Shown in pieces: positions 1-64,000 of a stretch of 64,000 bases of DNA. The translations under genes and the position numbers were made by a program. The notes beneath the pieces were generated by a model that made no database searches, was not told the DNA's origin, and worked only from the letters and a program-made list of their open reading frames with translations. The stretch comes from an uncultured Chloroflexia bacterium (GTDB lineage Bacteria; Chloroflexota; Dehalococcoidia; DSTF01; JALHUB01): positions 1 through 64,000 of the forward strand of contig CAVSBT010000044.1 of assembly GCA_963726245.1 (NCBI GenBank), in the 5' to 3' direction. The number at the start of each line of letters is the position of its first letter. Positions within the stretch are counted from its first letter, which is position 1.

Positions 1-295
1 AGCACCCCTTCCCCGCCAATGACGGCGCGGCGTTGGACCGGCCCTCCCGGCTAGGGCAAAGCCCTACAATAAGAGGGGAAGTTCGACGGGGACGTACGCC
101 GCCGACGGCCTGGATGGGCGGGAGCGGCGCTGGCTGCGGCCGGCTTGAAGCAAGTGCCGCCCTCTTGCGGCTGTTTATGGGCTGCCCAGCCGATTACAGT
201 CTCAAGCGAACCTTTGGCTCGCTAGGAAGGATGGGTTCTGAGGCAACCCAGCATGTGAGCAACGACACCGGATTGCACCTGAAATCCGACCTACC

Positions 296-987
296 CTACA
301 CAAAAAACTCTGGCCGTCGCTGATCCCTCTGCTTGGCAACGCGTGAAACGATGGCGGCTGGCAATTCCATCCAGTCCTTCGCGTACAGCGCCACCAAATA
401 GAAGCTGAGAGCTGCCGAAACGGCTCGCTGCATTTCGACGACGGATTGCATGACCGCCTCGTCCTTCACCATAGACGGCAGGTCCGTTGGTCTTGGGATG
501 GTGTACGGCGACTGACCGTGGATGTGCGCCGAGAGTATGCGATAGAGCTTCGGCAGGGTGAGAGGCAGACGTCATCTATGAAATGGATTCTGCTCGCCAA
601 ATCTCGGCTCTGTTCACTGTGATACTTGCGCACTTCAGCCGGAAGCCTGAAGCCGTCGCCAGTATTCCTAACACGCTCCCACTCTACCGGGTGATCCTTG
701 AAGAACGTGTACGCCAGCGTTAGCTCGATTTCCTGCCGAATAGCGGCAAGAGATGATCGGGCTAGTCCCATTGCGGAATAGGCGACAGCTTCCAGCACAG
801 ATGCTTGGATTCCGTCCAGCAGTTCATTGGCGGTTCCGTTACGTGTTGTCCGGAAGTGCTGAAGCCAGTCGGTAACGTCCTGGACAGCAACGACCATCTG
901 GTCGAGCTGAGTATGCCCCCGGTTTGCCCCGAACTGCGCTACTTCAACGATTAGCTGGTCAAGTTCGGCATGTGGGTCAGACGCCAT
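296..987 (-). CDS. HEPN-like helical protein (frameshift near 570)
   Basis: ORF 466..987 continues after a frameshift in another frame as ...LPKLYRILSAHIHGQSPY...PEFFV* (stop 296-298). The Y-x-x-L-S-x-x-I-H pattern is typical of HEPN-superfamily proteins. Confidence 0.5.
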
Positions 988-1429
988 GTTTCAGGGACCA
1001 ACTGGCATCGGGGCCGTGATGTGCCATCTGACTCCTAATCTGGTGCGCCGCAGTGAGGACATTGGCCGCGCCGTACTCGGCAAACAGCCGTCTCACACCT
1101 GCTAGGAAGGCGGTTTTGTCCGGCAGCATCTTATCCCGCCCGAGTGCGTCTGATAGCAGTTCCAGAGCTTGTCTGACGGTCAACCCGGATTCGTGACGCA
1201 GCAATCGAGCCACTTCAGCCACGGGCGCGTCATCTTCTGTCGCATCGACTGCTGCCCTTGGTGAGGTCTTGGCGGTCCGCGACTCCATCAGAAGAGACCG
1301 AATCTTCTCGACATTCGCCTGGCTGTCTCTCCACCCGCCAGTCGAAAGCCAATGCTCGAACTCCTGGCGTTCCCTTGGCGAAACGTCGGGATCCGCGAGC
1401 AGGAGCAGAAAGCGCTGCTTGAGATTCAT
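977..1429 (-). CDS. hypothetical protein, middle gene of ParA operon
   Basis: 150-aa ORF overlapping both neighbours. Confidence 0.7.
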   Translation of the reverse strand: MNLKQRFLLLLADPDVSPRERQEFEHWLSTGGWRDSQANVEKIRSLLMESRTAKTSPRAAVDATEDDAPVAEVARLLRHESGLTVRQALELLSDALGRDKMLPDKTAFLAGVRRLFAEYGAANVLTAAHQIRSQMAHHGPDASWSLKHGV

Positions 1430-2310
1430 GGGACTCCCATCATAGTAGCGAGTTCATTCATGACTAGACGGATCTGTCCTCGAAGAATATCGCTATATGG
1501 CCCGCTCCTGTCGGTAGGAAAGCCACCTCCTAGGATATGTGCTGTAAGGTGCTTCGATTCTCGAACTACATTCGCCAAAGTCCGAGGGCCGTAGAAGCTG
1601 TTTGATCGCAACTGAGCGACCACATCTAGCGACTGGCCGTGTGTCGCGATTTCATTGACAACGATGGATAGCTCCGGCTGTTTGCCGAGGGTGGCCAGCC
1701 CATGCATGAAATCGACAATCATGTCGAGCCCGAGAATTGAGTATCGATCCGGCCGAACAGGGATCAGCAGATTCGTAGCAACCTCGACCGCGGTTCTTGT
1801 CATGAAGGAACTTGCGGGATTGCAGTCGAGGACAACGATGTCGTAGGCCTCGCGTGCAGATTGGATAAAAGCGCGAAAGCGCGCCGCTCGCACGTTAAGA
1901 CTACTTGCGGAAGTAAGGAGATTGATGGCAGCGGTCTGGAAGTTCCCAGCCAGGAGGTCTATGTCCACTCTTCCTGCGCCTGTCCTCGTCGACCGAAGGG
2001 GATGTACGTAGGATTCGACCGGGCCTGGGGACGTTACGTCCTCGTCGGAGACTTGAAAGACTGTGGTGGGAGCCGGCGGGGTCAGCACATGCCACGAGGT
2101 CTTCCCTGAAGCCTGCAGATCGTCGTAGTCAGATTCGCTGACCAAGAGTTGCGTGAGGTTGTACTGCGGGTCGAAGTCGATGAGAAGGACCCGACGCCCC
2201 TTAACCTTGTGCATTTCCCGAAAGATCGCAGCCGTCAACGTGGTCTTGCCAACACCGCCCTTCATGTTTAGAACGGCCACAACCGGACTTGGACGCCCTG
2301 CAGGTGCCAT
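1426..2310 (-). CDS. ParA/Soj-family ATPase
   Basis: Deviant Walker A KGGVGKTT, LIDFDPQYN and DIVVLDCNP motifs. Confidence 0.9.
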   Translation of the reverse strand: MAPAGRPSPVVAVLNMKGGVGKTTLTAAIFREMHKVKGRRVLLIDFDPQYNLTQLLVSESDYDDLQASGKTSWHVLTPPAPTTVFQVSDEDVTSPGPVESYVHPLRSTRTGAGRVDIDLLAGNFQTAAINLLTSASSLNVRAARFRAFIQSAREAYDIVVLDCNPASSFMTRTAVEVATNLLIPVRPDRYSILGLDMIVDFMHGLATLGKQPELSIVVNEIATHGQSLDVVAQLRSNSFYGPRTLANVVRESKHLTAHILGGGFPTDRSGPYSDILRGQIRLVMNELATMMGVP

Positions 2311-2428
2311 TAGCTAGACCGGCGGAATGAAGAGATGTGTCGCCACAATGCAGAAGCCTCTTCTCTCGGTGCGGCGAACCTATTCATGGTTGGACGGCCA
2401 ATAAAGGCCGCAACGGGGTGCCCTTACC

Positions 2429-2473
2429 TCACCACTGCACGAACATCGGCATGGCGCTTCGACGGTGATAAAC
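2429..2473. mobile_element. left att junction of dnaN-integrated element (displaced original dnaN 3' end plus attP arm)
   Basis: Reverse complement of 2429-2452 = ATG CCG ATG TTC GTG CAG TGG TGA (MPMFVQW*), the same peptide as the dnaN end at 22493-22516. GGTGATAAAC (2464-2473) is the inverted repeat of GTTTATCACC (22488-22497). Confidence 0.9.
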
Positions 2474-2555
2474 CTGGTGTGCCAGGGGTCCCGCTCCGTG
2501 CCACTGTTGCTCTTCGATGAACGTGGACGAGAGAGAAGCCGAAACTGAGGGCCGC

Positions 2556-2600
2556 AGCCCCTGGCGGGACTCGAACCGCCGATCTGCGGTTTGCGAATCC
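2556..2600 (-). pseudogene. degenerate 3' half of a tRNA (possibly Thr); likely an old att remnant
   Basis: Reverse complement GGATTCGCAAACCGCAGATCGGCGGTTCGAGTCCCGCCAGGGGCT: anticodon-like loop, T-loop GGTTCGAGTCC, acceptor 3' strand; no 5' half. Confidence 0.6.
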
Positions 2601-2719
2601 TCAACCTGCCTTCGGGACGGCCAACGAAGAATGTACGAATCAGACGGACAAAGTCACCTAGCTAGGCCTGCTGATCCAGTGTTCACACTGCACGCCATTG
2701 GATGCCCCTTCGCCCTCTG

Positions 2720-3157
2720 CTAATCCCTGTTTCGCCCAGATGTAGAGTCAAGTGGCGGCCGATCCAGCAGAAGAAACCGGTAGTCGTTCTGAAGCACGCT
2801 CTCTAGCTTCAACGCCTCGGCTTCATCTGTGGTCTCGACATAGTCGAAGTAGAGTCTAGAGATTGGGACCACACGCTCGAAACGCCACTTTGCGAACTCC
2901 ACACCAGCCTTATGCCGTGAGCGTCGTCCGCGTGCTGCGCGGCGGAAATCGTTGAGTCGCCGCTCGAGGTCCACCGACTTCCCAATGTGCAGTATCCCAA
3001 GGGGATCGACGCCGCCAAGCCGGCAGATGGGCATGGGCAGACCTTCTTCGCCGAAAGCACGCACCCGGTAGACGCCGGGCTTTCGGCCCACAAATGGTCC
3101 CCTGGGCGTCCCAAACACGGGATAGGTTCGAGACCAGCTCAGGCCTTCGTCCTTCAT
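2720..3157 (-). CDS. GIY-YIG-like nuclease
   Basis: KPGVYRV...ILHIGKSVDLERRL motif, later LESVL. Confidence 0.65.
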   Translation of the reverse strand: MKDEGLSWSRTYPVFGTPRGPFVGRKPGVYRVRAFGEEGLPMPICRLGGVDPLGILHIGKSVDLERRLNDFRRAARGRRSRHKAGVEFAKWRFERVVPISRLYFDYVETTDEAEALKLESVLQNDYRFLLLDRPPLDSTSGRNRD

Positions 3158-3238
3158 CTAGTCATCATGAGTAAGGCTACTCCAAGCTGACAGACAGGGG
3201 GGATGTGTCTCGGGAGACCTTCAGCCCCTGGGTACGCC

Positions 3239-6200
3239 TCACTCCTCCTCAAACCCGGCGCTGTCGAACTTGAGGGTGCGGGCGTTCTCAGTCACGGTTC
3301 TCACGACATCGTCCGGCACGCCCTCGTCAACCCGAGCGCGGATATCAAGGGTGACTTCGACATCAGAACCGACCAGCCCGTCCAGGTGAGCCACCACCTC
3401 CTCGCCGATTCGGCCGGCACCGGAGCTCAGCTTCAGCGGATCCAGGTGAACGGTACCATAGAAGCGCTTGGGCCTCGAGGGAGCCTTGGGTTCACCGGGT
3501 TCCTCGGGCGGGCGTTTTGGCTCTCCCGCCTTGTCGGGGGGCTTCTCCACTTTGGCTACCTGCTCGGCGGCCACCTCCGGTCTCACCACTACGCTCGTGT
3601 CGTCGAAGTACACGCTCGGCGCGGGCTCACCAAATGATAGGCCCTCGTACCTGCCATCGGGCGCGACGCTGGTTGCGTATCCAAAGAAGTCCTTGGTTCG
3701 CACTCCAGCCTTGATGGTCTCCAGGAGAACCCCATGGTCACGAAGGCGGGGGAGGTAGCAGTAGGTGGCGAAGTACTCCCAGAGCTGCTTAACCCCAACG
3801 TGGGGCTGGCCCTCCTTCCACAGGTACTTGTCGAGCTCGCGGCGCAGGTGGGTGGGCGACCAGCTGGTGATCAGGTGCTCGTCGGCCTGGAGGCGGTGGC
3901 TTGCCCTTTGCGCGATGGAGCCAATCGACGCCAGGCCCGTGTCCAAGGGCAGAGCCTCCCAATGAAGAGGGTTGGTCCCTTCTTGCGTGGGGACCAGGGC
4001 CCACTTGTAGGCGCCGTCAACCTGGGCGGCTACTGTCCTGTCGGCCGCGTCTTCAGAGTCCTTGGCTTGCTTCTCTTGGGGCTTGTCCAGGTTCAGGACC
4101 GCAGCATCGGCGACGATGGACTTCCAAGCCAAGTAGCGCCGGACCTCGGCGAGCAGGTTGGTGACGGCGTCGTCATCGGCGGCGGCGAAGACGAGCATGT
4201 TCCTGTACCTTCGTGGCACGGTGCCCCGCGCGTCGAGTATGTCCTGCGCCGCTTTGACGGCGTCGCTGGCCTCGTCGTTGGTGCCGCGCTTGTGGGCGTT
4301 CCGGGGCGAGAGGATCACAAGCCGCGCTTCCGGCTCGTCCGGAACGTCGGCGCCGCTGGGAGGGCAGACGTGGGCGCCCGCGAACTCGCCGCGCTCGCGC
4401 TTCTGGGCAAGGCGCCGCTCCACCTCGGCATACACCTCATCGTCGCTGATCTTCGAAGAGCGGTCGCGGACGGTAAAGACCAGGTTGGGCGGCACATCGA
4501 GCCAGAAGCGGCCCTGTCCGGTGGTGTACAGGTGACTCAGCCGCTGCTGAAGCCGTCCCAGCGCGTCAGCATAGGTGGAGATAGACTCTCCTGGCTGGAC
4601 CACTCCCAGCTTGATGCGAACGTCCTCGATTCCCTTGGTCGTCTTGGCGGGCACGCTGCCCAAAAAGACGGTGCGCGTCACCCGTTGGGCCGCCTGCACC
4701 CGCCCGAAGCGCTCGTTCTCCTGGTCAACCCGCACGGGCTCCGAATCCTCTCCGTCCACGTCAGTGTCGATCACCGAGTTCCACTGCTCACCTAGATAGC
4801 GCGTGAGCTCGTCACGCACAGGCGAGGCATAGATGGGAACCGACCCAGGCATGATCAGGGGCGCCTCGTCCCCCTTACTCCACAGCTCATGGATGACAGC
4901 CGCCATGAGCCGGAGAACTCCCCTCGTGCGCTGGAACCGCTCCAGAGTGCTCCAGTCCTCGTAGAGGCGGTCGAAGACCTCGGGATGGATGGGGTAGCTG
5001 GCCTTCATCCGCTCCACATACCGCGGCTCACGAGCCTCGGTGGGGAAGTCGTTCGGGTTCAGGCGGCAGAGGCGCCCGAACTCTTCACACGTCTCGTCGC
5101 GCGCGGCCTCATCGCGCAGATCCTGGAAGAGGCGCCGACGCACGACTTCGAAGGCCTCCAGGGCCCCCACCGGCTGCCAGGGACGGCTGAGCCGACCAAT
5201 AATGTGCTCCACCTGCTCGGCTATCCTGGCGCCGCTCTCGTCTCCATACTCCATGCGAGACTCAGGGATCGCGACCACGAGCAGGGCCGTCGGGACCTGC
5301 TTGACGGCCTCGGTGAGGTTCTGGAGGAATGTGATGTTCTTGTTGTAGTCCCCGGCCGGCAGGTTTGATACGCCCTTGATGTTGCGGAGGAAGGCGACCA
5401 GCTCATCGATGAGAATGACGCAGGGCCCGACCTGCTTGAACAGGCGTGCCAGGTCGCCGCTGCCCGGGGCGGTGCCTTTGGCGTCGTCCTCCTGCACGAT
5501 GCGGAAGGCATCAAAGGGCTTGGGCTCGCCGAGCTGACAGGCCATCTCGCCCCAGAGCGTCCTGACCTCTATCCCCAGTCCGGCCAGCTCACGCATGGGT
5601 TTGGCTGGGCTCATGGCCGTGCCCACCAGGGCGGCGACGCGAGCAGCGGGCATCGATTTCAGCCGAGCGTCGTCCAGCAGCCGACTAATGTCAGGCATGT
5701 CCGACAAGCTGTCGCCAGCTTGAACGAGGTGGTAGAGGGCGAGGAGTGTGTGGGTCTTGCCGCCGCCGAACGCAGTCTTGAGGTCGATGACGGGCTCGCC
5801 GCCCTTGGCGTCCAGCCGCTCCAGGGCGTTGCACAAAAGGTGCGCCATGTCAGGTGTGACGTAAGTGCGGCGGAAGAACTCCCTGGAGTCCTGGTACTCG
5901 GGCTCCGCCGTACCCGCCACCACCTGGGCCAGGTCGGCGGCGAACTCGGCCTGGACGTAGCGACCGCTCTGCACGTCCGGGTGCGGAGCGATCACGTCCC
6001 GCCAGGGGGCAAGGCCCCTCGGCGAGCGCCCTGGCGGGACAGCCTGCCGCTCCTTCGGCCGGGTAACAGGCCTCGGCTCCCGCCCCTCGTCGATAGCGCG
6101 CCAGATCTCTTGGATTTGTGCCGCGGCCTCCCCATCGAAGGACTGGACCACCAGTCGGCAGGTGTCCACGAAGCGGCCAGCTGGCTGGCGCTCGACATCC

Positions 6201-6574
6201 CCGCTGGCCCAGTGAGCGAGGTCATTGCGGGCGTTGGTGACCTCCCCAATCCAGCCGTCGAGCACGGCCTTGTCCCCCAGGGCGGCCTTGAACACGCGGC
6301 TCCAGTTGCCCTCGATGATGGTGCGGAAGTGGGCGATGTCCAGCATGTCGGCCATCTCCCGGACGTTGGTGGGGACAGCGCTCTTCTTCGTCTGGCGCTG
6401 GTTGAAGAGCTCGTCCAGCCGGATGAGCTCCTCCCCCTTGAAATGTTTGGCTACCCCCTGGGGCCACCAGAGCGCCTCGCCGTACGCCTCCTCGAGCTTT
6501 GTCTTGACGAACTTCCGCATCGCCTCCCGGTAGATGCGCAGGGCGTCCATCATGAGGGCATAGTTGCTGGCCAT
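3239..6574 (-). CDS. DUF499 AAA+ ATPase with N-terminal Swt1-like HEPN domain
   Basis: ARNDLAH (Rx4H) N-terminus; PWRDVIAPHPDV..AEFAADL; Walker A FGGGKTH; Walker B ILIDE; YPIHPE; FQRTRGVLRL. Confidence 0.92.
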   Translation of the reverse strand: MASNYALMMDALRIYREAMRKFVKTKLEEAYGEALWWPQGVAKHFKGEELIRLDELFNQRQTKKSAVPTNVREMADMLDIAHFRTIIEGNWSRVFKAALGDKAVLDGWIGEVTNARNDLAHWASGDVERQPAGRFVDTCRLVVQSFDGEAAAQIQEIWRAIDEGREPRPVTRPKERQAVPPGRSPRGLAPWRDVIAPHPDVQSGRYVQAEFAADLAQVVAGTAEPEYQDSREFFRRTYVTPDMAHLLCNALERLDAKGGEPVIDLKTAFGGGKTHTLLALYHLVQAGDSLSDMPDISRLLDDARLKSMPAARVAALVGTAMSPAKPMRELAGLGIEVRTLWGEMACQLGEPKPFDAFRIVQEDDAKGTAPGSGDLARLFKQVGPCVILIDELVAFLRNIKGVSNLPAGDYNKNITFLQNLTEAVKQVPTALLVVAIPESRMEYGDESGARIAEQVEHIIGRLSRPWQPVGALEAFEVVRRRLFQDLRDEAARDETCEEFGRLCRLNPNDFPTEAREPRYVERMKASYPIHPEVFDRLYEDWSTLERFQRTRGVLRLMAAVIHELWSKGDEAPLIMPGSVPIYASPVRDELTRYLGEQWNSVIDTDVDGEDSEPVRVDQENERFGRVQAAQRVTRTVFLGSVPAKTTKGIEDVRIKLGVVQPGESISTYADALGRLQQRLSHLYTTGQGRFWLDVPPNLVFTVRDRSSKISDDEVYAEVERRLAQKRERGEFAGAHVCPPSGADVPDEPEARLVILSPRNAHKRGTNDEASDAVKAAQDILDARGTVPRRYRNMLVFAAADDDAVTNLLAEVRRYLAWKSIVADAAVLNLDKPQEKQAKDSEDAADRTVAAQVDGAYKWALVPTQEGTNPLHWEALPLDTGLASIGSIAQRASHRLQADEHLITSWSPTHLRRELDKYLWKEGQPHVGVKQLWEYFATYCYLPRLRDHGVLLETIKAGVRTKDFFGYATSVAPDGRYEGLSFGEPAPSVYFDDTSVVVRPEVAAEQVAKVEKPPDKAGEPKRPPEEPGEPKAPSRPKRFYGTVHLDPLKLSSGAGRIGEEVVAHLDGLVGSDVEVTLDIRARVDEGVPDDVVRTVTENARTLKFDSAGFEEE

Positions 6575-6595
6575 GGCATGTCTCTCCAGTTGAGG

Positions 6596-9463
6596 TTACG
6601 CGAGGGGGGCCTGGGTCTCCTGCGCCAGCCGCGCCGCCTGCTTTACGATCTCCGGCCAGCTAGCGACGAGGGCATTGTACCCCAGCGCGGGCTCAGCCCA
6701 GCCCTTACGGTCGCAGATGTCATAGAGGCGGTAGGCCAGGTCCCGCGCCTGGTCCGCCAGGCCGCCGAGCCGACGGGCCAGCCGGGCGGCACCCTGCTCA
6801 CCGCTCTGGTCCAGGGCGGCGATGAGGTAGTGGCAGGCCTCCCACACCGTCGGGCGGCGGTCCGTTACCGGATCGTAGGCCTCCACAGTCTCTTCATAGT
6901 AGGCTAAGGGCTTGAGCTTCATTTTGCCGCCCTTGGCCTCGAGGATGCCATCTCGAGCCATAGCGTCAACGCCGATGCCCTTCGCGCGGGCGAGCACGTC
7001 CGCCTCCCCGTAGGGGCCCTCGCTGAAGCCGTGCTGCTCGACCCATCGGGCGCAGAACTGGGTGTCCGGGTCCAGGTCCCCTTCCTGCTCCGTGAGGTAG
7101 TCCTCGATGGCGCGATTGATGAGCTGGAGGGCGGCGCGAACGGACATGGCCTCGCCACTGGCTTCCAGCACCTTGCTGTAGCTGGAGAAGACGGCCATGC
7201 CGGGCCCGATGGCGGCCTGAGCCAGGTCCACGGGGGCGATATGGCCACCCATGAGGTGCCGGAGCGCCTTGGGCAGCTCCTCCCGCAGCCCTTGCACGAA
7301 CTCTTTCCGCGTGGCAATGGGAGCGTCCTCCCGCCGCGGCCGGCATGCCAGGACGACGGCTGACGCCAGGGCGTTGGTTGCGCGCGCGACGTTCCTAGTA
7401 CCCATCTCGGTTCGCACGGGCCAGGTGCCCGTGACCCGAAATCCAGCTCCTAGCAGGCCGCGCAGCATCGTCTCCCAGGCGCTAGAGGTGGCCAGGACAC
7501 CACCGTCGCCGCCGTCCTCCTCCTCGCGCTGCTTGAAGGCGTAAATGACGGAGACCGGGTACTCGCGATGGGCCCGCTCGCGGAGCAGTGTGAAGGCCTT
7601 GTGGAGCCCTTCCTCGAAGTGGCGCTCCGCCGCCTTCTTGTCGCCGCCGAACCGGTAGGGGGTGGCCACCAGCTCCGGCCCCTTGGGCGTGAGGACCGTG
7701 GCGAAGAGGTCGGGGTAGAGCCGGCCCAGCGTGCAGCGGAGCCAGACGTAGAAGAAGTCGGACAGATCAGCATAGCCAATGTTGTCATAGTATGGAGGGT
7801 CCGTGGCCACGAGGCAGCCAGGAACATCGTGCATGTGCGACGCGGCATCGAATTGGCCGATGATCGCCTGGAGGCCGTCTGGTGGCAGGTACTCAAGTGT
7901 AGCCGCTAGTGTGTTACAGACTGTTTCTATGCTACCGACTGACTCGCTGAATGGATTCACTTCAGCATAGTCCCACGTCATTGGGAGAGCTTGCCTGGCG
8001 AATGTAACCCGGACAGTTGCCACCCTCGCCGATCTCCCGCTTGCGGTGCGGTTCGAAGTCGGGCAGACGTCCCAGGTAGCGATGGTTGAACCTTTGTCGG
8101 CTAGCTTGCTAAGGGTGAAGGCCAGGTATGTAGCGACGGCGTCTGCGTAGGCCGTGGCGCCGGTGCCGCCCTCGGCGATGCCTACACCATCGTCGGGAAA
8201 ACCAGCCTGGCAGGCGTGCTCCAGGGCCAGGGCCCGCGCCTCGCCGACAAGGTCGCTGAACTTGGTGAGCACCACTAGCTGCCGGGGGGTGAAGAGGTCC
8301 GCGAAGGTGGTGAGGCCGTAGTTAGGAGTCTTGAAGTCCCGCGGATTATGAGGGAGCTGGACTTCGTCCAGGAACGATGGCGTGCTCTGGACCCATTCCT
8401 GGTCAACACGGCCGAAGGAACGGTACCCTCGTGCCCGTTCTCCTTCGGTAACGACGGCCATCGGCCCTACGCCCAGACCGTGGCGTCTGCCCCAAGATCG
8501 CACGTGGTCGAAAGCAACCGGACTTCCGCACACTACACACCTAGCGCCCTTGCGATTGACCGTCCCCTCAATACTTGGTTTGCCGCCCGTTCGTACTTCG
8601 AATCGCACCGTCTTTGCTTCCCGGTCCACGACCGGGTCCACCCAGGCCTCTTTGCCCTTCATTCTCGAGAGCCAGAAGGAGCGCACCAGGGGCATCTGGG
8701 CGCCGCAGGCCGGGTTGGGGCACTTCACGGTTCTCGCCCACAGCCAGGCGATGACGGTCTCGCCGTTGGGCCCCTTCGGGTACAGGTGGCCTATCCGCTC
8801 CCAGGCGCGGTCGCGCATCCACTTGCCGTACCAGCGTACGTCGGCGGCCAGGCCGGCGGCGCCCTTCCAGGCCGTGCCCTGCCCCATCTGCTTGCGGGCG
8901 TCTGGGTTCACCGGCGGCCGCCCCGCGAACTTAGGCGGGATCTCTACCAGGGCCTTGGTGATGAGGACGGCCACGGGGTTCAGCTCGCTGGCGTAGACAT
9001 CCAGCCCCAGGCGCTGACCCTCGAGAGGGATGGAGCCGCCTCCGCAGAAGGGGTCGAGCAGCGGCGGCGGATTGCCGTCGGTGGCGGCCCGGATCAGCTC
9101 CCGGGCGGTGCCGATCACGGTCTCGTTGGTCGTGTTCTCCCACTTCACCAGCTTGCCGATGAACTCGAATAGCCGGCCCCGGCGCTGCTCGCCCGTGGAC
9201 AGGGCATCCCAGTCGATAGGCAGCGGGTCAGGCGCCGGCAGCCGGTCGATGGCCTCCAGCAGCTCCTTTGGGCAGCCCTCGCTCTCGGGGTCGTCCACCA
9301 GTGAGGCGAAGATGACGGCTCGACAGGTGGCCAGGGGCCGGCGGGCCCACCACAGGTGCATGGTGGACGGGTGCCCATGGCGTATCGACTTCTCGCGGGC
9401 GCTCTCGGCGTTGATGGCGTCCAGCGGCAGGGCAACCTCGATGAGCTTCTTGCGAGTGGTCAT
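6596..9463 (-). CDS. DUF1156 DNA amino-methyltransferase
   Basis: KKLIEVALPL, LWWARRPL, motif I DPFCGGG, motif IV DPPYY; ATG at 9463 overlaps the upstream stop. Confidence 0.92.
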   Translation of the reverse strand: MTTRKKLIEVALPLDAINAESAREKSIRHGHPSTMHLWWARRPLATCRAVIFASLVDDPESEGCPKELLEAIDRLPAPDPLPIDWDALSTGEQRRGRLFEFIGKLVKWENTTNETVIGTARELIRAATDGNPPPLLDPFCGGGSIPLEGQRLGLDVYASELNPVAVLITKALVEIPPKFAGRPPVNPDARKQMGQGTAWKGAAGLAADVRWYGKWMRDRAWERIGHLYPKGPNGETVIAWLWARTVKCPNPACGAQMPLVRSFWLSRMKGKEAWVDPVVDREAKTVRFEVRTGGKPSIEGTVNRKGARCVVCGSPVAFDHVRSWGRRHGLGVGPMAVVTEGERARGYRSFGRVDQEWVQSTPSFLDEVQLPHNPRDFKTPNYGLTTFADLFTPRQLVVLTKFSDLVGEARALALEHACQAGFPDDGVGIAEGGTGATAYADAVATYLAFTLSKLADKGSTIATWDVCPTSNRTASGRSARVATVRVTFARQALPMTWDYAEVNPFSESVGSIETVCNTLAATLEYLPPDGLQAIIGQFDAASHMHDVPGCLVATDPPYYDNIGYADLSDFFYVWLRCTLGRLYPDLFATVLTPKGPELVATPYRFGGDKKAAERHFEEGLHKAFTLLRERAHREYPVSVIYAFKQREEEDGGDGGVLATSSAWETMLRGLLGAGFRVTGTWPVRTEMGTRNVARATNALASAVVLACRPRREDAPIATRKEFVQGLREELPKALRHLMGGHIAPVDLAQAAIGPGMAVFSSYSKVLEASGEAMSVRAALQLINRAIEDYLTEQEGDLDPDTQFCARWVEQHGFSEGPYGEADVLARAKGIGVDAMARDGILEAKGGKMKLKPLAYYEETVEAYDPVTDRRPTVWEACHYLIAALDQSGEQGAARLARRLGGLADQARDLAYRLYDICDRKGWAEPALGYNALVASWPEIVKQAARLAQETQAPLA

Positions 9464-10015
9464 GGCAGATCCTGCACAGTCTCCCTCAGTCGCACGAGGC
9501 AACGCTGCAGACTATCCGACGATTGAGCGGCTATCTCCGGCCGCCACAGCTCGACAAATTCGATCATGCGCGAAGTGTAGGCCGGCCCGACTGCCCGGCC
9601 GCTTTCAGGGCGTGGCACCATGTCGTCACGGATTCTCTCTCCTTCGGGAATGTCTGGCAAGCTCGACCAGCCGTTGTTTCGGGTTGTCCAGGGTCTCAGG
9701 ACTTTGGGGAACCCGGGAGCGCGCGATGCTAAGGAAGCGGGCAATCTGCTCGCGGTCCGCCAGCAACCAGGCCTCGACCTCTCGTACCGCCACTCGGAAG
9801 CACATGTAGGGCGCGGGGTCGGGCATCCATGCCGCCCTCATTAGAGAGGCACATGCAGCATCATTGTTCAGGTCTACCAGGATTACCCACGGCCTGAGCC
9901 GCGCTGCCTGGTTGTAGCTCCCTAACCGCCTGTGAAGATCTCCCTTCCCGGTCTTGCCGTAAACCGACCCAGAGGTGGCCCCAACGCGTCGCACGAGGCC
10001 CGCCGCCACGCCCAA
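9460..10015 (-). pseudogene. DUF4276/Toprim-like protein, N-terminus apparently lost, frameshift near 9635
   Basis: VILVDL..AC..FRVAVREVEAWLLAD, then DDMVPRPESGRAVGPAY...SDSLQRC in another frame; the usual N-terminal VEG motif is absent. Confidence 0.6.
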
Positions 10016-10049
10016 GAGGAGTGCCAGCTTGCGCCGCTGAGCCTGGTCC

Positions 10050-10393
10050 TAGACCTGCCCCGCCGGAAGGCCCGCCGTCCTCGGACGGGTTCGCCCCGGG
10101 GGGAGGAGATTGCCGAGGCAGTGGGGACACGTCTCCGAGAAGGCATCCAACTGCGGTGGCGGGAGCTGCGATCTGTAGAACTCGTCCTGGAGGAGGTCGC
10201 AGGAGAGTTCGACGGGGAGGCCCCCACCCGGCCATGGGAACGGGAGGCCCTCGACGACGGCAAGACCAGGCTCGAGGAACTGCACCGCGCGGCCCAAGCC
10301 TACGTTGGGCCGTTCAAGCTGCCGGGGCCCGACGAGGAAGAGATGGAGCAAGTCAGGGAGGTCATACGGCGGGAGGGAGAGCCTTGGAGGTGA
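10050..10393 (+). pseudogene. C-terminal remnant of an unknown helical protein
   Basis: Protein-like 3' part of ORF 9932..10393 (EEIAEAVG...EVIRREGEPWR*), no convincing start; abuts the truncated gene on the opposite strand. Confidence 0.4.
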
Positions 10394-10411
10394 GCTCAGT
10401 CGGACTCCCAA

Positions 10412-10437
10412 AGGCAGCACACTATGAGCCCATGGTG
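10412..10437. repeat. direct repeat copy 1 (AGGCAGCACACTATGAGC-NN-ATGGTG)
   Basis: 24/26 identical to 12584-12609. Confidence 0.8.
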
Positions 10438-10573
10438 TCGGCGGCCAGGAGACCAGATGACGCTTCTGGCGACTTGCTTCTCTACTATGATGGCCGGCTC
10501 TGTCCCCTGATGGGCATCTACTCGCTGCTGCCCCACGTTTTGGGGACGTGAGCGGCCCGGTCTAATGCGAGCG

Positions 10574-10601
10574 TTGACAAGGCTGGCATTGCGCGTATGA
10601 T
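10574..10601 (+). promoter_or_regulatory. sigma70-like promoter
   Basis: TTGACA-16 bp-TATGAT upstream of the surface protein gene. Confidence 0.6.
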
Positions 10602-10815
10602 GGGCCTGTCCCGGCTGGGATCCTTGAAGCGAGAATGACCAGGCTAGGCGGGGGCCATGGTCACGGGGAGCGTCCACTTCGTTTGCGTGAACAGCCACTG
10701 CGCCGCTGACGCGGCGGCTGAGGTATAGCTACGGCGTGACCGGCCCATGGCGGGCCGGCCTTGCTTTGTGCCGGCCGCGGGCGGCGGCAGCGCGCTTCCG
10801 GCGGGAGGTACTACG

Positions 10816-12498
10816 ATGCTGCGAAGGTTGTCAGGGGCAGAATGGCTACTCGGCGCAGCCCTGGGCGTCGTCGTGATTCTTGCGGCGGCGCTCGGCAGAC
10901 CGCCACATCCGGCGCTAGCCCAGGACAGCGACGGCGACGGCTGCAGCGACGCCGAAGAACTGGCCATGGGCTTCAACCCGCTCAGCTTCTGGGACTTCTT
11001 CGACGTGCCGCGTGACCATCAGGACCCCACGCCTAATGGTCCCAAGAACGGCAACATCGATGTAGGCGATGTGCTGTCGGTGCTGGCCTACCTAGGAACC
11101 TACCACAACGGCCCCCCGAACGCCCAGGGCCACGTCTACGACAGTGACAAGAACGGCGACACCGTAGCGGATGGGGCGGAGTATGACCGTACGCCGGGCG
11201 CGGCTCCCAACCCGCCGTGGGATGCCGGCCCGCCCAGCGGCGCTGTGACCTATCAAGACCTGATGGTCGTGTTGCAGCAGTCGGGCCTCGCCTGCTGGCC
11301 AGGGGTTGGTGGGTCACCACCTGTCCCGCCACCTCCATCTCAGCCGCCAACTCTGACGCCGGCCAACGCCATGGCCGTGGACGTGGACCCCAGCACGCCG
11401 TTCCCGGCCGTCGAGGCAGGCCCTCGCGTCGTCGCGGTGGGGGCCACGTTCACCGTCGACATTGACGTGACAGCGGTCGCCACGCCGTATGAGGGGTACC
11501 AGTACGCGGCGGCGTGGGACGCGGCTGTGCTGTCCCTAGTGGGTCCGACAGGTTCCGACTATATCAGGGACGTCCCGGTGCCTGCCCCCAACGTCTATTC
11601 CGGCAATCTGAATGGCGGGGGTACCGGGCGGAAAGACACCCTCACCTTCCAGTGCTTGGCTCCCGGCACCAGCGCCATTCACCTGGTGACGGCTCTGGAG
11701 GAACCTCTCAACTGGCGAACCGCCACCATGGTCAGTGGAGGGCAGTTCATCGAAACCACCACGACTGACGCCGCAGCGACCTGCGTTTTCGACACCGACG
11801 GCGATGGAATGCCGGACGCATACGAAGACGCGCACGCCTGCCTGAACAAGGACGTGCCAGACGCCAGCGCCGATCCGGACCGTGATGGTCTCACTAGCCT
11901 GCAGGAGTACAACGGCGCTGACGGAACTCCTGGCACAGGTGACGAGACCGACCCGTGTGCATACGACACGGACGGCGGCGGCGCTCCTGACGGTCTAGAG
12001 GTGGGAACAGCCCGTAACCCTCTCGACCCAGCCGACGATGCTGGCCTCCTGACCCAGGACTCGGACCTCGACGGTTGCGTGAACGCCGAAGAGGTGCTTG
12101 GTGCCCCTGCCCCCAAGCCGGGCTCCACGGGCCCGTACAACCCCCTCGCCTGGTACGACTTCTACGACGTGCCCGTGCCCGCCAACCCGGACATGACCGC
12201 CAACGGCCCCAGGAATAAGGTCGTGGACATCTCCGACGTGCTGGCCGTCCTCTACTACTCGGGCGCCAACGCCGGCGGGCCGCCCAACGGCAACGGCGTG
12301 GCCTACGACAGCGTCAAGGGCTCCTGTGACTGGAACGCAGACACCGTCCCGGACAAGGAGGGTCTGTGCTACGACCGGACGCCCGGACCGCTGCCGAACC
12401 CGCCCTTGGACGCGGGGCCGCCCAACGGCGCCATCGACATCAGCGACGTGCTGGCGGTGCTGGCGCAGTCGGTCCTGAGCTGCGCCGGGCCGCCGTAG
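10816..12498 (+). CDS. secreted surface protein: dockerin-like module, cohesin-like domain, Ca-binding DxDxDG repeats, second dockerin-like module
   Basis: GGAGG RBS then signal peptide (..ALA-QD); two copies of W(Y)DFxDVP..NxxxDxxDVLxVL..YDRTPG..PPxGAxxxxDxxxVL; central beta-sandwich-like domain. Confidence 0.75.
   Translation: MLRRLSGAEWLLGAALGVVVILAAALGRPPHPALAQDSDGDGCSDAEELAMGFNPLSFWDFFDVPRDHQDPTPNGPKNGNIDVGDVLSVLAYLGTYHNGPPNAQGHVYDSDKNGDTVADGAEYDRTPGAAPNPPWDAGPPSGAVTYQDLMVVLQQSGLACWPGVGGSPPVPPPPSQPPTLTPANAMAVDVDPSTPFPAVEAGPRVVAVGATFTVDIDVTAVATPYEGYQYAAAWDAAVLSLVGPTGSDYIRDVPVPAPNVYSGNLNGGGTGRKDTLTFQCLAPGTSAIHLVTALEEPLNWRTATMVSGGQFIETTTTDAAATCVFDTDGDGMPDAYEDAHACLNKDVPDASADPDRDGLTSLQEYNGADGTPGTGDETDPCAYDTDGGGAPDGLEVGTARNPLDPADDAGLLTQDSDLDGCVNAEEVLGAPAPKPGSTGPYNPLAWYDFYDVPVPANPDMTANGPRNKVVDISDVLAVLYYSGANAGGPPNGNGVAYDSVKGSCDWNADTVPDKEGLCYDRTPGPLPNPPLDAGPPNGAIDISDVLAVLAQSVLSCAGPP
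12060..12498 (+). repeat. C-terminal module near-identical in DNA to ~18610-19048
   Basis: Long shared stretches such as GCCGTCCTCTACTACTC, TGTGACTGGAACGC, GGACAAGGAGGG and TGCGCCGGGCCGCCGTAG. Confidence 0.9.
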
Positions 12499-12525
12499 GA
12501 CACCGATAGCTTGCACTCTCGCCAA

Positions 12526-12551
12526 GGGGGGCGGCCGTGATGACCGCCCCT
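12526..12551 (+). terminator. hairpin after surface protein 1 (similar hairpin at 19078-19100)
   Basis: GGGGCGGCC-GTGA-TGACCGCCCC; weak U-tract. Confidence 0.45.
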
Positions 12552-12583
12552 CGCTTTCGCTTGCGAATGGAGGGAGGGGCAAG

Positions 12584-12609
12584 AGGCAGCACACTATGAG
12601 CGGATGGTG
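12584..12609. repeat. direct repeat copy 2
   Basis: Matches 10412-10437. Confidence 0.8.
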
Positions 12610-12855
12610 GACGATAGCAGGGATGGTTGGGGCAGAGATCAGTCCCCGAAGCGAAGCGACGCAATCCGACGAGTGGGGCCGAGGCTCCGATAAAGGCCGG
12701 AGGCTCTGGCGGGCCTGGCGGCCTCTTCCTATCCCGCAGGCACGGCTTGTAGCGTTCTGCCCGCCTGCACTAACTCAAACCGCGCCCCAACCCTCAGGTC
12801 ACTGCCTGGCGGCAGTTTTCGACTTAGCCAACCGCAACAACGCCTGGCACCCCTC

Positions 12856-12884
12856 TTGACAAGTTGCCCATGTGGGAGTAGTTT
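12856..12884 (+). promoter_or_regulatory. sigma70-like promoter of ABC operon
   Basis: TTGACA-17 bp-TAGTTT. Confidence 0.6.
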
Positions 12885-12890
12885 ACGCTC

Positions 12891-13125
12891 GCATAAGGAA
12901 CCGCCGGCGTTGGTGGCACCGGCGGCCCCGGTTAGCGAGCCCTGGCGCGGCCAGGGTCGGTCTATCCAGTTGGAGGCGATAGGCCCCGACCGCGCAAGGT
13001 CTGGGGCTTGTGTATCTGGCTTCCCCGCCGGGGTGCGACTACAGCGGGCGTCCCTTTGCTCCCACCAGGTGGCCGGTGGAGCCCCGCGAAAGGCGACGCC
13101 CCGCCTATCAGTAGCCGGTCAGTTC
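12891..13125 (+). ncRNA. candidate structured 5' leader RNA (family unassigned)
   Basis: Consecutive hairpins, two with GCAA/GAAA loops, between promoter and ATG 13162. Confidence 0.35.
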
Positions 13126-13161
13126 GTCCAGTAGATTCAGAGTCTGCAGACAACTGCCGCA

Positions 13162-13929
13162 ATGACTTTGACGAAGAACGCCCTGGTACCGAGGTTGCCG
13201 CCGACCCTCGACGGCGCGGCGGCGGCGACCGACGCGCTGTGCAAGCGGTTCGGACGGATCGATGCGCTCACCGACGTGTGCCTGGCGGCCCCCTGCGGCA
13301 TCACCTTCGGCCTTCTCGGCCCCAACGGCAGCGGCAAGACAACGCTGCTCCGCCTGCTGGCCGGCGTGCTGAAGCCCACCTCCGGCGAGGTCCGCATTCT
13401 CGGCGGGCGGCCCCAGGGAGACCTGCTCAACGAGGTGGGCTATATGCCTCAGGGCCTCGGCCTGGATGACAGGCTGACCGTCTGGGAGAACATGCGCTGG
13501 TTCGCCGGGGTGCAGGGCGTGCGTTCGAAGGTGCAGATGGAGGAGGCGCTCGACCTCGTGCACATACGGGACAGGATGCACAGCCGGGTGCGCGACCTCA
13601 GCACCGGCACGGCGCGACGAGTTTCCCTTGCCTGCGCGCTGGCTCACCGGCCGCGACTGCTCCTTCTGGACGAGCCAACCGTGGGCGTTGACCCCTACCT
13701 GCGACGCCAGTTCTGGGAGTACTTCCACCGCCTCAACACCGAAGGCGTCACCATTATGCTGACGACGCATATCCTCGACGAGGCGGAACGCTGCCATCGA
13801 GTGGGGATACTCCGCTCTGGTCGTCTCCTCGCGCAAGGCAGCCCGCGGGAGGCCTCGACAGCACTGGGCGCTTCGACGCTCGAAGGCGCCTTCCTGAAGC
13901 TTGCGGAGGAGTCTGTTGGCACCGCGTAG
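13162..13929 (+). CDS. ABC-2 exporter ATP-binding subunit
   Basis: GPNGSGKTT, LSTG signature, LLLLDEPT, TTH switch. Confidence 0.93.
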   Translation: MTLTKNALVPRLPPTLDGAAAATDALCKRFGRIDALTDVCLAAPCGITFGLLGPNGSGKTTLLRLLAGVLKPTSGEVRILGGRPQGDLLNEVGYMPQGLGLDDRLTVWENMRWFAGVQGVRSKVQMEEALDLVHIRDRMHSRVRDLSTGTARRVSLACALAHRPRLLLLDEPTVGVDPYLRRQFWEYFHRLNTEGVTIMLTTHILDEAERCHRVGILRSGRLLAQGSPREASTALGASTLEGAFLKLAEESVGTA

Positions 13930-15055
13930 GGTCTGGCGTATCGCCCAGAGCGTCGCAACCGGGCATTATAGGGACATCCGTGCGCTGTGGGCCATCCTTC
14001 TGGTCCCCGTCGGCACCATGCTGCTCCTGGGCTTGGTGATGAGGCACACCAGCCATCCGCTCACCATCGCGCTTGCCGTTACGGACGACAAGTGGAGCAC
14101 TACCACCACCGCCTCACAGATCGAGGAGGCGCTGCACACGGACGACATCTTGACGTTCCGGACCGACAGCCGGTACGCGGCTGAACAGGCGCTCCGGGAT
14201 GGAAAGGCGGACGGCTTCGTGGTCATCGACAGCGCCCTCGCCGCAGACGTGCTGGGAGGCAAGACGCGGGAGGTGACCGTCGGCGTCGCAGGCGAGAGCC
14301 TGTTCCTCAGCCAGCGGACGCTCGCGGGCGTTGGGCATGCGCTCGTCACCGCTTCCCTGAGGGTGTTCCAGGACGCGAGCGGGGTTGAGCGCAACGCCGA
14401 CGAAAAGGTCGAGTTCAACACGACCTACCTCCACGGGGGCAAGGATTACGACGCCTGGGACCACCTGGCCCCCGCCCTTCTCGCCTTTCTCCCCTTCGTC
14501 TCCATGCTCACCGTCACCGTAGTGACATTCACGGCCGGCCGGGCCCAGCGCACCACGGAGCGGCTCATGGCGACGGCGCTGCGCCGGGGAGAGCTCATGC
14601 TGGGCAAGATGCTGGGCTATGGCACGATAACTCCCATCCAGGTAGGTGCGCTGCTGCTGATAATCACGCTGGTCCTGCGGGTCCACTTCGCTGGGAACCT
14701 GGGCGCCATATTCATCCTCACCGCCGTCGCTTCACTGGGAGCGCTGAACCTGGGCATGTTCCTGTCGTCCTTCGCCCGCTCCGAGGCGCAAGCGATGCAG
14801 ACGCTGCCTCTCGTCGTGGTGCCTCAGGCTGTCCTCAGCGGCGTCCTCTTCCCCCTGGACACGTTGCCCGACGCCCTGCAGGCCATCGCCCGCTTTCTCC
14901 CCCTCACTTACGCCGTCAGCGCCCTGCGCGACGTGATGATCAGGGGTGACGGCCTGCTGGACCCCGGAGTTGCGGTCAACCTGGCGGTCCTGCTGGCCTT
15001 TGCAGTCTTCTTCCTGTTCCTGGCGGCGCGAACGCTGGAGCAGGAAGCCAGTTGA
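13901..15055 (+). CDS. ABC-2 exporter permease
   Basis: N-terminal TM, extracellular domain, five C-terminal TMs, LSGVLFPLDTLP..PLTY. Confidence 0.9.
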   Translation: MRRSLLAPRRVWRIAQSVATGHYRDIRALWAILLVPVGTMLLLGLVMRHTSHPLTIALAVTDDKWSTTTTASQIEEALHTDDILTFRTDSRYAAEQALRDGKADGFVVIDSALAADVLGGKTREVTVGVAGESLFLSQRTLAGVGHALVTASLRVFQDASGVERNADEKVEFNTTYLHGGKDYDAWDHLAPALLAFLPFVSMLTVTVVTFTAGRAQRTTERLMATALRRGELMLGKMLGYGTITPIQVGALLLIITLVLRVHFAGNLGAIFILTAVASLGALNLGMFLSSFARSEAQAMQTLPLVVVPQAVLSGVLFPLDTLPDALQAIARFLPLTYAVSALRDVMIRGDGLLDPGVAVNLAVLLAFAVFFLFLAARTLEQEAS

Positions 15056-15102
15056 AGCGAAAGCCGCCCGCGGATAGGGCGTGTCAAGAAAGGGGACCGG
15101 CA

Positions 15103-18100
15103 ATGTCTGGCAAAGCAATCGCGACCTTAGCTTTCCACCTGCTGAAACGAGGGGCGGGAACCGGCCGCCCGGGGGGCAGAAGCCGGCTCTTCCGGCTCTG
15201 GCCCGTCGGGGGTGGCGTGCTGCTGGCCCTGGCCGCGGCCGTGGCCGCGCTGGCCCTGTTCAATGGGGACGGCCCGCGGCCCGTCCTGAGCGCCGCGGGC
15301 AACAACGCCATGGCCGTGGTGGGGCCGTCCGGAGCCCAGCCCATCGGCGGCCAGTTCGACGCCAGCGTGAGCATAACGGCGGCGCCGACCCCGTACTGGA
15401 TGTATTGGGCCAATGTCAAGTTCGACGACACTATCCTGACGTGGGTCCCCGTCTTCGATTCCGACGCTAACACGACCGCGGACTCCACCGTGTACAGTAG
15501 CCTTGGGGGCGCGACCCTACACCTGTATCCCAACCCCCAGTTCGACTACAACGCCAACGGGTGGAAGGACTCGACGTTCGCTGCTTCCCTCCGCCCATCC
15601 GGGACCACCACAGCCACGGGCCTGGCGGTGACCATGCGGTTCCAGTGCCTCCAGGCGGGCACCAGCCCCCTACACCTGGTGACGCCGCAGGAGGATACGC
15701 TAAACAGCACGACCACTTTGGCCGACGGCGGCTCCCGTATCGTCACGGACCTGACGGACGGGTCAGTCGAGTGCGGGATCTTGGAGGTCAACTCCACCGG
15801 CGACTTGCCCGACTTCTCGCTGGGCGACCCCATTTGCGATGATGGCACGGGCCACTGCACCCTGCGCGCCGCCATAATGCAGGCCAACGCCGACGCGGGG
15901 CCGGACACCATCACCTTCAACATTCCCGCCGGGGCTCAAGGCGATCCCGGGTGCAATCATGACACCGGCGTCTGCACGATCACTCCCGGAACGACCCTGC
16001 CCTGGATCGCCTACCCCGTGACCATCGACGGCACCACCCAGCCCGGCTACGCCGGCAGCCCCATCATCGACCTGAGCGGCGCTGCCGGGGTGTACTATGG
16101 CCTCGACATCCAGGCCCCCGACAGCACAGTGCGCGGGCTGGTGATCAATGGTTTTGCGGGGGGGCCCGGCATCGCACTCGCCGGGGCCGGGGCTACCGGC
16201 GACCACATCGAGGGCAACTACATCGGCACGGACGTCAGCGGGATGGAGCCGCAACCCAACCAGTATGGGGTTCTTTTTTACGGTGGCAACGACGACACCG
16301 TCGGCGGCACGGGCACCGGCGAGCGGAACGTCATCTCGGGGAACACCATCGGCGTCGCGGTGGGGGGCTCTGGCAATTCCATACTGGGGAACTACATCGG
16401 CACCAACGCGGCCGGCGACGGAGCGCTGGCCAACGTCTCGGGGGTTTGGTTGCCCGGGCCCGGCAACACGGTCGGCGGGACGGCGGCGGGCGCGGAGAAC
16501 ACCATCGCCTACAACACCGGCGACGGCGTTAAGGTTGATGGTGCCACCGCCACCGGTAACACCATACGGCGCAACCACATCTACGCCAACGGCGGCCTCG
16601 GCATCGACAACACTAACGGCGGCAACCTGGTGCTGCCGCCCCCCGCAATAGACAGCGCGCCGGCGGTGCAGGGCGGGCCCATAACCGGCACCGCCTGCGA
16701 GGGCTGCTACGTAGAGGTCTTCTCAGACGATGGAAACCAGGGCAAACGGATCATCGGCCATACCATCGCGGGCACCGGGGGGGCCTTCGCGGACGACGGG
16801 CAGGGAAACGGCTACGGCTGGAGCCTGGCGCAGCGCGCCGTCGGGCCCTACGTCACGGCCACCGCGACGGACCCCGGCGGCAACACCTCGAAGTTCTCCG
16901 ACGCCTCGCCGGTGGAGGGCGCCGGGCTGCTCGGCTACTTCCCCCAAATCGACCTGCGCCTCTCGTCGGAAGAGCCCTCAGCGCCCGCCGGCGTCAATCT
17001 GGACATCCAAGTGCCGCCCTCCACCCTCAACACCGAGTGGCTGCGCCTGCTGATGAGCGGCTCCGACTGGTTCCCGGGCAATCCTCGCCGCCCCGCTACT
17101 GAGATACCCGTGGGCGGCTTGACCGTCGAGATCGATGCCGGAGGCGGGCTGATTCTTACGGCGGCCGGCGCCGGCGGGCCGACCGTTCCCATCCCTCTCT
17201 ACGCCGTCGCGGATCCCGACTTCGCCGCGACCCTCGACTACCTGCCGGCCGACATCAACCAGGACGACGTCATCGGCGCCTTCAAGGCGAACGGGGCCGA
17301 CGCCCACATCTGGTTCCAGGACCTAGACATCACCAGTTCCTACGAGTTCGACGGCACGGGCTACGCCTTCATCGTCGACCGGGACGACGGCAAGCCGGAG
17401 ATGGTCTTCGGCACGGCCGGCTACGCTTCGATTGTCAAATCCGCGAGGGTCACGCGGGTCCATCTCAACCTGGACGGCCAGGTGGGCAGCTTCGTCGTGA
17501 GACAGAACAGCGGCACCGACGGGTACTTCCCCGTCGTGGCCAGGGCGGACACCGCCGACAGCCAGTATTCGGGCATCAATCAGCTCGCCCTCGGCATGGC
17601 GTGTTTCTACATAGGGACGGGCACGCCTCCCACCGACAGCGACGGCGACTGCCTGGTGGCCGGGGCCCTCGGGGAGGACGACGGCAACCAGGACCAGGAT
17701 AATGACGGCCTGCCCGACGGGTTCGACCTCCTTTGCGGCAGCCAGAACACCATCACCAGCCCCAACTACGACGGGGACAGCTACGGCGACTGGGAAGAGT
17801 GCGCTCGCGGCACCGACCCCGACCCCTGGGACACCGACGTGGATGGCTTCAGCGACGCGGTGGACAACTGCCCCTTGGCGAAGAACCCGTCGCAGGCCGA
17901 CTTTGACAGGGACGGGCAAGGCGACGCCTGCGACCTGGACGACGACGGCGACTACCTCACCGACAGGCAGGAGCAGTCCGCCGTCGTCACTCTGGTGGGC
18001 GACGACTCAAGCACTCTCGATATGAAAGAGAACACTTTCCGCTGTGACTTCGGCGGCGGGCTGTCAACGCAACTGAACCCGAGGGAGCGTGACACGGACC

Positions 18101-19048
18101 ACGACGGCTTCCTCGACGGCGCCGAGTGCGCCCTCGGCTCCGACCCGACCAACAATCCCGGCGGAGTCGGATACGTATGCCCGCCGGGGGTACCGTACAG
18201 CACGCCGGAGATAGTCGGCAACCTCAAAGACGACGACTGCGACGGGCTGGTGGACGAGAAGCCCGTGAAGCTGCTGGTCGGGTTCCAGGAGGGCGGCACC
18301 AGCGCGGATGACCCGGACAGCGACGGCCTCATGAACGCCGGCTCCGACACCGGCATCTCCTGGGAGACCGTTGCCGGCACCTGCAGGCAGGTGCGGGGCG
18401 ACGCGTCGCATCCCCCGGTAGACCTCGCCACCTGCACCGACCCCGACTACTGGGCTGTCCCCGCGCCCCCCGAGGCAGCGTACGGTGGCAACGGGGCCCA
18501 TACTGCCCAGGACGACGCCGGGCCCCCGCAAATTGCGGACGTTGACGGCGACGGCCTCACCGACGGGGACGAGTTCATGCGCTACGGCACGTCGCTCGTC
18601 AACCTGGACACCGACAACGACGGCTGCGCGGACAGCGAGGAGGTGGCGGGCGCGCCTGCTTCCAAGCCCGGCTCCACCGGCGCCTATCGACCCCCTGGTC
18701 TGGTACGACTTCTTCGACGTGCCGGTGCCCGCCAACGCGGACATGACTCGCAACGGCCCTCGCAACAAGGAGGTTGACATCGCCGACGTGCTAGCCGTCC
18801 TCTACTACTCCGGCGCCAACGCGGGCGGGCCGCCCAACGGTAGCGGCGTGGCCTACGACACCATCAAGGGCTCGTGTGACTGGAACGCGGACACGGTGCC
18901 GGACAAGGAGGGCCTGTGCTACGACCGAACGCCCGGCCCCCTGCCGAACCCACCCAATGACGCGGGGCCGCCCAACGGTGCCATCGACATCAGCGACGTG
19001 CTGGTGGTCCTGGCGCAGAGCGGCCTGAGTTGCGCCGGGCCGCCGTAG
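15103..19048 (+). CDS. large surface protein: cohesin-like, CSLREA-like/beta-helix, thrombospondin-3-like Ca repeats, C-terminal dockerin-like module (frameshift near 18690)
   Basis: TM/signal segment; VNSTGD..CTLRAAI; GNYIGT repeats; DNCP..NP.Q.D.D.DG; C-terminal module in ORF 18485..19048. Confidence 0.8.
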
Positions 19049-19160
19049 GCAGCACTGGCCTACGCTCTAAGCACTAAGGGGCGGTCGCGAAGGCCGCCCC
19101 CAGTGTTCGCGAGCTGGTGCGCAGGAACCCCGCGGACAGCAGACTGCCTCGAAAATGCGG

Positions 19161-20388
19161 TCATACGGCGGGCCGCAGCGAGACGCTGTATCCGAGCGCT
19201 TCCAATCGGTGGGTGCGGCGGCTACAAACTCAATCACGGTGGAGTTGATCGAAGTAGTTGTCTCCCAGGTCAACGTAGATCTGTCCGCGAGCCAGGATAT
19301 GGTAGACGATTGTGAGAATGCTGTGGGCCACGGCCACGGCAGCCCGGTTCGCCCCGCGACGCGCCGCAATACGGTGGTACTGGGCGCCCAGATACGTGCG
19401 ACTGCGGGCAGCAGCGCGAGCAGCCTCCACGAGGGCACTACGTAGCCAAGGACTGCCTTTGCGGGTGCGTCCGCTGTGAGATTTCCCGGCGCTTTGGTGC
19501 TGGCCAGGACAGAGGCCGGTCCACGAGGCCAGGTGGCGAGCGGAAGGGAAGCGTCCCATCTCGGCTCCTAGTTCACTGAGCAGCGTCTCAGCGATGCGGC
19601 GACCGACGCCGGGGATGGTCGTGAGCCGCTCCAGGTCCGGTTGAAAAGGACGGAGCCGTTCCTCTATCTCGCCGCTGACTTCCTCGATCAGGGCGCCCAG
19701 GTTGTCGATGTGCCGCAGGTGGGCCGCCAGCAGGAACCGCTGATGGGCCTCCAGCCGGCCGTGGAGCGCCTCCTCCAAGGCCGCTTTCTTGTTCCGGAGC
19801 TTGCCGAGGGCCAGGCCTGCCATCATCTGGGCCTCTTCTTCTCCTGCCACTAGCGCTGCCAGCATTGCGCGCCCTGAGACTCCAACCACGTTGCTGGCCA
19901 CAGAGGCCAGCTTGATGTTGGCGCCTTCCAGTACCTTCTGGATTCGGTTCACCTCTGATGCGCGTTCTCGGACTAGGGTAGTACGGTAGCGGGAGAGTTC
20001 TCGCAACTCGCGCTCCGGGCGGGAGGGGATGAAGCTGGGGCGGAGCAGGCTATGGCGCAGCAGGTCGGCAATCCACTCGGCGTCTCGCACGTCCGTCTTG
20101 CGCCCAGGCACGGCTTTCAGGTGCTGGGCATTCACCACCAACAGCTCGAAGGTTCCCTCCAAGATGTTGTACACGGGCTTCCAATACGACCCGGTGCTCT
20201 CCATGGCCACGTGGGTGCATCCCGCTGCACTCAACCAGTCCGTGAGCGCGAGCAGCTCTCGCGTCGTGGCCCCGAACGTTCGGACTTCGCGTATGGCCCC
20301 CCCCACGCAGCCCCGGTGTCAGCAGACATGCCACCACCGTCTTCTTGTGCACGTCCAGCCCACAGCAGCGCTCGTGCACGACATCCAT
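19161..20388 (-). pseudogene. IS110 transposase (DEDD + Tnp), frameshift near 20305 and in-frame TGA at 19230
   Basis: [30 protein letters not shown]; frame continues past TGA as VCSRRTHRLEALGYSVSLRPAV*. Confidence 0.9.
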
Positions 20389-20608
20389 AGCCTTCACCTC
20401 TCTCTGTAGTGTGACGGCCGGGAGGGTGCCCTTGTCTTCAGATACTGCCTCGCGTGCTCCCGCTAGGGGCAACAGACGGCCATGCCCGCGAGCACCCAGG
20501 TCCAAACTAAGAGGCGGGCTTCTGGCACCATAGTGTGCGCGACCTCCGCTCTGCCGGCGCGTCCGTCACCATTTTCATCCGCGGCCGTGTCGCAAAGCGA
20601 CATCAGTA
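20389..20608 (-). ncRNA. putative IS110 bridge RNA region
   Basis: Contains exact 9-nt copies of both junctions (20505-20513 = 20608-20616; 20444-20452 = 19143-19151). Confidence 0.7.
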
Positions 20609-20768
20609 ACTAAGAGTACATCGTGCCTCAAGGCTGGTCCATATGCCCTACAGAGTCAACCGCTTTCAGATACGCATGGAGTTTTGGCACCCCACAGCTT
20701 GGACCGACCACTAGTATAGCATTAAGTATTGACAAGTTGTGCCATATTGACGTACGCTACCGCTAGAG

Positions 20769-20981
20769 ATGAGCGACGAATGGGTAACAGTCGCGGAGGT
20801 GGCTGACCTCCTGCGACTTCATCCGGAAACGATCCGGCGCCTTCTCCGCAGGGGGGAGTTGGTCGGGCACGATTTCGGGGGGCGAGGCGGGTACCGGATA
20901 AGCAGGCAAGATCTGGACCGATATCTGCAGAGCCTGGGAAAGCAGCCTTCTCCGAGGAGGCGCAAGCGAGGATCGCAATGA
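20769..20981 (+). CDS. excisionase-like HTH (HTH_17) protein, candidate directionality factor
   Basis: VTVAEVADLLRLHPETIRRLLRRGEL..YRI; ATGA overlap with the recombinase. Confidence 0.85.
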   Translation: MSDEWVTVAEVADLLRLHPETIRRLLRRGELVGHDFGGRGGYRISRQDLDRYLQSLGKQPSPRRRKRGSQ

Positions 20982-22554
20982 AAGCAGTCATCTACTCACG
21001 AGTCTCCACTGATGCCCAGGAGCGCGATGGGTCCTCCCTGGATACCCAGGAGCGAGCCTGCCTCGAGCACGCCGAGGCCAACGGCTGGCCGATTGCAGAG
21101 TGCGTCCGTGATATGGCCAGCGGCTTCACCCTCGACAGGCCGGGCATCGAGCGGGTGCGCCAGCTGCTTCGGCAGGGCACGGTGGACGTTGTCGTCGCCT
21201 ACGCGGTCGACCGGCTCTCCCGGAACCAGAACCACATCGGCGTCCTCTTCGACGAGGTCGAGCAGGCCGGGGCTCGGCTGGACTTCGTGACGGAGCGCTT
21301 TGAGGACACCGCCATCGGGCGGTTCATCCTGGCGGCCCGCGCCTTCATTGCCGAGGTTGAGCGGGAGAAGATCGCTGAGCGCACCACGCGGGGCAAGATC
21401 GAGCGGGCGCGGTCCGGCCGGCTGCCCCAGGCCACCGGGAAGGGGATTACGGCTACCGCTACAATCGCGAGACAGGCAAGCGGGAGATAGACTCCTTCCA
21501 GGCGACCGTCGTGAGGCGCATCTTTCAGCGCTACACCGAGACCCGCAGCTTCTCGGCCGTCTCCAACGAACTGAGCGCCGCTGGCGTCCCCTCCTTCTCT
21601 GGCGGCCGGTGGTACCCGCTCACGGTCCGGTCGGTACTGACCAACGAGACGTACACCGGGCGGACCGTGTTTCGCCGGACGAAGAGGGTTAGGTCCCGGA
21701 ACGGAACAACGGGGAGGCGCCGTAGCCAGGTGGTCGAGCGGCCCGTGGAGGAGTGGATCGAGGTTGTGGGTGCTACCCCTCGCATTGTCGATCAGGCATT
21801 GTGGGGTCGTGTGCAGGAGATTATTCGCGACCCCGAGCGCATCAGACGACGACCGGCTGGGCGATTCTATGCCTTGAGCACACGGGCCAGATGCGGGCTA
21901 TGCGGCTCGGCCATGGTGGGCCAAACGCTGACGGTCAAGGGGCAGTCGTACCGCTACTACCGCTGCCGCCACGCATACGACCGGAACACCGGCCGGGACT
22001 GCTCGGCGCGGTACGTGCCCGCAGACGCGCTTGAGGCCGCCGTCTGGCGCGAGGTGAAGCAGGTGCTGGCAGACCCCGCCGTCGTGCTTCGCGAGCTGCA
22101 GAGAGACGCAGAGCTCAACACGGACACTGAAGAGGTGTCTCGTCTTGTGCAGGAGATCGAATCCCTTAGGGACCGCGAGAAGCGCCTGGTGCGACTCTAC
22201 ACCTATGGGGAGGTCGACGAAGAGGTCATCCGCGAGGAAGGTGCAAACCTCCGGCGTCAGCTAGGTGTGCTAGAGGAACGACGAAGGTCTCTGGACCAGC
22301 GGCCGGTCGACTACGGCGAGCGCCTCAACCCTGAGGTACTGGAACGTGTGTGCGCCGCCGTCGCCGAGTGGCTCGACCGCGCCGGCGAGGAGGACCGGAC
22401 CCTGGTCTTGGAAGCGCTGCAGCTATCGGTGGGGGCGACCAAGGATACTGCGAGGGTGACCGGGGTGCTGCCGGTCGAGCCGCCTCAGTTTATCACCATT
22501 GAACGAACATGGGCATCACCACGTGGACGTAGTTCTCGACGCCCACGGGCTTGA
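20978..22554 (+). CDS. large serine recombinase (frameshift near 21445)
   Basis: YSRVST catalytic Ser, DRLSR, recombinase domain, Zn ribbon CGLCG..YYRC..C, coiled coil; reads through att into dnaN antisense. Confidence 0.92.
22488..22516. mobile_element. right att junction (element-supplied dnaN 3' end)
   Basis: GTTTATCACCATTGAACGAACATG-GG-CAT; encodes PMFVQW* with codons CCC/GTT/CAA, versus CCG/GTG/CAG at the left junction. Confidence 0.9.
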
Positions 22555-23626
22555 TGACGCCGGGGCTGGAGGGGCTGGTGGTCTCGAGCGCCACCTGGCC
22601 GCCGTCCAGGACCTGGAGGACCTCCTGGAGGTACTTGCCGTTGAAGGCGATCTTGGCCGCCTCGCCCTCCACGGCGGCGTCGAGCTCGCCCCGGTTGTCG
22701 CCCACCTCTTCGGCGCGGGCGGTGATGGTCAGGCGGCCGGGCGCCGACCCCTCGCCGGGGGCGAACTGGAGGCGGATGATGCCGCTGCCGTCGCGGGCGA
22801 AGATGGAGGCGATGCGCGCCTCGCGCAGGAACTCGCTCACGTCGACCACCGCCCGGCTGGCGTAGCTCTGGGGTATGAGCTGGCTGTAGTTGGGGAAGGT
22901 CCCCTGGATGAGCTGCGCCACCAGCTCTATGGTCTTGAGGCGGAAGAGGACCTGGGTCTTGGTGGTGTTGAGGGTCATCTCCACCGGGTCCTCCTCCTCA
23001 GCGAGGAGGCGGTCGAGTTCCCCCAGGGCGCGGGCCGGGATGATGATCTCCGTGCGCTCCGCCACCTTCTCCTTGACCGCCGTGTGGTGCACCGCCAGCC
23101 GGAAGCCGTCGGCGGCGGCCAGGGTGAGCAGGTTCTCCTCCAAGACGGCGTCGACGCCCGTGAGGACGGGCCGCGAGTCGTCGGTGGCGGCGGCGAAGAC
23201 CACCTGCCGGATGGCTCGGTGCAGCGTCTGCGGGTCGAGCTTGACGCTGGGGCCGCCTTCCACCTTGGGGATGGGCGGGAAGTCGTCGGCGTCCATCCCG
23301 CCGATGGTGGCCTCGTTGCGGGCGCAGACGAGCTTGAGCTGTCGCGAGCGGGCGGGCAGCGTCATGTCGATGCGTTCGCTAGGGAGGGAGCTGACGAAGT
23401 CGACCAGCAGGCGCGCGGGCGTGGTGATGGCCCCGTCCTCTTCCACCTGGGCCCCGATCCAACAGCTCAGGGCGATCTCCAGGTTGGTGGCCGCCAGCTT
23501 CAGGCGGCCTTCGTCGGTGGCCATGAGGATGTGGGACGTGATGGGTAAGGTTGTGCGCGCGGCCACCGCCCTGCCGACGATGCCGAGTCCCTTGGTCAGG
23601 TTCTCCTGGAGGCAAGAAACCTTCAT
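22493..23626 (-). CDS. dnaN: DNA polymerase III beta sliding clamp
   Basis: ATNLE, DSRPVLTG, AADGFRL, GTFPNY, C-terminal VMPM. Confidence 0.97.
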   Translation of the reverse strand: MKVSCLQENLTKGLGIVGRAVAARTTLPITSHILMATDEGRLKLAATNLEIALSCWIGAQVEEDGAITTPARLLVDFVSSLPSERIDMTLPARSRQLKLVCARNEATIGGMDADDFPPIPKVEGGPSVKLDPQTLHRAIRQVVFAAATDDSRPVLTGVDAVLEENLLTLAAADGFRLAVHHTAVKEKVAERTEIIIPARALGELDRLLAEEEDPVEMTLNTTKTQVLFRLKTIELVAQLIQGTFPNYSQLIPQSYASRAVVDVSEFLREARIASIFARDGSGIIRLQFAPGEGSAPGRLTITARAEEVGDNRGELDAAVEGEAAKIAFNGKYLQEVLQVLDGGQVALETTSPSSPGVIKPVGVENYVHVVMPMFVQW

Positions 23627-23758
23627 AGCGATCACCCACTTAATCGGTTTGGCCGAAGTATAGCGCAGGGCTGGGCGGGCGGCAATAGGCTAAGGTTTCC
23701 GAAGGCCAGCCTTATGGCGTCGAAGGAATCGTCCTTGGGCTCTCCTGGGCGCCGCCTC

Positions 23759-23904
23759 GTAGCTGCAGGGCTTTAGCCCTGCAGCTACGATGGTGGATTG
23801 CCAGAGTAGCGGAAGGCTTTAGCCTTCCACGGGAGGTTGTGGAGGGCCGTGTAGCGGAGGGCTTCAGCCTTCCACGGGAGGTTATGGAGGGCTAAAGCCC
23901 TCCG

Positions 23905-23908
<4 letters not shown>
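23759..23908. repeat. GTAG-family REP/REPIN cluster
   Basis: GTAGCGGAGGGCTTCAGCC..CC units and inverted GGAGGGCTAAAGCCCTCCGCTAC; same family at 53338-53394. Confidence 0.8.
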
Positions 23909-25222
<1,314 letters not shown>

Positions 25223-25226
<4 letters not shown>

Positions 25227-27093
25227 GACTCCTTTCTCGGGGCTAGGAGATGGTAGATCTGGCCGATGACCGGGGGTGAATCGGCAAGACCCAGGACGAG
25301 CTTCCGTATCTCCTCAAGCTCCCATTCCTCTTTGTCGATGCGGGTTTCAGCCTCCTGGTAATGTGCGCTGCCCGCCTCGCAACTCCTGAACCCTTCTCAA
25401 GCATTGGGCCAGGGGCCCAAAGTCAGGCCGGCGCGGGCCAATATGCTGGTCCATGAAGCGGCCTAGGTCCTGCGCTGCCAGGGCAGATAGGCGCCTCCCG
25501 GAAGGCGTGACAAGTTTGTCAAACACGTCGGCCCAGTCGCAAAAGCGACAGCTTGCGAAGCCCCGCAGCCCCCATCCGGTTACGCGGAGGCTGCAATGGG
25601 AGATCGATTTGTTGCCGGCCGTGTTGCTGCATGAAGTCGATGAGTGGGCTAATGAGGCAGTCGTCCAGAGCTGCCTCTACGGCTTTAACGAATGAGACCT
25701 TGGCCCCGTCGTCATCGACCTTGCTGTCGTAGTACTTTTCGGCCTTCATCAAGGCGTTGATCACCTTCGCGGGGAGCCGGTCCCACACGCCAGCGAGGCA
25801 CTGCGCCAGGAAACCGTAGATCTGCCGCTTCGCGGGCGGGAGTCGCTCCTCGAGTTCCCGCTGTTGCTTGAGCTGGCGCACTGCTATCGTGCTGGCGATG
25901 TCCTCAATTCTCTGCATTTGGCCAATGAGGTCGGGGACCGCTGCGGGAGGTGCGGCTACCTCCAAAGCGCGCGTGCTCTCCAGCATCTTGTCGGCGAAGC
26001 CGATGCGCATGGCCCAGTACAAGTCCATGTGGGGCCCAATTTGGTCGGGGGATGCGCCTTCGTAGCAGGCGGTGCTCTGCCAACGCTGCACATAGCGATC
26101 TCGCGCCTTCCGCCAATCACGCTGTGGCTCATAGTCACACACAAGGGAGTCTAGCAAAAAGCCGAGGGCCAAAACCGGCCCAAAATCCTCATCTACCAGC
26201 AATCGCTCCCACACGTCGGCCTTGGTCATAGCGAAAGCGGCTGCCAACTGGCCGAACTTGTAGGCGAGGAACTGGGCCGAACCGGTGTCGCAATCGCCGG
26301 GGACGGCGCCCGAAGTGTCTGCATGGTGGCACACCGACAGCAGGTCCGCGGCGCGGCAGAGCAGCTTGTACCATGCGTTAAACGCGGCATCATCGTAGGA
26401 GTAGCCCGGCACCCCCTCCCCCGCTCCTGTTCAGTCCATTCTCTGGCATCACAGGTGGCCGCTGCGCGCTCCAGCAGCTCGCAACCACGTGAGATCAGCC
26501 CGACGCCCCCACCCGCGCAGTCCGCTGCCTCCTTGATGATGTGGAGCGCGTCATCGTACTCATCCCCTTCGAGGTCAATCGAATGACATGACTATCGCCA
26601 CAAGGGTCTTGCCTACAACCAAATCGCTCCGCCAGGTGACGAGGCCAGGGTCCGCGCGAACGTGTCCGGCAGACAAAGTAAGTGGGGTGGCAGCCATTTC
26701 GTTCAGCAACCAGATACCCCGCTGCCGCTCGCCCTTTGCCAGGAAGAGGAATCCCAGAGCAAAGCGGACGTGGAACAGCATGCGGGCCTGCTTGTCTGTC
26801 AGGGGCTTTTGGCTTGGCCGCTGCGTCGAGGGACTCATGCAACGCCTCCAAGGGCTCGAGGGCATGCCCAACTAGGTTCTCCGCCAGGACCTTTTCCTCG
26901 TCAGTCTCGCCCAGGATCCCAAGCACAAGCGCGTGCACACCGATGGAAACCGGCGGCTTGCCAACATAGCTGGCCCTTCTTCACGATCTCTATCGCGTGG
27001 GATAGGTCCGAGTAGCGCGCTACATCTTCGTCACTCATGAACCAGAGACAGGAAAGACTTGATAGGATCCTGCCGTTCTGGCAGCGTTTCCAT
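25223..27093 (-). CDS. large helical protein with C-terminal HEPN-like domain (several frameshifts)
   Basis: Pieces 26575..26938 and 25519..26412; reconstructed end KAVE...VQELRGGSAHYQ...EEIRKLVLG...KES*; stop overlaps hemL ATG. Confidence 0.5.
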
Positions 27094-27100
27094 CCGCCCC

Positions 27101-27861
27101 TCACCCCCCTTCCAGAATCCTCACCAACTCCGCCAGGGAGCGCACCTCCAGGTCGGGCTGGGGGACGCCCTCGGGCAGCGGCGCGCCCTTCGCGGTTGAG
27201 CCAGGCGACCCGCAGGCCGGCGTGCTTCGCCCCCAGCACGTCGGCGAAGTGGCTGTCGCCCACGTACATTATGTCCACTGTCTTGAGTCCTAGCTCGGCG
27301 GCCAGGCCGTGGAAGATGGCCTCGTGGGGCTTGTAGACGCGGGCCGACTCGGAAGAGACCACCGTCTCGAAGGCGATGCCGTTGCGCTCCAGGCAGGGCA
27401 GCAGGAAGTCGTCGTCGGCGTTGGAGAGGAGGGCCACCTGGTAGCGGGCGCGCAGCCCTTCGACGGCGGCGCGGGCGTCGGGGAAGGCCTCGGCCTCGGC
27501 GAGGCGAAGGCGCACGTGGTGGTAGGCGGCCTCGGCGTCGCCCTTCAGGCCCAGCTCGCTGAAGGCCTGGGCGAAGTGCGACGGCCACTCCTCTCGATAG
27601 GGATGGAACGCGGGTGGCGGGGCCGTTGAGGGGCCTGCCCTCCACCACCAGCATGGGGCCGTTCGGCGGGCTCTCGCCGCCGCCGGGCTGACGCGACAAA
27701 CGCTCCCAGATGGCCATCCACTTGTCCCAGAGGGCGTCGCCGTCGCAGGGGAGGCCCTGGAGGCGGCAGACCTCGTCGTAGACGCGCCGGAAGCCGTGGT
27801 CGCCGAAGTCGACCAGCGTCCCGTAGCAGTCGAAGGCGATGGCGCGTGGGGCTGGCTTCAC
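27101..27861 (-). CDS. HAD-superfamily hydrolase (frameshifted)
   Basis: FDCYGTL, LSNA, YKP, YVGDS..DVLGA motifs. Confidence 0.85.
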
Positions 27862-27878
27862 CGGCGTCCCTCCAATTG

Positions 27879-27960
27879 TGTCACCCTGAGTCCGCCACGA
27901 GCGGACGAAGGGTCTCGCCGAACGAGATTCTTCGTCCGCGGCCGCGGACTCAGAATGACA
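27879..27960. repeat. REP-like inverted repeat (TGTCAxxCTGAG...CTCAGAATGACA)
   Basis: Long imperfect palindrome between the Nudix and HAD genes. Confidence 0.7.
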
Positions 27961-27988
27961 GCACCCACGCGAGGGACTCCTGGAGACA

Positions 27989-28618
27989 TCACTTGCCTTC
28001 TTCCTGCCGCAATTGCTCGATGACCAGGCGGTCGCCCTCGAAGGCCAGGTCGGGCGGCGGCTCATCGATCGGGAAGAAGCGCAGCTCCTCGAGGTCGTCG
28101 TCGGCCCGCATCTCGCCGCCGGCGACCTTCGCCAGGAACCAGAGGCCTATCACCGGCCGGCCGGCCACCTGGAAGTTCGAGTGGACGGCGTAGAGTCGCC
28201 CCAGTTCCACCTCCAGGCCGGTCTCCTCTCGAAACTCGCGCCGCGCCGCATCGCGCACGTCCTCGTCGGCCTCAACGTAGCCGCAGGGGATGCACCACCG
28301 CCCCTCGAATGGGGAGGTGCGACGCCGCCCCAGGAGCAGGCGCCCGTCCTGCACGACGACCACGGCCACGCCGGGCAGAGGGTTGGCGTGGAGGACGTAG
28401 TCGCAGCGGGGGCAGGCCGGCCGCTCCCGGCCGCCGACGGCCCGCCGCTCGAGGCCGGCGCCGCAGCGGGGGCAGAAGCGATGCGTCTCCACCTCGAAGG
28501 CGGCGCGGCAGTCGGGACAAACGACCCTGTTGCCGACGGGGTGTCGGTAGAGGTCATGCTGGGCCCCACAGCGCGGGCAGGTGACGGAGGAGGACTTGTC
28601 CGTGTTGGTCTGTGTCAA
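27989..28618 (-). CDS. Zn-ribbon Nudix hydrolase
   Basis: CxxC pairs and Nudix box [22 protein letters not shown]. Confidence 0.9.
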
Positions 28619-29625
28619 TCTGTGGCTGATCCCGGCTGCGCCAGCCAGGCGGCGGCCTCCTTGGCGTGGTAGGTGATGATGATGTCGGCGCCGGCCCGCT
28701 TGATGGCCGTGAGCACCTCCAGCGCCGCGCGCCGGCCGTCGAGCCAGCCCAGGCGGTCGGCCGCCTTCACCATAGCGTACTCGCCGCTGACGTTGTAGGC
28801 CGCCAGGGGCAGGTCGAAGCGCCGGCGAGCGCGGGCTATCACGTCCAGATAGGCGAGGGCCGGCTTCACCATCACGATGTCCGCCCCCTCGGCGATGTCG
28901 GCCTCGATCTCGCGGAGGGCCTCGCGGACGTTGGGCGGGTCCATCTGATAGCCGCGGCGGTCGCCGAACTGCGGCGCCGAGTCGGCGGCGACGCGGAAGG
29001 GGCCGTAGAAGGCGGAGGCGTACTTGGCGGCGTAGGCCATGATCGGCAGGTGGGCGAAGCCGCCGTCGTCCAGGGCGCGGCGGATGGCCGCCACGCGGCC
29101 GTCCATCATGTCCGAGGGCGCCACCATGTCGGCGCCGGCGCGGGCGTGCGAGAGGGCCGTGCGGGCCAGCAGCTCCAGCGTGCGGTCATTGTCCACCTCG
29201 CCATCCTCCACAACCCCGCAGTGGCCGTGGCTGGTGTACTCGCAGAGGCAGACATCGGTGATGACGACCAGCTCCGGCGCGGTCCGCTTGAGGATGCGCA
29301 CCGCCTCCTGGACGATGCCGTCGTCGGCGTAGGCCTCGCTGCCCTCGTCGTCCTTGGCGGCGGGCAGGCCGAAGAGGAGGACGGCGGGGATGCCGAGGGC
29401 GCGCAGCTCCTCGGCCTCGCGGGCCAGCCCGTCGGGCGAGAGGTGGTACTGGCCGGGCATGGACTCGATCTCCCGTCGCAGGCCGTGGCCGTGGGCGACG
29501 AAGAGGGGGTAGACGAAGTCGGCGGGCGAGAGGCGGGTCTCCCGCACGAGGCCGCGCAGCCCCTCGCTGCGCCGTAGGCGGCGGAAGCGCGCGAAAGTGG
29601 GGTGAAGGACGGTGCGGGTGGTCAT
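28615..29625 (-). CDS. hemB: porphobilinogen synthase
   Basis: [42 protein letters not shown]. Confidence 0.97.
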
Positions 29626-29681
29626 GCCGCCCTAATTATACGCCGGTTCCAATCGGGCTGCCGGGGCAGGGAGAAGCCCCT

Positions 29682-30719
29682 CTACGGCTTGAGCACTATC
29701 TTCCCGAAGTGGCTCCCCGTCTCGAGCATCTGCTGCGCCTTCGCCGCGTCGCGCAGCGGCAGCACGGTGTCCACCACGCACTTGATCTTGCCCGCCTCGA
29801 CGGCCTTTAGCCCCTCCAGCAGCTCGCCCTTGTTCCCCTGGTGAGAGCCCAGCAACGAGAGCTGCTTCTGGAAGAGGAAGCGGAGGTCGGTCCGGCCCTC
29901 GAAGCCGGTGGTGACGCCGCAGATCACAAGCCGCCCGCCCCAGGACATGGCCTGGATGCTGCGCTCCCAGGTGGCCTCGCCGGTGTGCTCGAAGACCACC
30001 TCCACCCCTTTCCGGCCGGCGATGCGTTTGACCTCGGCCACCACGTCCTGCGTGTTATAGTTGACAGCCGCATCGGCACCGAGGGCCTTCGCCTTGGCGC
30101 ACTTCTCGTCCGTCCCGCCGACGGCGATGACGCGGGCGCCCGTCAACTTCGCCACCTGAATGGCCACGTGGCCGATGCCGCTGCTGGCGCCCCAGACGAG
30201 CACGTCCTCGCCCGGCTTGAGCTGCGCCCTCCCGATCAGCATGTGCCAGACCGTCAGCAGCACCAGGCCGATGCCCGCCCCTTCCTCCCAACTCAGGTTG
30301 GCGGGCATGGGTACCACGTTGGCCTCGGGTATGCGGGCGTACTCGCCGTAGGCGCCGTCCAGGGGCCCCGTCTGGAAGCCGTATATCTTGAAATGGCGGC
30401 AGAAGTACTCGTTGCCCGAGGTACAGGCGGCGCAAATCCGGCAGCTCACGCCGGGGTGGATCATGACCTTGTCGCCTACCTTGACAGTGGTGACGGCGCC
30501 GCCCACTTCCGCAACCTCGCCGGCGATGTCGCTGCCCGAGATATGCGGCAGGTCGAACTTCATGCCAGGCAGCCCCCGCCGGGCCCACACGTCGTTGAAG
30601 TTGCAGCCGATGGCGTGGATCTTGATGATGACGTCTGTCGGGCCCGGCTTGGGGTCCGGCACGTCCTCGTACTTCAAGACCTCTGGTCCGCCGTGCTCGT
30701 GGAACACAACCGCTTTCAT
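29682..30719 (-). CDS. zinc-binding medium-chain dehydrogenase/reductase
   Basis: PHISGSD, structural Zn CxxCxxC..C, GASSGIG; paralog of 46282..47337. Confidence 0.9.
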   Translation of the reverse strand: MKAVVFHEHGGPEVLKYEDVPDPKPGPTDVIIKIHAIGCNFNDVWARRGLPGMKFDLPHISGSDIAGEVAEVGGAVTTVKVGDKVMIHPGVSCRICAACTSGNEYFCRHFKIYGFQTGPLDGAYGEYARIPEANVVPMPANLSWEEGAGIGLVLLTVWHMLIGRAQLKPGEDVLVWGASSGIGHVAIQVAKLTGARVIAVGGTDEKCAKAKALGADAAVNYNTQDVVAEVKRIAGRKGVEVVFEHTGEATWERSIQAMSWGGRLVICGVTTGFEGRTDLRFLFQKQLSLLGSHQGNKGELLEGLKAVEAGKIKCVVDTVLPLRDAAKAQQMLETGSHFGKIVLKP

Positions 30720-30954
30720 GTCTTGCTCTCCTCTGATTGGCAGCCGGCGCTACTCCAGCCCAACGGCCCGCATACGATGGGTCGCGAAGGCCCTCCCCCG
30801 TGCGCAGCCACCTCTCGGCGCCGCTGACGGGCAGGCCCGCGCGACCAGATGAAGTCCGCAGCCAATGATCGCCTCTGTGAGACAGTAGCGCAAGGGCCCG
30901 GCGGACGGACGAAGCGCCGCTACAAGCCGGCGGGCCAAGCGATGGCCGGCACGC

Positions 30955-30983
30955 TTGAGAGCACGCTGCGACGGTGATATGAT
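30955..30983 (+). promoter_or_regulatory. promoter of fluoride riboswitch 1
   Basis: TTGAGA-17 bp-TATGAT with extended TG. Confidence 0.6.
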
Positions 30984-30999
30984 ACATGGCGCAGGAAAC

Positions 31000-31090
31000 G
31001 GGCGATGAAGCTCGCCCGCCCGGATCATCCGGGGTACCGCCCAAACAGGGCTGATAGCTTCTACGGACTCACAGCCGTAGGAGCTTTCTT
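31000..31090 (+). ncRNA. fluoride riboswitch (crcB motif) 1 with intrinsic terminator
   Basis: GGCGATGAAGCTCGCC...ACCGCCC-AAACA-GGGCTGATAGCTTCTAC; terminator AGCTTCTACGG..CCGTAGGAGCT-TTCTT overlaps the aptamer 3' end. Confidence 0.88.
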
Positions 31091-31174
31091 GATGACGGGT
31101 TATGCCAGGCTCAAGCGTTCTGCAACCTTTCCCTTAGAGCCGACCAATCCATAGCTCTAGTATCGCTTGCTCCA

Positions 31175-31567
31175 ATGCCTACACGAACACCCTTCGACGT
31201 CCTTGGAGTCCCTCCTCATGCTAAGCTTGCCGTCATCCGTGCTGCATACCGCGCCCTCGCTCGGAAATACCACCCAGACACCGGTCGCATCCCCAGTGAC
31301 AGATCGCACAAGCTCATGGTCGAGCTCAACTGGGCAATGGAGGAGCTGCAACGCGATCTTGCCGGCTGGCGAACACGGGCTGGCGTCCAGCAGCCCGCCG
31401 ACGCGAAGACCGACTCTTCCGTCAGAGTCCAGAACAATGAAGCCCCTGACTCCTCCACGCCCCACGCCAAGGCCTTTGACGAACGATGGAGGCGATTCAT
31501 GGAGAAGTACTCGAGGAGCTGCTCCACGGACTCCTCCGACGAGACGCCGCTCTCAAAGAGCTGGTGA
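31175..31567 (+). CDS. small J-domain (DnaJ-like) protein
   Basis: PFDVLGV..IRAAYRALARKYHPD..MVELNWA. Confidence 0.85.
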   Translation: MPTRTPFDVLGVPPHAKLAVIRAAYRALARKYHPDTGRIPSDRSHKLMVELNWAMEELQRDLAGWRTRAGVQQPADAKTDSSVRVQNNEAPDSSTPHAKAFDERWRRFMEKYSRSCSTDSSDETPLSKSW

Positions 31568-31648
31568 AAGCCAGTGCCACCCCACAGTCGAAGAGGCGAG
31601 CGCTTGAGGCCGGGTGTCGGAGGTGCTAGCATATAGACACGGAAAACG

Positions 31649-31739
31649 GGGCGATGAAGCTCGCCCGCCCGGACCATCTGGGGTACCGCCCAAACAGGGC
31701 TGATAGCTTCTACGGATTCACAGCCGTAGGAGCTTTTTT
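31649..31739 (+). ncRNA. fluoride riboswitch 2 with intrinsic terminator
   Basis: Near-identical to copy 1; preceded by TTGAGG-17 bp-TAGCAT; terminator with T-tract. Confidence 0.88.
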
Positions 31740-31740
31740 C

Positions 31741-32607
31741 ATGGGGTTTGGGGAACGCGCTGTGGTCAGCACAGAGGTGGCGCCGCTCGCGCTGGACCTT
31801 TCTCGGGTCGCGGGCTACGTGGCATCGTGCCGCGTACCCGATGGAGGGTACTTCTTCGCCCAGATCTCGCCTGCCAGCGCCCAAGACACCTACTTCGCCC
31901 TTGCCTCTCTGCGACTCCTTGGGCAAGAGCCCCAAGACGTGACGGGTGTGAAACGATGGGTAGAGGAATGGCGCCGGACACCCAGTAACGTGGCCAGCGT
32001 CCACGGCGCGTACCTTCTCTGCGGCCTGCTTGAAGAGCTAGGCGAAGGCCTCGATCCGGCGCGTCCCTACGCCAGGCTGATCGCCGACAGCGAGAATAGC
32101 CTGGGGGGCTTCGGTACCTACGAGAACGTGTACGTGGAATCGGCATCAGAGCTTCAGGTGACCTGCGAGGTCGTGTCGGTGCTGACAAGATTGGGATGCC
32201 CGCCCAACCATGAGCGTGTTGAGAGTTTCTTGCGTCGGTTCCGTCAGCCAGACGGCGGATTCGGCCTCTACCGCTCGACGCTGCCCTCAACCTACCACGC
32301 GTGCGCCGCGCTTGCCCAACTGCCGGAGTCAGGGCCCCTCGTGGACGGCGCGCGGCTCTACCTCCAACGAGAGGCGCAGCGGTGGGCGGCTTATTTCCTA
32401 GACGATGTCTTCTACCTGATCCAAGGACTCAGCTTGACCGGCAGCGCGGCGGCATCTGCCGCCAATGCTGCCACCCACGTGCTGGCCTGCCAGCGGCCGC
32501 GGGGTGGCTTTGCCCGCGCTCCCGTCATCGGCATTCCCACGCTGGAGCACACCTACTACGCCCTTCAGGTGCTCGATTCGGTGGGTCTCCTCAGCGGGCA
32601 GCGATGA
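31741..32607 (+). CDS. prenyltransferase/squalene-oxidase-repeat (alpha/alpha toroid) protein
   Basis: Repeats PDGGY..DTYFAL, LGGFG, PDGGFG..STYHA, PRGGFA..HTYYAL; start may be GTG near 31762. Confidence 0.8.
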   Translation: MGFGERAVVSTEVAPLALDLSRVAGYVASCRVPDGGYFFAQISPASAQDTYFALASLRLLGQEPQDVTGVKRWVEEWRRTPSNVASVHGAYLLCGLLEELGEGLDPARPYARLIADSENSLGGFGTYENVYVESASELQVTCEVVSVLTRLGCPPNHERVESFLRRFRQPDGGFGLYRSTLPSTYHACAALAQLPESGPLVDGARLYLQREAQRWAAYFLDDVFYLIQGLSLTGSAAASAANAATHVLACQRPRGGFARAPVIGIPTLEHTYYALQVLDSVGLLSGQR

Positions 32608-34007
32608 GAAATGACGAGGGGATGCAAGCATTGAACCAGGTCCCCAAGAGTGAGGCCCCCAAAGACACCGCCGAAGCGGTCGTGCTGCGACCGAGGGGCA
32701 CGTACAACGACTTCGTGTTTGATGAGCGATACCGTATGGTACGCCTGAAGGGGGTGGTCCGCCGGGCCGGCTCGGTGGCCGAGGTGGGAGAGGTGCGCGG
32801 GGCATGGGACTCCGACGGCGAGCCCTTCCAGGCTCTGGTATTCACCGCTTTGCCCACATTGCCCGGCTGTATAGTCCGCGGCCACGTCGAGGGCGCGCTG
32901 GAGGGTCGAACTGCGGAGGGCGCCAGGCATGCGCTCGTGCTGAGCACAGCCGGTCAGGGCGATGCTCTGTCTCAGAAAACGCTGGCTGGGCAGGTCCTAC
33001 CAACGGCTGTCGCCCTCCTAGGTTGGAGGCCGTCCACCGAGGTGCGGTGGCTGGAGAAGGACGCAGCGCTCGCCCTGCTGTGGGAGGGACGCCAGAGACT
33101 GCTTGCCGATCGCGCCCGGCAGCGGCCGGCGCGGCATGGCGCCGCCTGGAAGGCGCAGCCCGGTGAACGCCCCCGAGAGGGTTCGCCCTACACGGAACCC
33201 CACACCTGGGCCGAAAGGATGGTGGGCAGCCTGCCCTTCCGATTCCAGCGTTATGTGCAGGACGAGCTTCTGGAGGAGGAACGCATACTCTTCTTCGTGG
33301 AGCGGCCTCCCTTCCGGCCGCCTGGGGCGCGCTGGGGCGTCCTGCGACGGCAGCGGTTGAGCGAAGGGCTTCTCATCGTCACCGACCGGCAGCTCTTGTT
33401 CATGGAGGACGCTCTGCCCCCAGACATAACGATGGTTCACTGGGGGTACATCGCCCGTGTGACGGCCGTGGAACGAATCCAGAGCGCAGAGCTGCGCGCG
33501 GAACCCGACCGCGCTGTCCTTCACGTCCGGGTGCATGCGCAATCTGGGTCAGAGCACCTCTCTGTGCCCTTTCCCCCGGAATGCAAGGACCCTCTCGCCG
33601 AAGTCGAGTCGCTCCTGCGGTCCTTCGCTTCGCCTGAAGGCGGCGCGGTCAGACGCCTCTACGCCGAGGAAGACGGGGCGAAAGACAGGGAGGTCGTGGA
33701 GGCGTCCAGCCGGGTAGGGAACTGGGCACGGGTCGAGGGGAAGGATGTGGTGGTTCACGGCCCGCGCGGCGAGGCGCGCCTTGACTCTGCCTGCATCTCG
33801 ACTGTCGAGTTCATGAACTCACTGGTGGGGTGCCGCTTGAGATTCTTCTCGCCACAAGAGAGGCACCTTACCGAGTCCTCGGTGCCCTTCGAGTACCCTG
33901 AGGCTGAGCTGTTCCTGGCGGTCTACAAGAGGGTTCGCTGGCTGCTCGCGAGGCCGCTCGCTGCCCAGCCAGCCGGGCAAGACGCCGCCGCAACCGTGCA
34001 GCGATGA
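32604..34007 (+). CDS. degenerate family-I pyrophosphatase-like domain fused to PH-like domains
   Basis: VVLRPRGTYNDFVFD..DSDGEPFQALV..PTLPGCIV resembles family I PPase; later EGLLIVTDRQLLF resembles bacterial PH domains; ATGA-coupled to the upstream gene. Confidence 0.55.
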   Translation: MRNDEGMQALNQVPKSEAPKDTAEAVVLRPRGTYNDFVFDERYRMVRLKGVVRRAGSVAEVGEVRGAWDSDGEPFQALVFTALPTLPGCIVRGHVEGALEGRTAEGARHALVLSTAGQGDALSQKTLAGQVLPTAVALLGWRPSTEVRWLEKDAALALLWEGRQRLLADRARQRPARHGAAWKAQPGERPREGSPYTEPHTWAERMVGSLPFRFQRYVQDELLEEERILFFVERPPFRPPGARWGVLRRQRLSEGLLIVTDRQLLFMEDALPPDITMVHWGYIARVTAVERIQSAELRAEPDRAVLHVRVHAQSGSEHLSVPFPPECKDPLAEVESLLRSFASPEGGAVRRLYAEEDGAKDREVVEASSRVGNWARVEGKDVVVHGPRGEARLDSACISTVEFMNSLVGCRLRFFSPQERHLTESSVPFEYPEAELFLAVYKRVRWLLARPLAAQPAGQDAAATVQR

Positions 34008-34157
34008 CGGCGGCCCGGCCACCCGGAAGCCCCTGCGCTCTTGTTCCAAAACGCTCAGCGGCGTGGACCTGGCCCCCCGCCCGGCCGAGGGTGCTGACTC
34101 TGCTATACTGGCGCCGCTGCACGGAGCCGATAAGCCATTATGACGGCAAGGTGTCCT

Positions 34158-34851
34158 ATGGCAAGGCTGCTGGCGGCGCTGACCGTCGTCCTCATGCTCA
34201 CCCTCACTGCCTGCAAGAACGCCACATCTCACCACCACTGGGACGCCCAAAGGGATCGCAGAGCGCATAGACTGCATCGCGGGAACGCCCGAAGCCATCA
34301 TGGGGTGTGTAGAGCGTGCGGTGGCAGGCTCGGGAGGGTATCGCATTACGATCACCGGTCAGAATCTTGTCCTGCCCGAGTGGGGCGGGATCGACAGCGG
34401 AACGATTGATGTCGGCACGGACGGGACTGTGGTCCGAGGTGACGTCGAACGCACCGGTGACGGGCCATACTCCCTCGTCTCACTTGGCGGCGAGACGTTC
34501 TTCCAGCGCGGGACTTGTGACCACATGGCCCGTGTTCCTGGTGGCGGAGCGGCCGTGGTCACGCCCTTCCTGCTGGGCACCAGCGGGGCGTTGAGCCGAG
34601 CTACGAATGTGCGATTCGGTGGGACCGCCTACAAGGACTTCATAGCGGTCCGGGCGAACGTTGAAGACCTCGGTGACGTGCTCATCCAGCTTGACACGTC
34701 GACCTACCTTCCGTTTCGACTGGTCAAAGAGCCTGGCCCCAACGGCGGAAGCCAATTCCAGTGGCTGTTCAGCGATTGGGGACAGGCGCCGTCGGTCTCA
34801 AGACCGGCCGGCACACCCCCAGATCAGGGACCGGGCGGCAACCCCTGCTGA
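34158..34851 (+). CDS. putative lipoprotein (frameshift near 34250)
   Basis: Lipobox LTAC in ORF 34140..34409; body in ORF 34300..34851. Confidence 0.55.
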
Positions 34852-34966
34852 AGGGGTCGGGCCCCGCTCAGCCTCCACGTATTGACCCCTGCGCCGACTT
34901 CAGAAGTGCGCCTTCCGTCCGATCCTTTATTGGTGGCAGCTTGCCACCTCTCCTGACAAGAGGCTC

Positions 34967-35431
34967 ATGGTCGCCCTACGGGAAGAGTGGTCTAGAGAGC
35001 AGCATGCGGACCAGGGGCCGGCCTCCGATGCGGAAGCGGCTCGCTGGATGAGCCTGCGTCACGCTTCCTGCCGCCTCGACGTCTGCCCCAGCACCCTGCG
35101 CCGGCGAATCCGAAAGGGCCAGTTGCCCTGGCGCATCGTCAACCACGGCCGCCGCTGGGCCTACGAGGTGCTGGTCCCCAACGGCGCCTCCCCATGCGCC
35201 GCGCTCGAACGGGTGGTCAGCGTGGAAGCCCATCTCCCTCACCAGGTGGACGAGAAAGAGAAAGAGATCAACCGCCTGAAGTACGATATCCACCGCCAGG
35301 AAGAGCAGATTGAGAATCTGTCCCAGGCCCTGGCTCGGGCGCGGGCCGGAAGCCGCTACACGCCGGAGGACAGCCCCTTCACCAAGTATCGAGATCTGGC
35401 GCTCCGGCGCCGCCGCTGGTGGCTCTTCTAG
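34967..35431 (+). CDS. HTH DNA-binding protein with coiled coil
   Basis: MSLRHASCRLDVCPSTLRRRIRKGQL, then coiled coil. Confidence 0.65.
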   Translation: MVALREEWSREQHADQGPASDAEAARWMSLRHASCRLDVCPSTLRRRIRKGQLPWRIVNHGRRWAYEVLVPNGASPCAALERVVSVEAHLPHQVDEKEKEINRLKYDIHRQEEQIENLSQALARARAGSRYTPEDSPFTKYRDLALRRRRWWLF

Positions 35432-35460
35432 TTCGCCTGTCTTGTGCCGGGCAACCGGCG

Positions 35461-35685
35461 TCAGATGATCGGGCAGGTTAGCGTATCGGCAACGCCCGGG
35501 CAGCCCCGCACTTGCTGCGCCAGGCGGCCCAGGGCCGCGACATCCTGCGCCTCGCAGCGGACGAAGGCGTCCCAAGGCCCCAGGACCATGTCAAGTCCCT
35601 TGATACCCGGCTCCTTGAGGGCGTGGGACACCTTGGCGACGTCAGCGGTAGGAGCAAGCTTCACCAAGACGTAAGCAGAGATCAT
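35461..35685 (-). CDS. Lrp/AsnC ligand-binding domain protein
   Basis: AYVLVK..VLGPWD..GVADTLT. Confidence 0.8.
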   Translation of the reverse strand: MISAYVLVKLAPTADVAKVSHALKEPGIKGLDMVLGPWDAFVRCEAQDVAALGRLAQQVRGCPGVADTLTCPII

Positions 35686-35788
35686 CGCAAACCTCCCGGC
35701 ACCATTCGAGACTCACGGAACGCGGCGATGATAGCGGAAGGGCCGCCCCATGGCAAGGCGAAGGCTGATAGCCCGTCCGCGTCAGGCG

Positions 35789-36094
35789 TCAGGCTGGGCG
35801 CCTCAGGTAGATCTGCCGGGCGATGGAGAAGTCGATGGCCACCTCTGTCTCGCCCACCTGCACTACGGCGGCGGGCCGCTTCTGGAGGAGCCGCAGCACC
35901 GCATCGGGAACGATGCCAAGGCTGCTGAGATGCTCCAGGCGGCGGCCGTCGTCCGTCCCGATGTAGGCCACACGCCCCTCATCGCCCGGCCGCAAATCGG
36001 CGAGCGATGTCGCCTGTCCATCCCCCAGCCAGGCCCTCGGGCCACGACGGCGGCGCACGCGGGCCCGTCTGTGTCCGTGCATTCCCCACATCAA
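35789..36094 (-). CDS. feoA: FeoA-family protein
   Basis: SLADLRPG..LSSLGIVPD..VQVGETEVAI. Confidence 0.85.
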   Translation of the reverse strand: MMWGMHGHRRARVRRRRGPRAWLGDGQATSLADLRPGDEGRVAYIGTDDGRRLEHLSSLGIVPDAVLRLLQKRPAAVVQVGETEVAIDFSIARQIYLRRPA

Positions 36095-36300
36095 GAGGCT
36101 TCCTTCCTAGCTTTGGCGCCCGTCTTCAGCACGGCTCCCGCCTTCCTGGCCAGCCGCACGAGGGCGCTTCGAGATTCGTCCACGGTCTGGTAGCCGCAGC
36201 GCGGGCAGCAGACGACCGGGCAGCCGCCCGAGAGCGGGCAAGCGGGGCTGCAACGCACGTCGTCTGGTGTGAATTCGTGGCCGCAGAGCGCGCACTTCAT
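36091..36300 (-). CDS. small Cys-rich Feo-associated protein
   Basis: CxxC, C..CP...C, CCPRCGY between feoB and feoA. Confidence 0.75.
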   Translation of the reverse strand: MKCALCGHEFTPDDVRCSPACPLSGGCPVVCCPRCGYQTVDESRSALVRLARKAGAVLKTGAKARKEAS

Positions 36301-36301
36301 G

Positions 36302-38272
<1,971 letters not shown>

Positions 38273-38322
38273 AGTCTCATAGTCTGCAGCAGAAACTCCT
38301 CAGCTCTCACTTTCTATCTTCG

Positions 38323-38336
38323 TTAGTAGATGCTAA
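38323..38336. promoter_or_regulatory. possible DtxR/MntR-type metal box
   Basis: TTAG-TAGATG-CTAA palindrome ~50 bp upstream of feoB. Confidence 0.45.
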
Positions 38337-38503
38337 TCGACACAGGGCCATCCGGCCCTTAATCACCCTGCTAACGGGCCTAATGAAGCCGGCAAACCTG
38401 ATATTAATGCGTGAAGGGCTGCACAAATCGGTCGATACGCTGTACAATAGGGGCGACGGAATCCTTCTCGCAATCCCCGCCCGCGTAACGGTGAGGTGTT
38501 ATT

Positions 38504-38917
38504 ATGTCTACCGCCCCTACCTCCAGCAGCGATCCCAGCGAGTCCATCGCGCTCAAAGACCAGCCCACGGCTCAAGTCCACATTCCGGATGAGCTCCGCG
38601 TCGGCGTGCTGGCGGGCATGGAACACCACGAGCTGCGTCTGCAGGCCCACTTCCTGAGCTGCGACACCTGTCGCAAGGCTGGGCTGACGCTGGCCGACCT
38701 CGCCGATATGCCTGACGCCCGCTGCGCTCCCCAGCAGCCGATCACCTGCTGGCAGGCCCGCAACGCCCTCTTCCGCTTCTTCGACCAGGGGAGGACCCTG
38801 GACCCCGACGGCGTCGCCCACCTCAACGCCTGCGAATGCTGCCGGGACCACTTCCTGGAGCCGGCGCGCGCCCTCCGCGCCCTGGACGAAGAGTCCTCCG
38901 TCTCCGGACTAGACTAG
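38504..38917 (+). CDS. Cys/His-rich hypothetical protein (two zf-HC2-like motifs)
   Basis: HFLSCDTC and HLNACECC; GAGG RBS. Confidence 0.65.
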   Translation: MSTAPTSSSDPSESIALKDQPTAQVHIPDELRVGVLAGMEHHELRLQAHFLSCDTCRKAGLTLADLADMPDARCAPQQPITCWQARNALFRFFDQGRTLDPDGVAHLNACECCRDHFLEPARALRALDEESSVSGLD

Positions 38918-38988
38918 CGCCGCTCACCCTGTCGACATGAACAGGCCCCGGACCTGAGGTCCGGGGCCGTCGTGTGTGTGCCCGACCG

Positions 38989-39276
38989 TTAGCTTGCCCG
39001 CGCCGCCCTGGCCCTCCGCCGTTCAGTCCCACGAGACCTCGCGACCTGCGCCGCATCCACGGTCAGTCTCGAGGCCTCATCGGCACGCTGAAGACCGATT
39101 TCAAGCACAGGTACGATCGCCGCGGGAAGAACGTCCTCGGGACTTTGGCCGATATTGACGGCGCTTATCCCGAATTTCACCACGATCCCCCAGAGCCCCT
39201 CCTCCAGGCCCGCCTTCCGAACCATCATTTCGGCAAGCTCTTTGTACGTAAACATGATTTGCTTGGTCTCAGCCAT
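38989..39276 (-). CDS. hypothetical protein, third gene of HicAB operon
   Basis: MAETKQIMFTYKEL..GLWGIVVKFG..PAAIVPV..IGLQ; GGAGG RBS, overlaps hicB end. Confidence 0.7.
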   Translation of the reverse strand: MAETKQIMFTYKELAEMMVRKAGLEEGLWGIVVKFGISAVNIGQSPEDVLPAAIVPVLEIGLQRADEASRLTVDAAQVARSRGTERRRARAARAS

Positions 39277-39847
39277 GCTCGACCTCCCCTCGAGCCAGTA
39301 CGCTTCGCGCTTGACGAGCTGTTGTATACTCCGTGGCGGGCACAACCACGCCAGCACCTAACCGCCCCGTTAAAGGTGCCCCCTCTGTGACGGCCTCCTG
39401 GATTACCTCCATTTGCAGGTAAGACCTGCGGCGGGTATAGACGCGAGCGAGGCGATCATCCAGCCGGTCCGCCAAAACCGCCAGCAGATCCTCGGCACCC
39501 ACTCGGGCCGCGATCGCTGACACGAGGAACTGGTTCAGACTCACTCCGTCGCGATGGGCAAATTCGGCAGCGCGCCTGTGCATGCTCCTGGGCAATCGCA
39601 GAGAGACGGTCCCGCTGTAGCCCTGGCTAGCAAAGGGCTCCGGAATCGCCATACCCTGAGAGTCAGCGCTATCCACCCAGTTCTCGGCCGCTTCCTCTAA
39701 GTTCTCGTACGCTTCCTCGGGTGTATCACCCTCAGCGAAGCAACCCGCAAACTCCAGAACTTGGGCTGCATAGCGCCCTGAGTCATCCGGCATGATAACC
39801 CGCGCGTAGGGCTTTCGCAGGTACTGCACGGCAAGTTGGCTAGGCAT
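39269..39847 (-). CDS. hicB: HicB-family antitoxin with long C-terminal extension
   Basis: GCFAEGDTPEEA, YSGTVSLRLPRSMH..DGVSLNQF (RHH). Confidence 0.88.
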   Translation of the reverse strand: MPSQLAVQYLRKPYARVIMPDDSGRYAAQVLEFAGCFAEGDTPEEAYENLEEAAENWVDSADSQGMAIPEPFASQGYSGTVSLRLPRSMHRRAAEFAHRDGVSLNQFLVSAIAARVGAEDLLAVLADRLDDRLARVYTRRRSYLQMEVIQEAVTEGAPLTGRLGAGVVVPATEYTTARQARSVLARGEVEHG

Positions 39848-40112
39848 CTGCGACTCCTTCCTCGTAGTCCAAGTCTTCTTCAAGCACGTCGAGGATGTTG
39901 TCGACAGTAATGGGGCTCATCGCGCCCGGATGGTTTGGGATGGTGAGCGGCGGTCGCCCCTCTTTCACGAATGTCGGCTCCTTTCCCCGCTTGTGAGGCC
40001 ACCGTCCCACGGAGCGAGCGATGCTCCTGAGTTCCTTGCTCTCAACATTAGCCTTGCGCAAGCGGACTCGCCCGATCCGGAGGCGGAGCCTTCGAATCCT
40101 TTGCGGATTCAT
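39840..40112 (-). CDS. hicA: HicA-like toxin
   Basis: Basic 90-aa protein, PPLTIPNH; overlaps hicB. Confidence 0.7.
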   Translation of the reverse strand: MNPQRIRRLRLRIGRVRLRKANVESKELRSIARSVGRWPHKRGKEPTFVKEGRPPLTIPNHPGAMSPITVDNILDVLEEDLDYEEGVADA

Positions 40113-40291
40113 GGTATCGTATTTAATACCACAAGTCCGCTCGCATGTCAAGTATCGACAGGCCCAAATGGTCGCTTGAGGGGGGCAGTCCAAGGATTGT
40201 CGCGCTTGCCTTGCGCGCGACTGACCTGGTAGCTGTAGGCGCTGGGGTCGGCCGCCACGCCGAGAGGCACGAGGCCGTTGCGCGCCTCGCC

Positions 40292-40507
40292 CTAGTACAG
40301 CTTCACCAGCGTCACGGCCTTCACGGGGCAGCGCACGACGCACTGGTCGCAGAGGATGCACTCGTCCTCGTTGTCGGGGATGGAGTGGGCGGTGTCGCCG
40401 TCGTTGCGGAAGAAGATGTCGACGGGGCAGGACTGGACGCACTCGCGACATGTGGGCTCGCGGGCGCAGAGGTCGGCGTCTACCTCGAGCCGTACGAACA
40501 TGGGCAC
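40292..40507 (-). CDS. 4Fe-4S ferredoxin
   Basis: C..CxxCxxxCP and CILCDQCxxxCP. Confidence 0.88.
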   Translation of the reverse strand: MPMFVRLEVDADLCAREPTCRECVQSCPVDIFFRNDGDTAHSIPDNEDECILCDQCVVRCPVKAVTLVKLY

Positions 40508-40512
40508 GTCAG

Positions 40513-41412
40513 CTAACCTCCTAACGCCCCCTTCACCAGGGCCGGTATCTGCGAGAAGTCATCGGCCACGACGATGCCGGCCTCGCGCATGATGCGTGCC
40601 TTCTCGGCGGCCGTGTCCGCCTTCCCCTCCACGATCGAGCCGGCGTGGCCGAAGCGCACGCCCGGCATATCGGCCGTGAAGTGGCCGGCGATGAAGGCGA
40701 CGATGGGCAGCGAGTTGCCCTCCCGCTGCACCCGCTCGGCCAGGGCGGCCTCCAGAGGCCCGCCCGGTTCGCAGAATACGACCAGGGCTTTCGTATCGGG
40801 GTCCTTCTCCCACACGGGCAGCAGCTCGGCGAAGGTGCCGCCGATGATGGGGTCGCCGCCCATGCTCATGGCGGTGCTCTGACCGAGCCCGTTCTGCGTG
40901 AGCAGGTTCGAAAGCTCCGTGGTCATACCGCCGGAGCGCGACATGATGCCCACGGGGCCGGGCACGAAAGACTTGCGCGCGTCCTCGGCGGGACCGCCGA
41001 TGGAGCCCACCTTGGTCTTGCCCGGCGAGATGAGCCCCATCGTGTTGGGCCCGATGACGCGGCTGCCCCGCAGCCGGGCCAGCTCCAGCACCTGCACCAC
41101 GTCGCGCCGGGGTACCCTCTCGGTGACGATGACCAGCAGGGGCACGCCGGCCTCGATGGCCTCGAAGGCGGCATCGCGCACGAAGGGGGGCGGCACCGCC
41201 AGCACCGAGGCGTCCACGCGCTCCTTCTCCGTGATCTGGCGAACGCTGTCGTAGACGGGGACGCCCAGGACGTCGCGGCCGCCGCGGCCGGGGGTCACGC
41301 CGCCTACCACCTTCGCTCCATAGTCCAGCATGTCGCGGGTGAAGGAGACGGCTTCGCGGCCGGTGATACCCTGGATGATGACGCTGGTATCCTTGTCGAC
41401 GAGGATCGACAA
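40513..41412 (-). CDS. sucD: succinyl-CoA-ligase-like alpha subunit
   Basis: QGITG, GVTPG, GPNTMG, SRSGG, phospho-His GHAG. Confidence 0.85.
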   Translation of the reverse strand: MSILVDKDTSVIIQGITGREAVSFTRDMLDYGAKVVGGVTPGRGGRDVLGVPVYDSVRQITEKERVDASVLAVPPPFVRDAAFEAIEAGVPLLVIVTERVPRRDVVQVLELARLRGSRVIGPNTMGLISPGKTKVGSIGGPAEDARKSFVPGPVGIMSRSGGMTTELSNLLTQNGLGQSTAMSMGGDPIIGGTFAELLPVWEKDPDTKALVVFCEPGGPLEAALAERVQREGNSLPIVAFIAGHFTADMPGVRFGHAGSIVEGKADTAAEKARIMREAGIVVADDFSQIPALVKGALGG

Positions 41413-41418
41413 CGCGAC

Positions 41419-42639
41419 CTACCTCTCTTTCGACATCTCCGCTGTGCCAGCCGGCAGACAGGCCCTCCGCGCCGCCTCGTCGATGGAGACGGTGCGGTCG
41501 AAGTACTCGACGCCGTAGTGGCGGAGGAGGCGGAAGCCCTCCTCCTCCCAGGCGCCGGGGATGCGGAAGGCGGCGATGGTCTTCGCCGGGTCCCGCCCCG
41601 ACTCGACGCAGCCCTTGATGACGCCCCGCGCCACCATGTCGACGCGCGTGTTGTTCACCACGTTCATGATCACCGCGATCTTCTCCACCCCAGGCTTGGA
41701 GAGGATGAGCTTGGTGAAACCAGCCACCTTGCGCACGCTTGGGTTGCCGCCGATCTCGCAGTAGTTGGCGGGCTGGCCGCCGTGACGACGGACGGCGTCG
41801 AAGGCGGTGAGGCTGGCGCCGCCGCCGCCGATGATCAGGCCCAGCGGGCCATCGAACTCCACCAGGCGGCCGGCGACACCCCGGTGGTCGCTGGCGTCCA
41901 CCTCGACGGCCTGCAGCTCCAGCGGCGTCGGCTGGCGGGCAGTGCGGCCGCCGGCGTCGACGCCCAGCGCCTCGAGCAGCGCCTTCTGCCGTCCTACCGC
42001 CTCGTCCTCCACCTCGATATGGCAGTCGAGCGCCGCGTAGGAGCCGTCCGCCAGACGGGCCAGCGGGTTGATCTCGGCCAGGGTCAGGTCGTGCTCCAGG
42101 AAGGCGCGGGCCAGGCGGAAGAGCACGCCCGTGAGGGCGGTGAGCTCGCCGCCGGAGATGCCCAGGGCTGCCACGCAGTCCTTGAACGGGAACTCGGTGA
42201 GAGGCAGGAGCGAGGAGAAGGTGCGGCGCGAGATGTGCTCCGGCTCCTTCTCGGCCACCTCCTCGATGTCGATGCCGCCGCGGTCGGAGACGATGGCCAC
42301 GGGCAGCTTGGCCAGCGTGTCGTAGGTGACGCCCAGGTAGTACTCCTGGGCGACGGCGGCCCTCGGCTCGATGAGGACGCCCACGGGCTGCCGGCCCCTG
42401 ATCTCCAGCCCAAGGATGGCCTCTGCCGCCTGGCGAGCCTCGGCCGCGCTCTCGGCGAAGCGAATGCCGCCCGCCTTCATGCGGCCGCCCGAGAGGACCT
42501 GCGACTTCAGGACGGCCGGGAATCCGACCGAAGGCGCCGCGCCCGCCGCCTCATCGGCCGTGTGGGCGAGGCGGCCGGCGGGGATAGCTATCCCCTGGCG
42601 GGCCAGGAAGGCCTTGGCTTCGAACTCATAGAACCGCAC
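41419..42639 (-). CDS. sucC: succinyl-CoA-ligase-like beta subunit
   Basis: EFEAK, KSQVLSGGRMKAGG, AEINPL, GGGAS, PANYCEIGG. Confidence 0.85.
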   Translation of the reverse strand: MRFYEFEAKAFLARQGIAIPAGRLAHTADEAAGAAPSVGFPAVLKSQVLSGGRMKAGGIRFAESAAEARQAAEAILGLEIRGRQPVGVLIEPRAAVAQEYYLGVTYDTLAKLPVAIVSDRGGIDIEEVAEKEPEHISRRTFSSLLPLTEFPFKDCVAALGISGGELTALTGVLFRLARAFLEHDLTLAEINPLARLADGSYAALDCHIEVEDEAVGRQKALLEALGVDAGGRTARQPTPLELQAVEVDASDHRGVAGRLVEFDGPLGLIIGGGGASLTAFDAVRRHGGQPANYCEIGGNPSVRKVAGFTKLILSKPGVEKIAVIMNVVNNTRVDMVARGVIKGCVESGRDPAKTIAAFRIPGAWEEEGFRLLRHYGVEYFDRTVSIDEAARRACLPAGTAEMSKER

Positions 42640-42685
42640 TAGCTGTCTCTCCGTCTAGGCTGATGGTCTGGGACCGTTTTGGGTT

Positions 42686-42773
42686 GCCACAGATTCACAC
42701 AGATGAGACACAGATTCCCAGACCGCCGGAACCTGTTGCGGGCAATCTGTGTTTGTCTGTGCCCATCTGTGGC
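42686..42773. repeat. CACAGAT/ATCTGTG inverted repeat element
   Basis: Three CACAGAT units, then three (A)TCTGTG units; similar architecture (CGGAT/ATCCG) at 46097-46165. Confidence 0.65.
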
Positions 42774-42782
42774 TCATGACTG

Positions 42783-44460
42783 CTACACGACGGCCAGGGC
42801 CCGGTACTCACCGAAGACCTTGCGCATGGCGTCCGACATCTCGCCCAGGGTGGCGTAGGCCTTCACCGCCTCCAGGATTGCCGGCATGAGGTTGTCTTCG
42901 CCGCGCGCCGCCTCCTCCAGGCGGGCCAGCGAGGCCGCCACCGCCTGGTCGTCGCGCTCTGCCTTGAGGGCCCGCAGGCGCTCCTGCTGGGACCGCGCCA
43001 CCTGGCTGTTGACTCGGAAGATGGTCTGCGGCCGCTCGCCCGCCTCGACGAAGCGGTTGACGCCCACCAGCACCCGCCGTCCCTCCTCCAGCTCCCGCTG
43101 CTGGGCCATCGCCGCCTCCTGGATCTCGCGCTGCATATAGCCGGACTCGATGGCGGCCACGGCGCCCCCCATGTCATCGATGCGGTCCAGATACCGCTGC
43201 GCCGCTCGCTCCATCTCGTTGGTCAGGTGCTCCACGTAGTAGGAGCCGGCCAGGGGATCGACGGTGTCGGCGACGCCCGTCTCGTGGGCGATGATCTGCT
43301 GGGTGCGAAGGGCGATCCGCTGCGCCTCCTCGGTGGGGATGGCCAGGGCCTCATCGTAGCAGGAGAGGGCAAGGGACTGGACGCCGCCCAGGACGGAGGC
43401 CAGGGCCTGGAGGGCGGCCCGCACGATGTTGTTCTCCGGCTGCTGGGCCGTGAGGGTGGCGCCGCCGGTCTGCACGTGGGTGCGGAGCATCCAGGAACGC
43501 GGGTCGCGGGCCCCAAAGCGCTCCTTCATCAGGCGGGCCCACCAGCGGCGCAGAGCCCGGTACTTCGCGATCTCCTCGAAGAAGTTGCTGTGGGTGTTGA
43601 AGATCCAGGAGATGCGAGGCGCGAACTCGTCGATGTCCACGCCTGCCTTCGTCACCGCCTCGATGTAGGCGATCGGCGTTCGCGAAGGCGAAAGCCATCT
43701 CCTGGACGGCGGTGGCGCCGGCGTCCCGGATGTGGTAGCCGCTGACGCTGATGCTGTTGAACCTGGGCAGCCGGCGAGCGCAGTAGGCGATGAGGTCGGC
43801 GGCCAGTCGCAGGGAGGGCCGCGGCGGGTAGATGTAGGTGCCACGGGCCACGTACTCCTTGAGCACGTCGTTCTGGGCGGTGCCCATGAGCTGCTCCGGC
43901 GCCACGCCCTGCTTCTCGCCGACGGCCACGTACATCGCGACCAGCACCGCAGCCGGGGCGTTGATGGTCATGGACGTGCTCACCTGGTCCAGGGGGATGC
44001 CGTCGAAGAGAAGCTCCATGTCCCGTAGCGAGTCGATGGCCACCCCCACCTGGCCCACCTCGGCCTCCGCCCACGGGTGGTCGGAGTCGTAGCCGCACTG
44101 GGTGGGCAGGTCGAAGGCCACCGAAAGGCCCGTCTGGCCCTGGCTGAGCAGGAAGCGAAAGCGCTCGTTAGTCTCTTCGGCGGCGCCGTAGCCGGCGTAC
44201 TGGCGCATGGTCCAGAGCCGGCCGCGGTACATCGTAGGCTGGACGCCGCGTGTGAAGGGGTACTCCCCGGGATAGCCCAGGTCGCGCTCGTAGTCCAGGT
44301 CGGCGATGTCGAGCGGCGTGTAGAGGCGGCCGGTGGGCCCGACGCTGGTCGAGAAGTCGGCGTCGCGCTCGCCGCCGGCGTCCAGCGTCTTCGCCAGCGT
44401 CTCGTCCTCCCATCGCCGCAGCTCGCGGGCGACGTCTTTCGGCTTTCCGTTTCTACGCAC
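42783..44460 (-). CDS. mcmA: methylmalonyl-CoA mutase substrate-binding subunit (frameshift near 43675)
   Basis: [57 protein letters not shown]. Confidence 0.92.
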
Positions 44461-44477
44461 GCGTCCGCTCCACCAGA

Positions 44478-45666
44478 CTAGACCACGCTTTCGCTTCTTC
44501 AGCCGCCCAATCTCCTCTTCGCTGAGACCAACCTCGCGGAGCCACTTGTCGGTGTGCTCCCCCAAGCGAGGCGGCGGCTTCTCGAGGGTTGGCGGCGTCG
44601 CCGATAGGTGGAACGGCGGCGCCACCACGTCGATATCCCCGGTGACTGGGTGATGCATGCGACGTCGCAGCCCCAGGTGCTGGACCTGCCGGTCGGCGAA
44701 GACGGCGGCTAGGTCGCGCACCTCGGCGCACGGCACGCTCTTCTCATCGAGGCGGCACACCGCCTCCACGGTTGTGAGCAGAGCAAAGCGCTTGTCGGCC
44801 AGCTCCTGAAGCTCCTCGCGGTGGGCCACGCGAGAGGCGTTGTCGACGAAGCGCGGATCCTCCAGCAGACCGCCCAGGTCCATGGCCAGGCAGAAACGCT
44901 CCCACTGAGGCTGATTCATGATGGAGACCGTAACCCAGCCGTCGGCGGTACGATAGGAGCCGTAGGGAACGACGGACGGATGGGCGTTGCCCAGACGGGC
45001 CGGGTTCTGGCCGGTGACAAAGAAGCGACCGGCCTGGTAGGTGAGGAGGGCCACCGAACTCTCGATGAGAGAGGTATCCACCATCTGCCCTTCCCCCGTC
45101 CGCTCGCGATGGAGGAGGGCAACCACGATGAGGTAGGCGGCGAACATGCCGGCCGAGATGTCCGACACGGCAGCGCCGGAGCGCATGGGGGCGCCGTCCG
45201 GCTCGCCGGTGAGGAACATGATGCCGGAATGAGCCTGGGCCATCAGGTCGAGCGACGGCTTGTCGCGGTCCGGTCCCGACTGGCCGAAGCCGGAGATGGC
45301 GCAGTAGATGACGCGGGGGTTAACCTTCCGCACCTCTTCGTAGGAGAGGCCCAGGCCTTCCATGCGTGCGGGCAGCGAGTTGTGCAGGAACACGTCCGAC
45401 CGCTCGATGAGGCGTCGCAGGACGTCCCGCGCCCTCTCGTCTTTGAGGTTGAGGGTGATGCTCTCTTTGTTGCGGTTCAGGCTGAGGAAGTAGGAGCTTT
45501 GGCCATCCACGAACGGAGGGCCGTAGGCGCGGGAGTCGTCGCCGGTGCCGGGCGTCTCCACCTTGATGACCTCGGCGCCCAGGTCGCCGAGCATCTGGGC
45601 ACAGAAGGGAGCGGCCAGCACCCGCCCCAGCTCGAGCACCCGTATTCCTTCGAGCGCCTGCCTCAT
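44478..45666 (-). CDS. CaiB/BaiF family III CoA-transferase
   Basis: [33 protein letters not shown]; apparent fusion to mcm disappears if one extra A near 44490 is removed. Confidence 0.9.
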
Positions 45667-45742
45667 GGCTTCGCCCCCAGGCCTGTCTCAACGCCCACCG
45701 AGCCCCACAGGGTGAGCCCTCAGAGAAGGATCACCTCTGGCG

Positions 45743-46027
45743 TCAGTACTCCTTGGTCTCCACCGCCTCGACGATCCGGGCTCGCGGGCTCTCAATGATC
45801 TGCCCTGCGACGCGACCCCACAGCTCGCGCAGCGCTGCGCTAAGGGCCTCCGCCTCGCTCAGATTATCGAACTCAAGGTCGATCATGACGTAGTTCGGGT
45901 TGTCGGCTGCTCGCATGACCCGGTAACGGCGCACGCCCGACCGCTCCCGGCCGGCAGGATCGCTGTCGAAGGCCCGCTTCCAGGCGTCGAAGTCGGGAAC
46001 CGGGTGTTCGATCCGTAGGATGTGCAT
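45743..46027 (-). CDS. small dimeric alpha/beta-barrel-like hypothetical protein
   Basis: EHPVPDFDAWKRAFD..DNPNYVMIDLEF; GAGGAG RBS. Confidence 0.7.
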   Translation of the reverse strand: MHILRIEHPVPDFDAWKRAFDSDPAGRERSGVRRYRVMRAADNPNYVMIDLEFDNLSEAEALSAALRELWGRVAGQIIESPRARIVEAVETKEY

Positions 46028-46281
46028 CTCGGCTCCTCACTTGAGGGGAACTTCAGTCTCGTCGAAGGCTGAGTCGGCACGGTCTGTTAGCATGTCAACG
46101 GATGCCGAACGGATTAGCGGATACGTCCCGATTGCCCATCCGTTTATCCGTTCCCCATCCGCTGTGAGTCTTTCCTCCGTTCGTGGCGACCTGAAGGTCG
46201 CCGCTACGACGGTCCCACCCCTCCGTCATTCGCAGGTTCGGCGCGGGCGCGGCCGCCCGGGCCTTCAGCCCTGGGACCGCC

Positions 46282-47337
46282 CTAGTGCGACCCGTTGCTA
46301 TCGGGGACCAGCACTACCTTGCCCAGGATCTCGCTGTTCTCCATGATGAGCTGAGCCTGGCCGGTCTCACGGAGGGGGAACACCTCCGACACCACGGGCT
46401 TGATGTCACCCGTCTCCACGAATCGCATGGCCTGGATGAGCTCCGCCTTGCTGCCCAAGGTCGAACCCATGATCGTGAGCTGGCGGAAGAAGATGTGTCG
46501 CAGGTCGGTGAGCCCCTCGAAGCCGGAGGTGGCGCCGCTGGTAACGATAATACCGCCCCGACGCGCCGCTTGGACGCTGACGGGCCAGGTGGCTTCGCCG
46601 GGGTGCTCGAAGACGATGTCTGCGCCTTTGCGCGCCGTGATGCTCTTCACCTCTTCGAGGACATCCTGTTTCTTGCGGTTGATGAGGAACTCCGCGCCCA
46701 GCTTCCGGCAGGCCTCCAGCTTGTCGTCACTGGAGGCGACGGCGATCGGCCGGGCCTTGAAGAGCCGCGCGATCTGAATAGCCATGATGCCCAGGCCGCC
46801 GGCCGCGCCCCAGATGAGCACGAAGTCGCCCGGCTTCACCTGGGCGCGCGTCACCAGCTTGCGCCAGGCGGTGACCAGCACCAGCGGCAGCGAGGACGCC
46901 TCCTCCCAACTGAGGTTCTTGGGCTTGGGGATGACGTTGTAGGCCGGGACGCGGATCAACTCAGAGTGCGCGCCGTCGAGAGGCCCCGTCTGGAAGCCCC
47001 AGATGCGGAACTCCCGGCAGAACACGTCCTGCCCCGCGGCGCAGGCTTCGCACTGACGGCAGGAGAGGCCGCAGTGCACGACGACCTCATCGCCGGTCCG
47101 CACGTTGTGGACCTCGCTGCCCACCTGAACGACCTCGCCCGCGGCATCGCTTCCCGAGATGTGGGGAAAGGCGACAGCCAGGCCGGGCATGCCGCGCCGG
47201 GCCCAGATATCGTTGTAGTTGCAGGCCGTAGCCTTCAGCCGAACCAGCACATCGTTGGGCGCGACTTCGGGTTCGGGTATCTCCCGGTAGTGGAGGACTT
47301 CGATGCCCCCATGTTCGTCAAAGACTACGGCTTTCAT
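46282..47337 (-). CDS. zinc-binding medium-chain dehydrogenase/reductase
   Basis: PHISGSD, CRQCEAC..C, GAAGGLG. Confidence 0.9.
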   Translation of the reverse strand: MKAVVFDEHGGIEVLHYREIPEPEVAPNDVLVRLKATACNYNDIWARRGMPGLAVAFPHISGSDAAGEVVQVGSEVHNVRTGDEVVVHCGLSCRQCEACAAGQDVFCREFRIWGFQTGPLDGAHSELIRVPAYNVIPKPKNLSWEEASSLPLVLVTAWRKLVTRAQVKPGDFVLIWGAAGGLGIMAIQIARLFKARPIAVASSDDKLEACRKLGAEFLINRKKQDVLEEVKSITARKGADIVFEHPGEATWPVSVQAARRGGIIVTSGATSGFEGLTDLRHIFFRQLTIMGSTLGSKAELIQAMRFVETGDIKPVVSEVFPLRETGQAQLIMENSEILGKVVLVPDSNGSH

Positions 47338-47547
47338 GACCCCTCCCTCGCATCATCCCCTCTGTCGCGACCGCCCGCGGAGGCGCGCCCGCAACAGAGG
47401 GGAAGATAGCCAGAAAACCGGCCTCCGCCGGGAATGATGCCCCGCCGGAGGCTGACCTAAGCCACTGTTAATATTATGTTACAACGAAAACGATGGAGCG
47501 GTCTAGATGCCAGGAGAGAACGTGGCCCCTAATATAAGGCATTTGCC

Positions 47548-50200
47548 TCAGCCGCGCCGCCAGCGCCCCAGTGCCTGGCTCAGGGCGGCGTAGGGGCCTC
47601 CCAGCGCCTGTTCCCAGTCTCCCGGCACCAAGATTGTGGTAGGGGACTCCCGATGGAACTTCATCCGGTAGTAGAGGATGCCGAGAAGGTAGAGCTGGAC
47701 TCCGCCTACATTGAGGTTGGTGTCGCCGGAGTAGAGAATCGCCTGCGCCCGGCGTACTACCTCGTCGGGAACGGGCGCCGGCGCATAGGAGTCGCCCAGC
47801 ATCATGGCGGCGCGTGGATCGTCGAGCTGGGCGCCCAGGAGCCACTCGTGGCGGGCGCGCTCCAGGTCGCCGGCCTGGAGGTACCACTGGCCGAGAGCGC
47901 GGCGCACGGCGCCGTCGTCCGGGTGCCGGGCTACGGCATCCTCCAGGATCGCGAGAGCCTCCTGCGACTGACCGGTCGCCATCAGGATCGTCGCCAGGTC
48001 CACGCGGCCGGCCACGTCCCCGGGCCGGCCCAGGATGAACAGCCGGCAGTCCTGGGCGGCCTTCCCCAGGTCTAGGCTGGAGGCCGCAGGCACCAGAAGC
48101 TGCTGGCCCACGAGGCACGGATTCAACGCCACGATTGAGCTGCCCACTATCTCCTCGAAGTTCTGGCGCCGGAAGTCGGTGCCTGACCAGAAGGGCGAGA
48201 AGGCCATGCTCGCGTCGAGGCCGATGGCGGTGGCATAGGCCTCCCGCGCCTCTTGGGCCGTACCGGCCTGCTCCACCACGCTCGCCGCGGCGATCGTCAC
48301 CACCCCGTCATGGCCCGCCCGGCGGATGGCCTCCAGCGCCGAGTCGCGCGCCTCCGGGAGGCGACCGGCAAGAAGATAGGCCCGCGCCAGATTCGCGTGA
48401 CCGATGGCGCCGCGCGGTTCCAGGTCCACGGCACGCTCCAGATGAGCGATCCCCTGGTCGAGGAGCGGTCGCGGCGCTCCGCCCATGTAGGCCATGGTCT
48501 CGCTCAGGCCCAACTCCAACTGGTAGACGGCAAGGTCAGGGTCGCCGTCCACCGCTCGCTGGAAATCAGGGACGGCCTGCAACCAGCGGCCGGCATCGGC
48601 GTCCGCGAGGCCCTGAGAGTAGTGGCGATGGGGTCCGTCCAGCTTACCCCAGAAGAAGAGGACCGCCACCAGGGCCACCAGCACTGTGACGGACGGCAGC
48701 AGAAGAAGGCGCCGGCGCCACAGTCCGGCCCACCGCGCTCCGGGCGAGTCATCACCTGCGTCTGGGCTGGAGGGCGGCTCCGGGACAGCCCTCGCCATCA
48801 GAGCCAGCACCACGGCCAGCGGGATAAGGGCCGTCTTCGAGGCGTTCGGCGCGTCGGCCAGGCTGTGCACCAGGAAGCCGGCGACGGCTGCCCCGCAGGT
48901 CAGTAGCAGCAGGCGCGCCTCGGGCGTGGCCCGCCGGTACCCTCGCCACAGCGCACCTGCGGCAGCCGCCACCACGACCACCATCACACCGACGCCGGCT
49001 GCGCCCAGGTCATCAGCAGCCTGTAGGAAGCCGTTGTGGGCGTGTACAGCCTGAATTGGGTAGGCGCCGCTGTACTGCGTGTACATCAGGCCGTAGGTGC
49101 CGGGGCCCGTGCCCAGGAGCGGCCGGTCGCGGAACATCTCCCCGCCGGCGGCCATGGCATCGAGTCGCGGCGAGAGCGAGCCGCGAAAGAGCCACTCCGG
49201 CCGGGATTCCCACCTTGTGGCCACTATCAGCGCCGCGCCCAGCACGCCCGCCAGGACCACGAGCGACGCCGCGTAGAGCGCCAGGCGGACACCGCTCCGC
49301 GCCACATGCAGACGCGGCATCCGCAACAGGTCCGGGCGGGACACCGCGACCCACCCCACCACGGCCAGGGTGGCGGCAACTGCCGCCCCGATCCAGCCCG
49401 CCCGTGACAGGGTGAAGAAGAGGGCGCCGGCCATGAGCACCAGCGCACCGGCCGACGCAACCCGCAGCAGTACCCTCCGGCCTTCCAGGAGCCCGACGAC
49501 GCAGAAAGGTACTGCCGGGACAAGGCTCATCGCGAGCATGTTCGGGGTGATCGCCGACGTCGTGAACCCTGGGCACGGTGGGCGGTAACAGGTCGCCAAG
49601 ACCCCAGGAAGGGTCAACCGCCCGCGAGAGCCGCAGCCAGCCCAGGTAGTCACGCCCCACTTCGAAGAGGGCGTAGGCGGCCGCCGCCGACATCACCAGC
49701 AGCAAGGCCCGCCGCACCTGCCGGACGTCCAGCAGGCTGTCGTCGGCGGCCACGTAGAAGACGAGGACTACCGTTATCATCTGGAGGGTCGACTCCAGGC
49801 TCACCCGCCAGTTGACGGAGGCAGCCGTGGCGGCCCCGTAGGCGAGCAGAAGGGCAAACACGGGCCAGTCCAGGAAGGTCCGCCCCGGAAGCCGGCGGCG
49901 GAATGAGAGGTGGAGCAGGTAGCCAATGATAACCGCCGCGGTGACGGCCTGAAGGGCCACCGTCGGGCGGAACACGCGGACGCTGAGATAGGGCTCGCCG
50001 CTGATGACGTAGTAGCCCAGCCAGGCGGCGAAGCCAAGCATGAGCCCGCTTCGGATAATGAACGTGCGGCGGCTGGGCGCGACCTCCGCTGAGACCGAGA
50101 CACTCACAGCCATCTGGCTCTCGGCACTTTCAGAAGCAGGGACGCAGTGGTCTTCTCGCAAGGGCAACGGGCTCAGCGGTCCCGCCAAGCCAGTGGCCAT
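47548..50200 (-). CDS. O-antigen-ligase-family membrane protein with TPR C-terminus (frameshift near 49545)
   Basis: TLSRAGW, PLLGTGPG, HAHN, TPR helices. Confidence 0.8.
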
Positions 50201-50333
50201 TCTAGCACAGGCGGGCCGTAGCGCCCGCCCTTCCCCATCGCCGGCGGTGTGGTGTTGTTTTTCGGTGGGGTGCCGAAAATCACAGTAGAAGGTACTGGCG
50301 CGCCAGCACTTGTACTTCCTCAACTGCCCGGCC

Positions 50334-51089
50334 ATGGAATTGCGCATGCGTGAGACACCGCCCGAACGAGCGGCTCCCGCCGCAGAGCCCAGCCTTGACA
50401 CCGAGGGGCTGGCGGCTGCCCTTGCCGCCTGGCGCCGCTCGCTGGAGTCGGTGCGGAAGAGCATTGACGAAGCGACAGCATCGGTCGGCCTCTTGAACGC
50501 CACCCTGCGAGAGATGGCGCCCATCTGGCGCAGCGTGGGGCAGTTGCAGAAGGCGCTCACCGAGATAGACTGGGCGGAGGCCATAGACGAGGTCACGGCC
50601 ACAGCCGAGGAGACGCTGGCGAAGGCGGCCGCCCTCCGGCTCGAGACAGCCGGGGCGCACGGTGAGGAGACCGCCCCGGAGCCGGGAGAGCCGGACATGG
50701 AGGCAACGCTGGAAACCGCTCGGGCTTTCAGTGCCCGCAGCCGGCCTCCGGCCATTCTGGAGGTTCCCGTCACCAACGGCGGCGCCCCTTACTCCTATAC
50801 CTTGACCGTTGAGGAGATGGGATCGAGGGTAAAGCTGGTTCCCCTCCACCAATCGCTCAGCCGGATGGCGGGGGTTCGCGAGCTATCGCTGAAGAGCTAC
50901 ACCAATGGCGTCGCAGTGGTCACCATAGACTCGGAGACCGCGCTGGAGGTCCCTGCCCTGGAAGAGGCCTTCTCGAAGGAGATGCAAAGGGCTTGCCGAG
51001 TCATAGCCGGTGAGGGCCCTTCATTCCTCGTACGGATGGGTGGCGACGCCGCATCCGTTGGACAGGACAAACATGGTAGTGCCAAGTAG
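50334..51089 (+). CDS. coiled-coil hypothetical protein
   Basis: Long ORF with host-like codon use, upstream of the GGDEF gene. Confidence 0.65.
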   Translation: MELRMRETPPERAAPAAEPSLDTEGLAAALAAWRRSLESVRKSIDEATASVGLLNATLREMAPIWRSVGQLQKALTEIDWAEAIDEVTATAEETLAKAAALRLETAGAHGEETAPEPGEPDMEATLETARAFSARSRPPAILEVPVTNGGAPYSYTLTVEEMGSRVKLVPLHQSLSRMAGVRELSLKSYTNGVAVVTIDSETALEVPALEEAFSKEMQRACRVIAGEGPSFLVRMGGDAASVGQDKHGSAK

Positions 51090-51103
51090 GAGAAGTTCTC
51101 GCC

Positions 51104-52327
51104 ATGGGCATGGCGGAGTGGTGGTCCAAGAACACGCCTCGTCGCGAGGCGGGCGGCGGTCGCAATGCCGGCGACGGCCGCGATGGCGACACACAAGCAG
51201 CGCGAGGTGCCAACGTGTCTGAAGAAGAGACGGACGCCAGCCTCCTTCCTAGCGACCACCAGCGCCGGCTGAACGTGCTGGCCCTCCTTCTCCACAGCGC
51301 CGGCAGCGTGGAGGAGGTGCTGTGCACCCTGGCCGAGAAGGGTCCCCACGTGACGGGCGCCTCCGTCGTCTGCCCTTTGCTCCTCGACAGGAGGCGTGAC
51401 GTCCTTCACGCGAAGCGGCTTCAGGGGAATTGCATCCCTTCGCTGGATACGCTCAGCGCCGCCCTGGAGATGGAGGTCACTGAGCTGGAGTTCCCGCTGC
51501 CGGTGCAGAGCCTTCGGCGACGAACCCTGGAAAGCGGCGAGATGGAGACGGCCGGCAGTCTCTGTGACCTGTTCGAGGACGTAGTGGGCAAGCCGGCCTG
51601 CGAGGCCGCTCAGCGGGCTCTCGAACCCAAGTGCGTGGTGCTGGCGCCCATGGTGATGGACGGTGATCCCATGGGCCTGCTCGTCTTCCTTTTCGACGAG
51701 GAGGAGTTGGACCGAGAGCTCCTGGAGCTGCTGACCGGCCATGTCACCCTGGCCCTCAAGAACCTCACAGAGCTGGAGGAGATGGGCCGGTTTGGCGAGA
51801 TGGACCAGGTGACCTGGCTCTACAACCATCGCTACTTCATGGAGGCGGTGGAGCGCGAGATGCTGAGGTCCAAGCGTTATCGCCGCCCACTCTCCCTCAT
51901 CTTCCTGGAAATCGACCGCTTCTCAGACTTCAAGGAAAGCTATGGCCCCTCTCTGGGCGACCGGCTTCTGCAATCCGTGGGCATGCTCCTGGCGGAATCG
52001 GCGACAGAACCGGAGGTGGTGGCCCACTTCGATGACAGCGACTTCGCCCTGCTACTGCCGGAAGTGAATCGCGCCTCCGCCGTCTCCATCACGACCAGCC
52101 TCATGGCCCGACTGGCCCAGGTCGCCGTTTTCGGCGGCTCCGGGACGGCGGAACGCGTCACTGCCAGCGTGGCTATCGTCTGCTACCCGGAGGACGGCAC
52201 GACTGCGCACGACCTCGTCGCCGCCGCCGCCAACGGCCTGGAGGAGGCAAGGAGGGAGAAGGGGGCGGAAACCCCCAACCCAGAGTCCGCCGAACCAGCC
52301 TCGAAGGCCGTAAAACGGGCCAGCTAG
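51104..52327 (+). CDS. GAF-like + degenerate GGDEF protein
   Basis: DQVTWLYNHRYF, EIDRF, GDRLL; active-site motif reads HFDDSDF. Confidence 0.8.
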   Translation: MGMAEWWSKNTPRREAGGGRNAGDGRDGDTQAARGANVSEEETDASLLPSDHQRRLNVLALLLHSAGSVEEVLCTLAEKGPHVTGASVVCPLLLDRRRDVLHAKRLQGNCIPSLDTLSAALEMEVTELEFPLPVQSLRRRTLESGEMETAGSLCDLFEDVVGKPACEAAQRALEPKCVVLAPMVMDGDPMGLLVFLFDEEELDRELLELLTGHVTLALKNLTELEEMGRFGEMDQVTWLYNHRYFMEAVEREMLRSKRYRRPLSLIFLEIDRFSDFKESYGPSLGDRLLQSVGMLLAESATEPEVVAHFDDSDFALLLPEVNRASAVSITTSLMARLAQVAVFGGSGTAERVTASVAIVCYPEDGTTAHDLVAAAANGLEEARREKGAETPNPESAEPASKAVKRAS

Positions 52328-52460
52328 CCCGATCCCGCCTCTGCACCGCCGCTGATTGACACCGCCCCCGATCCATGCTAATCGTGAGTCGCTTTGGATA
52401 GCGTCCGGATCATAGGCGCTGGCCAGCGGCCCGGCTCATAACAGGCATCGGGAGGTTTCA

Positions 52461-53285
52461 GTGATGGACCTGGGACTTAGTGACAAAGTGGCCATCGTCA
52501 CGGGGGCTGGTCGCGGCATCGGCCGTGCAATCGTCCTCACCCTGGCGGAGGAAGGGGCGAGAGTGGCCGTGAACGACGTCTTCCAGGAGCGGGCCCAGGC
52601 CGTGGCCGCCGAGGTGAAGGCGAAGGGGGGACAGGCCATCGCCGCCGTCGCCGACGTGACCGACAGGGCGCAGGTAGAGGAGATGGTTTCCCGGGTCGTG
52701 AAGGAATGGGGGACCGTCCACATCCTGGTGAACAACGCCGGCATCCCGGCCACAAGCGCCGAGGAGATGCAAGGCGGTTTCGGCGGGCCCTTCTTCAGCC
52801 AGCAGGACCAGGCGGACTGGGGCCGCGTGATGGACGTCGTCACCTACGGCGTGCTCAACTGCTCGCGGGCCGTGCTGGACCACATGTCGAACCAGGGCTG
52901 GGGGCGCATCGTCAACACCATCTCGGACGCCGGGCGGATCGGAGAGGCCCGGTTGGCCACCTACTCCATGGCCAAGGCCGGCGTCACCGGCTTCACCAAG
53001 GCACTGGCGAAGGAGATGGGACGCTACCGCATCACAGTCAACTGCGTCTCGCCCAGCACAACGGAGACAGAGACCACCGCCTCCCTCTTCGAGGCGGCGC
53101 GTCAGAGCGAGGAGGGCGCGGCCCGCCTGGAGGCAATCGGACGCCAGTACCCCCTCTACAAGGGATTGGGGCGCCTGGGCCAGCCCCAGGACATCGCCAA
53201 CGCCGTCGCCTTCCTGGCCTCGGACCGCGCCGAATCGATCACCGGCCAGGTTCTGAGCGTCAACGGCGGCTACGCCATGGTCTAG
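52461..53285 (+). CDS. short-chain dehydrogenase/reductase
   Basis: TGAGRGIG, NNAG, YSMAK. Confidence 0.93.
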   Translation: MMDLGLSDKVAIVTGAGRGIGRAIVLTLAEEGARVAVNDVFQERAQAVAAEVKAKGGQAIAAVADVTDRAQVEEMVSRVVKEWGTVHILVNNAGIPATSAEEMQGGFGGPFFSQQDQADWGRVMDVVTYGVLNCSRAVLDHMSNQGWGRIVNTISDAGRIGEARLATYSMAKAGVTGFTKALAKEMGRYRITVNCVSPSTTETETTASLFEAARQSEEGAARLEAIGRQYPLYKGLGRLGQPQDIANAVAFLASDRAESITGQVLSVNGGYAMV

Positions 53286-53337
53286 AGCCGCGGGCCTCCG
53301 ATGCGACGACGTGTCCGTCCTTCCGAAGGCCATGCGC

Positions 53338-53394
53338 GTAGCGGAGGGCTTCAGCCCTCCATGGCCTCTGTGGAAGGCTAAAGCCTTCCGCTAC
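53338..53394. repeat. GTAG REP doublet (REPIN)
   Basis: GTAGCGGAGGGCTTCAGCCCTCC...GGAAGGCTAAAGCCTTCCGCTAC between convergent genes. Confidence 0.8.
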
Positions 53395-53415
53395 AGGGGC
53401 AAGCTCCTAACGCCT

Positions 53416-53877
53416 CTAACTGATCGGCGGCAGGGCCGTCCAGTCGTAGCCGATGGCGGGATCGTCGTGGGGGATGCGGATCTCCTCACCCTCGGGGTCG
53501 TAGATGCGCGAGGTGAAGTAGATGAGGTGGGTGGGCCCGCTCAGGGCCTTGCAGCCGTGGGCGACGCCGGGGGGAATCTTGAGAAGCTGCGACTCATAGT
53601 GGTCGCCCAGGAAGAGCTCCTGGAGCTGGCCCCGCGTCGGCGAGCCCTCCCGCAGATCGTAGAGCGCCACCTTCAGGTTGCCGGCCGGCACGTACCACCA
53701 GTCGATCTGGGTGCGGTGCACGTGCCAGGCCTTGGCAACGCCGGGGTACATCATCGAGTGGCTGGCCTGAGCCCAGCCCTCGCGGATGATCTCCTCCGTG
53801 TTGCGGACGATCTCCCGGAAGAAGCCCCGCTCGTCGGGATAGGTGACCAGCCGCTTCAGCTCGACGCCCTCGATCAT
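53416..53877 (-). CDS. rfbC: dTDP-4-dehydrorhamnose 3,5-epimerase family
   Basis: DERGFFRE, KAWHVH, DLREGSPT, IPPGVAHG. Confidence 0.85.
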   Translation of the reverse strand: MIEGVELKRLVTYPDERGFFREIVRNTEEIIREGWAQASHSMMYPGVAKAWHVHRTQIDWWYVPAGNLKVALYDLREGSPTRGQLQELFLGDHYESQLLKIPPGVAHGCKALSGPTHLIYFTSRIYDPEGEEIRIPHDDPAIGYDWTALPPIS

Positions 53878-53939
53878 GGTTCGACCTCGGGTGAAGCATA
53901 TAGCGGCTCCCCCGTCGACGCAACGCCTGGTGCGTGCTT

Positions 53940-54902
53940 GCGCTACGACGATCCGCCCGTACCGCTGTGACCTGGAGCTTGTTCCCCCACCGTCCGATAG
54001 CAGAGTTAAACAGCCAGACCATCCACCGGTAGATGTGATGGACTCCCGGCCGCGACAGAAGTCGCATCACGCGCCCCGGTTCGTGTTTGTAGTACATGAG
54101 ATAGCGGCGCGCATAGACCCGGAACCCCGCCGACTGGAGTTCCCTTCGCACGTCCTCCGCATTTAGCCGCGCCACACGATTGCCCGCGCCCTCGTGGTTC
54201 AAGGAGATGCCCAGACGCACCGCCACCTGCGTCCCCAGCGCCTCGGCAGGCTCGTTTACACTGACCGCACGGCTGGCCACGCGGGCCAGCTCGCGCACGC
54301 CCAGCATTGGCTCGGCCAGGTGGTGGAGGCCATCGTGGACGTAGCCAACGTCCACGGAGCCAGTTCGAACCGGCAGATGTTCCACGTCGCCGACGACCAC
54401 AAGGTAGTCCAAGTCAAAACGCTCGGCGCGCTGTCGTGCCCGGCGCGCGCACCCCTCCGAGATGTCCAGCGCAATGACCTTGGCGCCCTCGCGCGCCAGA
54501 AACTCTGCATCCATCCCACTGCCGCAGCAGGCATCAACGACCGTTGCCCCTCTTACAGGCGATAACAGTGCAACGCTGCGCCGGAACTTTTCGGCCATCA
54601 GCCACTGGTAAGCCAACGGGGCGCCGTCGGGGCGCGACGATCTCGAACTCCACTGCCACCTCGCGGTCGAAGTAGTTTGCCTGCTGCCGCTTGTGCTGAC
54701 AGAGGTGATCCACCTCGTCATGGATGTGCGACGTATCAAGGCCGGATGGGAGCAGGATGGGGATTCCGCCGCGCACTGGGTAGGTCGCTCGGCAGCGGCT
54801 GCATTCAAGCATGCCGTCAGCAAGCCCTCCCTCCAGTCCCAGTAGGTCACTGTCGCGGCAGACCGGACAGGTCAGTAGAGTCAGGAGGTCAGAGGCGTTC
54901 AT
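53940..54902 (-). CDS. Trm112-like domain + SAM methyltransferase (frameshift near 54640; end approximate)
   Basis: CPVC..C..C..YPVRGGIP; VDACCGSG, GDVEHLP, LHH. Confidence 0.75.
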
Positions 54903-54904
54903 GC

Positions 54905-56143
54905 CTAGTTCCGCAACGAACTCAATGCAGGTCCGGGCAGCGACGCCGGCCCCTGCTCGTGCAGGAGCCCTGGACGTCCCTTCCGACGCAGCGCGTGGTC
55001 ATAAGCTTGAAGGTGGACCTGCGCACACCGTTCCACCGAAAACCGCTCCACGGCGCGCTGCCGGCCGGCAGAGCCCATGCTCTCGCGCAGGACGGCATCT
55101 CGCAACAGACGAAGCGCGGCCTTCGCGATGGCCTGCGGGTCCAACGGCGACACGATGTATCCCGTGACGCCGTCTTCGATCACCTCCGCCACCGCGCCCA
55201 CGTCCGTCGCGACGACCGGCAGACCCATCATCATCGCCTCCTGTACCACGGTCGGAGCACCCTCTGAACGGGGCACGGACGTGAGGACGAAGACGTCCAT
55301 GGCGGCCAGCGCCGGCCGCACGTCGGCCCGTGGCCCCGCGAAAACCACGTCGCGACCGACGACAAGCCCCAGCTCGGTCGACAGCCGGTGCAGGCCACAT
55401 TCATACCCGCCGTGGGTGTAGTAGGACGCGCCCACAATCAGAAGCTTCACGTTTGCCTGCCTGGCCCGCGCGATAGCGGCAGCACGGATCAGGTACTCGT
55501 GGCCCTTCTGCGGGTTCAGATTCCCTACGGTCCCCATCACAAGGTCCTCTGGCACGAAACCAAATTCCGTAAGCGCGGCTCCCTGGTCCACATTCTCTAC
55601 AGCGAAGGCTTCCGGATCGACGGGTGGGAAGAAGACATGAAGCCGATCTCCCAGCGCCTCCGCCCCCGGGTGGACACTCGCCACCGCCCGCCCCGTGCTC
55701 ATGACCACGTCCCCGAGCCTGGTCACGAGAGGCATCACCGCTCGGCGAAGGAGCATGGGGGGACGCGTATCGAGAAGCTGCCAGATGACGGGGACATTCT
55801 CCAGCCGCGCCGCGATGGCGCCGTGCGGGTTGACGAGGCCGTTTATCTGCACAACGTCGATGCTGCGCTCGCGGACTGCGCTGCGGATGGCCCGCACCTC
55901 CGGCCAGAAGCGGGCAGCGAATCGGAGTTGCGTGAGCGGATGCGGCGTAGCGCGCAGGCGGTGCAGCGGCATCGTGATCACGTCCACGCCAGCAGCCCGC
56001 AGGCGTTCCGCGGCGTCGCCGGGCTCATCGGACAAGAGGACAGAGCTTTCCACACCCGCCCGCCGGAGCGGCGCCGTCAGCCGGAGTGCCTGGTTATGCG
56101 GCCCGCCGAAGACGGGGTAGTGAATGACTGAGAGGAGGTTCAT
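54905..56143 (-). CDS. GT4 glycosyltransferase
   Basis: GNLNPQKG, EGAPTVVQEAM. Confidence 0.9.
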   Translation of the reverse strand: MNLLSVIHYPVFGGPHNQALRLTAPLRRAGVESSVLLSDEPGDAAERLRAAGVDVITMPLHRLRATPHPLTQLRFAARFWPEVRAIRSAVRERSIDVVQINGLVNPHGAIAARLENVPVIWQLLDTRPPMLLRRAVMPLVTRLGDVVMSTGRAVASVHPGAEALGDRLHVFFPPVDPEAFAVENVDQGAALTEFGFVPEDLVMGTVGNLNPQKGHEYLIRAAAIARARQANVKLLIVGASYYTHGGYECGLHRLSTELGLVVGRDVVFAGPRADVRPALAAMDVFVLTSVPRSEGAPTVVQEAMMMGLPVVATDVGAVAEVIEDGVTGYIVSPLDPQAIAKAALRLLRDAVLRESMGSAGRQRAVERFSVERCAQVHLQAYDHALRRKGRPGLLHEQGPASLPGPALSSLRN

Positions 56144-56910
56144 CTCTGGCTGGTGGGCCTCACCGCTACAGAATGCAGCCGGTAGGCGAAAAGCGAGGGA
56201 ATCATCCTTTGGGCCAGTCGGTAGAGGCGTGAACTATTCCCGCGCCACCGTTTCTTGCCTATCCACGGGATGTCTCGAAGAAGGCTCCCGCCGTGCCCGC
56301 CAATCTCAACCGGATGGAACCCGACGGAAGTCAGCATCCTTCTCAAAGAGTAAGGATTGAAGAAGCGAAGATGCGGATCCCGCCACGGTTGCTCCACGGC
56401 GAGATTGTCCCCTAGCGGATTCCATCGGCCCAGCAATGCAAGATCGATGCGCCTGCGCCAGTATGCCACGTTGGGAACGGTGACGATCAGCACACCCCCC
56501 GGTCGGAGGACACGGAAGATTTCGGCCGCCGCCAGGTGAGGTTCGAATAGATGCTCCATCACCTCAATGCAGACCGCAGCATCGAATGTCGCCTCCAAGA
56601 ACGGCAGCGGGGCCCCGTCATCTATCTTTCTTGCGTCGAGCCCCAACGCCTGCGCGGCCCGAACAGCGTTCTCCGAAACGTCGAGGCCAACGTATTCGCA
56701 TCCGTGGTCACGCAGATAGAGGCCTGCCGTGCGGCCGTCACCGCATCCCACCTCCAGACATCTCCACCCTGTGCGAATGTGCGCTTGGAAGAGCTGCGCC
56801 AGAGTCGGCGTGATAGCGCCGGAGGGGCAGAATCCATCGTCGGACCAGTACGTCTCGTAGTAATCGCTCACCCCCGCTGTGGAATGCTTTCCCACCTTCA
56901 TCGCCGGCAC
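56140..56910 (-). CDS. class I SAM methyltransferase
   Basis: LEVGCGDG, EVMEH, LRPGG..TVPN. Confidence 0.9.
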   Translation of the reverse strand: MPAMKVGKHSTAGVSDYYETYWSDDGFCPSGAITPTLAQLFQAHIRTGWRCLEVGCGDGRTAGLYLRDHGCEYVGLDVSENAVRAAQALGLDARKIDDGAPLPFLEATFDAAVCIEVMEHLFEPHLAAAEIFRVLRPGGVLIVTVPNVAYWRRRIDLALLGRWNPLGDNLAVEQPWRDPHLRFFNPYSLRRMLTSVGFHPVEIGGHGGSLLRDIPWIGKKRWRGNSSRLYRLAQRMIPSLFAYRLHSVAVRPTSQR

Positions 56911-58170
56911 CTACGCAAGGGTGCGCTCCCCAATCAAATCCAGGACACGGTCAGCATAATCGACCCAGGAGTGTCCGCCTTCCACTCGCCGTCGAGCCGC
57001 TGCGCCCATTGCGGCGCGCAGGTGGTTGTCTTGGAACAAGCGCTCGATCGCCTGCACAAGCGCCGTTGCATCCCCAGCCGGGATCACCAGACCATCCTCT
57101 CCATGCGTGATTAACTCACTCGTCCCGGCGTGATCGCTCACGATAACCGGCAAGCCGGAGGCCATCGCTTCCAAGGTGACCAACCCATATGAGTCCTCAA
57201 GCGACGGTAGCGCGAACAGGTCAGCCTCGTGCATGATCTCGGCGACGCCGCCGTGCGCAGTCGGCCTCCAGTAATGCAGGTTGTCCGGCGGGTTTCGCAG
57301 AACTTCGGGACTCACCATGGGCCCGACAAGCACAAACTCGATCGGTCGATCATGAAGCCGCCGTGCGGCCTCGACCAGCACTCGCACGCCTTTGCGGTGT
57401 GAAATCTGCCCGACGTACAGACAGCGAATCACCCCACCTCGCCTTCCTTGTTTGTCCCTTCTGGCCGGCGGCGAAAACGCCGACAAGTCAACACCGTACG
57501 GCTCAACCGCTACCCGTTCCTTCGGCAGCCCCACCTCTTCCAGTTGCCGGGCGACGAAAAGAGAAGGGACCAGGACGAGACTGGCCGTCTCCAGTTCTCG
57601 CTCAACACGTCGTGCGATCTTGGGCGACACCAGTTCGTGATCGCCGTTCCGCAAACCACCCAGTTCCGTCAGAAAGCGGTTGTGGCAGAGCGGATGGCTG
57701 TTGACGAAATTGAGTACTCCCAGCCTGTTGGAGGCTCGCGCCTCTCGCAGGGTCAGCTCGGCCGAGGCGAACATCCCTATGACGGCATCCCACTCGCCTC
57801 CCATTAGCCGGTGGGCCACGGCCTGGTCGAAGCGTTCTTTCGCTTCGTACATCAGGCGTGCGGCAAGAGGCTCTCCTCGTGGCAGCCGACGTGCGACCAC
57901 ACACCCCAACTCTGGCAGGCGGGCCACCGTCTCCACGCGCCCCGGCGGAACCCCCGCGAACGAGTAGCGGCCAACCCCCCGCGCAAGCCGCCGACGGAGA
58001 CCGGCGAACGGGACATACCTCGTTGCCGCCAGCAACTTCGCGGCGTAGAGGGTCGCGTAGAAGCGTGCCAACTGGCCGCGGCTTGCCGCTCGCCGGGCGA
58101 TAGCCAGTACGGATCCCTCGCGGTAGGGCGTGGCCACCACTATCTGGGGGGAGCAGCCGTTCAAACCCAC
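56911..58170 (-). CDS. GT4 glycosyltransferase
   Basis: YVGQISHRKG, PSLEDSYGLVTLEAMASG. Confidence 0.9.
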   Translation of the reverse strand: MGLNGCSPQIVVATPYREGSVLAIARRAASRGQLARFYATLYAAKLLAATRYVPFAGLRRRLARGVGRYSFAGVPPGRVETVARLPELGCVVARRLPRGEPLAARLMYEAKERFDQAVAHRLMGGEWDAVIGMFASAELTLREARASNRLGVLNFVNSHPLCHNRFLTELGGLRNGDHELVSPKIARRVERELETASLVLVPSLFVARQLEEVGLPKERVAVEPYGVDLSAFSPPARRDKQGRRGGVIRCLYVGQISHRKGVRVLVEAARRLHDRPIEFVLVGPMVSPEVLRNPPDNLHYWRPTAHGGVAEIMHEADLFALPSLEDSYGLVTLEAMASGLPVIVSDHAGTSELITHGEDGLVIPAGDATALVQAIERLFQDNHLRAAMGAAARRRVEGGHSWVDYADRVLDLIGERTLA

Positions 58171-58301
58171 CCCCCGCCCGCTCGGGGCATAGAAAGGATC
58201 CTCTCCACGGTTCGCTCGAAGTCCTCTGCCCAGCGCTCCGCCGTATGCCGGGCGATCTTCCGCGCCGACGCCTCGCCCTCGGGGGCCCGTCGCTCCGGCA
58301 T

Positions 58302-59159
58302 CTATGCCAGTGCCGTAGTCACGGCGGGCAAGGTCACTTCAGATTGGCAAGGCCGAAGGCCGCGCGCTAAGTGACCCCCGGGAGCACGTGGGTTCCATTT
58401 GAGATTCGCCCTTACCGCTCCCCGTACGGTCTCGAGGTCTACGCCCCTGCCCAGAGCCGTGGCCAAGAGAGCCGAGATGTCTTTGGGCAGGCATTCCCCC
58501 GAAAACCCTCGTGCAGCAGGGTAGACAAGAGAATGGCTTGTTCCGATTCGGCTATCAAAGAGCAATAGGGAGCGCAGCTCCTCGAAGTCTACCGAGAGAG
58601 CCTGCGCCAAGTCGTAGAGCTCGTTGAAGAAGGCAACCTTAAGGCCCAGATACGCATTGTCGGCGTACTTCACCAGTTCAGCCGTTCTTGGTGATGTCTT
58701 GAGAATCGTTGTCTTCGGCCCGTAGGCCAGACGGCAGATCTCTTCTGCGCGGCCAACGGCAGGTTCGTAGCCACCCAGTATCAGGAAGGGTAGATTCGAC
58801 AAGTCCGCGTACAGGTGTCCCGGCGTCGTTCCCACGAACTCGGGAGAGAATACGATGTTGCCCCCTCGTTCCTCGTTCAGAATATCCGTGGTTCCGACAG
58901 CGACCGTGCTATGGCAGATCAACAGAACCGATGCTGGTACAACGCTGACAGCCTCTCTGACAATCGATATGTCACATGAACCGTCCGCTGCGGGCGGAGT
59001 GGGGACACAGACGAAAGCAGCGTCCCACGCCGACGGATCACAGTCGAGGCCTATCGCCAACGGCGGATCGTACAATTCGACATCGAACTTGGTTCTCAGC
59101 AGACTGTGTATCGCCTTTCCGACCATTCCAAAGCCAATGATACCCACACGCATCTTCAT
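58302..59159 (-). CDS. short UDP-glucose/GDP-mannose dehydrogenase family protein
   Basis: GFGMVG, CVPTP, FSPEF, ELVKYADN, GFSGECLPKD; no C-terminal UDP-binding domain. Confidence 0.85.
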   Translation of the reverse strand: MKMRVGIIGFGMVGKAIHSLLRTKFDVELYDPPLAIGLDCDPSAWDAAFVCVPTPPAADGSCDISIVREAVSVVPASVLLICHSTVAVGTTDILNEERGGNIVFSPEFVGTTPGHLYADLSNLPFLILGGYEPAVGRAEEICRLAYGPKTTILKTSPRTAELVKYADNAYLGLKVAFFNELYDLAQALSVDFEELRSLLLFDSRIGTSHSLVYPAARGFSGECLPKDISALLATALGRGVDLETVRGAVRANLKWNPRAPGGHLARGLRPCQSEVTLPAVTTALA

Positions 59160-59165
59160 CGTCGG

Positions 59166-60287
59166 TCACCTCCCCGCAGAGATGCATTGCACCATCGCCT
59201 CAAACTCTCCGGCCCACCACTCAATTGTCCGCGGCCGGATCCGCTCGTAGCCGCCCTCGCCCATTCGCCGGCGCTGATCGGGGTCGACCGCCAGCCGGCG
59301 CATCCGGTCCAGAAGGGCGTCGCTGTCGGCGGCCGGGACGATGAAGCCGGTCTCCCCGTCCAGCACTCGTTCGCGGATCTCACCGGCGTTCTCGGTGGCA
59401 ATCACCGGCAGGCCGGCGGCCATCGCCTCTTGCACCACGTGGCCGTAGGGGTCGCCCAGGGTCGGGAACACCAGCACGTCCGCAAGGCCGTACCATCGAG
59501 GCAGGCCTGGCTTCTGAACGAAGCCGGGGAAGACCACGTTTGGCAGGTCCTCGGCCCGCGCGCGGTAGCGGGCCTCGTCGGCGCCGTCGCCGACCAGCAC
59601 CAGAGATGCAGGCACGCCTTCGGCCCTCAGCCGAGCGTAGGCGTCCAGCAGATAGTCGATACCTTTGCCGCTCCAGAGGCGGCCGACGTACAGGTAGACG
59701 CAGCCCGTCAAGCCAAGCCGGCGGCGGGCCTCGCTGTCCTGCCGGGCCTGACGGGCGCCGAAGGCGAAGTGCTGGACGTCGACCGGTTCCGGAAACGCCC
59801 AGATCCGGCCGGGGCGGGCGCCGTAGTGGCTAACGTAGGCGGCGGCGTCGGCACCGGGCACATGGAAGGCGTCCACCCGGGGAAACAGCCAGCGCTTGGC
59901 GAGTTCTCGATGCCGGCTAACGGGGCGCCAGGTGTCGAACACCTTCATCGCATGGAGCATCACTTTCACGCGACGCTGCTTTGCCAGCAGGGCTCCCGCG
60001 ACGAAGGAGAGGTTCTCGTACAGAGTGATCAGCAGGTCCGGCTGCAACTGGCGCAACTGGGGGAGGGGGACCTGCAGGCCGGCCAGCCGCGAGCGTTGCA
60101 GGTAGCTGTAGGGGAACATCCAGCGCGATTCGTCCACGTGCCAGCTCCGGTCCGGTTCGAGCCGCTGGTTGAAGCAGACGTGCAGGTCGACGTTGGCCCG
60201 CCGGGCGATGACATTGAAGCGCTCCACCATGTAGGGCGCTGGAATGTTGTTCCAGTAAACGACGCGGGGATTCGATGTCGCCGTCAT
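59166..60287 (-). CDS. GT4 glycosyltransferase
   Basis: WNNIPAPY, YVGRLWSGKG, DPYGHVVQEAMAAG. Confidence 0.88.
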   Translation of the reverse strand: MTATSNPRVVYWNNIPAPYMVERFNVIARRANVDLHVCFNQRLEPDRSWHVDESRWMFPYSYLQRSRLAGLQVPLPQLRQLQPDLLITLYENLSFVAGALLAKQRRVKVMLHAMKVFDTWRPVSRHRELAKRWLFPRVDAFHVPGADAAAYVSHYGARPGRIWAFPEPVDVQHFAFGARQARQDSEARRRLGLTGCVYLYVGRLWSGKGIDYLLDAYARLRAEGVPASLVLVGDGADEARYRARAEDLPNVVFPGFVQKPGLPRWYGLADVLVFPTLGDPYGHVVQEAMAAGLPVIATENAGEIRERVLDGETGFIVPAADSDALLDRMRRLAVDPDQRRRMGEGGYERIRPRTIEWWAGEFEAMVQCISAGR

Positions 60288-60508
60288 TTGACCGCCACCA
60301 GCAGTGTGTTCCCGGACAGGAAGTTCTTGACAGCCGCCGCCGGCGCCCACCGGTCCAGCAGCAACGCGATCGATAATCCCCTTCTCCCAGCGTCGGGGCA
60401 CCAGGCCGGTGACCGACACATCGAGACAGAGCCGGGTGAGGGCCTCGTACTTCGCCTGAGCAGAGCGGGTCACACATGTGTGGCCGATCACGAGCACGCG
60501 CATCGCCG

Positions 60509-61858
60509 CTAAGCAACCCTCCTAGTAGCGCTCACCCCGCTGCTCGGGCCGCCTTCTTCGGCTTGGATCGGCGGCATGGCCCCAACCTCCTCCACAGCCT
60601 GCTTCGGATCCCGCCCCTGCAGTATTGCCTCGTAAGCGCGGCGGACGCGCTCCCCGTAGTGCCCCCACGTGTAGCGTGCCTCAATCAGCGCTCGTCCCCG
60701 TGCTCCCATCTCTCTGCCAAGCTCCGGGTGAGCGTGGAGAAACGCAATCTTCTCCTGCAGCGCCTCGATGTCCCGCAGCGGCACAATGAAGCCATCGATA
60801 CCATCACGCACGACTGAGCCGCTGTTCGTTGTCGTAAGCACCGGCAGGCCGGAGGCCATCGCTTCGTAGGCCACGAGCGCCGAGCCTTCTGCTAGCGATG
60901 GGAACACGAAGAGATCGCTCTGGCGGAACCAGTGATCCACCTCATGCTTGGGCACCTGCCCGACCCACTTGTAGAGACCGGCGTATTCGCGCAGGATCTG
61001 TCGCCCATCCTCATCCACCCCACCAACCAGGAGAAGTTCAGCGTTCGGCAAAGGCCGCCTGCGCCAGGCCTCCAGCAGGTAACGGACCCCTTTGCGCAGG
61101 CCGATCTGCCCTACGTACAGGACGCGGAACATACCGTCCTCGCGGTCGCACACGGGAGAGAACTGGTCCACGTTCACGCCATAGGGGATGAGCACGATCT
61201 TCTCCAGGGGGACACCGTGCTCCAGGAGACAACGCACCACGAACTCCGAGGGCGCGAAGAGATAATCGGCAAGCTCACGCTCTGCCCTCAACCGCGAGTT
61301 CGACGTGAAGCGACTAATGTCCCCACCTTCCTCCAGTACGACCTGCATGCCGTATTCATGGGCGATGGGTACGTCCAGCACAGTCGTTGCGCCGAGCTCC
61401 CTGGCTGCACGCAGAGTGCAAAGGGCTGCGCCCTCGAAGGCATGGACGATAGCCGGCGGCGCGCTGCGTCTCAGCCAGCGGCCGACCGCCGCATCGAACC
61501 GTTCATGAGCCCAGTATTCGGCGTTCCACCGTCTGAATACAGGCATGCCCTGCACCGCGCGGTAGGCAAACGCTATCAGGTGGTGCGTCGGGAAGGTCAT
61601 AACCAAACGAGGGTCAAGTTCCGGATTCCAGCGCCTCCGCAGGTTGCCTTCGATCCACCTTCGCAGGGGTGGCGGAGTCCCGCGCCAGAACCGTTCGCTG
61701 AATAGCCCTCTGTTCGTCCGGTAGACACCGACTACAAAGCAGCGGAGGAGACCGGCCTCCTGGAGAGCGATAGCAGTAGCATATGCATGCTGGTGCACGG
61801 GCTGACTGAGCACCACCCGTCCGGGGGCGAACTCAACGTTATTCCGGCCCTTGTTCAT
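60509..61858 (-). CDS. GT4 glycosyltransferase
   Basis: YVGQIGLRKG, PSLAEGSALVAYEAMASG. Confidence 0.88.
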   Translation of the reverse strand: MNKGRNNVEFAPGRVVLSQPVHQHAYATAIALQEAGLLRCFVVGVYRTNRGLFSERFWRGTPPPLRRWIEGNLRRRWNPELDPRLVMTFPTHHLIAFAYRAVQGMPVFRRWNAEYWAHERFDAAVGRWLRRSAPPAIVHAFEGAALCTLRAARELGATTVLDVPIAHEYGMQVVLEEGGDISRFTSNSRLRAERELADYLFAPSEFVVRCLLEHGVPLEKIVLIPYGVNVDQFSPVCDREDGMFRVLYVGQIGLRKGVRYLLEAWRRRPLPNAELLLVGGVDEDGRQILREYAGLYKWVGQVPKHEVDHWFRQSDLFVFPSLAEGSALVAYEAMASGLPVLTTTNSGSVVRDGIDGFIVPLRDIEALQEKIAFLHAHPELGREMGARGRALIEARYTWGHYGERVRRAYEAILQGRDPKQAVEEVGAMPPIQAEEGGPSSGVSATRRVA

Positions 61859-63376
61859 AAGAGACAAGACTGCACGTCCTGCAACGCCTCCTGGCCTTGC
61901 TCCTCGCTGCTGCTGCGGTCGAGGACTGCCACCTTCGCCAGCACCCCCACCAGCAGCCAGAAGTACACGTTGATCGGGTCGAAATCCGAGATATTGTGCC
62001 TTCATGTCGTAGACCAGGTTCCAGGCAAGAAATGCCAGGATCGCCGCCGATACGACGCGAAGCTGGGCGTCGCGCAGGCGAAAGTGGTTGTGCAGGCCAC
62101 GAACCATGATGGACCCCATAAGAAGTGCAACGAGCAAGAGGCCCACAATGCCCAGCTCCAGCACCACCTTAACGTACCAGCTTTCATACCAGGTGCCGCC
62201 CACAGCCTGGAACATCTTCGGGTCTGCAAAGGCGTAGCGGCTGGCGCCTGTGTCGATTCCCGTACCGAGGCCGCCCCAGCTGACGCCCAGGGCCTGGCGA
62301 AAGCCATCAACAAAACTGCTTAACTCCCCCCTCCCCGTCTCGAACGCGTGTCCGATTACCTCCCCCCCACGGGCGCCGATTACGGCGAAGGTCGCGAAAA
62401 GGACCACCCCCATAGCGAGCGCCCTACTCGGAGACATCCCCATCCTGCGACGCTCCAGGAGAAGGATGAGCACAACCATCAACGGGCCGAGCAGGAACGC
62501 CCCCCGCGCGCCGCTCAGGAACACCGCCGCCAGCATCACCAACCAGACAAGACAGCCCAGAAAACTGAACGATGTGCCTGCAAGGTAACCACGCCACCAG
62601 GCGTAGGTCACAGCTATCATGCTTGAGCCGAAGATGTAGTACTGTGTCACAGACGAGAATGTGCTGGGGATGCGTCGGATGAACCCTCCGCTCTGGAAGT
62701 TGAACTCGGCGAAGCCCTGAGTAGCAGACGCAGCCGCTCCCCCATAGTAATGGTATACGAGCGCGGATTGACCACCATGGATGAGCAGCGCCTCGGCGAT
62801 GCCGATGACGGCAGGGATCAGAGCCACGATGCTCATGAGACCGAGCAGTCGGGACAGATCCTGCTTGTCTCGCACCAGGTGATAGCCGAGGAAACAGAGG
62901 GGAATGTACATCAGCCAGACCTTCACGCCGAGCGCCCCCACGAGGCGGTTGGGAAGGGAAGGGTTGAAGGCCTGTACCACCACCAGAAGCGCCAGCATGG
63001 CGAACAGAACGATAGGCGCGCCTGCAAAAGAGAAGGGGAGCCGCCGCACACTGTAGTAGGCAGCGAAGCCCACGTACGCCGGAATGACGAACAGGATATC
63101 CTTCAACAGCACAGGCAGGGTGGTGTCCGGATACATGGCGAGTACCGGGATGCCTGAGACGGGGAGGTAGATCAGGAGCCCGTAGACCGACCAGCGCCAG
63201 TTCAGCATGCCGATCACGAGCGCCACAGCAAACACGAGAAGGCCGACCAGCGGGAACGCATAGCCGCCTCCGGCAGCAAGCCCGACCAGGCCAGAGACGG
63301 CGATGGCGACGACCAGCGCCCAGATCTCCCTCGGAACGGATACGACACCAATGCGAAGGGCGGCGCTACGAAGCAT
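61855..63376 (-). CDS. Wzy/O-antigen polymerase-like membrane protein (frameshift near 61985)
   Basis: About 12 TM segments, LSGARG, GLGTG, ELGIVG; true end ..DPINVYFWLL..CLL* is ATGA-coupled to the next GT. Confidence 0.75.
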
Positions 63377-63397
63377 CTCATCCTGCTCCGGTTGACA

Positions 63398-64000
63398 CTA
63401 CGATGAACGCTGACCGTCCCATGCTGTCCTTCCCGCGACTAGCTCTGCCTCGCGCAACCCTCGCCGCCGGGCCCCGGTCGGTAGCAGGCTTGTCAGGAGC
63501 ACCCACCACTGACGAAGGTCTGACAGGCGGGGAATAAACAGATCAGAAAGCCGAACGCCGGTTCTGAGAGTAAACTGTACAACAACCGCCAGCGCGACAG
63601 CATATGACAAGCTAACGCCCAGGGCAGCGCCTGGCAGGCCAAGCAGTGGCACCATAACCCCCAGGGCCGCCAGGCCCACCACCCAACCCACGATTTCTGC
63701 GATGGTAGCGCCGACTGGCTTCCCTGCACCGCGAAGACAATCGCCGAGCAATTGGCGTAGCGACGCCGCCACGATCCCCAAGACCAGAATCCGGACGGCC
63801 GGCACCGCCGGAGCGAAATCGCCGCCGTAGATGACGGGCACCAGCAGCCCGGCCACCCCAACAATCAAGCCGGCGGTGGCCAGGTTCATCAACAGTGAGA
63901 GCCGAAGGATCTGTCCCGTCAGGAGTCGTTGCTCTGTCACTGTTGGAGCGGCTGCCACTTCCGGCAGCGCGACCAACCCTAGGGCTGTCCCCTGGGCCCT
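63398..64000 (-). CDS. Wzx-like flippase, C-terminal part
   Basis: MOP-type TM pattern YG.DF.PAV..LG..GAA; runs off the window. Confidence 0.75.
   Translation of the reverse strand, partial: RAQGTALGLVALPEVAAAPTVTEQRLLTGQILRLSLLMNLATAGLIVGVAGLLVPVIYGGDFAPAVPAVRILVLGIVAASLRQLLGDCLRGAGKPVGATIAEIVGWVVGLAALGVMVPLLGLPGAALGVSLSYAVALAVVVQFTLRTGVRLSDLFIPRLSDLRQWWVLLTSLLPTGARRRGLREAELVAGRTAWDGQRSS

Follow-up and report, generated by a model that had tools for sequence, protein, structure and literature searches.

The dnaN ending and the borders of the island

The window, that is the whole 64-kb stretch of DNA analysed here, begins at a contig start and contains a dnaN gene for the beta clamp (22493-23635, minus strand, 380 aa), in which all three DNA_pol3_beta Pfam domains are present. 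The last seven codons of dnaN and its stop, MPMFVQW*, occur twice on the minus strand, in use at 22493-22516 and as an orphan at 2429-2452, with a spacing of 20,064 bp; both copies were read directly where a preliminary description of this DNA had placed them. The two 24-mers are identical at 21 of 24 positions, and between the bordering mismatches (2447 C vs 22511 G; 2453 G vs 22517 C) only GGCAT (2448-2452 / 22512-22516) is common to both; by sequence, the crossover position is limited to these 5 bp. The codons of the orphan had been called host-like. This holds for Gln and Val, for which the in-use ending has codons that are rare in dnaN (CAA 1/15, GTT 2/36), but not for Pro, since CCC is the common codon (15/20).

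The symmetry centre of the att site is the GG core dinucleotide, found at the far junction (2448-2449) and at the dnaN-proximal junction (22512-22513). The arm proximal to the recombinase gene (22488-22511, plus strand) and the distal arm (2450-2473, plus strand; outer sequence GGTGATAAAC) are inverted repeats with 18 of 24 matches, the number previously reached by manual count, and joining the inner flanks gives a 24+2+24 quasi-palindrome around GG. Large serine recombinases (LSRs) are known by such a short quasi-palindromic attP with a non-palindromic central dinucleotide, and by a weakly symmetric attB in which the outer (zinc-ribbon) motifs lie 4-5 bp nearer the centre than in attP; the attP rebuilt here is of the LSR type. 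Apart from the left arm, just two 24-mers on either strand of the window share at least 16 of 24 positions with it: the counterpart in direct orientation, at 2424 (17), and the arm in inverted orientation, at 2450 (18). Arm symmetry in 15 other pairs of LSR and far junction ranged from 10 to 18 of 24.

The segment 2450-22511 is a predicted genomic island of 20.06 kb, bounded by the duplicated dnaN end and with attP rebuilt from its inner flanks. Bases 22493-22511 of dnaN (the third base of Pro, MFVQW and the stop) are island DNA, and the orphan ending represents the half of attB that was displaced to the far junction (attL in the sense of the preliminary description). As proposed there, the stretch 22488-22511 is at once an att arm, the LSR codons FITIERT(W) and, in antisense, the replacement ending of the clamp. 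Because of this dnaN-restoring arm, attL resembles attB and attR resembles attP over ~19 bp; compared by eye, the restoring and the displaced arm keep one register over ~19 bp and diverge past the stop codon. Left of the island there are only 2,428 bp, with a GC content of 0.57 and a ParA-like gene; this flank had no match in a same-genus genome, and an empty site of this lineage was not seen there. No tRNA or tmRNA genes were found in the window, and no circle or empty-site joint occurred among the reads of four runs.

Island genes and the broken recombinase

The recombinase had been described as a single ORF. We found two ORFs in different frames, of 170 aa (20978-21490, plus strand) and 347 aa (21511-22554, plus strand). 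The first carries the resolvase catalytic domain (PF00239, E 1.7e-34), with a YSRVST motif that aligns with the relatives, and loses its frame after 21447; the second, whose frame is open from 21376, carries the recombinase domain (PF07508, Recombinase), the zinc ribbon (PF13408, Zn_ribbon_recom) and a coiled coil. The two halves are 86% and 75% identical to the intact protein of a relative, G007, compared to which a 1-nt deletion at 21447/21448 removed the third base of an Ile codon. The frame is intact in the relatives but not in the window copy. By its domain content the recombinase is a predicted LSR, though its frame is broken in this copy. The intact G007 homologue likewise has the Resolvase, Recombinase and Zn_ribbon_recom domains. 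A family member matched SPbeta, A118 and other serine integrases in the PDB, and long helices extend over residues 353-473 of the AF2 model of family member L131.

The second half crosses the core into antisense dnaN, where its last 12 residues are incidental. The earlier claim that the C-terminus depends on the integration state was borne out, as the frame ends at 22552-22554 when integrated and at 2518-2520 when the inner flanks are joined. The frameshift, however, leaves no ready-made LSR/attP/attB set in this island, as had been suggested; no switch is operable as assembled, and function is not readable from this window alone.

Directly upstream lies a gene for a 70-aa HTH_17 protein (excisionase-type helix-turn-helix; 20769-20981, plus strand), the stop of which overlaps the LSR start. 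It is a candidate directionality factor, but only one relative, G007, has a counterpart (79% identical) directly upstream of the LSR. The minus strand encodes a small ORF with a weak GIY-YIG match below the Pfam cut-off (2720-3157), an HmaC-like AAA+ ATPase (DUF499) with an N-terminal HEPN (3239-6574), an HmaB-like DNA adenine methylase (DUF1156; 6596-9502) and an IS110-family transposase (19230-20306). On the plus strand there are a 583-aa protein with a TSP3 repeat (10747-12498), an ABC transporter (13162-15055) consisting of an ATPase (13162-13929) and an ABC-2 permease (13901-15055), and a 1241-aa beta-helix/TSP3 protein (15052-18777). The PADLOC matches of the methylase (PDLC00660/00661, 1062 bits) and of the ATPase (PDLC00662, 1056 bits) indicate that the cargo includes a predicted HmaB/HmaC-type defence pair. 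The HmaA helicase had no match among the 8 proteins scanned, a search which covered the small ORFs at 9500-10700 only in part, and no large ORF adjoins HmaB. Because the LSR is split by the 1-nt deletion and an IS110 element lies within the island, the island as assembled is probably stranded and immobile.

A family of islands at the dnaN end

LSR homologues from other species adjoin the dnaN end in 69 of 80 loci. The 24-mer is convergent at the LSR 3' end in 62 loci and in the same sense in 7; it is missing in 11, several of which are cut by contig ends. dnaN itself is present in 46 of the 62 convergent loci. Within the order, 93 genomes gave 13 LSR matches other than the window's own, and 12 of these lie against a dnaN end. 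When the dnaN ends of relatives were compared, 25 of 30 loci ended in MPMFVQW*, and in 4 of the 30 the in-use end was identical, letter for letter, to the orphan 24-mer, in keeping with its earlier reading as a displaced ending. Tandem arrays were also found, with the dnaN ending repeated 11 times in the complete genome G029 and 7 times in G035 (reversed-pattern control, 0). These loci demonstrate a widespread family of islands with LSRs predicted to target dnaN, stacking in tandem downstream of it. We did not find dnaN as a target of such islands in the literature searched.

The contig comes from a Dehalococcoidia (Chloroflexota) MAG (82.8% complete, 6.3% contamination), it starts only 2.4 kb from the far junction and the GC content of the left flank differs, so the duplicated ending might be thought an assembly chimera or a chance repeat instead of an integration scar. 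We regard this as extremely improbable, as the same junction type recurs in many independent assemblies, complete chromosomes included, while reversed-pattern controls gave 0 and the arm match is unique within the window. That the frameshift stems from a mistake in sequencing or assembly, and that the island is still mobile, is less likely than not but a real chance. The frameshift consists of one 1-nt gap only, both halves remain similar to the intact G007 protein, and the completeness and contamination of the MAG would allow it. Against an error, the gap lies outside any long homopolymer and the island also carries the IS110 transposase; in the reads of the four runs the LSR was nearly uncovered (depth 0-0.35 in bin 21009-21675).

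The core is crossed by the LSR frame in all 62 convergent loci, in three phases (36/14/12). In the phase of the window (phase 2), 25 of 36 loci have a stop two codons past the core codon, and such short forms are the commonest state in genomes. By this comparison the integrated-form tail of the window LSR, SPRGRSSRRPRA, appears to be incidental. The residues at the crossover are set by dnaN antisense and differ by phase; that part is therefore not selected as protein.

The detached piece of the LSR C-terminus is located at 2450-2520 (plus strand), where 2452-2517 reads WRFDGDKPGVPGVPLRATVALR in the LSR frame, followed by the stop at 2518-2520, with a strand-like motif V-P-L-R-A-T-V-A-L at 2488-2514. 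Conservation of these circle-form tails, a check suggested in the preliminary description, was seen in the LSR's own frame in 14 of 16 pairs of LSR and far junction, a pairing with the next orphan that presumes no internal loss; G103/L136 and G106/L164 were discordant. Tails are about 20-35 codons long (19-42 over all tails compared) and vary in their last residues. A motif of the type [VL]-[PH]-[FL]-x-x-[TS] (V-P-F-x-x-T), defined post hoc from the data, occurs in the LSR frame in 12 of 16 pairs despite crossing in phase 1 or 2. Its distance from the core varies between 11 and 16 codons, yet it is in frame in 12 of 12 phase-1/2 pairs. The 2 phase-0 pairs have another conserved tail of 19-20 codons, common to both. 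Differences beyond the arm number 189/108/206 at codon positions 1/2/3, so that position 2 varies least, although this sum, like the pair counts, comes from related sequences and overstates independence. Of 27 flanks, about half have other frames open across the tail as well, and openness alone therefore says little.

Contiguous versions exist as well. Among close relatives in the protein database there are natural long forms of 545-546 aa as well as short forms of 515 aa, and an IMG/VR contig has a 31%-identical LSR with a dnaN-like arm and a contiguous tail, but no dnaN. Two LSR relatives without the dnaN-like arm, L188 and L189, have a motif of this kind at their ends. AF2 predicts the tail motif of a natural long form as a strand, at low confidence (pLDDT about 50-58, residues 510-532 below 50; 3 tail-bearing alignment rows). 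The conservation of the tail in the LSR frame in 14 of 16 pairs argues that integration detaches a genuine C-terminal element, a finding that is new here. Together with the family-wide arrangement, this predicted circle-only tail gives the first comparative support for the idea of a switch.

Alternatively, the LSR might be complete before attP and its frame merely without a stop until past the crossover. Conservation beyond the arm would then act at the DNA level, for example on an extended att site, an accessory-protein binding site, or a promoter or terminator at the island end. Several of the observations above fit this, namely the crossover residues dictated by dnaN antisense in three phases, the other open frames, the low AF2 confidence and the prevalence of short forms ending at the core; moreover, the equivalent overlap in dsiB was judged divergent and possibly trivial by McMurdie et al. 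(PMC3146451). We nevertheless consider it unlikely. The motif keeps to the LSR frame while its distance from the core varies, and a fixed-distance DNA site would therefore not fit; codon position 2 is the least variable, and L188 and L189 carry a similar motif without the dnaN-like arm. The tail could also be a stability tag and not a catalytic part, making the circle-encoded long form short-lived, or the reverse. Several tails do end in small hydrophobic residues (the far-side reading of the window ends ...TVALR), and phages with integration-dependent immunity, cited in the preliminary description, might offer an analogy. This seems improbable to us, given that the tail ends are not conserved and that conservation falls instead on a strand-like motif within the tail. 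The reading that we prefer, and hold to be likely, is an LSR island in the dnaN end with attP inside the LSR frame and a detachable working tail, of which the window holds a stranded copy.

Possible role of the tail and known systems

According to the preferred reading, the LSR would insert the island at a GG/CC core within the Pro codon that lies seven codons ahead of the dnaN stop. The island evidently supplies synonymous last 19 bases of dnaN, by which the clamp stays intact, and the original ending is evidently displaced to the far island end. Across the family, attP evidently lies within the LSR reading frame, 20-35 codons upstream of its stop. When the gene is on the free circle, or follows another island, it would encode a long LSR form with a conserved end element, probably a beta-strand; after integration the tail lies at the opposite end of the island, ~20 kb off, and the gene would yield a short form that stops at or just past the crossover. 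The detachable tail may contribute to the working of the enzyme, its most likely place being the region of the second DNA-binding domain, and the corresponding region of SPbeta integrase appears to help set the direction of recombination. Under this view attP x attB would be the preferred reaction of the long form, and attL x attR that of the short form acting with a directionality factor.

A further and unlikely possibility is that the split gene itself controls directionality, with little or no need of a separate factor. Full LSR with the last strand would be made only from the free circle or a tandem neighbour, and the truncated enzyme would join attL and attR, or would be unable to re-integrate, so that the physical state of the element would set the direction of the enzyme. 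If true, and given the likeness of attL to attB and of attR to attP over ~19 bp, such a built-in switch could keep islands from cycling and explain the tandem arrays.

LSRs are prized as genome-engineering tools, and what makes them insert or excise is a current question in structural work. The extreme C-terminal element of the SPbeta integrase SprA is reportedly treated by Abe et al. in 2021. This extreme C-terminus, with hydrophobic residues, contacts the RDF, and a part in a 'molecular toggle switch' was proposed for it (bioRxiv 10.1101/2025.01.03.631226). By analogy, SprA suggests what a C-terminal piece that can be removed might plausibly do. In SPbeta the C-terminus is always encoded with the gene and attP lies between sprA and sprB, whereas in the dnaN family attP is inside the LSR frame. 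The family described here comprises at least 60 diverged natural enzymes whose genes contain the crossover, with a conserved C-terminal element encoded downstream of it. It provides nature-made matched long and short forms, with attP and attB readable from genomes, which makes the proposed C-terminal 'toggle' directly testable.

An att site inside an integrase gene is not new in kind, as dsiB of the Dehalococcoides ssrA islands and intP of Mx8 precede it. The ssrA-specific islands carry the serine recombinase DsiB, the gene of which was said 'always' to extend over the att site with its 3' end and to have its stop codon outside the island; the authors asked whether the enzyme is complete only on the circle or behind a neighbouring island (McMurdie et al. 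2011, PMC3146451). As described there, these islands resemble the dnaN island in the bacterial class, in being LSR-borne, in using the 3' end of a single-copy essential gene, in the short direct repeat of the gene end at the far boundary and in forming tandem arrays (the ssrA ones within about 100 kb). The LSR 3' end overlapping the att site, with a stop outside the island, is likewise shared. The likeness is one of architecture. The ssrA islands target a tmRNA gene, whereas the dnaN island targets a protein-coding gene whose last codons are re-supplied in frame; besides DsiB they reportedly carry another, small serine recombinase in the same operon, DsiA, and a module of six genes, in place of which the dnaN island has the HTH_17 gene upstream of the LSR. 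No Resolvase domain, as expected of a DsiA-like enzyme, was found in the other island ORFs tested. The overlapping part was described as divergent in the ssrA islands, while the dnaN family shows in-frame conservation of the stretch past the arm.

In myxophage Mx8, attP lies inside the integrase coding sequence (IntP/IntX), and integration gives the integrase gene a new 3' end and alters enzyme behaviour, described as regulation by reversible gene modification (PMC6070905, PMC4383910). Mx8, in contrast to the dnaN island, uses a tyrosine integrase of unrelated fold and mechanism and a tRNA-region target; in the recombinase of the window only serine recombinase domains were found. Mycobacteriophages such as BPs reportedly show integration-dependent immunity, with attP inside a phage gene and a product whose C-terminus changes on integration; the split gene is said to be the repressor and the integrase a tyrosine enzyme. 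BPs is thus alike in having an att site in a gene but differs in that its repressor, and not the LSR itself, is split. SCCmec, with CcrAB, is a serine recombinase element at the 3' end of rlmH (summarised in PMC3146451). Like the dnaN island, it enters a conserved housekeeping gene at its end, leaves that gene functional and accretes in tandem. Two recombinases act together in SCCmec, unlike in the dnaN island, and we know of no att site inside a recombinase gene there. The dnaN end, near the replication origin region, is a major site of island accretion in GC-rich Dehalococcoidia, as ssrA is in Dehalococcoides, and an essential protein-coding gene is usable as a landing pad when its last codons are re-supplied.

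Duplicated dnaN ending and layout of the att site

The window covers the first 64 kb of contig C44 in the source MAG (2.68 Mb, 46 contigs, 82.8% complete, 6.3% contamination). The beta-clamp gene dnaN is encoded on its minus strand (22493–23635); the ORF is 380 aa long and contains all three beta-clamp domains (Pfam). Its last seven codons and stop are repeated at 2429–2452 with no gene in front. The two 24-nt endings are identical at 21 of 24 bases, and their cores, the GG dinucleotide inside GGCAT, lie 20,064 bp apart. As GGCAT (2448–2452 and 22512–22516) is the sole block common to both junctions and is bounded by a mismatch on either side, the exchange is confined to it. Around GG, the inner flanks 22488–22511 and 2450–2473 form inverted repeats (18/24, outer 10-mer perfect); besides the inverted arm, the only 24-mer matching the left arm at 16 or more positions in the whole window, on both strands, was its direct counterpart at 2424. 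Judged from sequence, the arrangement is that of a serine-integrase attP. At 22493–22511, island DNA completes the Pro codon with its third base and encodes MFVQW and the stop of dnaN; its CAA (1 of 15 Gln codons) and GTT (2 of 36 Val codons) are rare in dnaN, CCC is not.

Direct reading of both junctions thus confirmed the duplicated ending and the attP-like inner flanks proposed in the preliminary description. Its expectation that dnaN of relatives should end like the orphan copy was borne out as well, the orphan's exact 24-mer being the working dnaN end in 4 of 30 loci, and the island architecture was supported and could be extended to loci of relatives.

The left flank (1–2428) has a GC content of 0.57, vs. 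0.65–0.70 elsewhere, and carries a ParA-like ATPase (1426–2310, minus strand). Except for a 38-nt match, it had no DNA match in the same-genus genome G001 or in four family genomes, and therefore no empty site was seen in the window's lineage. Since it lacks a counterpart in G001, the flank may be an older island; with its GC content, ParA-like gene and lack of matches in five related genomes, it is likely what is left of a further mobile element at this hotspot. The gene that comes after dnaN, or after the outermost orphan ending, begins with MTP(D/E)EA..L(I)(K/E)QGEG..VEFK in G001 (C179), G002 (C43:21701), G016 (C42:2450) and G003 (L038) and may be what natively adjoins dnaN; the window's left flank lacks this gene.

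The recombinase frame and its detached tail

Across 80 loci of other species, the dnaN ending was convergent at the 3′ end of the large serine recombinase (LSR) gene in 62, same-sense in 7 and absent in 11, several of the latter being truncated by contig ends; dnaN itself lies beside the convergent ending in 46 of the 62. It is the LSR frame that stays open across the core in each of the 62 convergent loci; upstream of the core this frame is open for at least 161 codons in every case and for at least 377 in 60. Because three crossing phases are in use (36, 14, and 12 loci), the crossover residues are dictated by antisense dnaN. The integrated LSR gene ends two codons after the core codon in 25 of the 36 phase-2 loci, as dnaN has GTC or ATC there; the 12-residue extension in the window is due solely to the GTG of its dnaN. 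The LSR frame also crosses the core in the 7 same-sense loci. Same-sense endings with the LSR at the far island end, reading toward the ending, occur in L090, L097, L112, L114, L115, L129 and L158 and in G003 (L038), as expected if the core dinucleotide alone sets orientation.

The C-terminal stretch encoded beyond the core, here called the tail, is joined to the LSR in the circle and lies about 20 kb away after integration. For 16 islands we matched the LSR to the orphan ending that comes next and used a script to follow the frame as it would run in the circle. In 12 of the 16 pairs (phases 1 and 2) a [VL]-[PH]-[FL]-x-x-[TS] motif with alternating hydrophobics was found in the LSR's own frame, 11–16 codons past the core and followed by a stop after another 2–16 codons; read in the LSR frame, the motif of the window lies at 2488–2514 and the stop at 2518–2520. 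Two phase-0 pairs have a different conserved tail of 19–20 codons, which likewise closes with a run of alternating hydrophobics, and two pairs were discordant, one with a flank of another class. At the level of sequence comparison, the far piece is conserved across island pairs. Past the first 24 nt, related tails showed 189, 108, and 206 differences at codon positions 1, 2, and 3, counted over non-independent pairs. Other sense or antisense frames of the tail span are open in 5 to 14 of 27 flanks, and the open-frame test is not discriminating.

Among close relatives in the protein database, forms of 545–546 aa with the tail and of 515 aa ending at the core are both present. One of the long-form LSRs is chromosomal and stands behind a further island, the position expected from tandem arrays. 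On an IMG/VR contig lacking dnaN, a 31%-identical LSR has a dnaN-like arm, and its tail is contiguous and bears a similar motif; two LSRs without a dnaN-like arm also end in a motif of this kind. A naturally occurring long form modelled with AF2 (mean pLDDT 81.2) is disordered at residues 510–532 and has a predicted strand at 534–542 (pLDDT about 50–58), weakly supporting a tail element. Selection has probably maintained the tail as part of the protein.

How the site is arranged, the restoration of dnaN and the splitting of the LSR frame are matters of observation. By LSR biochemistry, recombination would involve cutting at the GG core, rotation of the subunits and religation. The tail would matter to the enzyme. 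In a preprint (bioRxiv 10.1101/2025.01.03.631226), the C-terminus of SPbeta integrase is described as contacting the directionality factor and is proposed to be part of a “molecular toggle switch”; a removable C-terminus could therefore bias direction. Because an island has to excise before it can spread, the short form, without the tail, should still act on attL × attR. The idea of the preliminary description that tail swapping serves as a switch gains comparative support; that the tail is the direction switch itself we consider rather improbable.

In Dehalococcoides, LSR islands stand in tandem at ssrA. The att site there is invariably overlapped by dsiB, whose stop codon falls beyond the island, an arrangement whose meaning the authors left open (McMurdie et al., 2011; PMC3146451). 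The overlapping part of dsiB was judged divergent there, whereas the far piece of the dnaN islands is conserved. Mx8, as described in PMC6070905 and PMC4383910, is a precedent for attP inside an integrase gene, but with a tyrosine integrase instead of a serine recombinase. In the literature on LSR genes overlapping attP we found nothing closer than the ssrA islands, Mx8 and SPbeta; our searches yielded no study naming dnaN as the target of an LSR either, and target-gene tables of LSR-mining papers may list it. Compared to known systems, the new point would be a conserved tail that integration detaches from the LSR.

Recombinase and cargo of the window copy

The window LSR consists of two parts in different reading frames, a Resolvase domain (20978–21490) and a Recombinase domain with zinc ribbon (21511–22554; both Pfam). 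They are 86% and 75% identical to the intact 513-aa homologue from the relative G007, with the break after ...GKGI. Because DNA alignment with this homologue reveals one base missing between 21447 and 21448, the LSR as assembled reads as a pseudogene. An IS110 transposase is also present within the island. No read run searched contained at least half of the sampled words (best 0.29). Contigs from four read runs were compared with 3000–22999, which includes the dnaN-proximal junction only; they left the frameshift site almost uncovered and contained no island-end joint, and those ending at 22493 indicate other sequences after dnaN in related strains.

The 70-aa HTH protein was found by tblastn in 5 of the 80 loci, directly upstream of the LSR solely in G007 (L089), and by this test does not appear to be a family-wide LSR partner. 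A likeness to a tRNA 3′ half at 2545–2610 (minus strand), noticed by eye, was rejected: ARAGORN predicted no gene in the window, and Rfam at E ≤ 1 gave only a chance snoRNA match. Within 3239–9502 the island encodes an HmaC-like ATPase with an N-terminal HEPN domain and an HmaB-like adenine methylase, both matching PADLOC models over their full length. An HmaA helicase was not found next to this pair, which may represent a variant with two genes or a system that has decayed.

dnaN as landing site in related genomes

We located dnaN in 37 of 41 related genomes, and its C-terminus is MPMFVQW* in 25 of 30 loci. Searching 93 genomes of the order with the C-terminal part of the LSR yielded 13 matches in 11 other genomes, 12 of them adjoining a dnaN end (ten at the gene itself, two at an orphan copy). 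The same-genus G001 (89% complete) had no LSR match, and its sequence after dnaN differs from that of the window. The dnaN ending occurs in 11 copies in the complete genome G029, seven in G035 and four in G004, and a backwards-pattern control gave no match. In G029, five of the copies fall within the 100 kb downstream of dnaN, and one of these five adjoins a second LSR, a case of tandem accretion.

Copies were also observed far from dnaN on both strands (G029:C1 1273431, 1282078, 1286644, 1693443, 2548829; G035:C7 368728–390190). Most of these distant copies are followed by the same ~45-nt sequence as orphan copies near dnaN, which suggests that islands mediated rearrangements or that the repeat unit extends beyond the att site. 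In eight loci (L093, L094, L108, L109, L110, L111, L125, L157) the island-supplied ending has no stop directly after the final Trp, and the clamp would therefore gain extra C-terminal residues. In G027 (C27; L063 17064–17087, 18779–18802) the dnaN end is duplicated over ~23 codons, the last 12 identical, 1.7 kb apart; this genome has no LSR match, and the duplication marks an insertion of another type where the LSR islands also insert. G089 (L060 5020–5043, plus strand; 10516–10539, minus strand) has a slightly altered inverted ending copy at a distance of 5.5 kb from its dnaN end and next to an LSR fragment interrupted by in-frame stops, a possible inversion between att sites. The source MAG itself contains a second dnaN-like sequence (C43:58–1199, L082), 68% identical and with the same MPMFVQW* 24-mer at its end; it is broken by two in-frame TGA codons and frame changes and represents a contaminant genome or a pseudogene.

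Follow-up and report, generated by a model that had tools for sequence, protein, structure and literature searches.

Two near-identical crcB-motif RNAs, lying within positions 30,955 to 34,007 of the 64,000-nucleotide stretch of an uncultured Chloroflexota genome that was analysed (the window), are by model match and structure genuine members of the fluoride riboswitch family, with fluoride sensing itself predicted. The locus is best explained, with a probability of roughly 70%, as two tandem fluoride-inducible transcription units that encode non-enzymatic, soluble members of a regulon. Fluoride control and regulon membership are very probable, and an adaptor or proteostasis role is put forward tentatively. 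The features of the locus are listed in Table 1.

Table 1. Features of the tandem riboswitch locus, in window coordinates.
Feature	Position	Strand	Basis
P1, promoter-like site, TTGAGA-17-TATGAT, TG ahead of the second hexamer	30955..30983	+	Scan, 10/12 matches
RS1, fluoride riboswitch aptamer, copy 1	30992..31070	+	RF01734, 39.3 bits, E 2.2e-07
T1, terminator, 11-bp stem AGCUUCUACGG/CCGUAGGAGCU and U-rich tail	31056..31092	+	Folding and terminator scan
20-codon ORF whose start is the switch platform's duplicated SD-ATG	31093..31155	+	Sequence and two-copy alignment
ORF1 (J), 130 aa, J-domain protein, HPD motif and low-complexity tail	31175..31567	+	PF00226, 4.9e-10
P2, promoter-like site, TTGAGG-17-TAGCAT	31604..31632	+	Sequence reading; 8/12, under scan threshold
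RS2, fluoride riboswitch aptamer, copy 2	31641..31719	+	RF01734, 37.3 bits, E 1e-06
T2, terminator, same 11-bp stem as T1 and UUUUUU	31705..31740	+	Folding and terminator scan
ORF2 (B), 288 aa, soluble alpha/alpha toroid, prenyltransferase-beta/squalene-cyclase fold	31741..32607	+	PF00432, 9.8e-13
ORF3 (C), 467 aa	32604..34007	+	Structure model (pLDDT 76.9), Foldseek, profile search, riboswitch association

Tandem riboswitches and their expression platforms

In a covariance-model search with the Rfam fluoride model (RF01734, crcB motif), RS1 and RS2 both spanned model positions 1-64 of 64 above the gathering score of 34 bits, and they were the sole two matches in the 2.68-Mb assembly. The original prediction of a near-identical pair about 650 bp apart was borne out: the copies are spaced 649 nt apart, 70 of the 79 aptamer positions are identical at that offset, and just 3 mismatches were noted across 31000-31070. 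The helices P1 and P2 are visible in the RF01734 alignment and in the MFE folds of both copies. Between them, RS1 carries an inserted 16-nt hairpin (CCCGGA/UCCGGG) that folds as predicted; in RS2 its arms read CCCGGA/UCUGGG, a G-C to G-U change relative to RS1. This hairpin, claimed earlier as CCCGGA..TC[C/T]GGG, sets the Chloroflexota group apart from the Rfam model and is present at the insertion site in 25/27 related riboswitch copies, with at least 8 distinct complementary arm sequences. The pseudoknot between the P1 loop and the 3' tail had been described as covarying (GAAGCT/AGCTTC). Its strands GAAGCU and AGCUUC are complementary, both sides differ from the Rfam consensus (GGAGU/ACUCC), and one pair changes from U-A to C-G in three related copies (L034_D, L041 and L004). 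The core nucleotides are invariant across the 27 copies, and the hairpin and one pseudoknot pair vary compensatorily.

The terminator scan detected one terminator per riboswitch, as had been claimed, at 31056-31085 (T1) and 31705-31734 (T2), each with 11 pairs and a T run. The folding energies were -19.6 kcal/mol (z -4.3) for T1 and -17.5 kcal/mol (z -4.5) for T2. The expression platform is built alike in both copies: the 5' arm of each terminator is the pseudoknot strand (3' strand) of its own aptamer, and the 3' arm holds the SD. In T2, this is a GGAG at 31729-31732, 8 nt ahead of the ATG of ORF2. According to Weinberg 2010 (PMC2864571), an ON switch is implied where a terminator overlaps the crcB motif. 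The full-length match, the P1 and P2 helices, the pseudoknot, the conserved core nucleotides and the competition of a terminator for the pseudoknot strand are all shared with the known terminator-type ON switches of RF01734. Unlike these, RS1 and RS2 stand in tandem, each with its own promoter, and they precede neither an exporter nor any enzyme known to be sensitive to fluoride.

A sigma70-like promoter had been assigned to each riboswitch, and the assignment stood in the scan for the first copy only. The scan found 2 promoter-like sites in 3.6 kb (0.3 expected from shuffles), and P1 passed. P2 did not pass, though it aligns with the conserved boxes CTTGAG...TGGTAG[A/C/T]AT of relatives. The 20-codon ORF is probably a relic of a cassette duplication, as the two-copy alignment suggests. 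The same arrangement, at ~95% identity, was present in contigs of other sequencing runs, one spanning T1 to J (X2 record 9) and another spanning J to RS2 (X4 record 24); the layout is thus not peculiar to the source assembly.

We infer the fluoride response, expression and termination of both units from these elements. In each unit, a separate promoter would precede a crcB-motif aptamer that overlaps an intrinsic terminator. When fluoride is absent, the 11-bp terminator would form and would also hide the ribosome-binding GGAG. When fluoride binds in the form of a Mg-fluoride complex, as it does in known members, the pseudoknot would retain the AGCUUC strand, so that no terminator could form and transcription would continue. 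Unit 1 would then yield the small J-domain protein, and unit 2 would yield B and C, translationally coupled.

The switched proteins

The gene content was as originally claimed, with matches to DnaJ (4.9e-10), Prenyltrans (9.8e-13, the alpha/alpha toroid) and Pyrophosphatase (0.006, under the cut-off), and with B and C coupled by an ATGA in which the B stop overlaps the C start. There was no transmembrane segment in J, B, C, the coiled-coil protein A or the DUF6062 protein D, and the highest 19-residue hydropathy among J, B and C was 1.28.

The structure model of C comprises a family-I pyrophosphatase fold (residues ~22-175) and two PH-like beta-sandwich domains (~228-342 and ~365-448). Pyrophosphatase (PF00719) was matched at 16.8 bits, under the Pfam cut-off of 23.5. 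Foldseek matched C to 4z73_D (E 3e-11, probability 1.00, target TM 0.63), the profile comparison with PDB 2prd gave an E of 4.2e-15, and 53/90 members of the C family match PF00719 at E <= 0.001. At the positions that we take to be the catalytic and metal-binding list of the E. coli enzyme (E20, K29, E31, R43, Y55, D65, D67, D70, D97, D102 and K104), C carries L, D, V, G, V, D, E, Q, T, R and A, and 1/11 is kept. At most 4/11 are kept in any of the 90 family members, in an alignment whose single columns may be misplaced because it averages just 19% identity. Judged by these replacements, the pyrophosphatase-like domain is catalytically dead, and the fusion of a dead pyrophosphatase foreseen in the original prediction was upheld. 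Fold and detectable profile homology are common to C and the family-I soluble inorganic pyrophosphatases; C differs from them in a 270-residue tandem PH-like extension. Conservation in the family lies in the PH core and not in the pyrophosphatase part, which is the least conserved part of C, with only L48 and P84 nearly invariant. That domain is absent or replaced in P0034, P0035 and P0037, and in P0035 an A-like coiled coil stands where it would be. The score below the cut-off, the 10/11 replaced positions and the conserved extension argue that C is a pseudoenzyme and not a spare pyrophosphatase. Some sources label proteins of this family 'inorganic pyrophosphatase'.

The two beta-sandwich-plus-helix units of the C model resemble bacterial PH domains (bPH, e.g., PF14470 bPH_3); unlike bPH proteins, C is fused to a pyrophosphatase fold. 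The bPH_3 model matches 3/90 family members, and C of the source matches no bPH model in Pfam. A PH assignment agrees with the secondary structure of the model, but every PDB match that Foldseek listed for C was a pyrophosphatase. A feature-based Atlas comparison from C to a bPH_3 cluster (score 0.84) serves as a lead only.

The retained fold raises the possibility that C is a decoy or sponge, with a pyrophosphatase-like domain that binds Mg-fluoride(-pyrophosphate) and thereby buffers fluoride, or that joins and shields the oligomer of a housekeeping pyrophosphatase. Acidic residues (D71 and E73) do stand at the DxDxxD place, with more in the 35% clade. However, the domain is the part that the family conserves least or dispenses with, and its catalytic positions are largely changed. 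Fluoride re-enters cells as HF, and stoichiometric binding is a poor defence against such an ion. Fluoride classically targets family-I pyrophosphatase, whose genes are described as among those most often linked to fluoride riboswitches (PMC11139923), but no PF00719 pyrophosphatase to be shielded was found in the source assembly (82.8% complete). We consider a decoy role improbable.

B matches PF00432 at 48.6 bits (cut-off 26.5) and contains four (D)GGF repeats. Its structure model (pLDDT 86.2) was matched by Foldseek to 6o60_B (E 6.9e-07, TM 0.67), and the toroid fold reaches TM 0.67-0.71 to RabGGTase and GGTase3 beta. The PF00432 match, the repeated (D)GGF motifs and the toroid are common to B and to protein prenyltransferase beta subunits and class II terpene cyclases; compared with these, B is just 288 aa long, has no alpha-subunit partner gene and is placed under a riboswitch. 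As motif definitions, we assumed Asp, Cys and His as the zinc ligands of protein prenyltransferases and DxDD as the acid of class II cyclases. The sequence alignment of 12 B homologues contained no invariant His and no conserved DxDD. Because no His is invariant, B probably has no conserved Asp-Cys-His zinc set, and DxDD is taken to be lacking since the only DD pair of B (LDDV) is ED in a distant clade.

These observations weigh against B and C being an isoprenoid-diphosphate enzyme pair, in which a toroid prenyltransferase or cyclase and a diphosphate-binding partner would remodel lipids against HF entry. The proteins nearest to B are geranylgeranyltransferase beta and squalene-hopene/class II terpene cyclases, many of them solved with prenyl diphosphates, and C has the fold of a pyrophosphate enzyme. 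Nevertheless, the site of C is lost, no isoprenoid pathway gene was found among the neighbours scanned, and all of the proteins are soluble; such a pair is less probable still than a decoy.

The adjacency of B and C is conserved. The prediction of a B-C complex reached the mark of 'weak support', with a score of 0.32 against 0.00 for the best control; at least 8% of contacts were shared between runs, partner pLDDT was 79 or more, and one of three runs gave 0.00. This mark is reached by 58/80 solved complexes and 2/110 mismatched pairs, and at scores of <= 0.60 by only 7/80 solved complexes. Since this score is weak and two genomes have B but no C, the two proteins do not necessarily bind each other.

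ORF1 matches PF00226 at 39.8 bits (cut-off 27.8), with the HPD tripeptide in 'KYHPDT', and has homologues of 130 aa at 87% identity. The DnaJ-domain model alone passes the Pfam cut-off; the full-length DnaJ and CbpA NCBIfam models fall far under theirs. The J domain with its HPD is common to ORF1 and the small J-domain proteins (DnaJ/CbpA-like co-chaperones). ORF1 lacks the Gly/Phe-rich region, zinc-finger and C-terminal client-binding domains of DnaJ, and it is placed behind a fluoride riboswitch. All close relatives have a coiled-coil gene where the source genome has the J gene and the extra switch copy, and they also carry a DUF6062 gene under its own separate switch. In the nearest reference genome, the J homologue lies at another place with no switch. 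On this comparison, the J gene and the extra riboswitch copy are lineage-specific and replace the coiled-coil gene, and the J-domain gene did not hold up as part of a conserved module. The J link is confined to the source lineage and may therefore be incidental.

Riboswitch association and neighbouring genes in relatives

Forty-two C loci were fetched, of which 25 were usable, i.e., had sequence upstream of the gene run. A fluoride riboswitch was present at the expected upstream place in 24/25 usable loci, a count that overstates the independent events because many metagenome loci are near-identical. RF01734 was matched upstream on the same strand at 34 bits or more in 16/25 and at 24.8-31.4 bits at the exact expected position in 8/25; the remaining locus (L037) had no upstream RF01734 match. 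Another 400 genomes were sampled independently and evenly across the phylum. The C core was present in 25, of which 14 have a same-strand riboswitch match (E <= 0.001) within 3.2 kb upstream of the core match; 7 of the 14 reach the 34-bit cut-off, and the others score 23.7-32.2 bits. Eight of the 25 had no riboswitch on that contig, 3 of them none genome-wide. B was found in 3/401 genomes, with the switch 22-31 nt ahead of its start in 3/3, and C is absent from two of the three. B and C are thus recurrently placed behind fluoride riboswitches in other Chloroflexota, which answers affirmatively the earlier question of whether homologues of 31741-34007 follow such switches. Because they stand there in many relatives, B and C appear to belong to the fluoride response, in a capacity for which no description was found.

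No CrcB (PF02537) or CLC (PF00654) match was identified in the operon or in the source assembly (G000, 82.8% complete), consistent with the claim that the locus has no exporter. The module as a general alternative to exporters was considered and rejected, since genome G230 has C and two CrcB genes in one riboswitch operon and genomes G003 and G004 have both the module and an exporter. MoxR-DUF58-DUF4129 lies downstream of C in locus L004, and MoxR lies downstream of C in locus L041 and directly behind a riboswitch in G230. Like the J-domain gene of the source, these are neighbours of a chaperone type.

The source's class includes dehalogenating bacteria, which would suit a module that serves organofluorine metabolism, by defluorination or by handling released fluoride. 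Riboswitch-rich fluoride responses are also reported in organofluorine makers and degraders (PMC11139923). However, no dehalogenase-like gene came up among the genes scanned in the operon, the flanking regions and related loci, neither the operon nor those loci contained a dehalogenase, hydrolase or oxygenase domain, and the partners seen elsewhere (Na+/H+ antiporter, CrcB, MoxR and dynamin-like GTPase) form an inorganic-fluoride response set. The organofluorine link suggested in the original prediction was not sustained and is very unlikely. Equally unlikely are decayed or re-purposed leaders that no longer sense fluoride, with genes constitutive or under another signal: the scores are just 3-5 bits over the cut-off, many related copies are under it and the extra hairpin lies outside the Rfam model, but the reduced score may reflect that unmodelled insertion, the match covers the whole model at high posterior, the core is invariant with compensating changes in the hairpin and one pseudoknot pair, and neither copy has lost its terminator architecture.

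Proposed role and significance

With two tandem fluoride-inducible units as the preferred reading, B and C would be non-enzymatic soluble parts of a Chloroflexota fluoride-stress regulon, which elsewhere would include the coiled-coil protein A, the Cys-rich DUF6062 protein D, MoxR ATPases, Na+/H+ antiporters and CrcB. C may be an adaptor or binding module that works through the first, conserved PH-like domain, and its pyrophosphatase-like part would be a scaffold or oligomerisation domain only. Duplication of the promoter-switch cassette may have brought the J-domain co-chaperone under the same signal in the source lineage, tying the response to Hsp70. It is doubtful that B, C and the lineage-specific J co-chaperone constitute an exporter-independent cytoplasmic fluoride-tolerance machine. 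In such a case, a soluble complex would recognise Mg-dependent phosphoryl-transfer enzymes locked by fluoride and, together with Hsp70 (MoxR in other lineages), rescue them, or would neutralise intracellular fluoride otherwise. It would be the principal protection against fluoride for Dehalococcoidia-type genomes that yielded no CrcB or CLC-F match.

Fluoride riboswitches point dependably to genes of importance in fluoride stress, and the Fluc and CLC-F exporters were discovered through them. In the present case, the switches mark two soluble families, one a small toroid and the other a dead pyrophosphatase that carries PH-like domains, as well as an Hsp70 co-chaperone in one lineage. Neither export nor pH control nor enzyme replacement accounts for any of these. 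No paper was found on the B or C families, and the gene lists of Baker et al. 2012 may already include such genes. The literature search found nothing on DUF6062, and nothing relevant on fluoride riboswitches in Chloroflexi, on any in Dehalococcoidia, or on fluoride-riboswitch pyrophosphatase genes of unknown function. The 'inorganic pyrophosphatase' labels on the C family may inflate the reported link between pyrophosphatases and fluoride switches. If B, C and J act in tolerance, they would represent a cytoplasmic layer of fluoride defence. Such a layer would be relevant to organofluorine bioremediation strains, for which fluoride toxicity is described as a major impediment (2024 review, PMC11139923).

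The twin riboswitches and their switching logic

Searching the window with the Rfam fluoride riboswitch model (RF01734) bore out the original prediction of two fluoride riboswitches, with the whole model aligned to each copy at a score above the curated 34 bits (see the table). These two were the only RF01734 matches in the assembly (2.68 Mb in 46 contigs; completeness 82.8%, contamination 6.3%). The copies are offset by 649 nt and are identical at 70 of 79 aptamer positions, with just three differences between positions 31000 and 31070. Both carry a 16-nt insertion between helices P1 and P2 of the aptamer, which is predicted to fold into a 6-bp hairpin, and the arms of this hairpin show a single change from copy 1 to copy 2 (G-C to G-U). 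In the pseudoknot, GAAGCU of the P1-loop strand pairs with AGCUUC of the 3' strand; read directly against the RF01734 alignment, both sides depart from the Rfam consensus of GGAGU/ACUCC.

Behind each aptamer stands a terminator, made up of an 11-bp hairpin (arms AGCUUCUACGG/CCGUAGGAGCU) with a trailing U run. The 3' strand of the pseudoknot doubles as the 5' arm of the terminator, so that the liganded aptamer and the terminator are mutually exclusive. Weinberg 2010 (PMC2864571) inferred ON switching for crcB RNAs with such overlapping terminators, and the switches of the window would follow the same logic. The sequence GGAG is present in the terminator 3' arm, 8 nt before the ORF2 ATG in copy 2, and the hairpin would therefore also mask the ribosome-binding site.

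The promoter scan identified a promoter-like site, P1 (TTGAGA-17-TATGAT), ahead of copy 1. Its counterpart ahead of copy 2, P2 (TTGAGG-17-TAGCAT), fell under the scan threshold and aligns with the CTTGAG...TGGTAG[A/C/T]AT of relatives. In the proposed model, fluoride would lead to transcription of the J-domain gene (J) from P1, and of the gene pair encoding the toroid protein B and the pyrophosphatase-like protein C from P2, while transcripts reading through from unit 1 would also have to clear the second switch. This regulatory half of the model is well supported. A further promoter-like site, on the minus strand, is directed back at the end of ORF3.

Coordinates of features in the window, in related loci (L) and in other genomes (G)
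Sequence	Feature	Position	Strand	Remarks
Window	NUDIX hydrolase gene	27989-28618	-	N-terminal double zinc ribbon
Window	hemB	28615-29625
Window	Zinc alcohol dehydrogenase gene	29682-30719
Window	Copy 1 aptamer	30992-31070	+	39.3 bits
Window	Terminator 1	31056-31085	+	Terminator scan; folding -19.6 kcal/mol, z -4.3
Window	ORF1 (J)	31175-31567	+	130 aa; PF00226 4.9e-10, HPD motif; sole domain
Window	Copy 2 aptamer	31641-31719	+	37.3 bits
Window	Terminator 2	31705-31734	+	Terminator scan; folding -17.5 kcal/mol, z -4.5
Window	ORF2 (B)	31741-32607	+	288 aa; PF00432 9.8e-13
Window	ORF3 (C)	32604-34007	+	467 aa; start inside B stop codon (ATGA)
Window	Promoter-like site	34137-34164	-	TTGCCA-16-CATAAT (10/12)
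Window	Lipoprotein-like ORF	34140-34409
L003	D + third riboswitch	2214-4320
L013	D + third riboswitch	7415-8939	-
L034	D + third riboswitch	6-415
L023	tRNA cluster	1177-1629		Upstream of riboswitch
L024	tRNA cluster	4311-4764		Upstream of riboswitch
L026	tRNA cluster	3023-3474		Upstream of riboswitch
L036	tRNA cluster	4314-4765		Upstream of riboswitch
L024	T-box leader	7658-7882		Just past C homologue
L010	B homologue	669-1520		One in-frame stop
L024	B homologue	5067-5927		One in-frame stop
L031	C homologue	777-1685		One in-frame stop
L096 + L097	Riboswitch cluster	G230:C30:185000-217000
L098	B behind own riboswitch	G321:C4:28674-31566
L099	B behind own riboswitch	G074:C1:233600-237000

Gene content of the module in the window and in relatives

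In close relatives (83-92% identity in C), the module comprises one switch, a 193-aa coiled-coil protein (A), B and C. The same relatives encode a protein of ~460 aa (D) with four CxxC...CxxH modules and an N-terminal DUF6062 domain (1.2e-11), under a riboswitch of its own. The orientation of D to the module is convergent in loci L011-L016 and L020, upstream tandem in L003, and divergent in L034.

The place of A in the window is taken by the J-domain gene and the second promoter-switch-terminator cassette. The cassette is duplicated as far as the SD and ATG, which after copy 1 open a 20-codon ORF. An assembly artefact as the source of the twin copies was rejected, since they differ both in flanking sequence and at 9 of the 79 aptamer positions, and the junctions are bridged by contigs from other runs. 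Public-run contigs of ~95% identity join terminator 1 to J (run X2, record 9) and J to copy 2 (run X4, record 24), so the arrangement of J with twin switches occurs in related strains. The runs (X1-X4) cover parts of the stretch only (word share 0.20-0.22), and the uncovered parts are uninformative. In none of the other loci compared does a J gene adjoin the module. The protein search returned J homologues at 87% identity; in the nearest reference genome (G001), the J homologue is 45% identical and lies on a separate contig, the two module riboswitches are the only ones, with none detected outside the module, and CrcB is absent.

D and its switch are absent from the window, where the lipoprotein-like ORF stands in their place. 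Neither A nor D was found in the present assembly by tblastn. The DUF6062 Pfam model gave no match in the assembly, but was silent in every control genome too. No remnant of D or of a third riboswitch was seen downstream of C in the window, either as a gathering-level RF01734 match or by tblastn. The NUDIX hydrolase gene adjoins hemB and the zinc alcohol dehydrogenase gene; all three are apparently ordinary neighbours, unrelated to the switches.

Other loci carry further cargo. MoxR, DUF58 and DUF4129 genes come after C in L004, as does a MoxR gene in L041; in L034, the surroundings of C comprise three switches, an MFS gene and a Na+/H+ exchanger. Genome G230 has 10 riboswitch matches in 30 kb, including an operon of a switch, C, a 174-aa gene, DUF190-CBS, CrcB and CrcB; its other operons contain a MutS-domain-V pair, a MoxR ATPase and a dynamin-DUF6062 fusion. 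This 'fluoride island' also holds Mrp/NADH-dehydrogenase-like subunits, a Na+/H+ exchanger and a HEAT protein; the dynamin-DUF6062 fusion adjoins a NACHT protein, and a DUF4129 gene lies downstream of MoxR on the same strand. Two genomes (G003 and G004) have CrcB with its own switch besides the module. In a clade of 35% identity, the riboswitch is immediately preceded by four tRNA genes, and one locus has a T-box leader just past the C homologue.

Recurrence of B and C behind fluoride riboswitches

A pattern scan with confirmation gathered 5 genome and 37 metagenome loci with C homologues. The titles of the five genome records all name a Chloroflexi, Chloroflexia or Dehalococcoidia MAG. With 17 loci set aside because too little of the region ahead of the gene run is covered, 25 were usable. 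An RF01734 match of at least 34 bits was present on the same strand upstream of the C run in 16 of these, and one of 24.8-31.4 bits at the same place in eight more (L030, L034, L039, L040, L041, L043, L004, L007); the remaining locus, L037, had no upstream match. Several of the loci are near-identical, so the 25 do not represent 25 independent events, although their identity to the C of the window ranges from 30 to 92%.

An independent sample was drawn evenly from the phylum (400 other genomes) and searched with a profile of the PH-like core of C, which matched in 25 genomes. In 14 of the 25, a same-strand riboswitch match preceded the core by no more than 3.2 kb, seven at 34 bits or above and seven at 23.7-32.2 bits. 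In three genomes the riboswitch was 4.6-8.3 kb upstream, and in eight none was found on the contig with the core, three of these having none genome-wide. We estimate chance adjacency at ~0.001 per genome (1-10 RF01734 matches per 2-8 Mb genome).

B is rare (3/401 genomes, the present one included), and in all three a riboswitch lies 22-31 nt before its start. In G321 and G074, B occurs without C, and adjacent genes under riboswitch control encode a dynamin-like GTPase and a Na+/H+ exchanger. The G321 locus (L098) has a second riboswitch, with the dynamin-like GTPase, after B; at the G074 locus (L099), the flanks of B hold a divergent riboswitch with genes for a Na+/H+ exchanger and a DUF190 protein. 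The expected recurrence of these homologues behind fluoride riboswitches was thus observed for C (24/25 loci; 14/25 sampled genomes) and for B (3/3 genomes), and each is riboswitch cargo in its own right.

The proteins B and C and their proposed role

The structure model of B (pLDDT 86.2) is similar to the beta subunits of geranylgeranyltransferases and to squalene-hopene cyclases (6o60_B, E 6.9e-07, TM 0.67). Four (D)GGF repeats are kept across 12 aligned homologues, with no kept His, a zinc ligand in protein prenyltransferases, and no DxDD, the acid motif of class II cyclases. The B-C complex prediction scored 0.32 (best control, 0.00), which counts as weak support; together with the adjacency of the genes and the ATGA overlap, this suggests that B may be a partner of C in the lineage of the window.

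The model of C (pLDDT 76.9) has three parts, an N-terminal barrel matching family-I pyrophosphatases (4z73_D, E 3e-11) and two beta-sandwich-plus-helix units (228-342 and 365-448). Consistent with the barrel, a 27-homologue C profile finds the T. thermophilus pyrophosphatase (E 4.2e-15). Among the structure matches listed for the whole model there were only pyrophosphatases and none to PH-like domains; in an Atlas search, the PH core of C led to clusters with no name at 0.91 and to one of bPH_3 at 0.84, as leads only. At the 11 positions presumed to be catalytic in pyrophosphatases, the C of the window retains one (D71) and 90 family members retain at most four, so the earlier reading of C as a dead pyrophosphatase is right and applies family-wide. 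Conservation is highest in the first PH-like unit and the stretch leading into it (W182, E204, R213, E226, R227, T260, G281, R291), with R351 conserved in the linker after it; E226, R227, T260, D261, R262, W280 and Y282 are invariant. In protein P0035, an A-like coiled-coil N-terminus is fused to the PH-like core of C, replacing the pyrophosphatase part (alignment A2), which ties A to C and suggests that the N-terminal part of C may be an exchangeable scaffold. The fragments with an in-frame stop were excluded from alignments A4 and A5; these stops could reflect sequencing error, a pseudogene or tblastn overrun of the true end.

The riboswitch class itself is already known, and a 2024 review (PMC11139923) names pyrophosphatase as one of the genes that most frequently accompany fluoride riboswitches. 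Some sources label the C family "inorganic pyrophosphatase"; in contrast to the often riboswitch-linked family-I pyrophosphatase, it is a family of pseudoenzymes. No published account of these riboswitch-linked proteins was found in the literature searched, which excludes the original lists of genes in Baker 2012 and its supplements.

None of the operon proteins is hydrophobic over a span that could form a membrane helix. The recurring company of chaperone type (J here, MoxR elsewhere) may point, at low confidence, to a role in remodelling or protecting proteins when fluoride is present. In the proposed model, B and C would act as non-enzymatic soluble adaptors in a fluoride-stress response, in which C may bind some target through its conserved PH-like core, with the pyrophosphatase fold serving as a scaffold.
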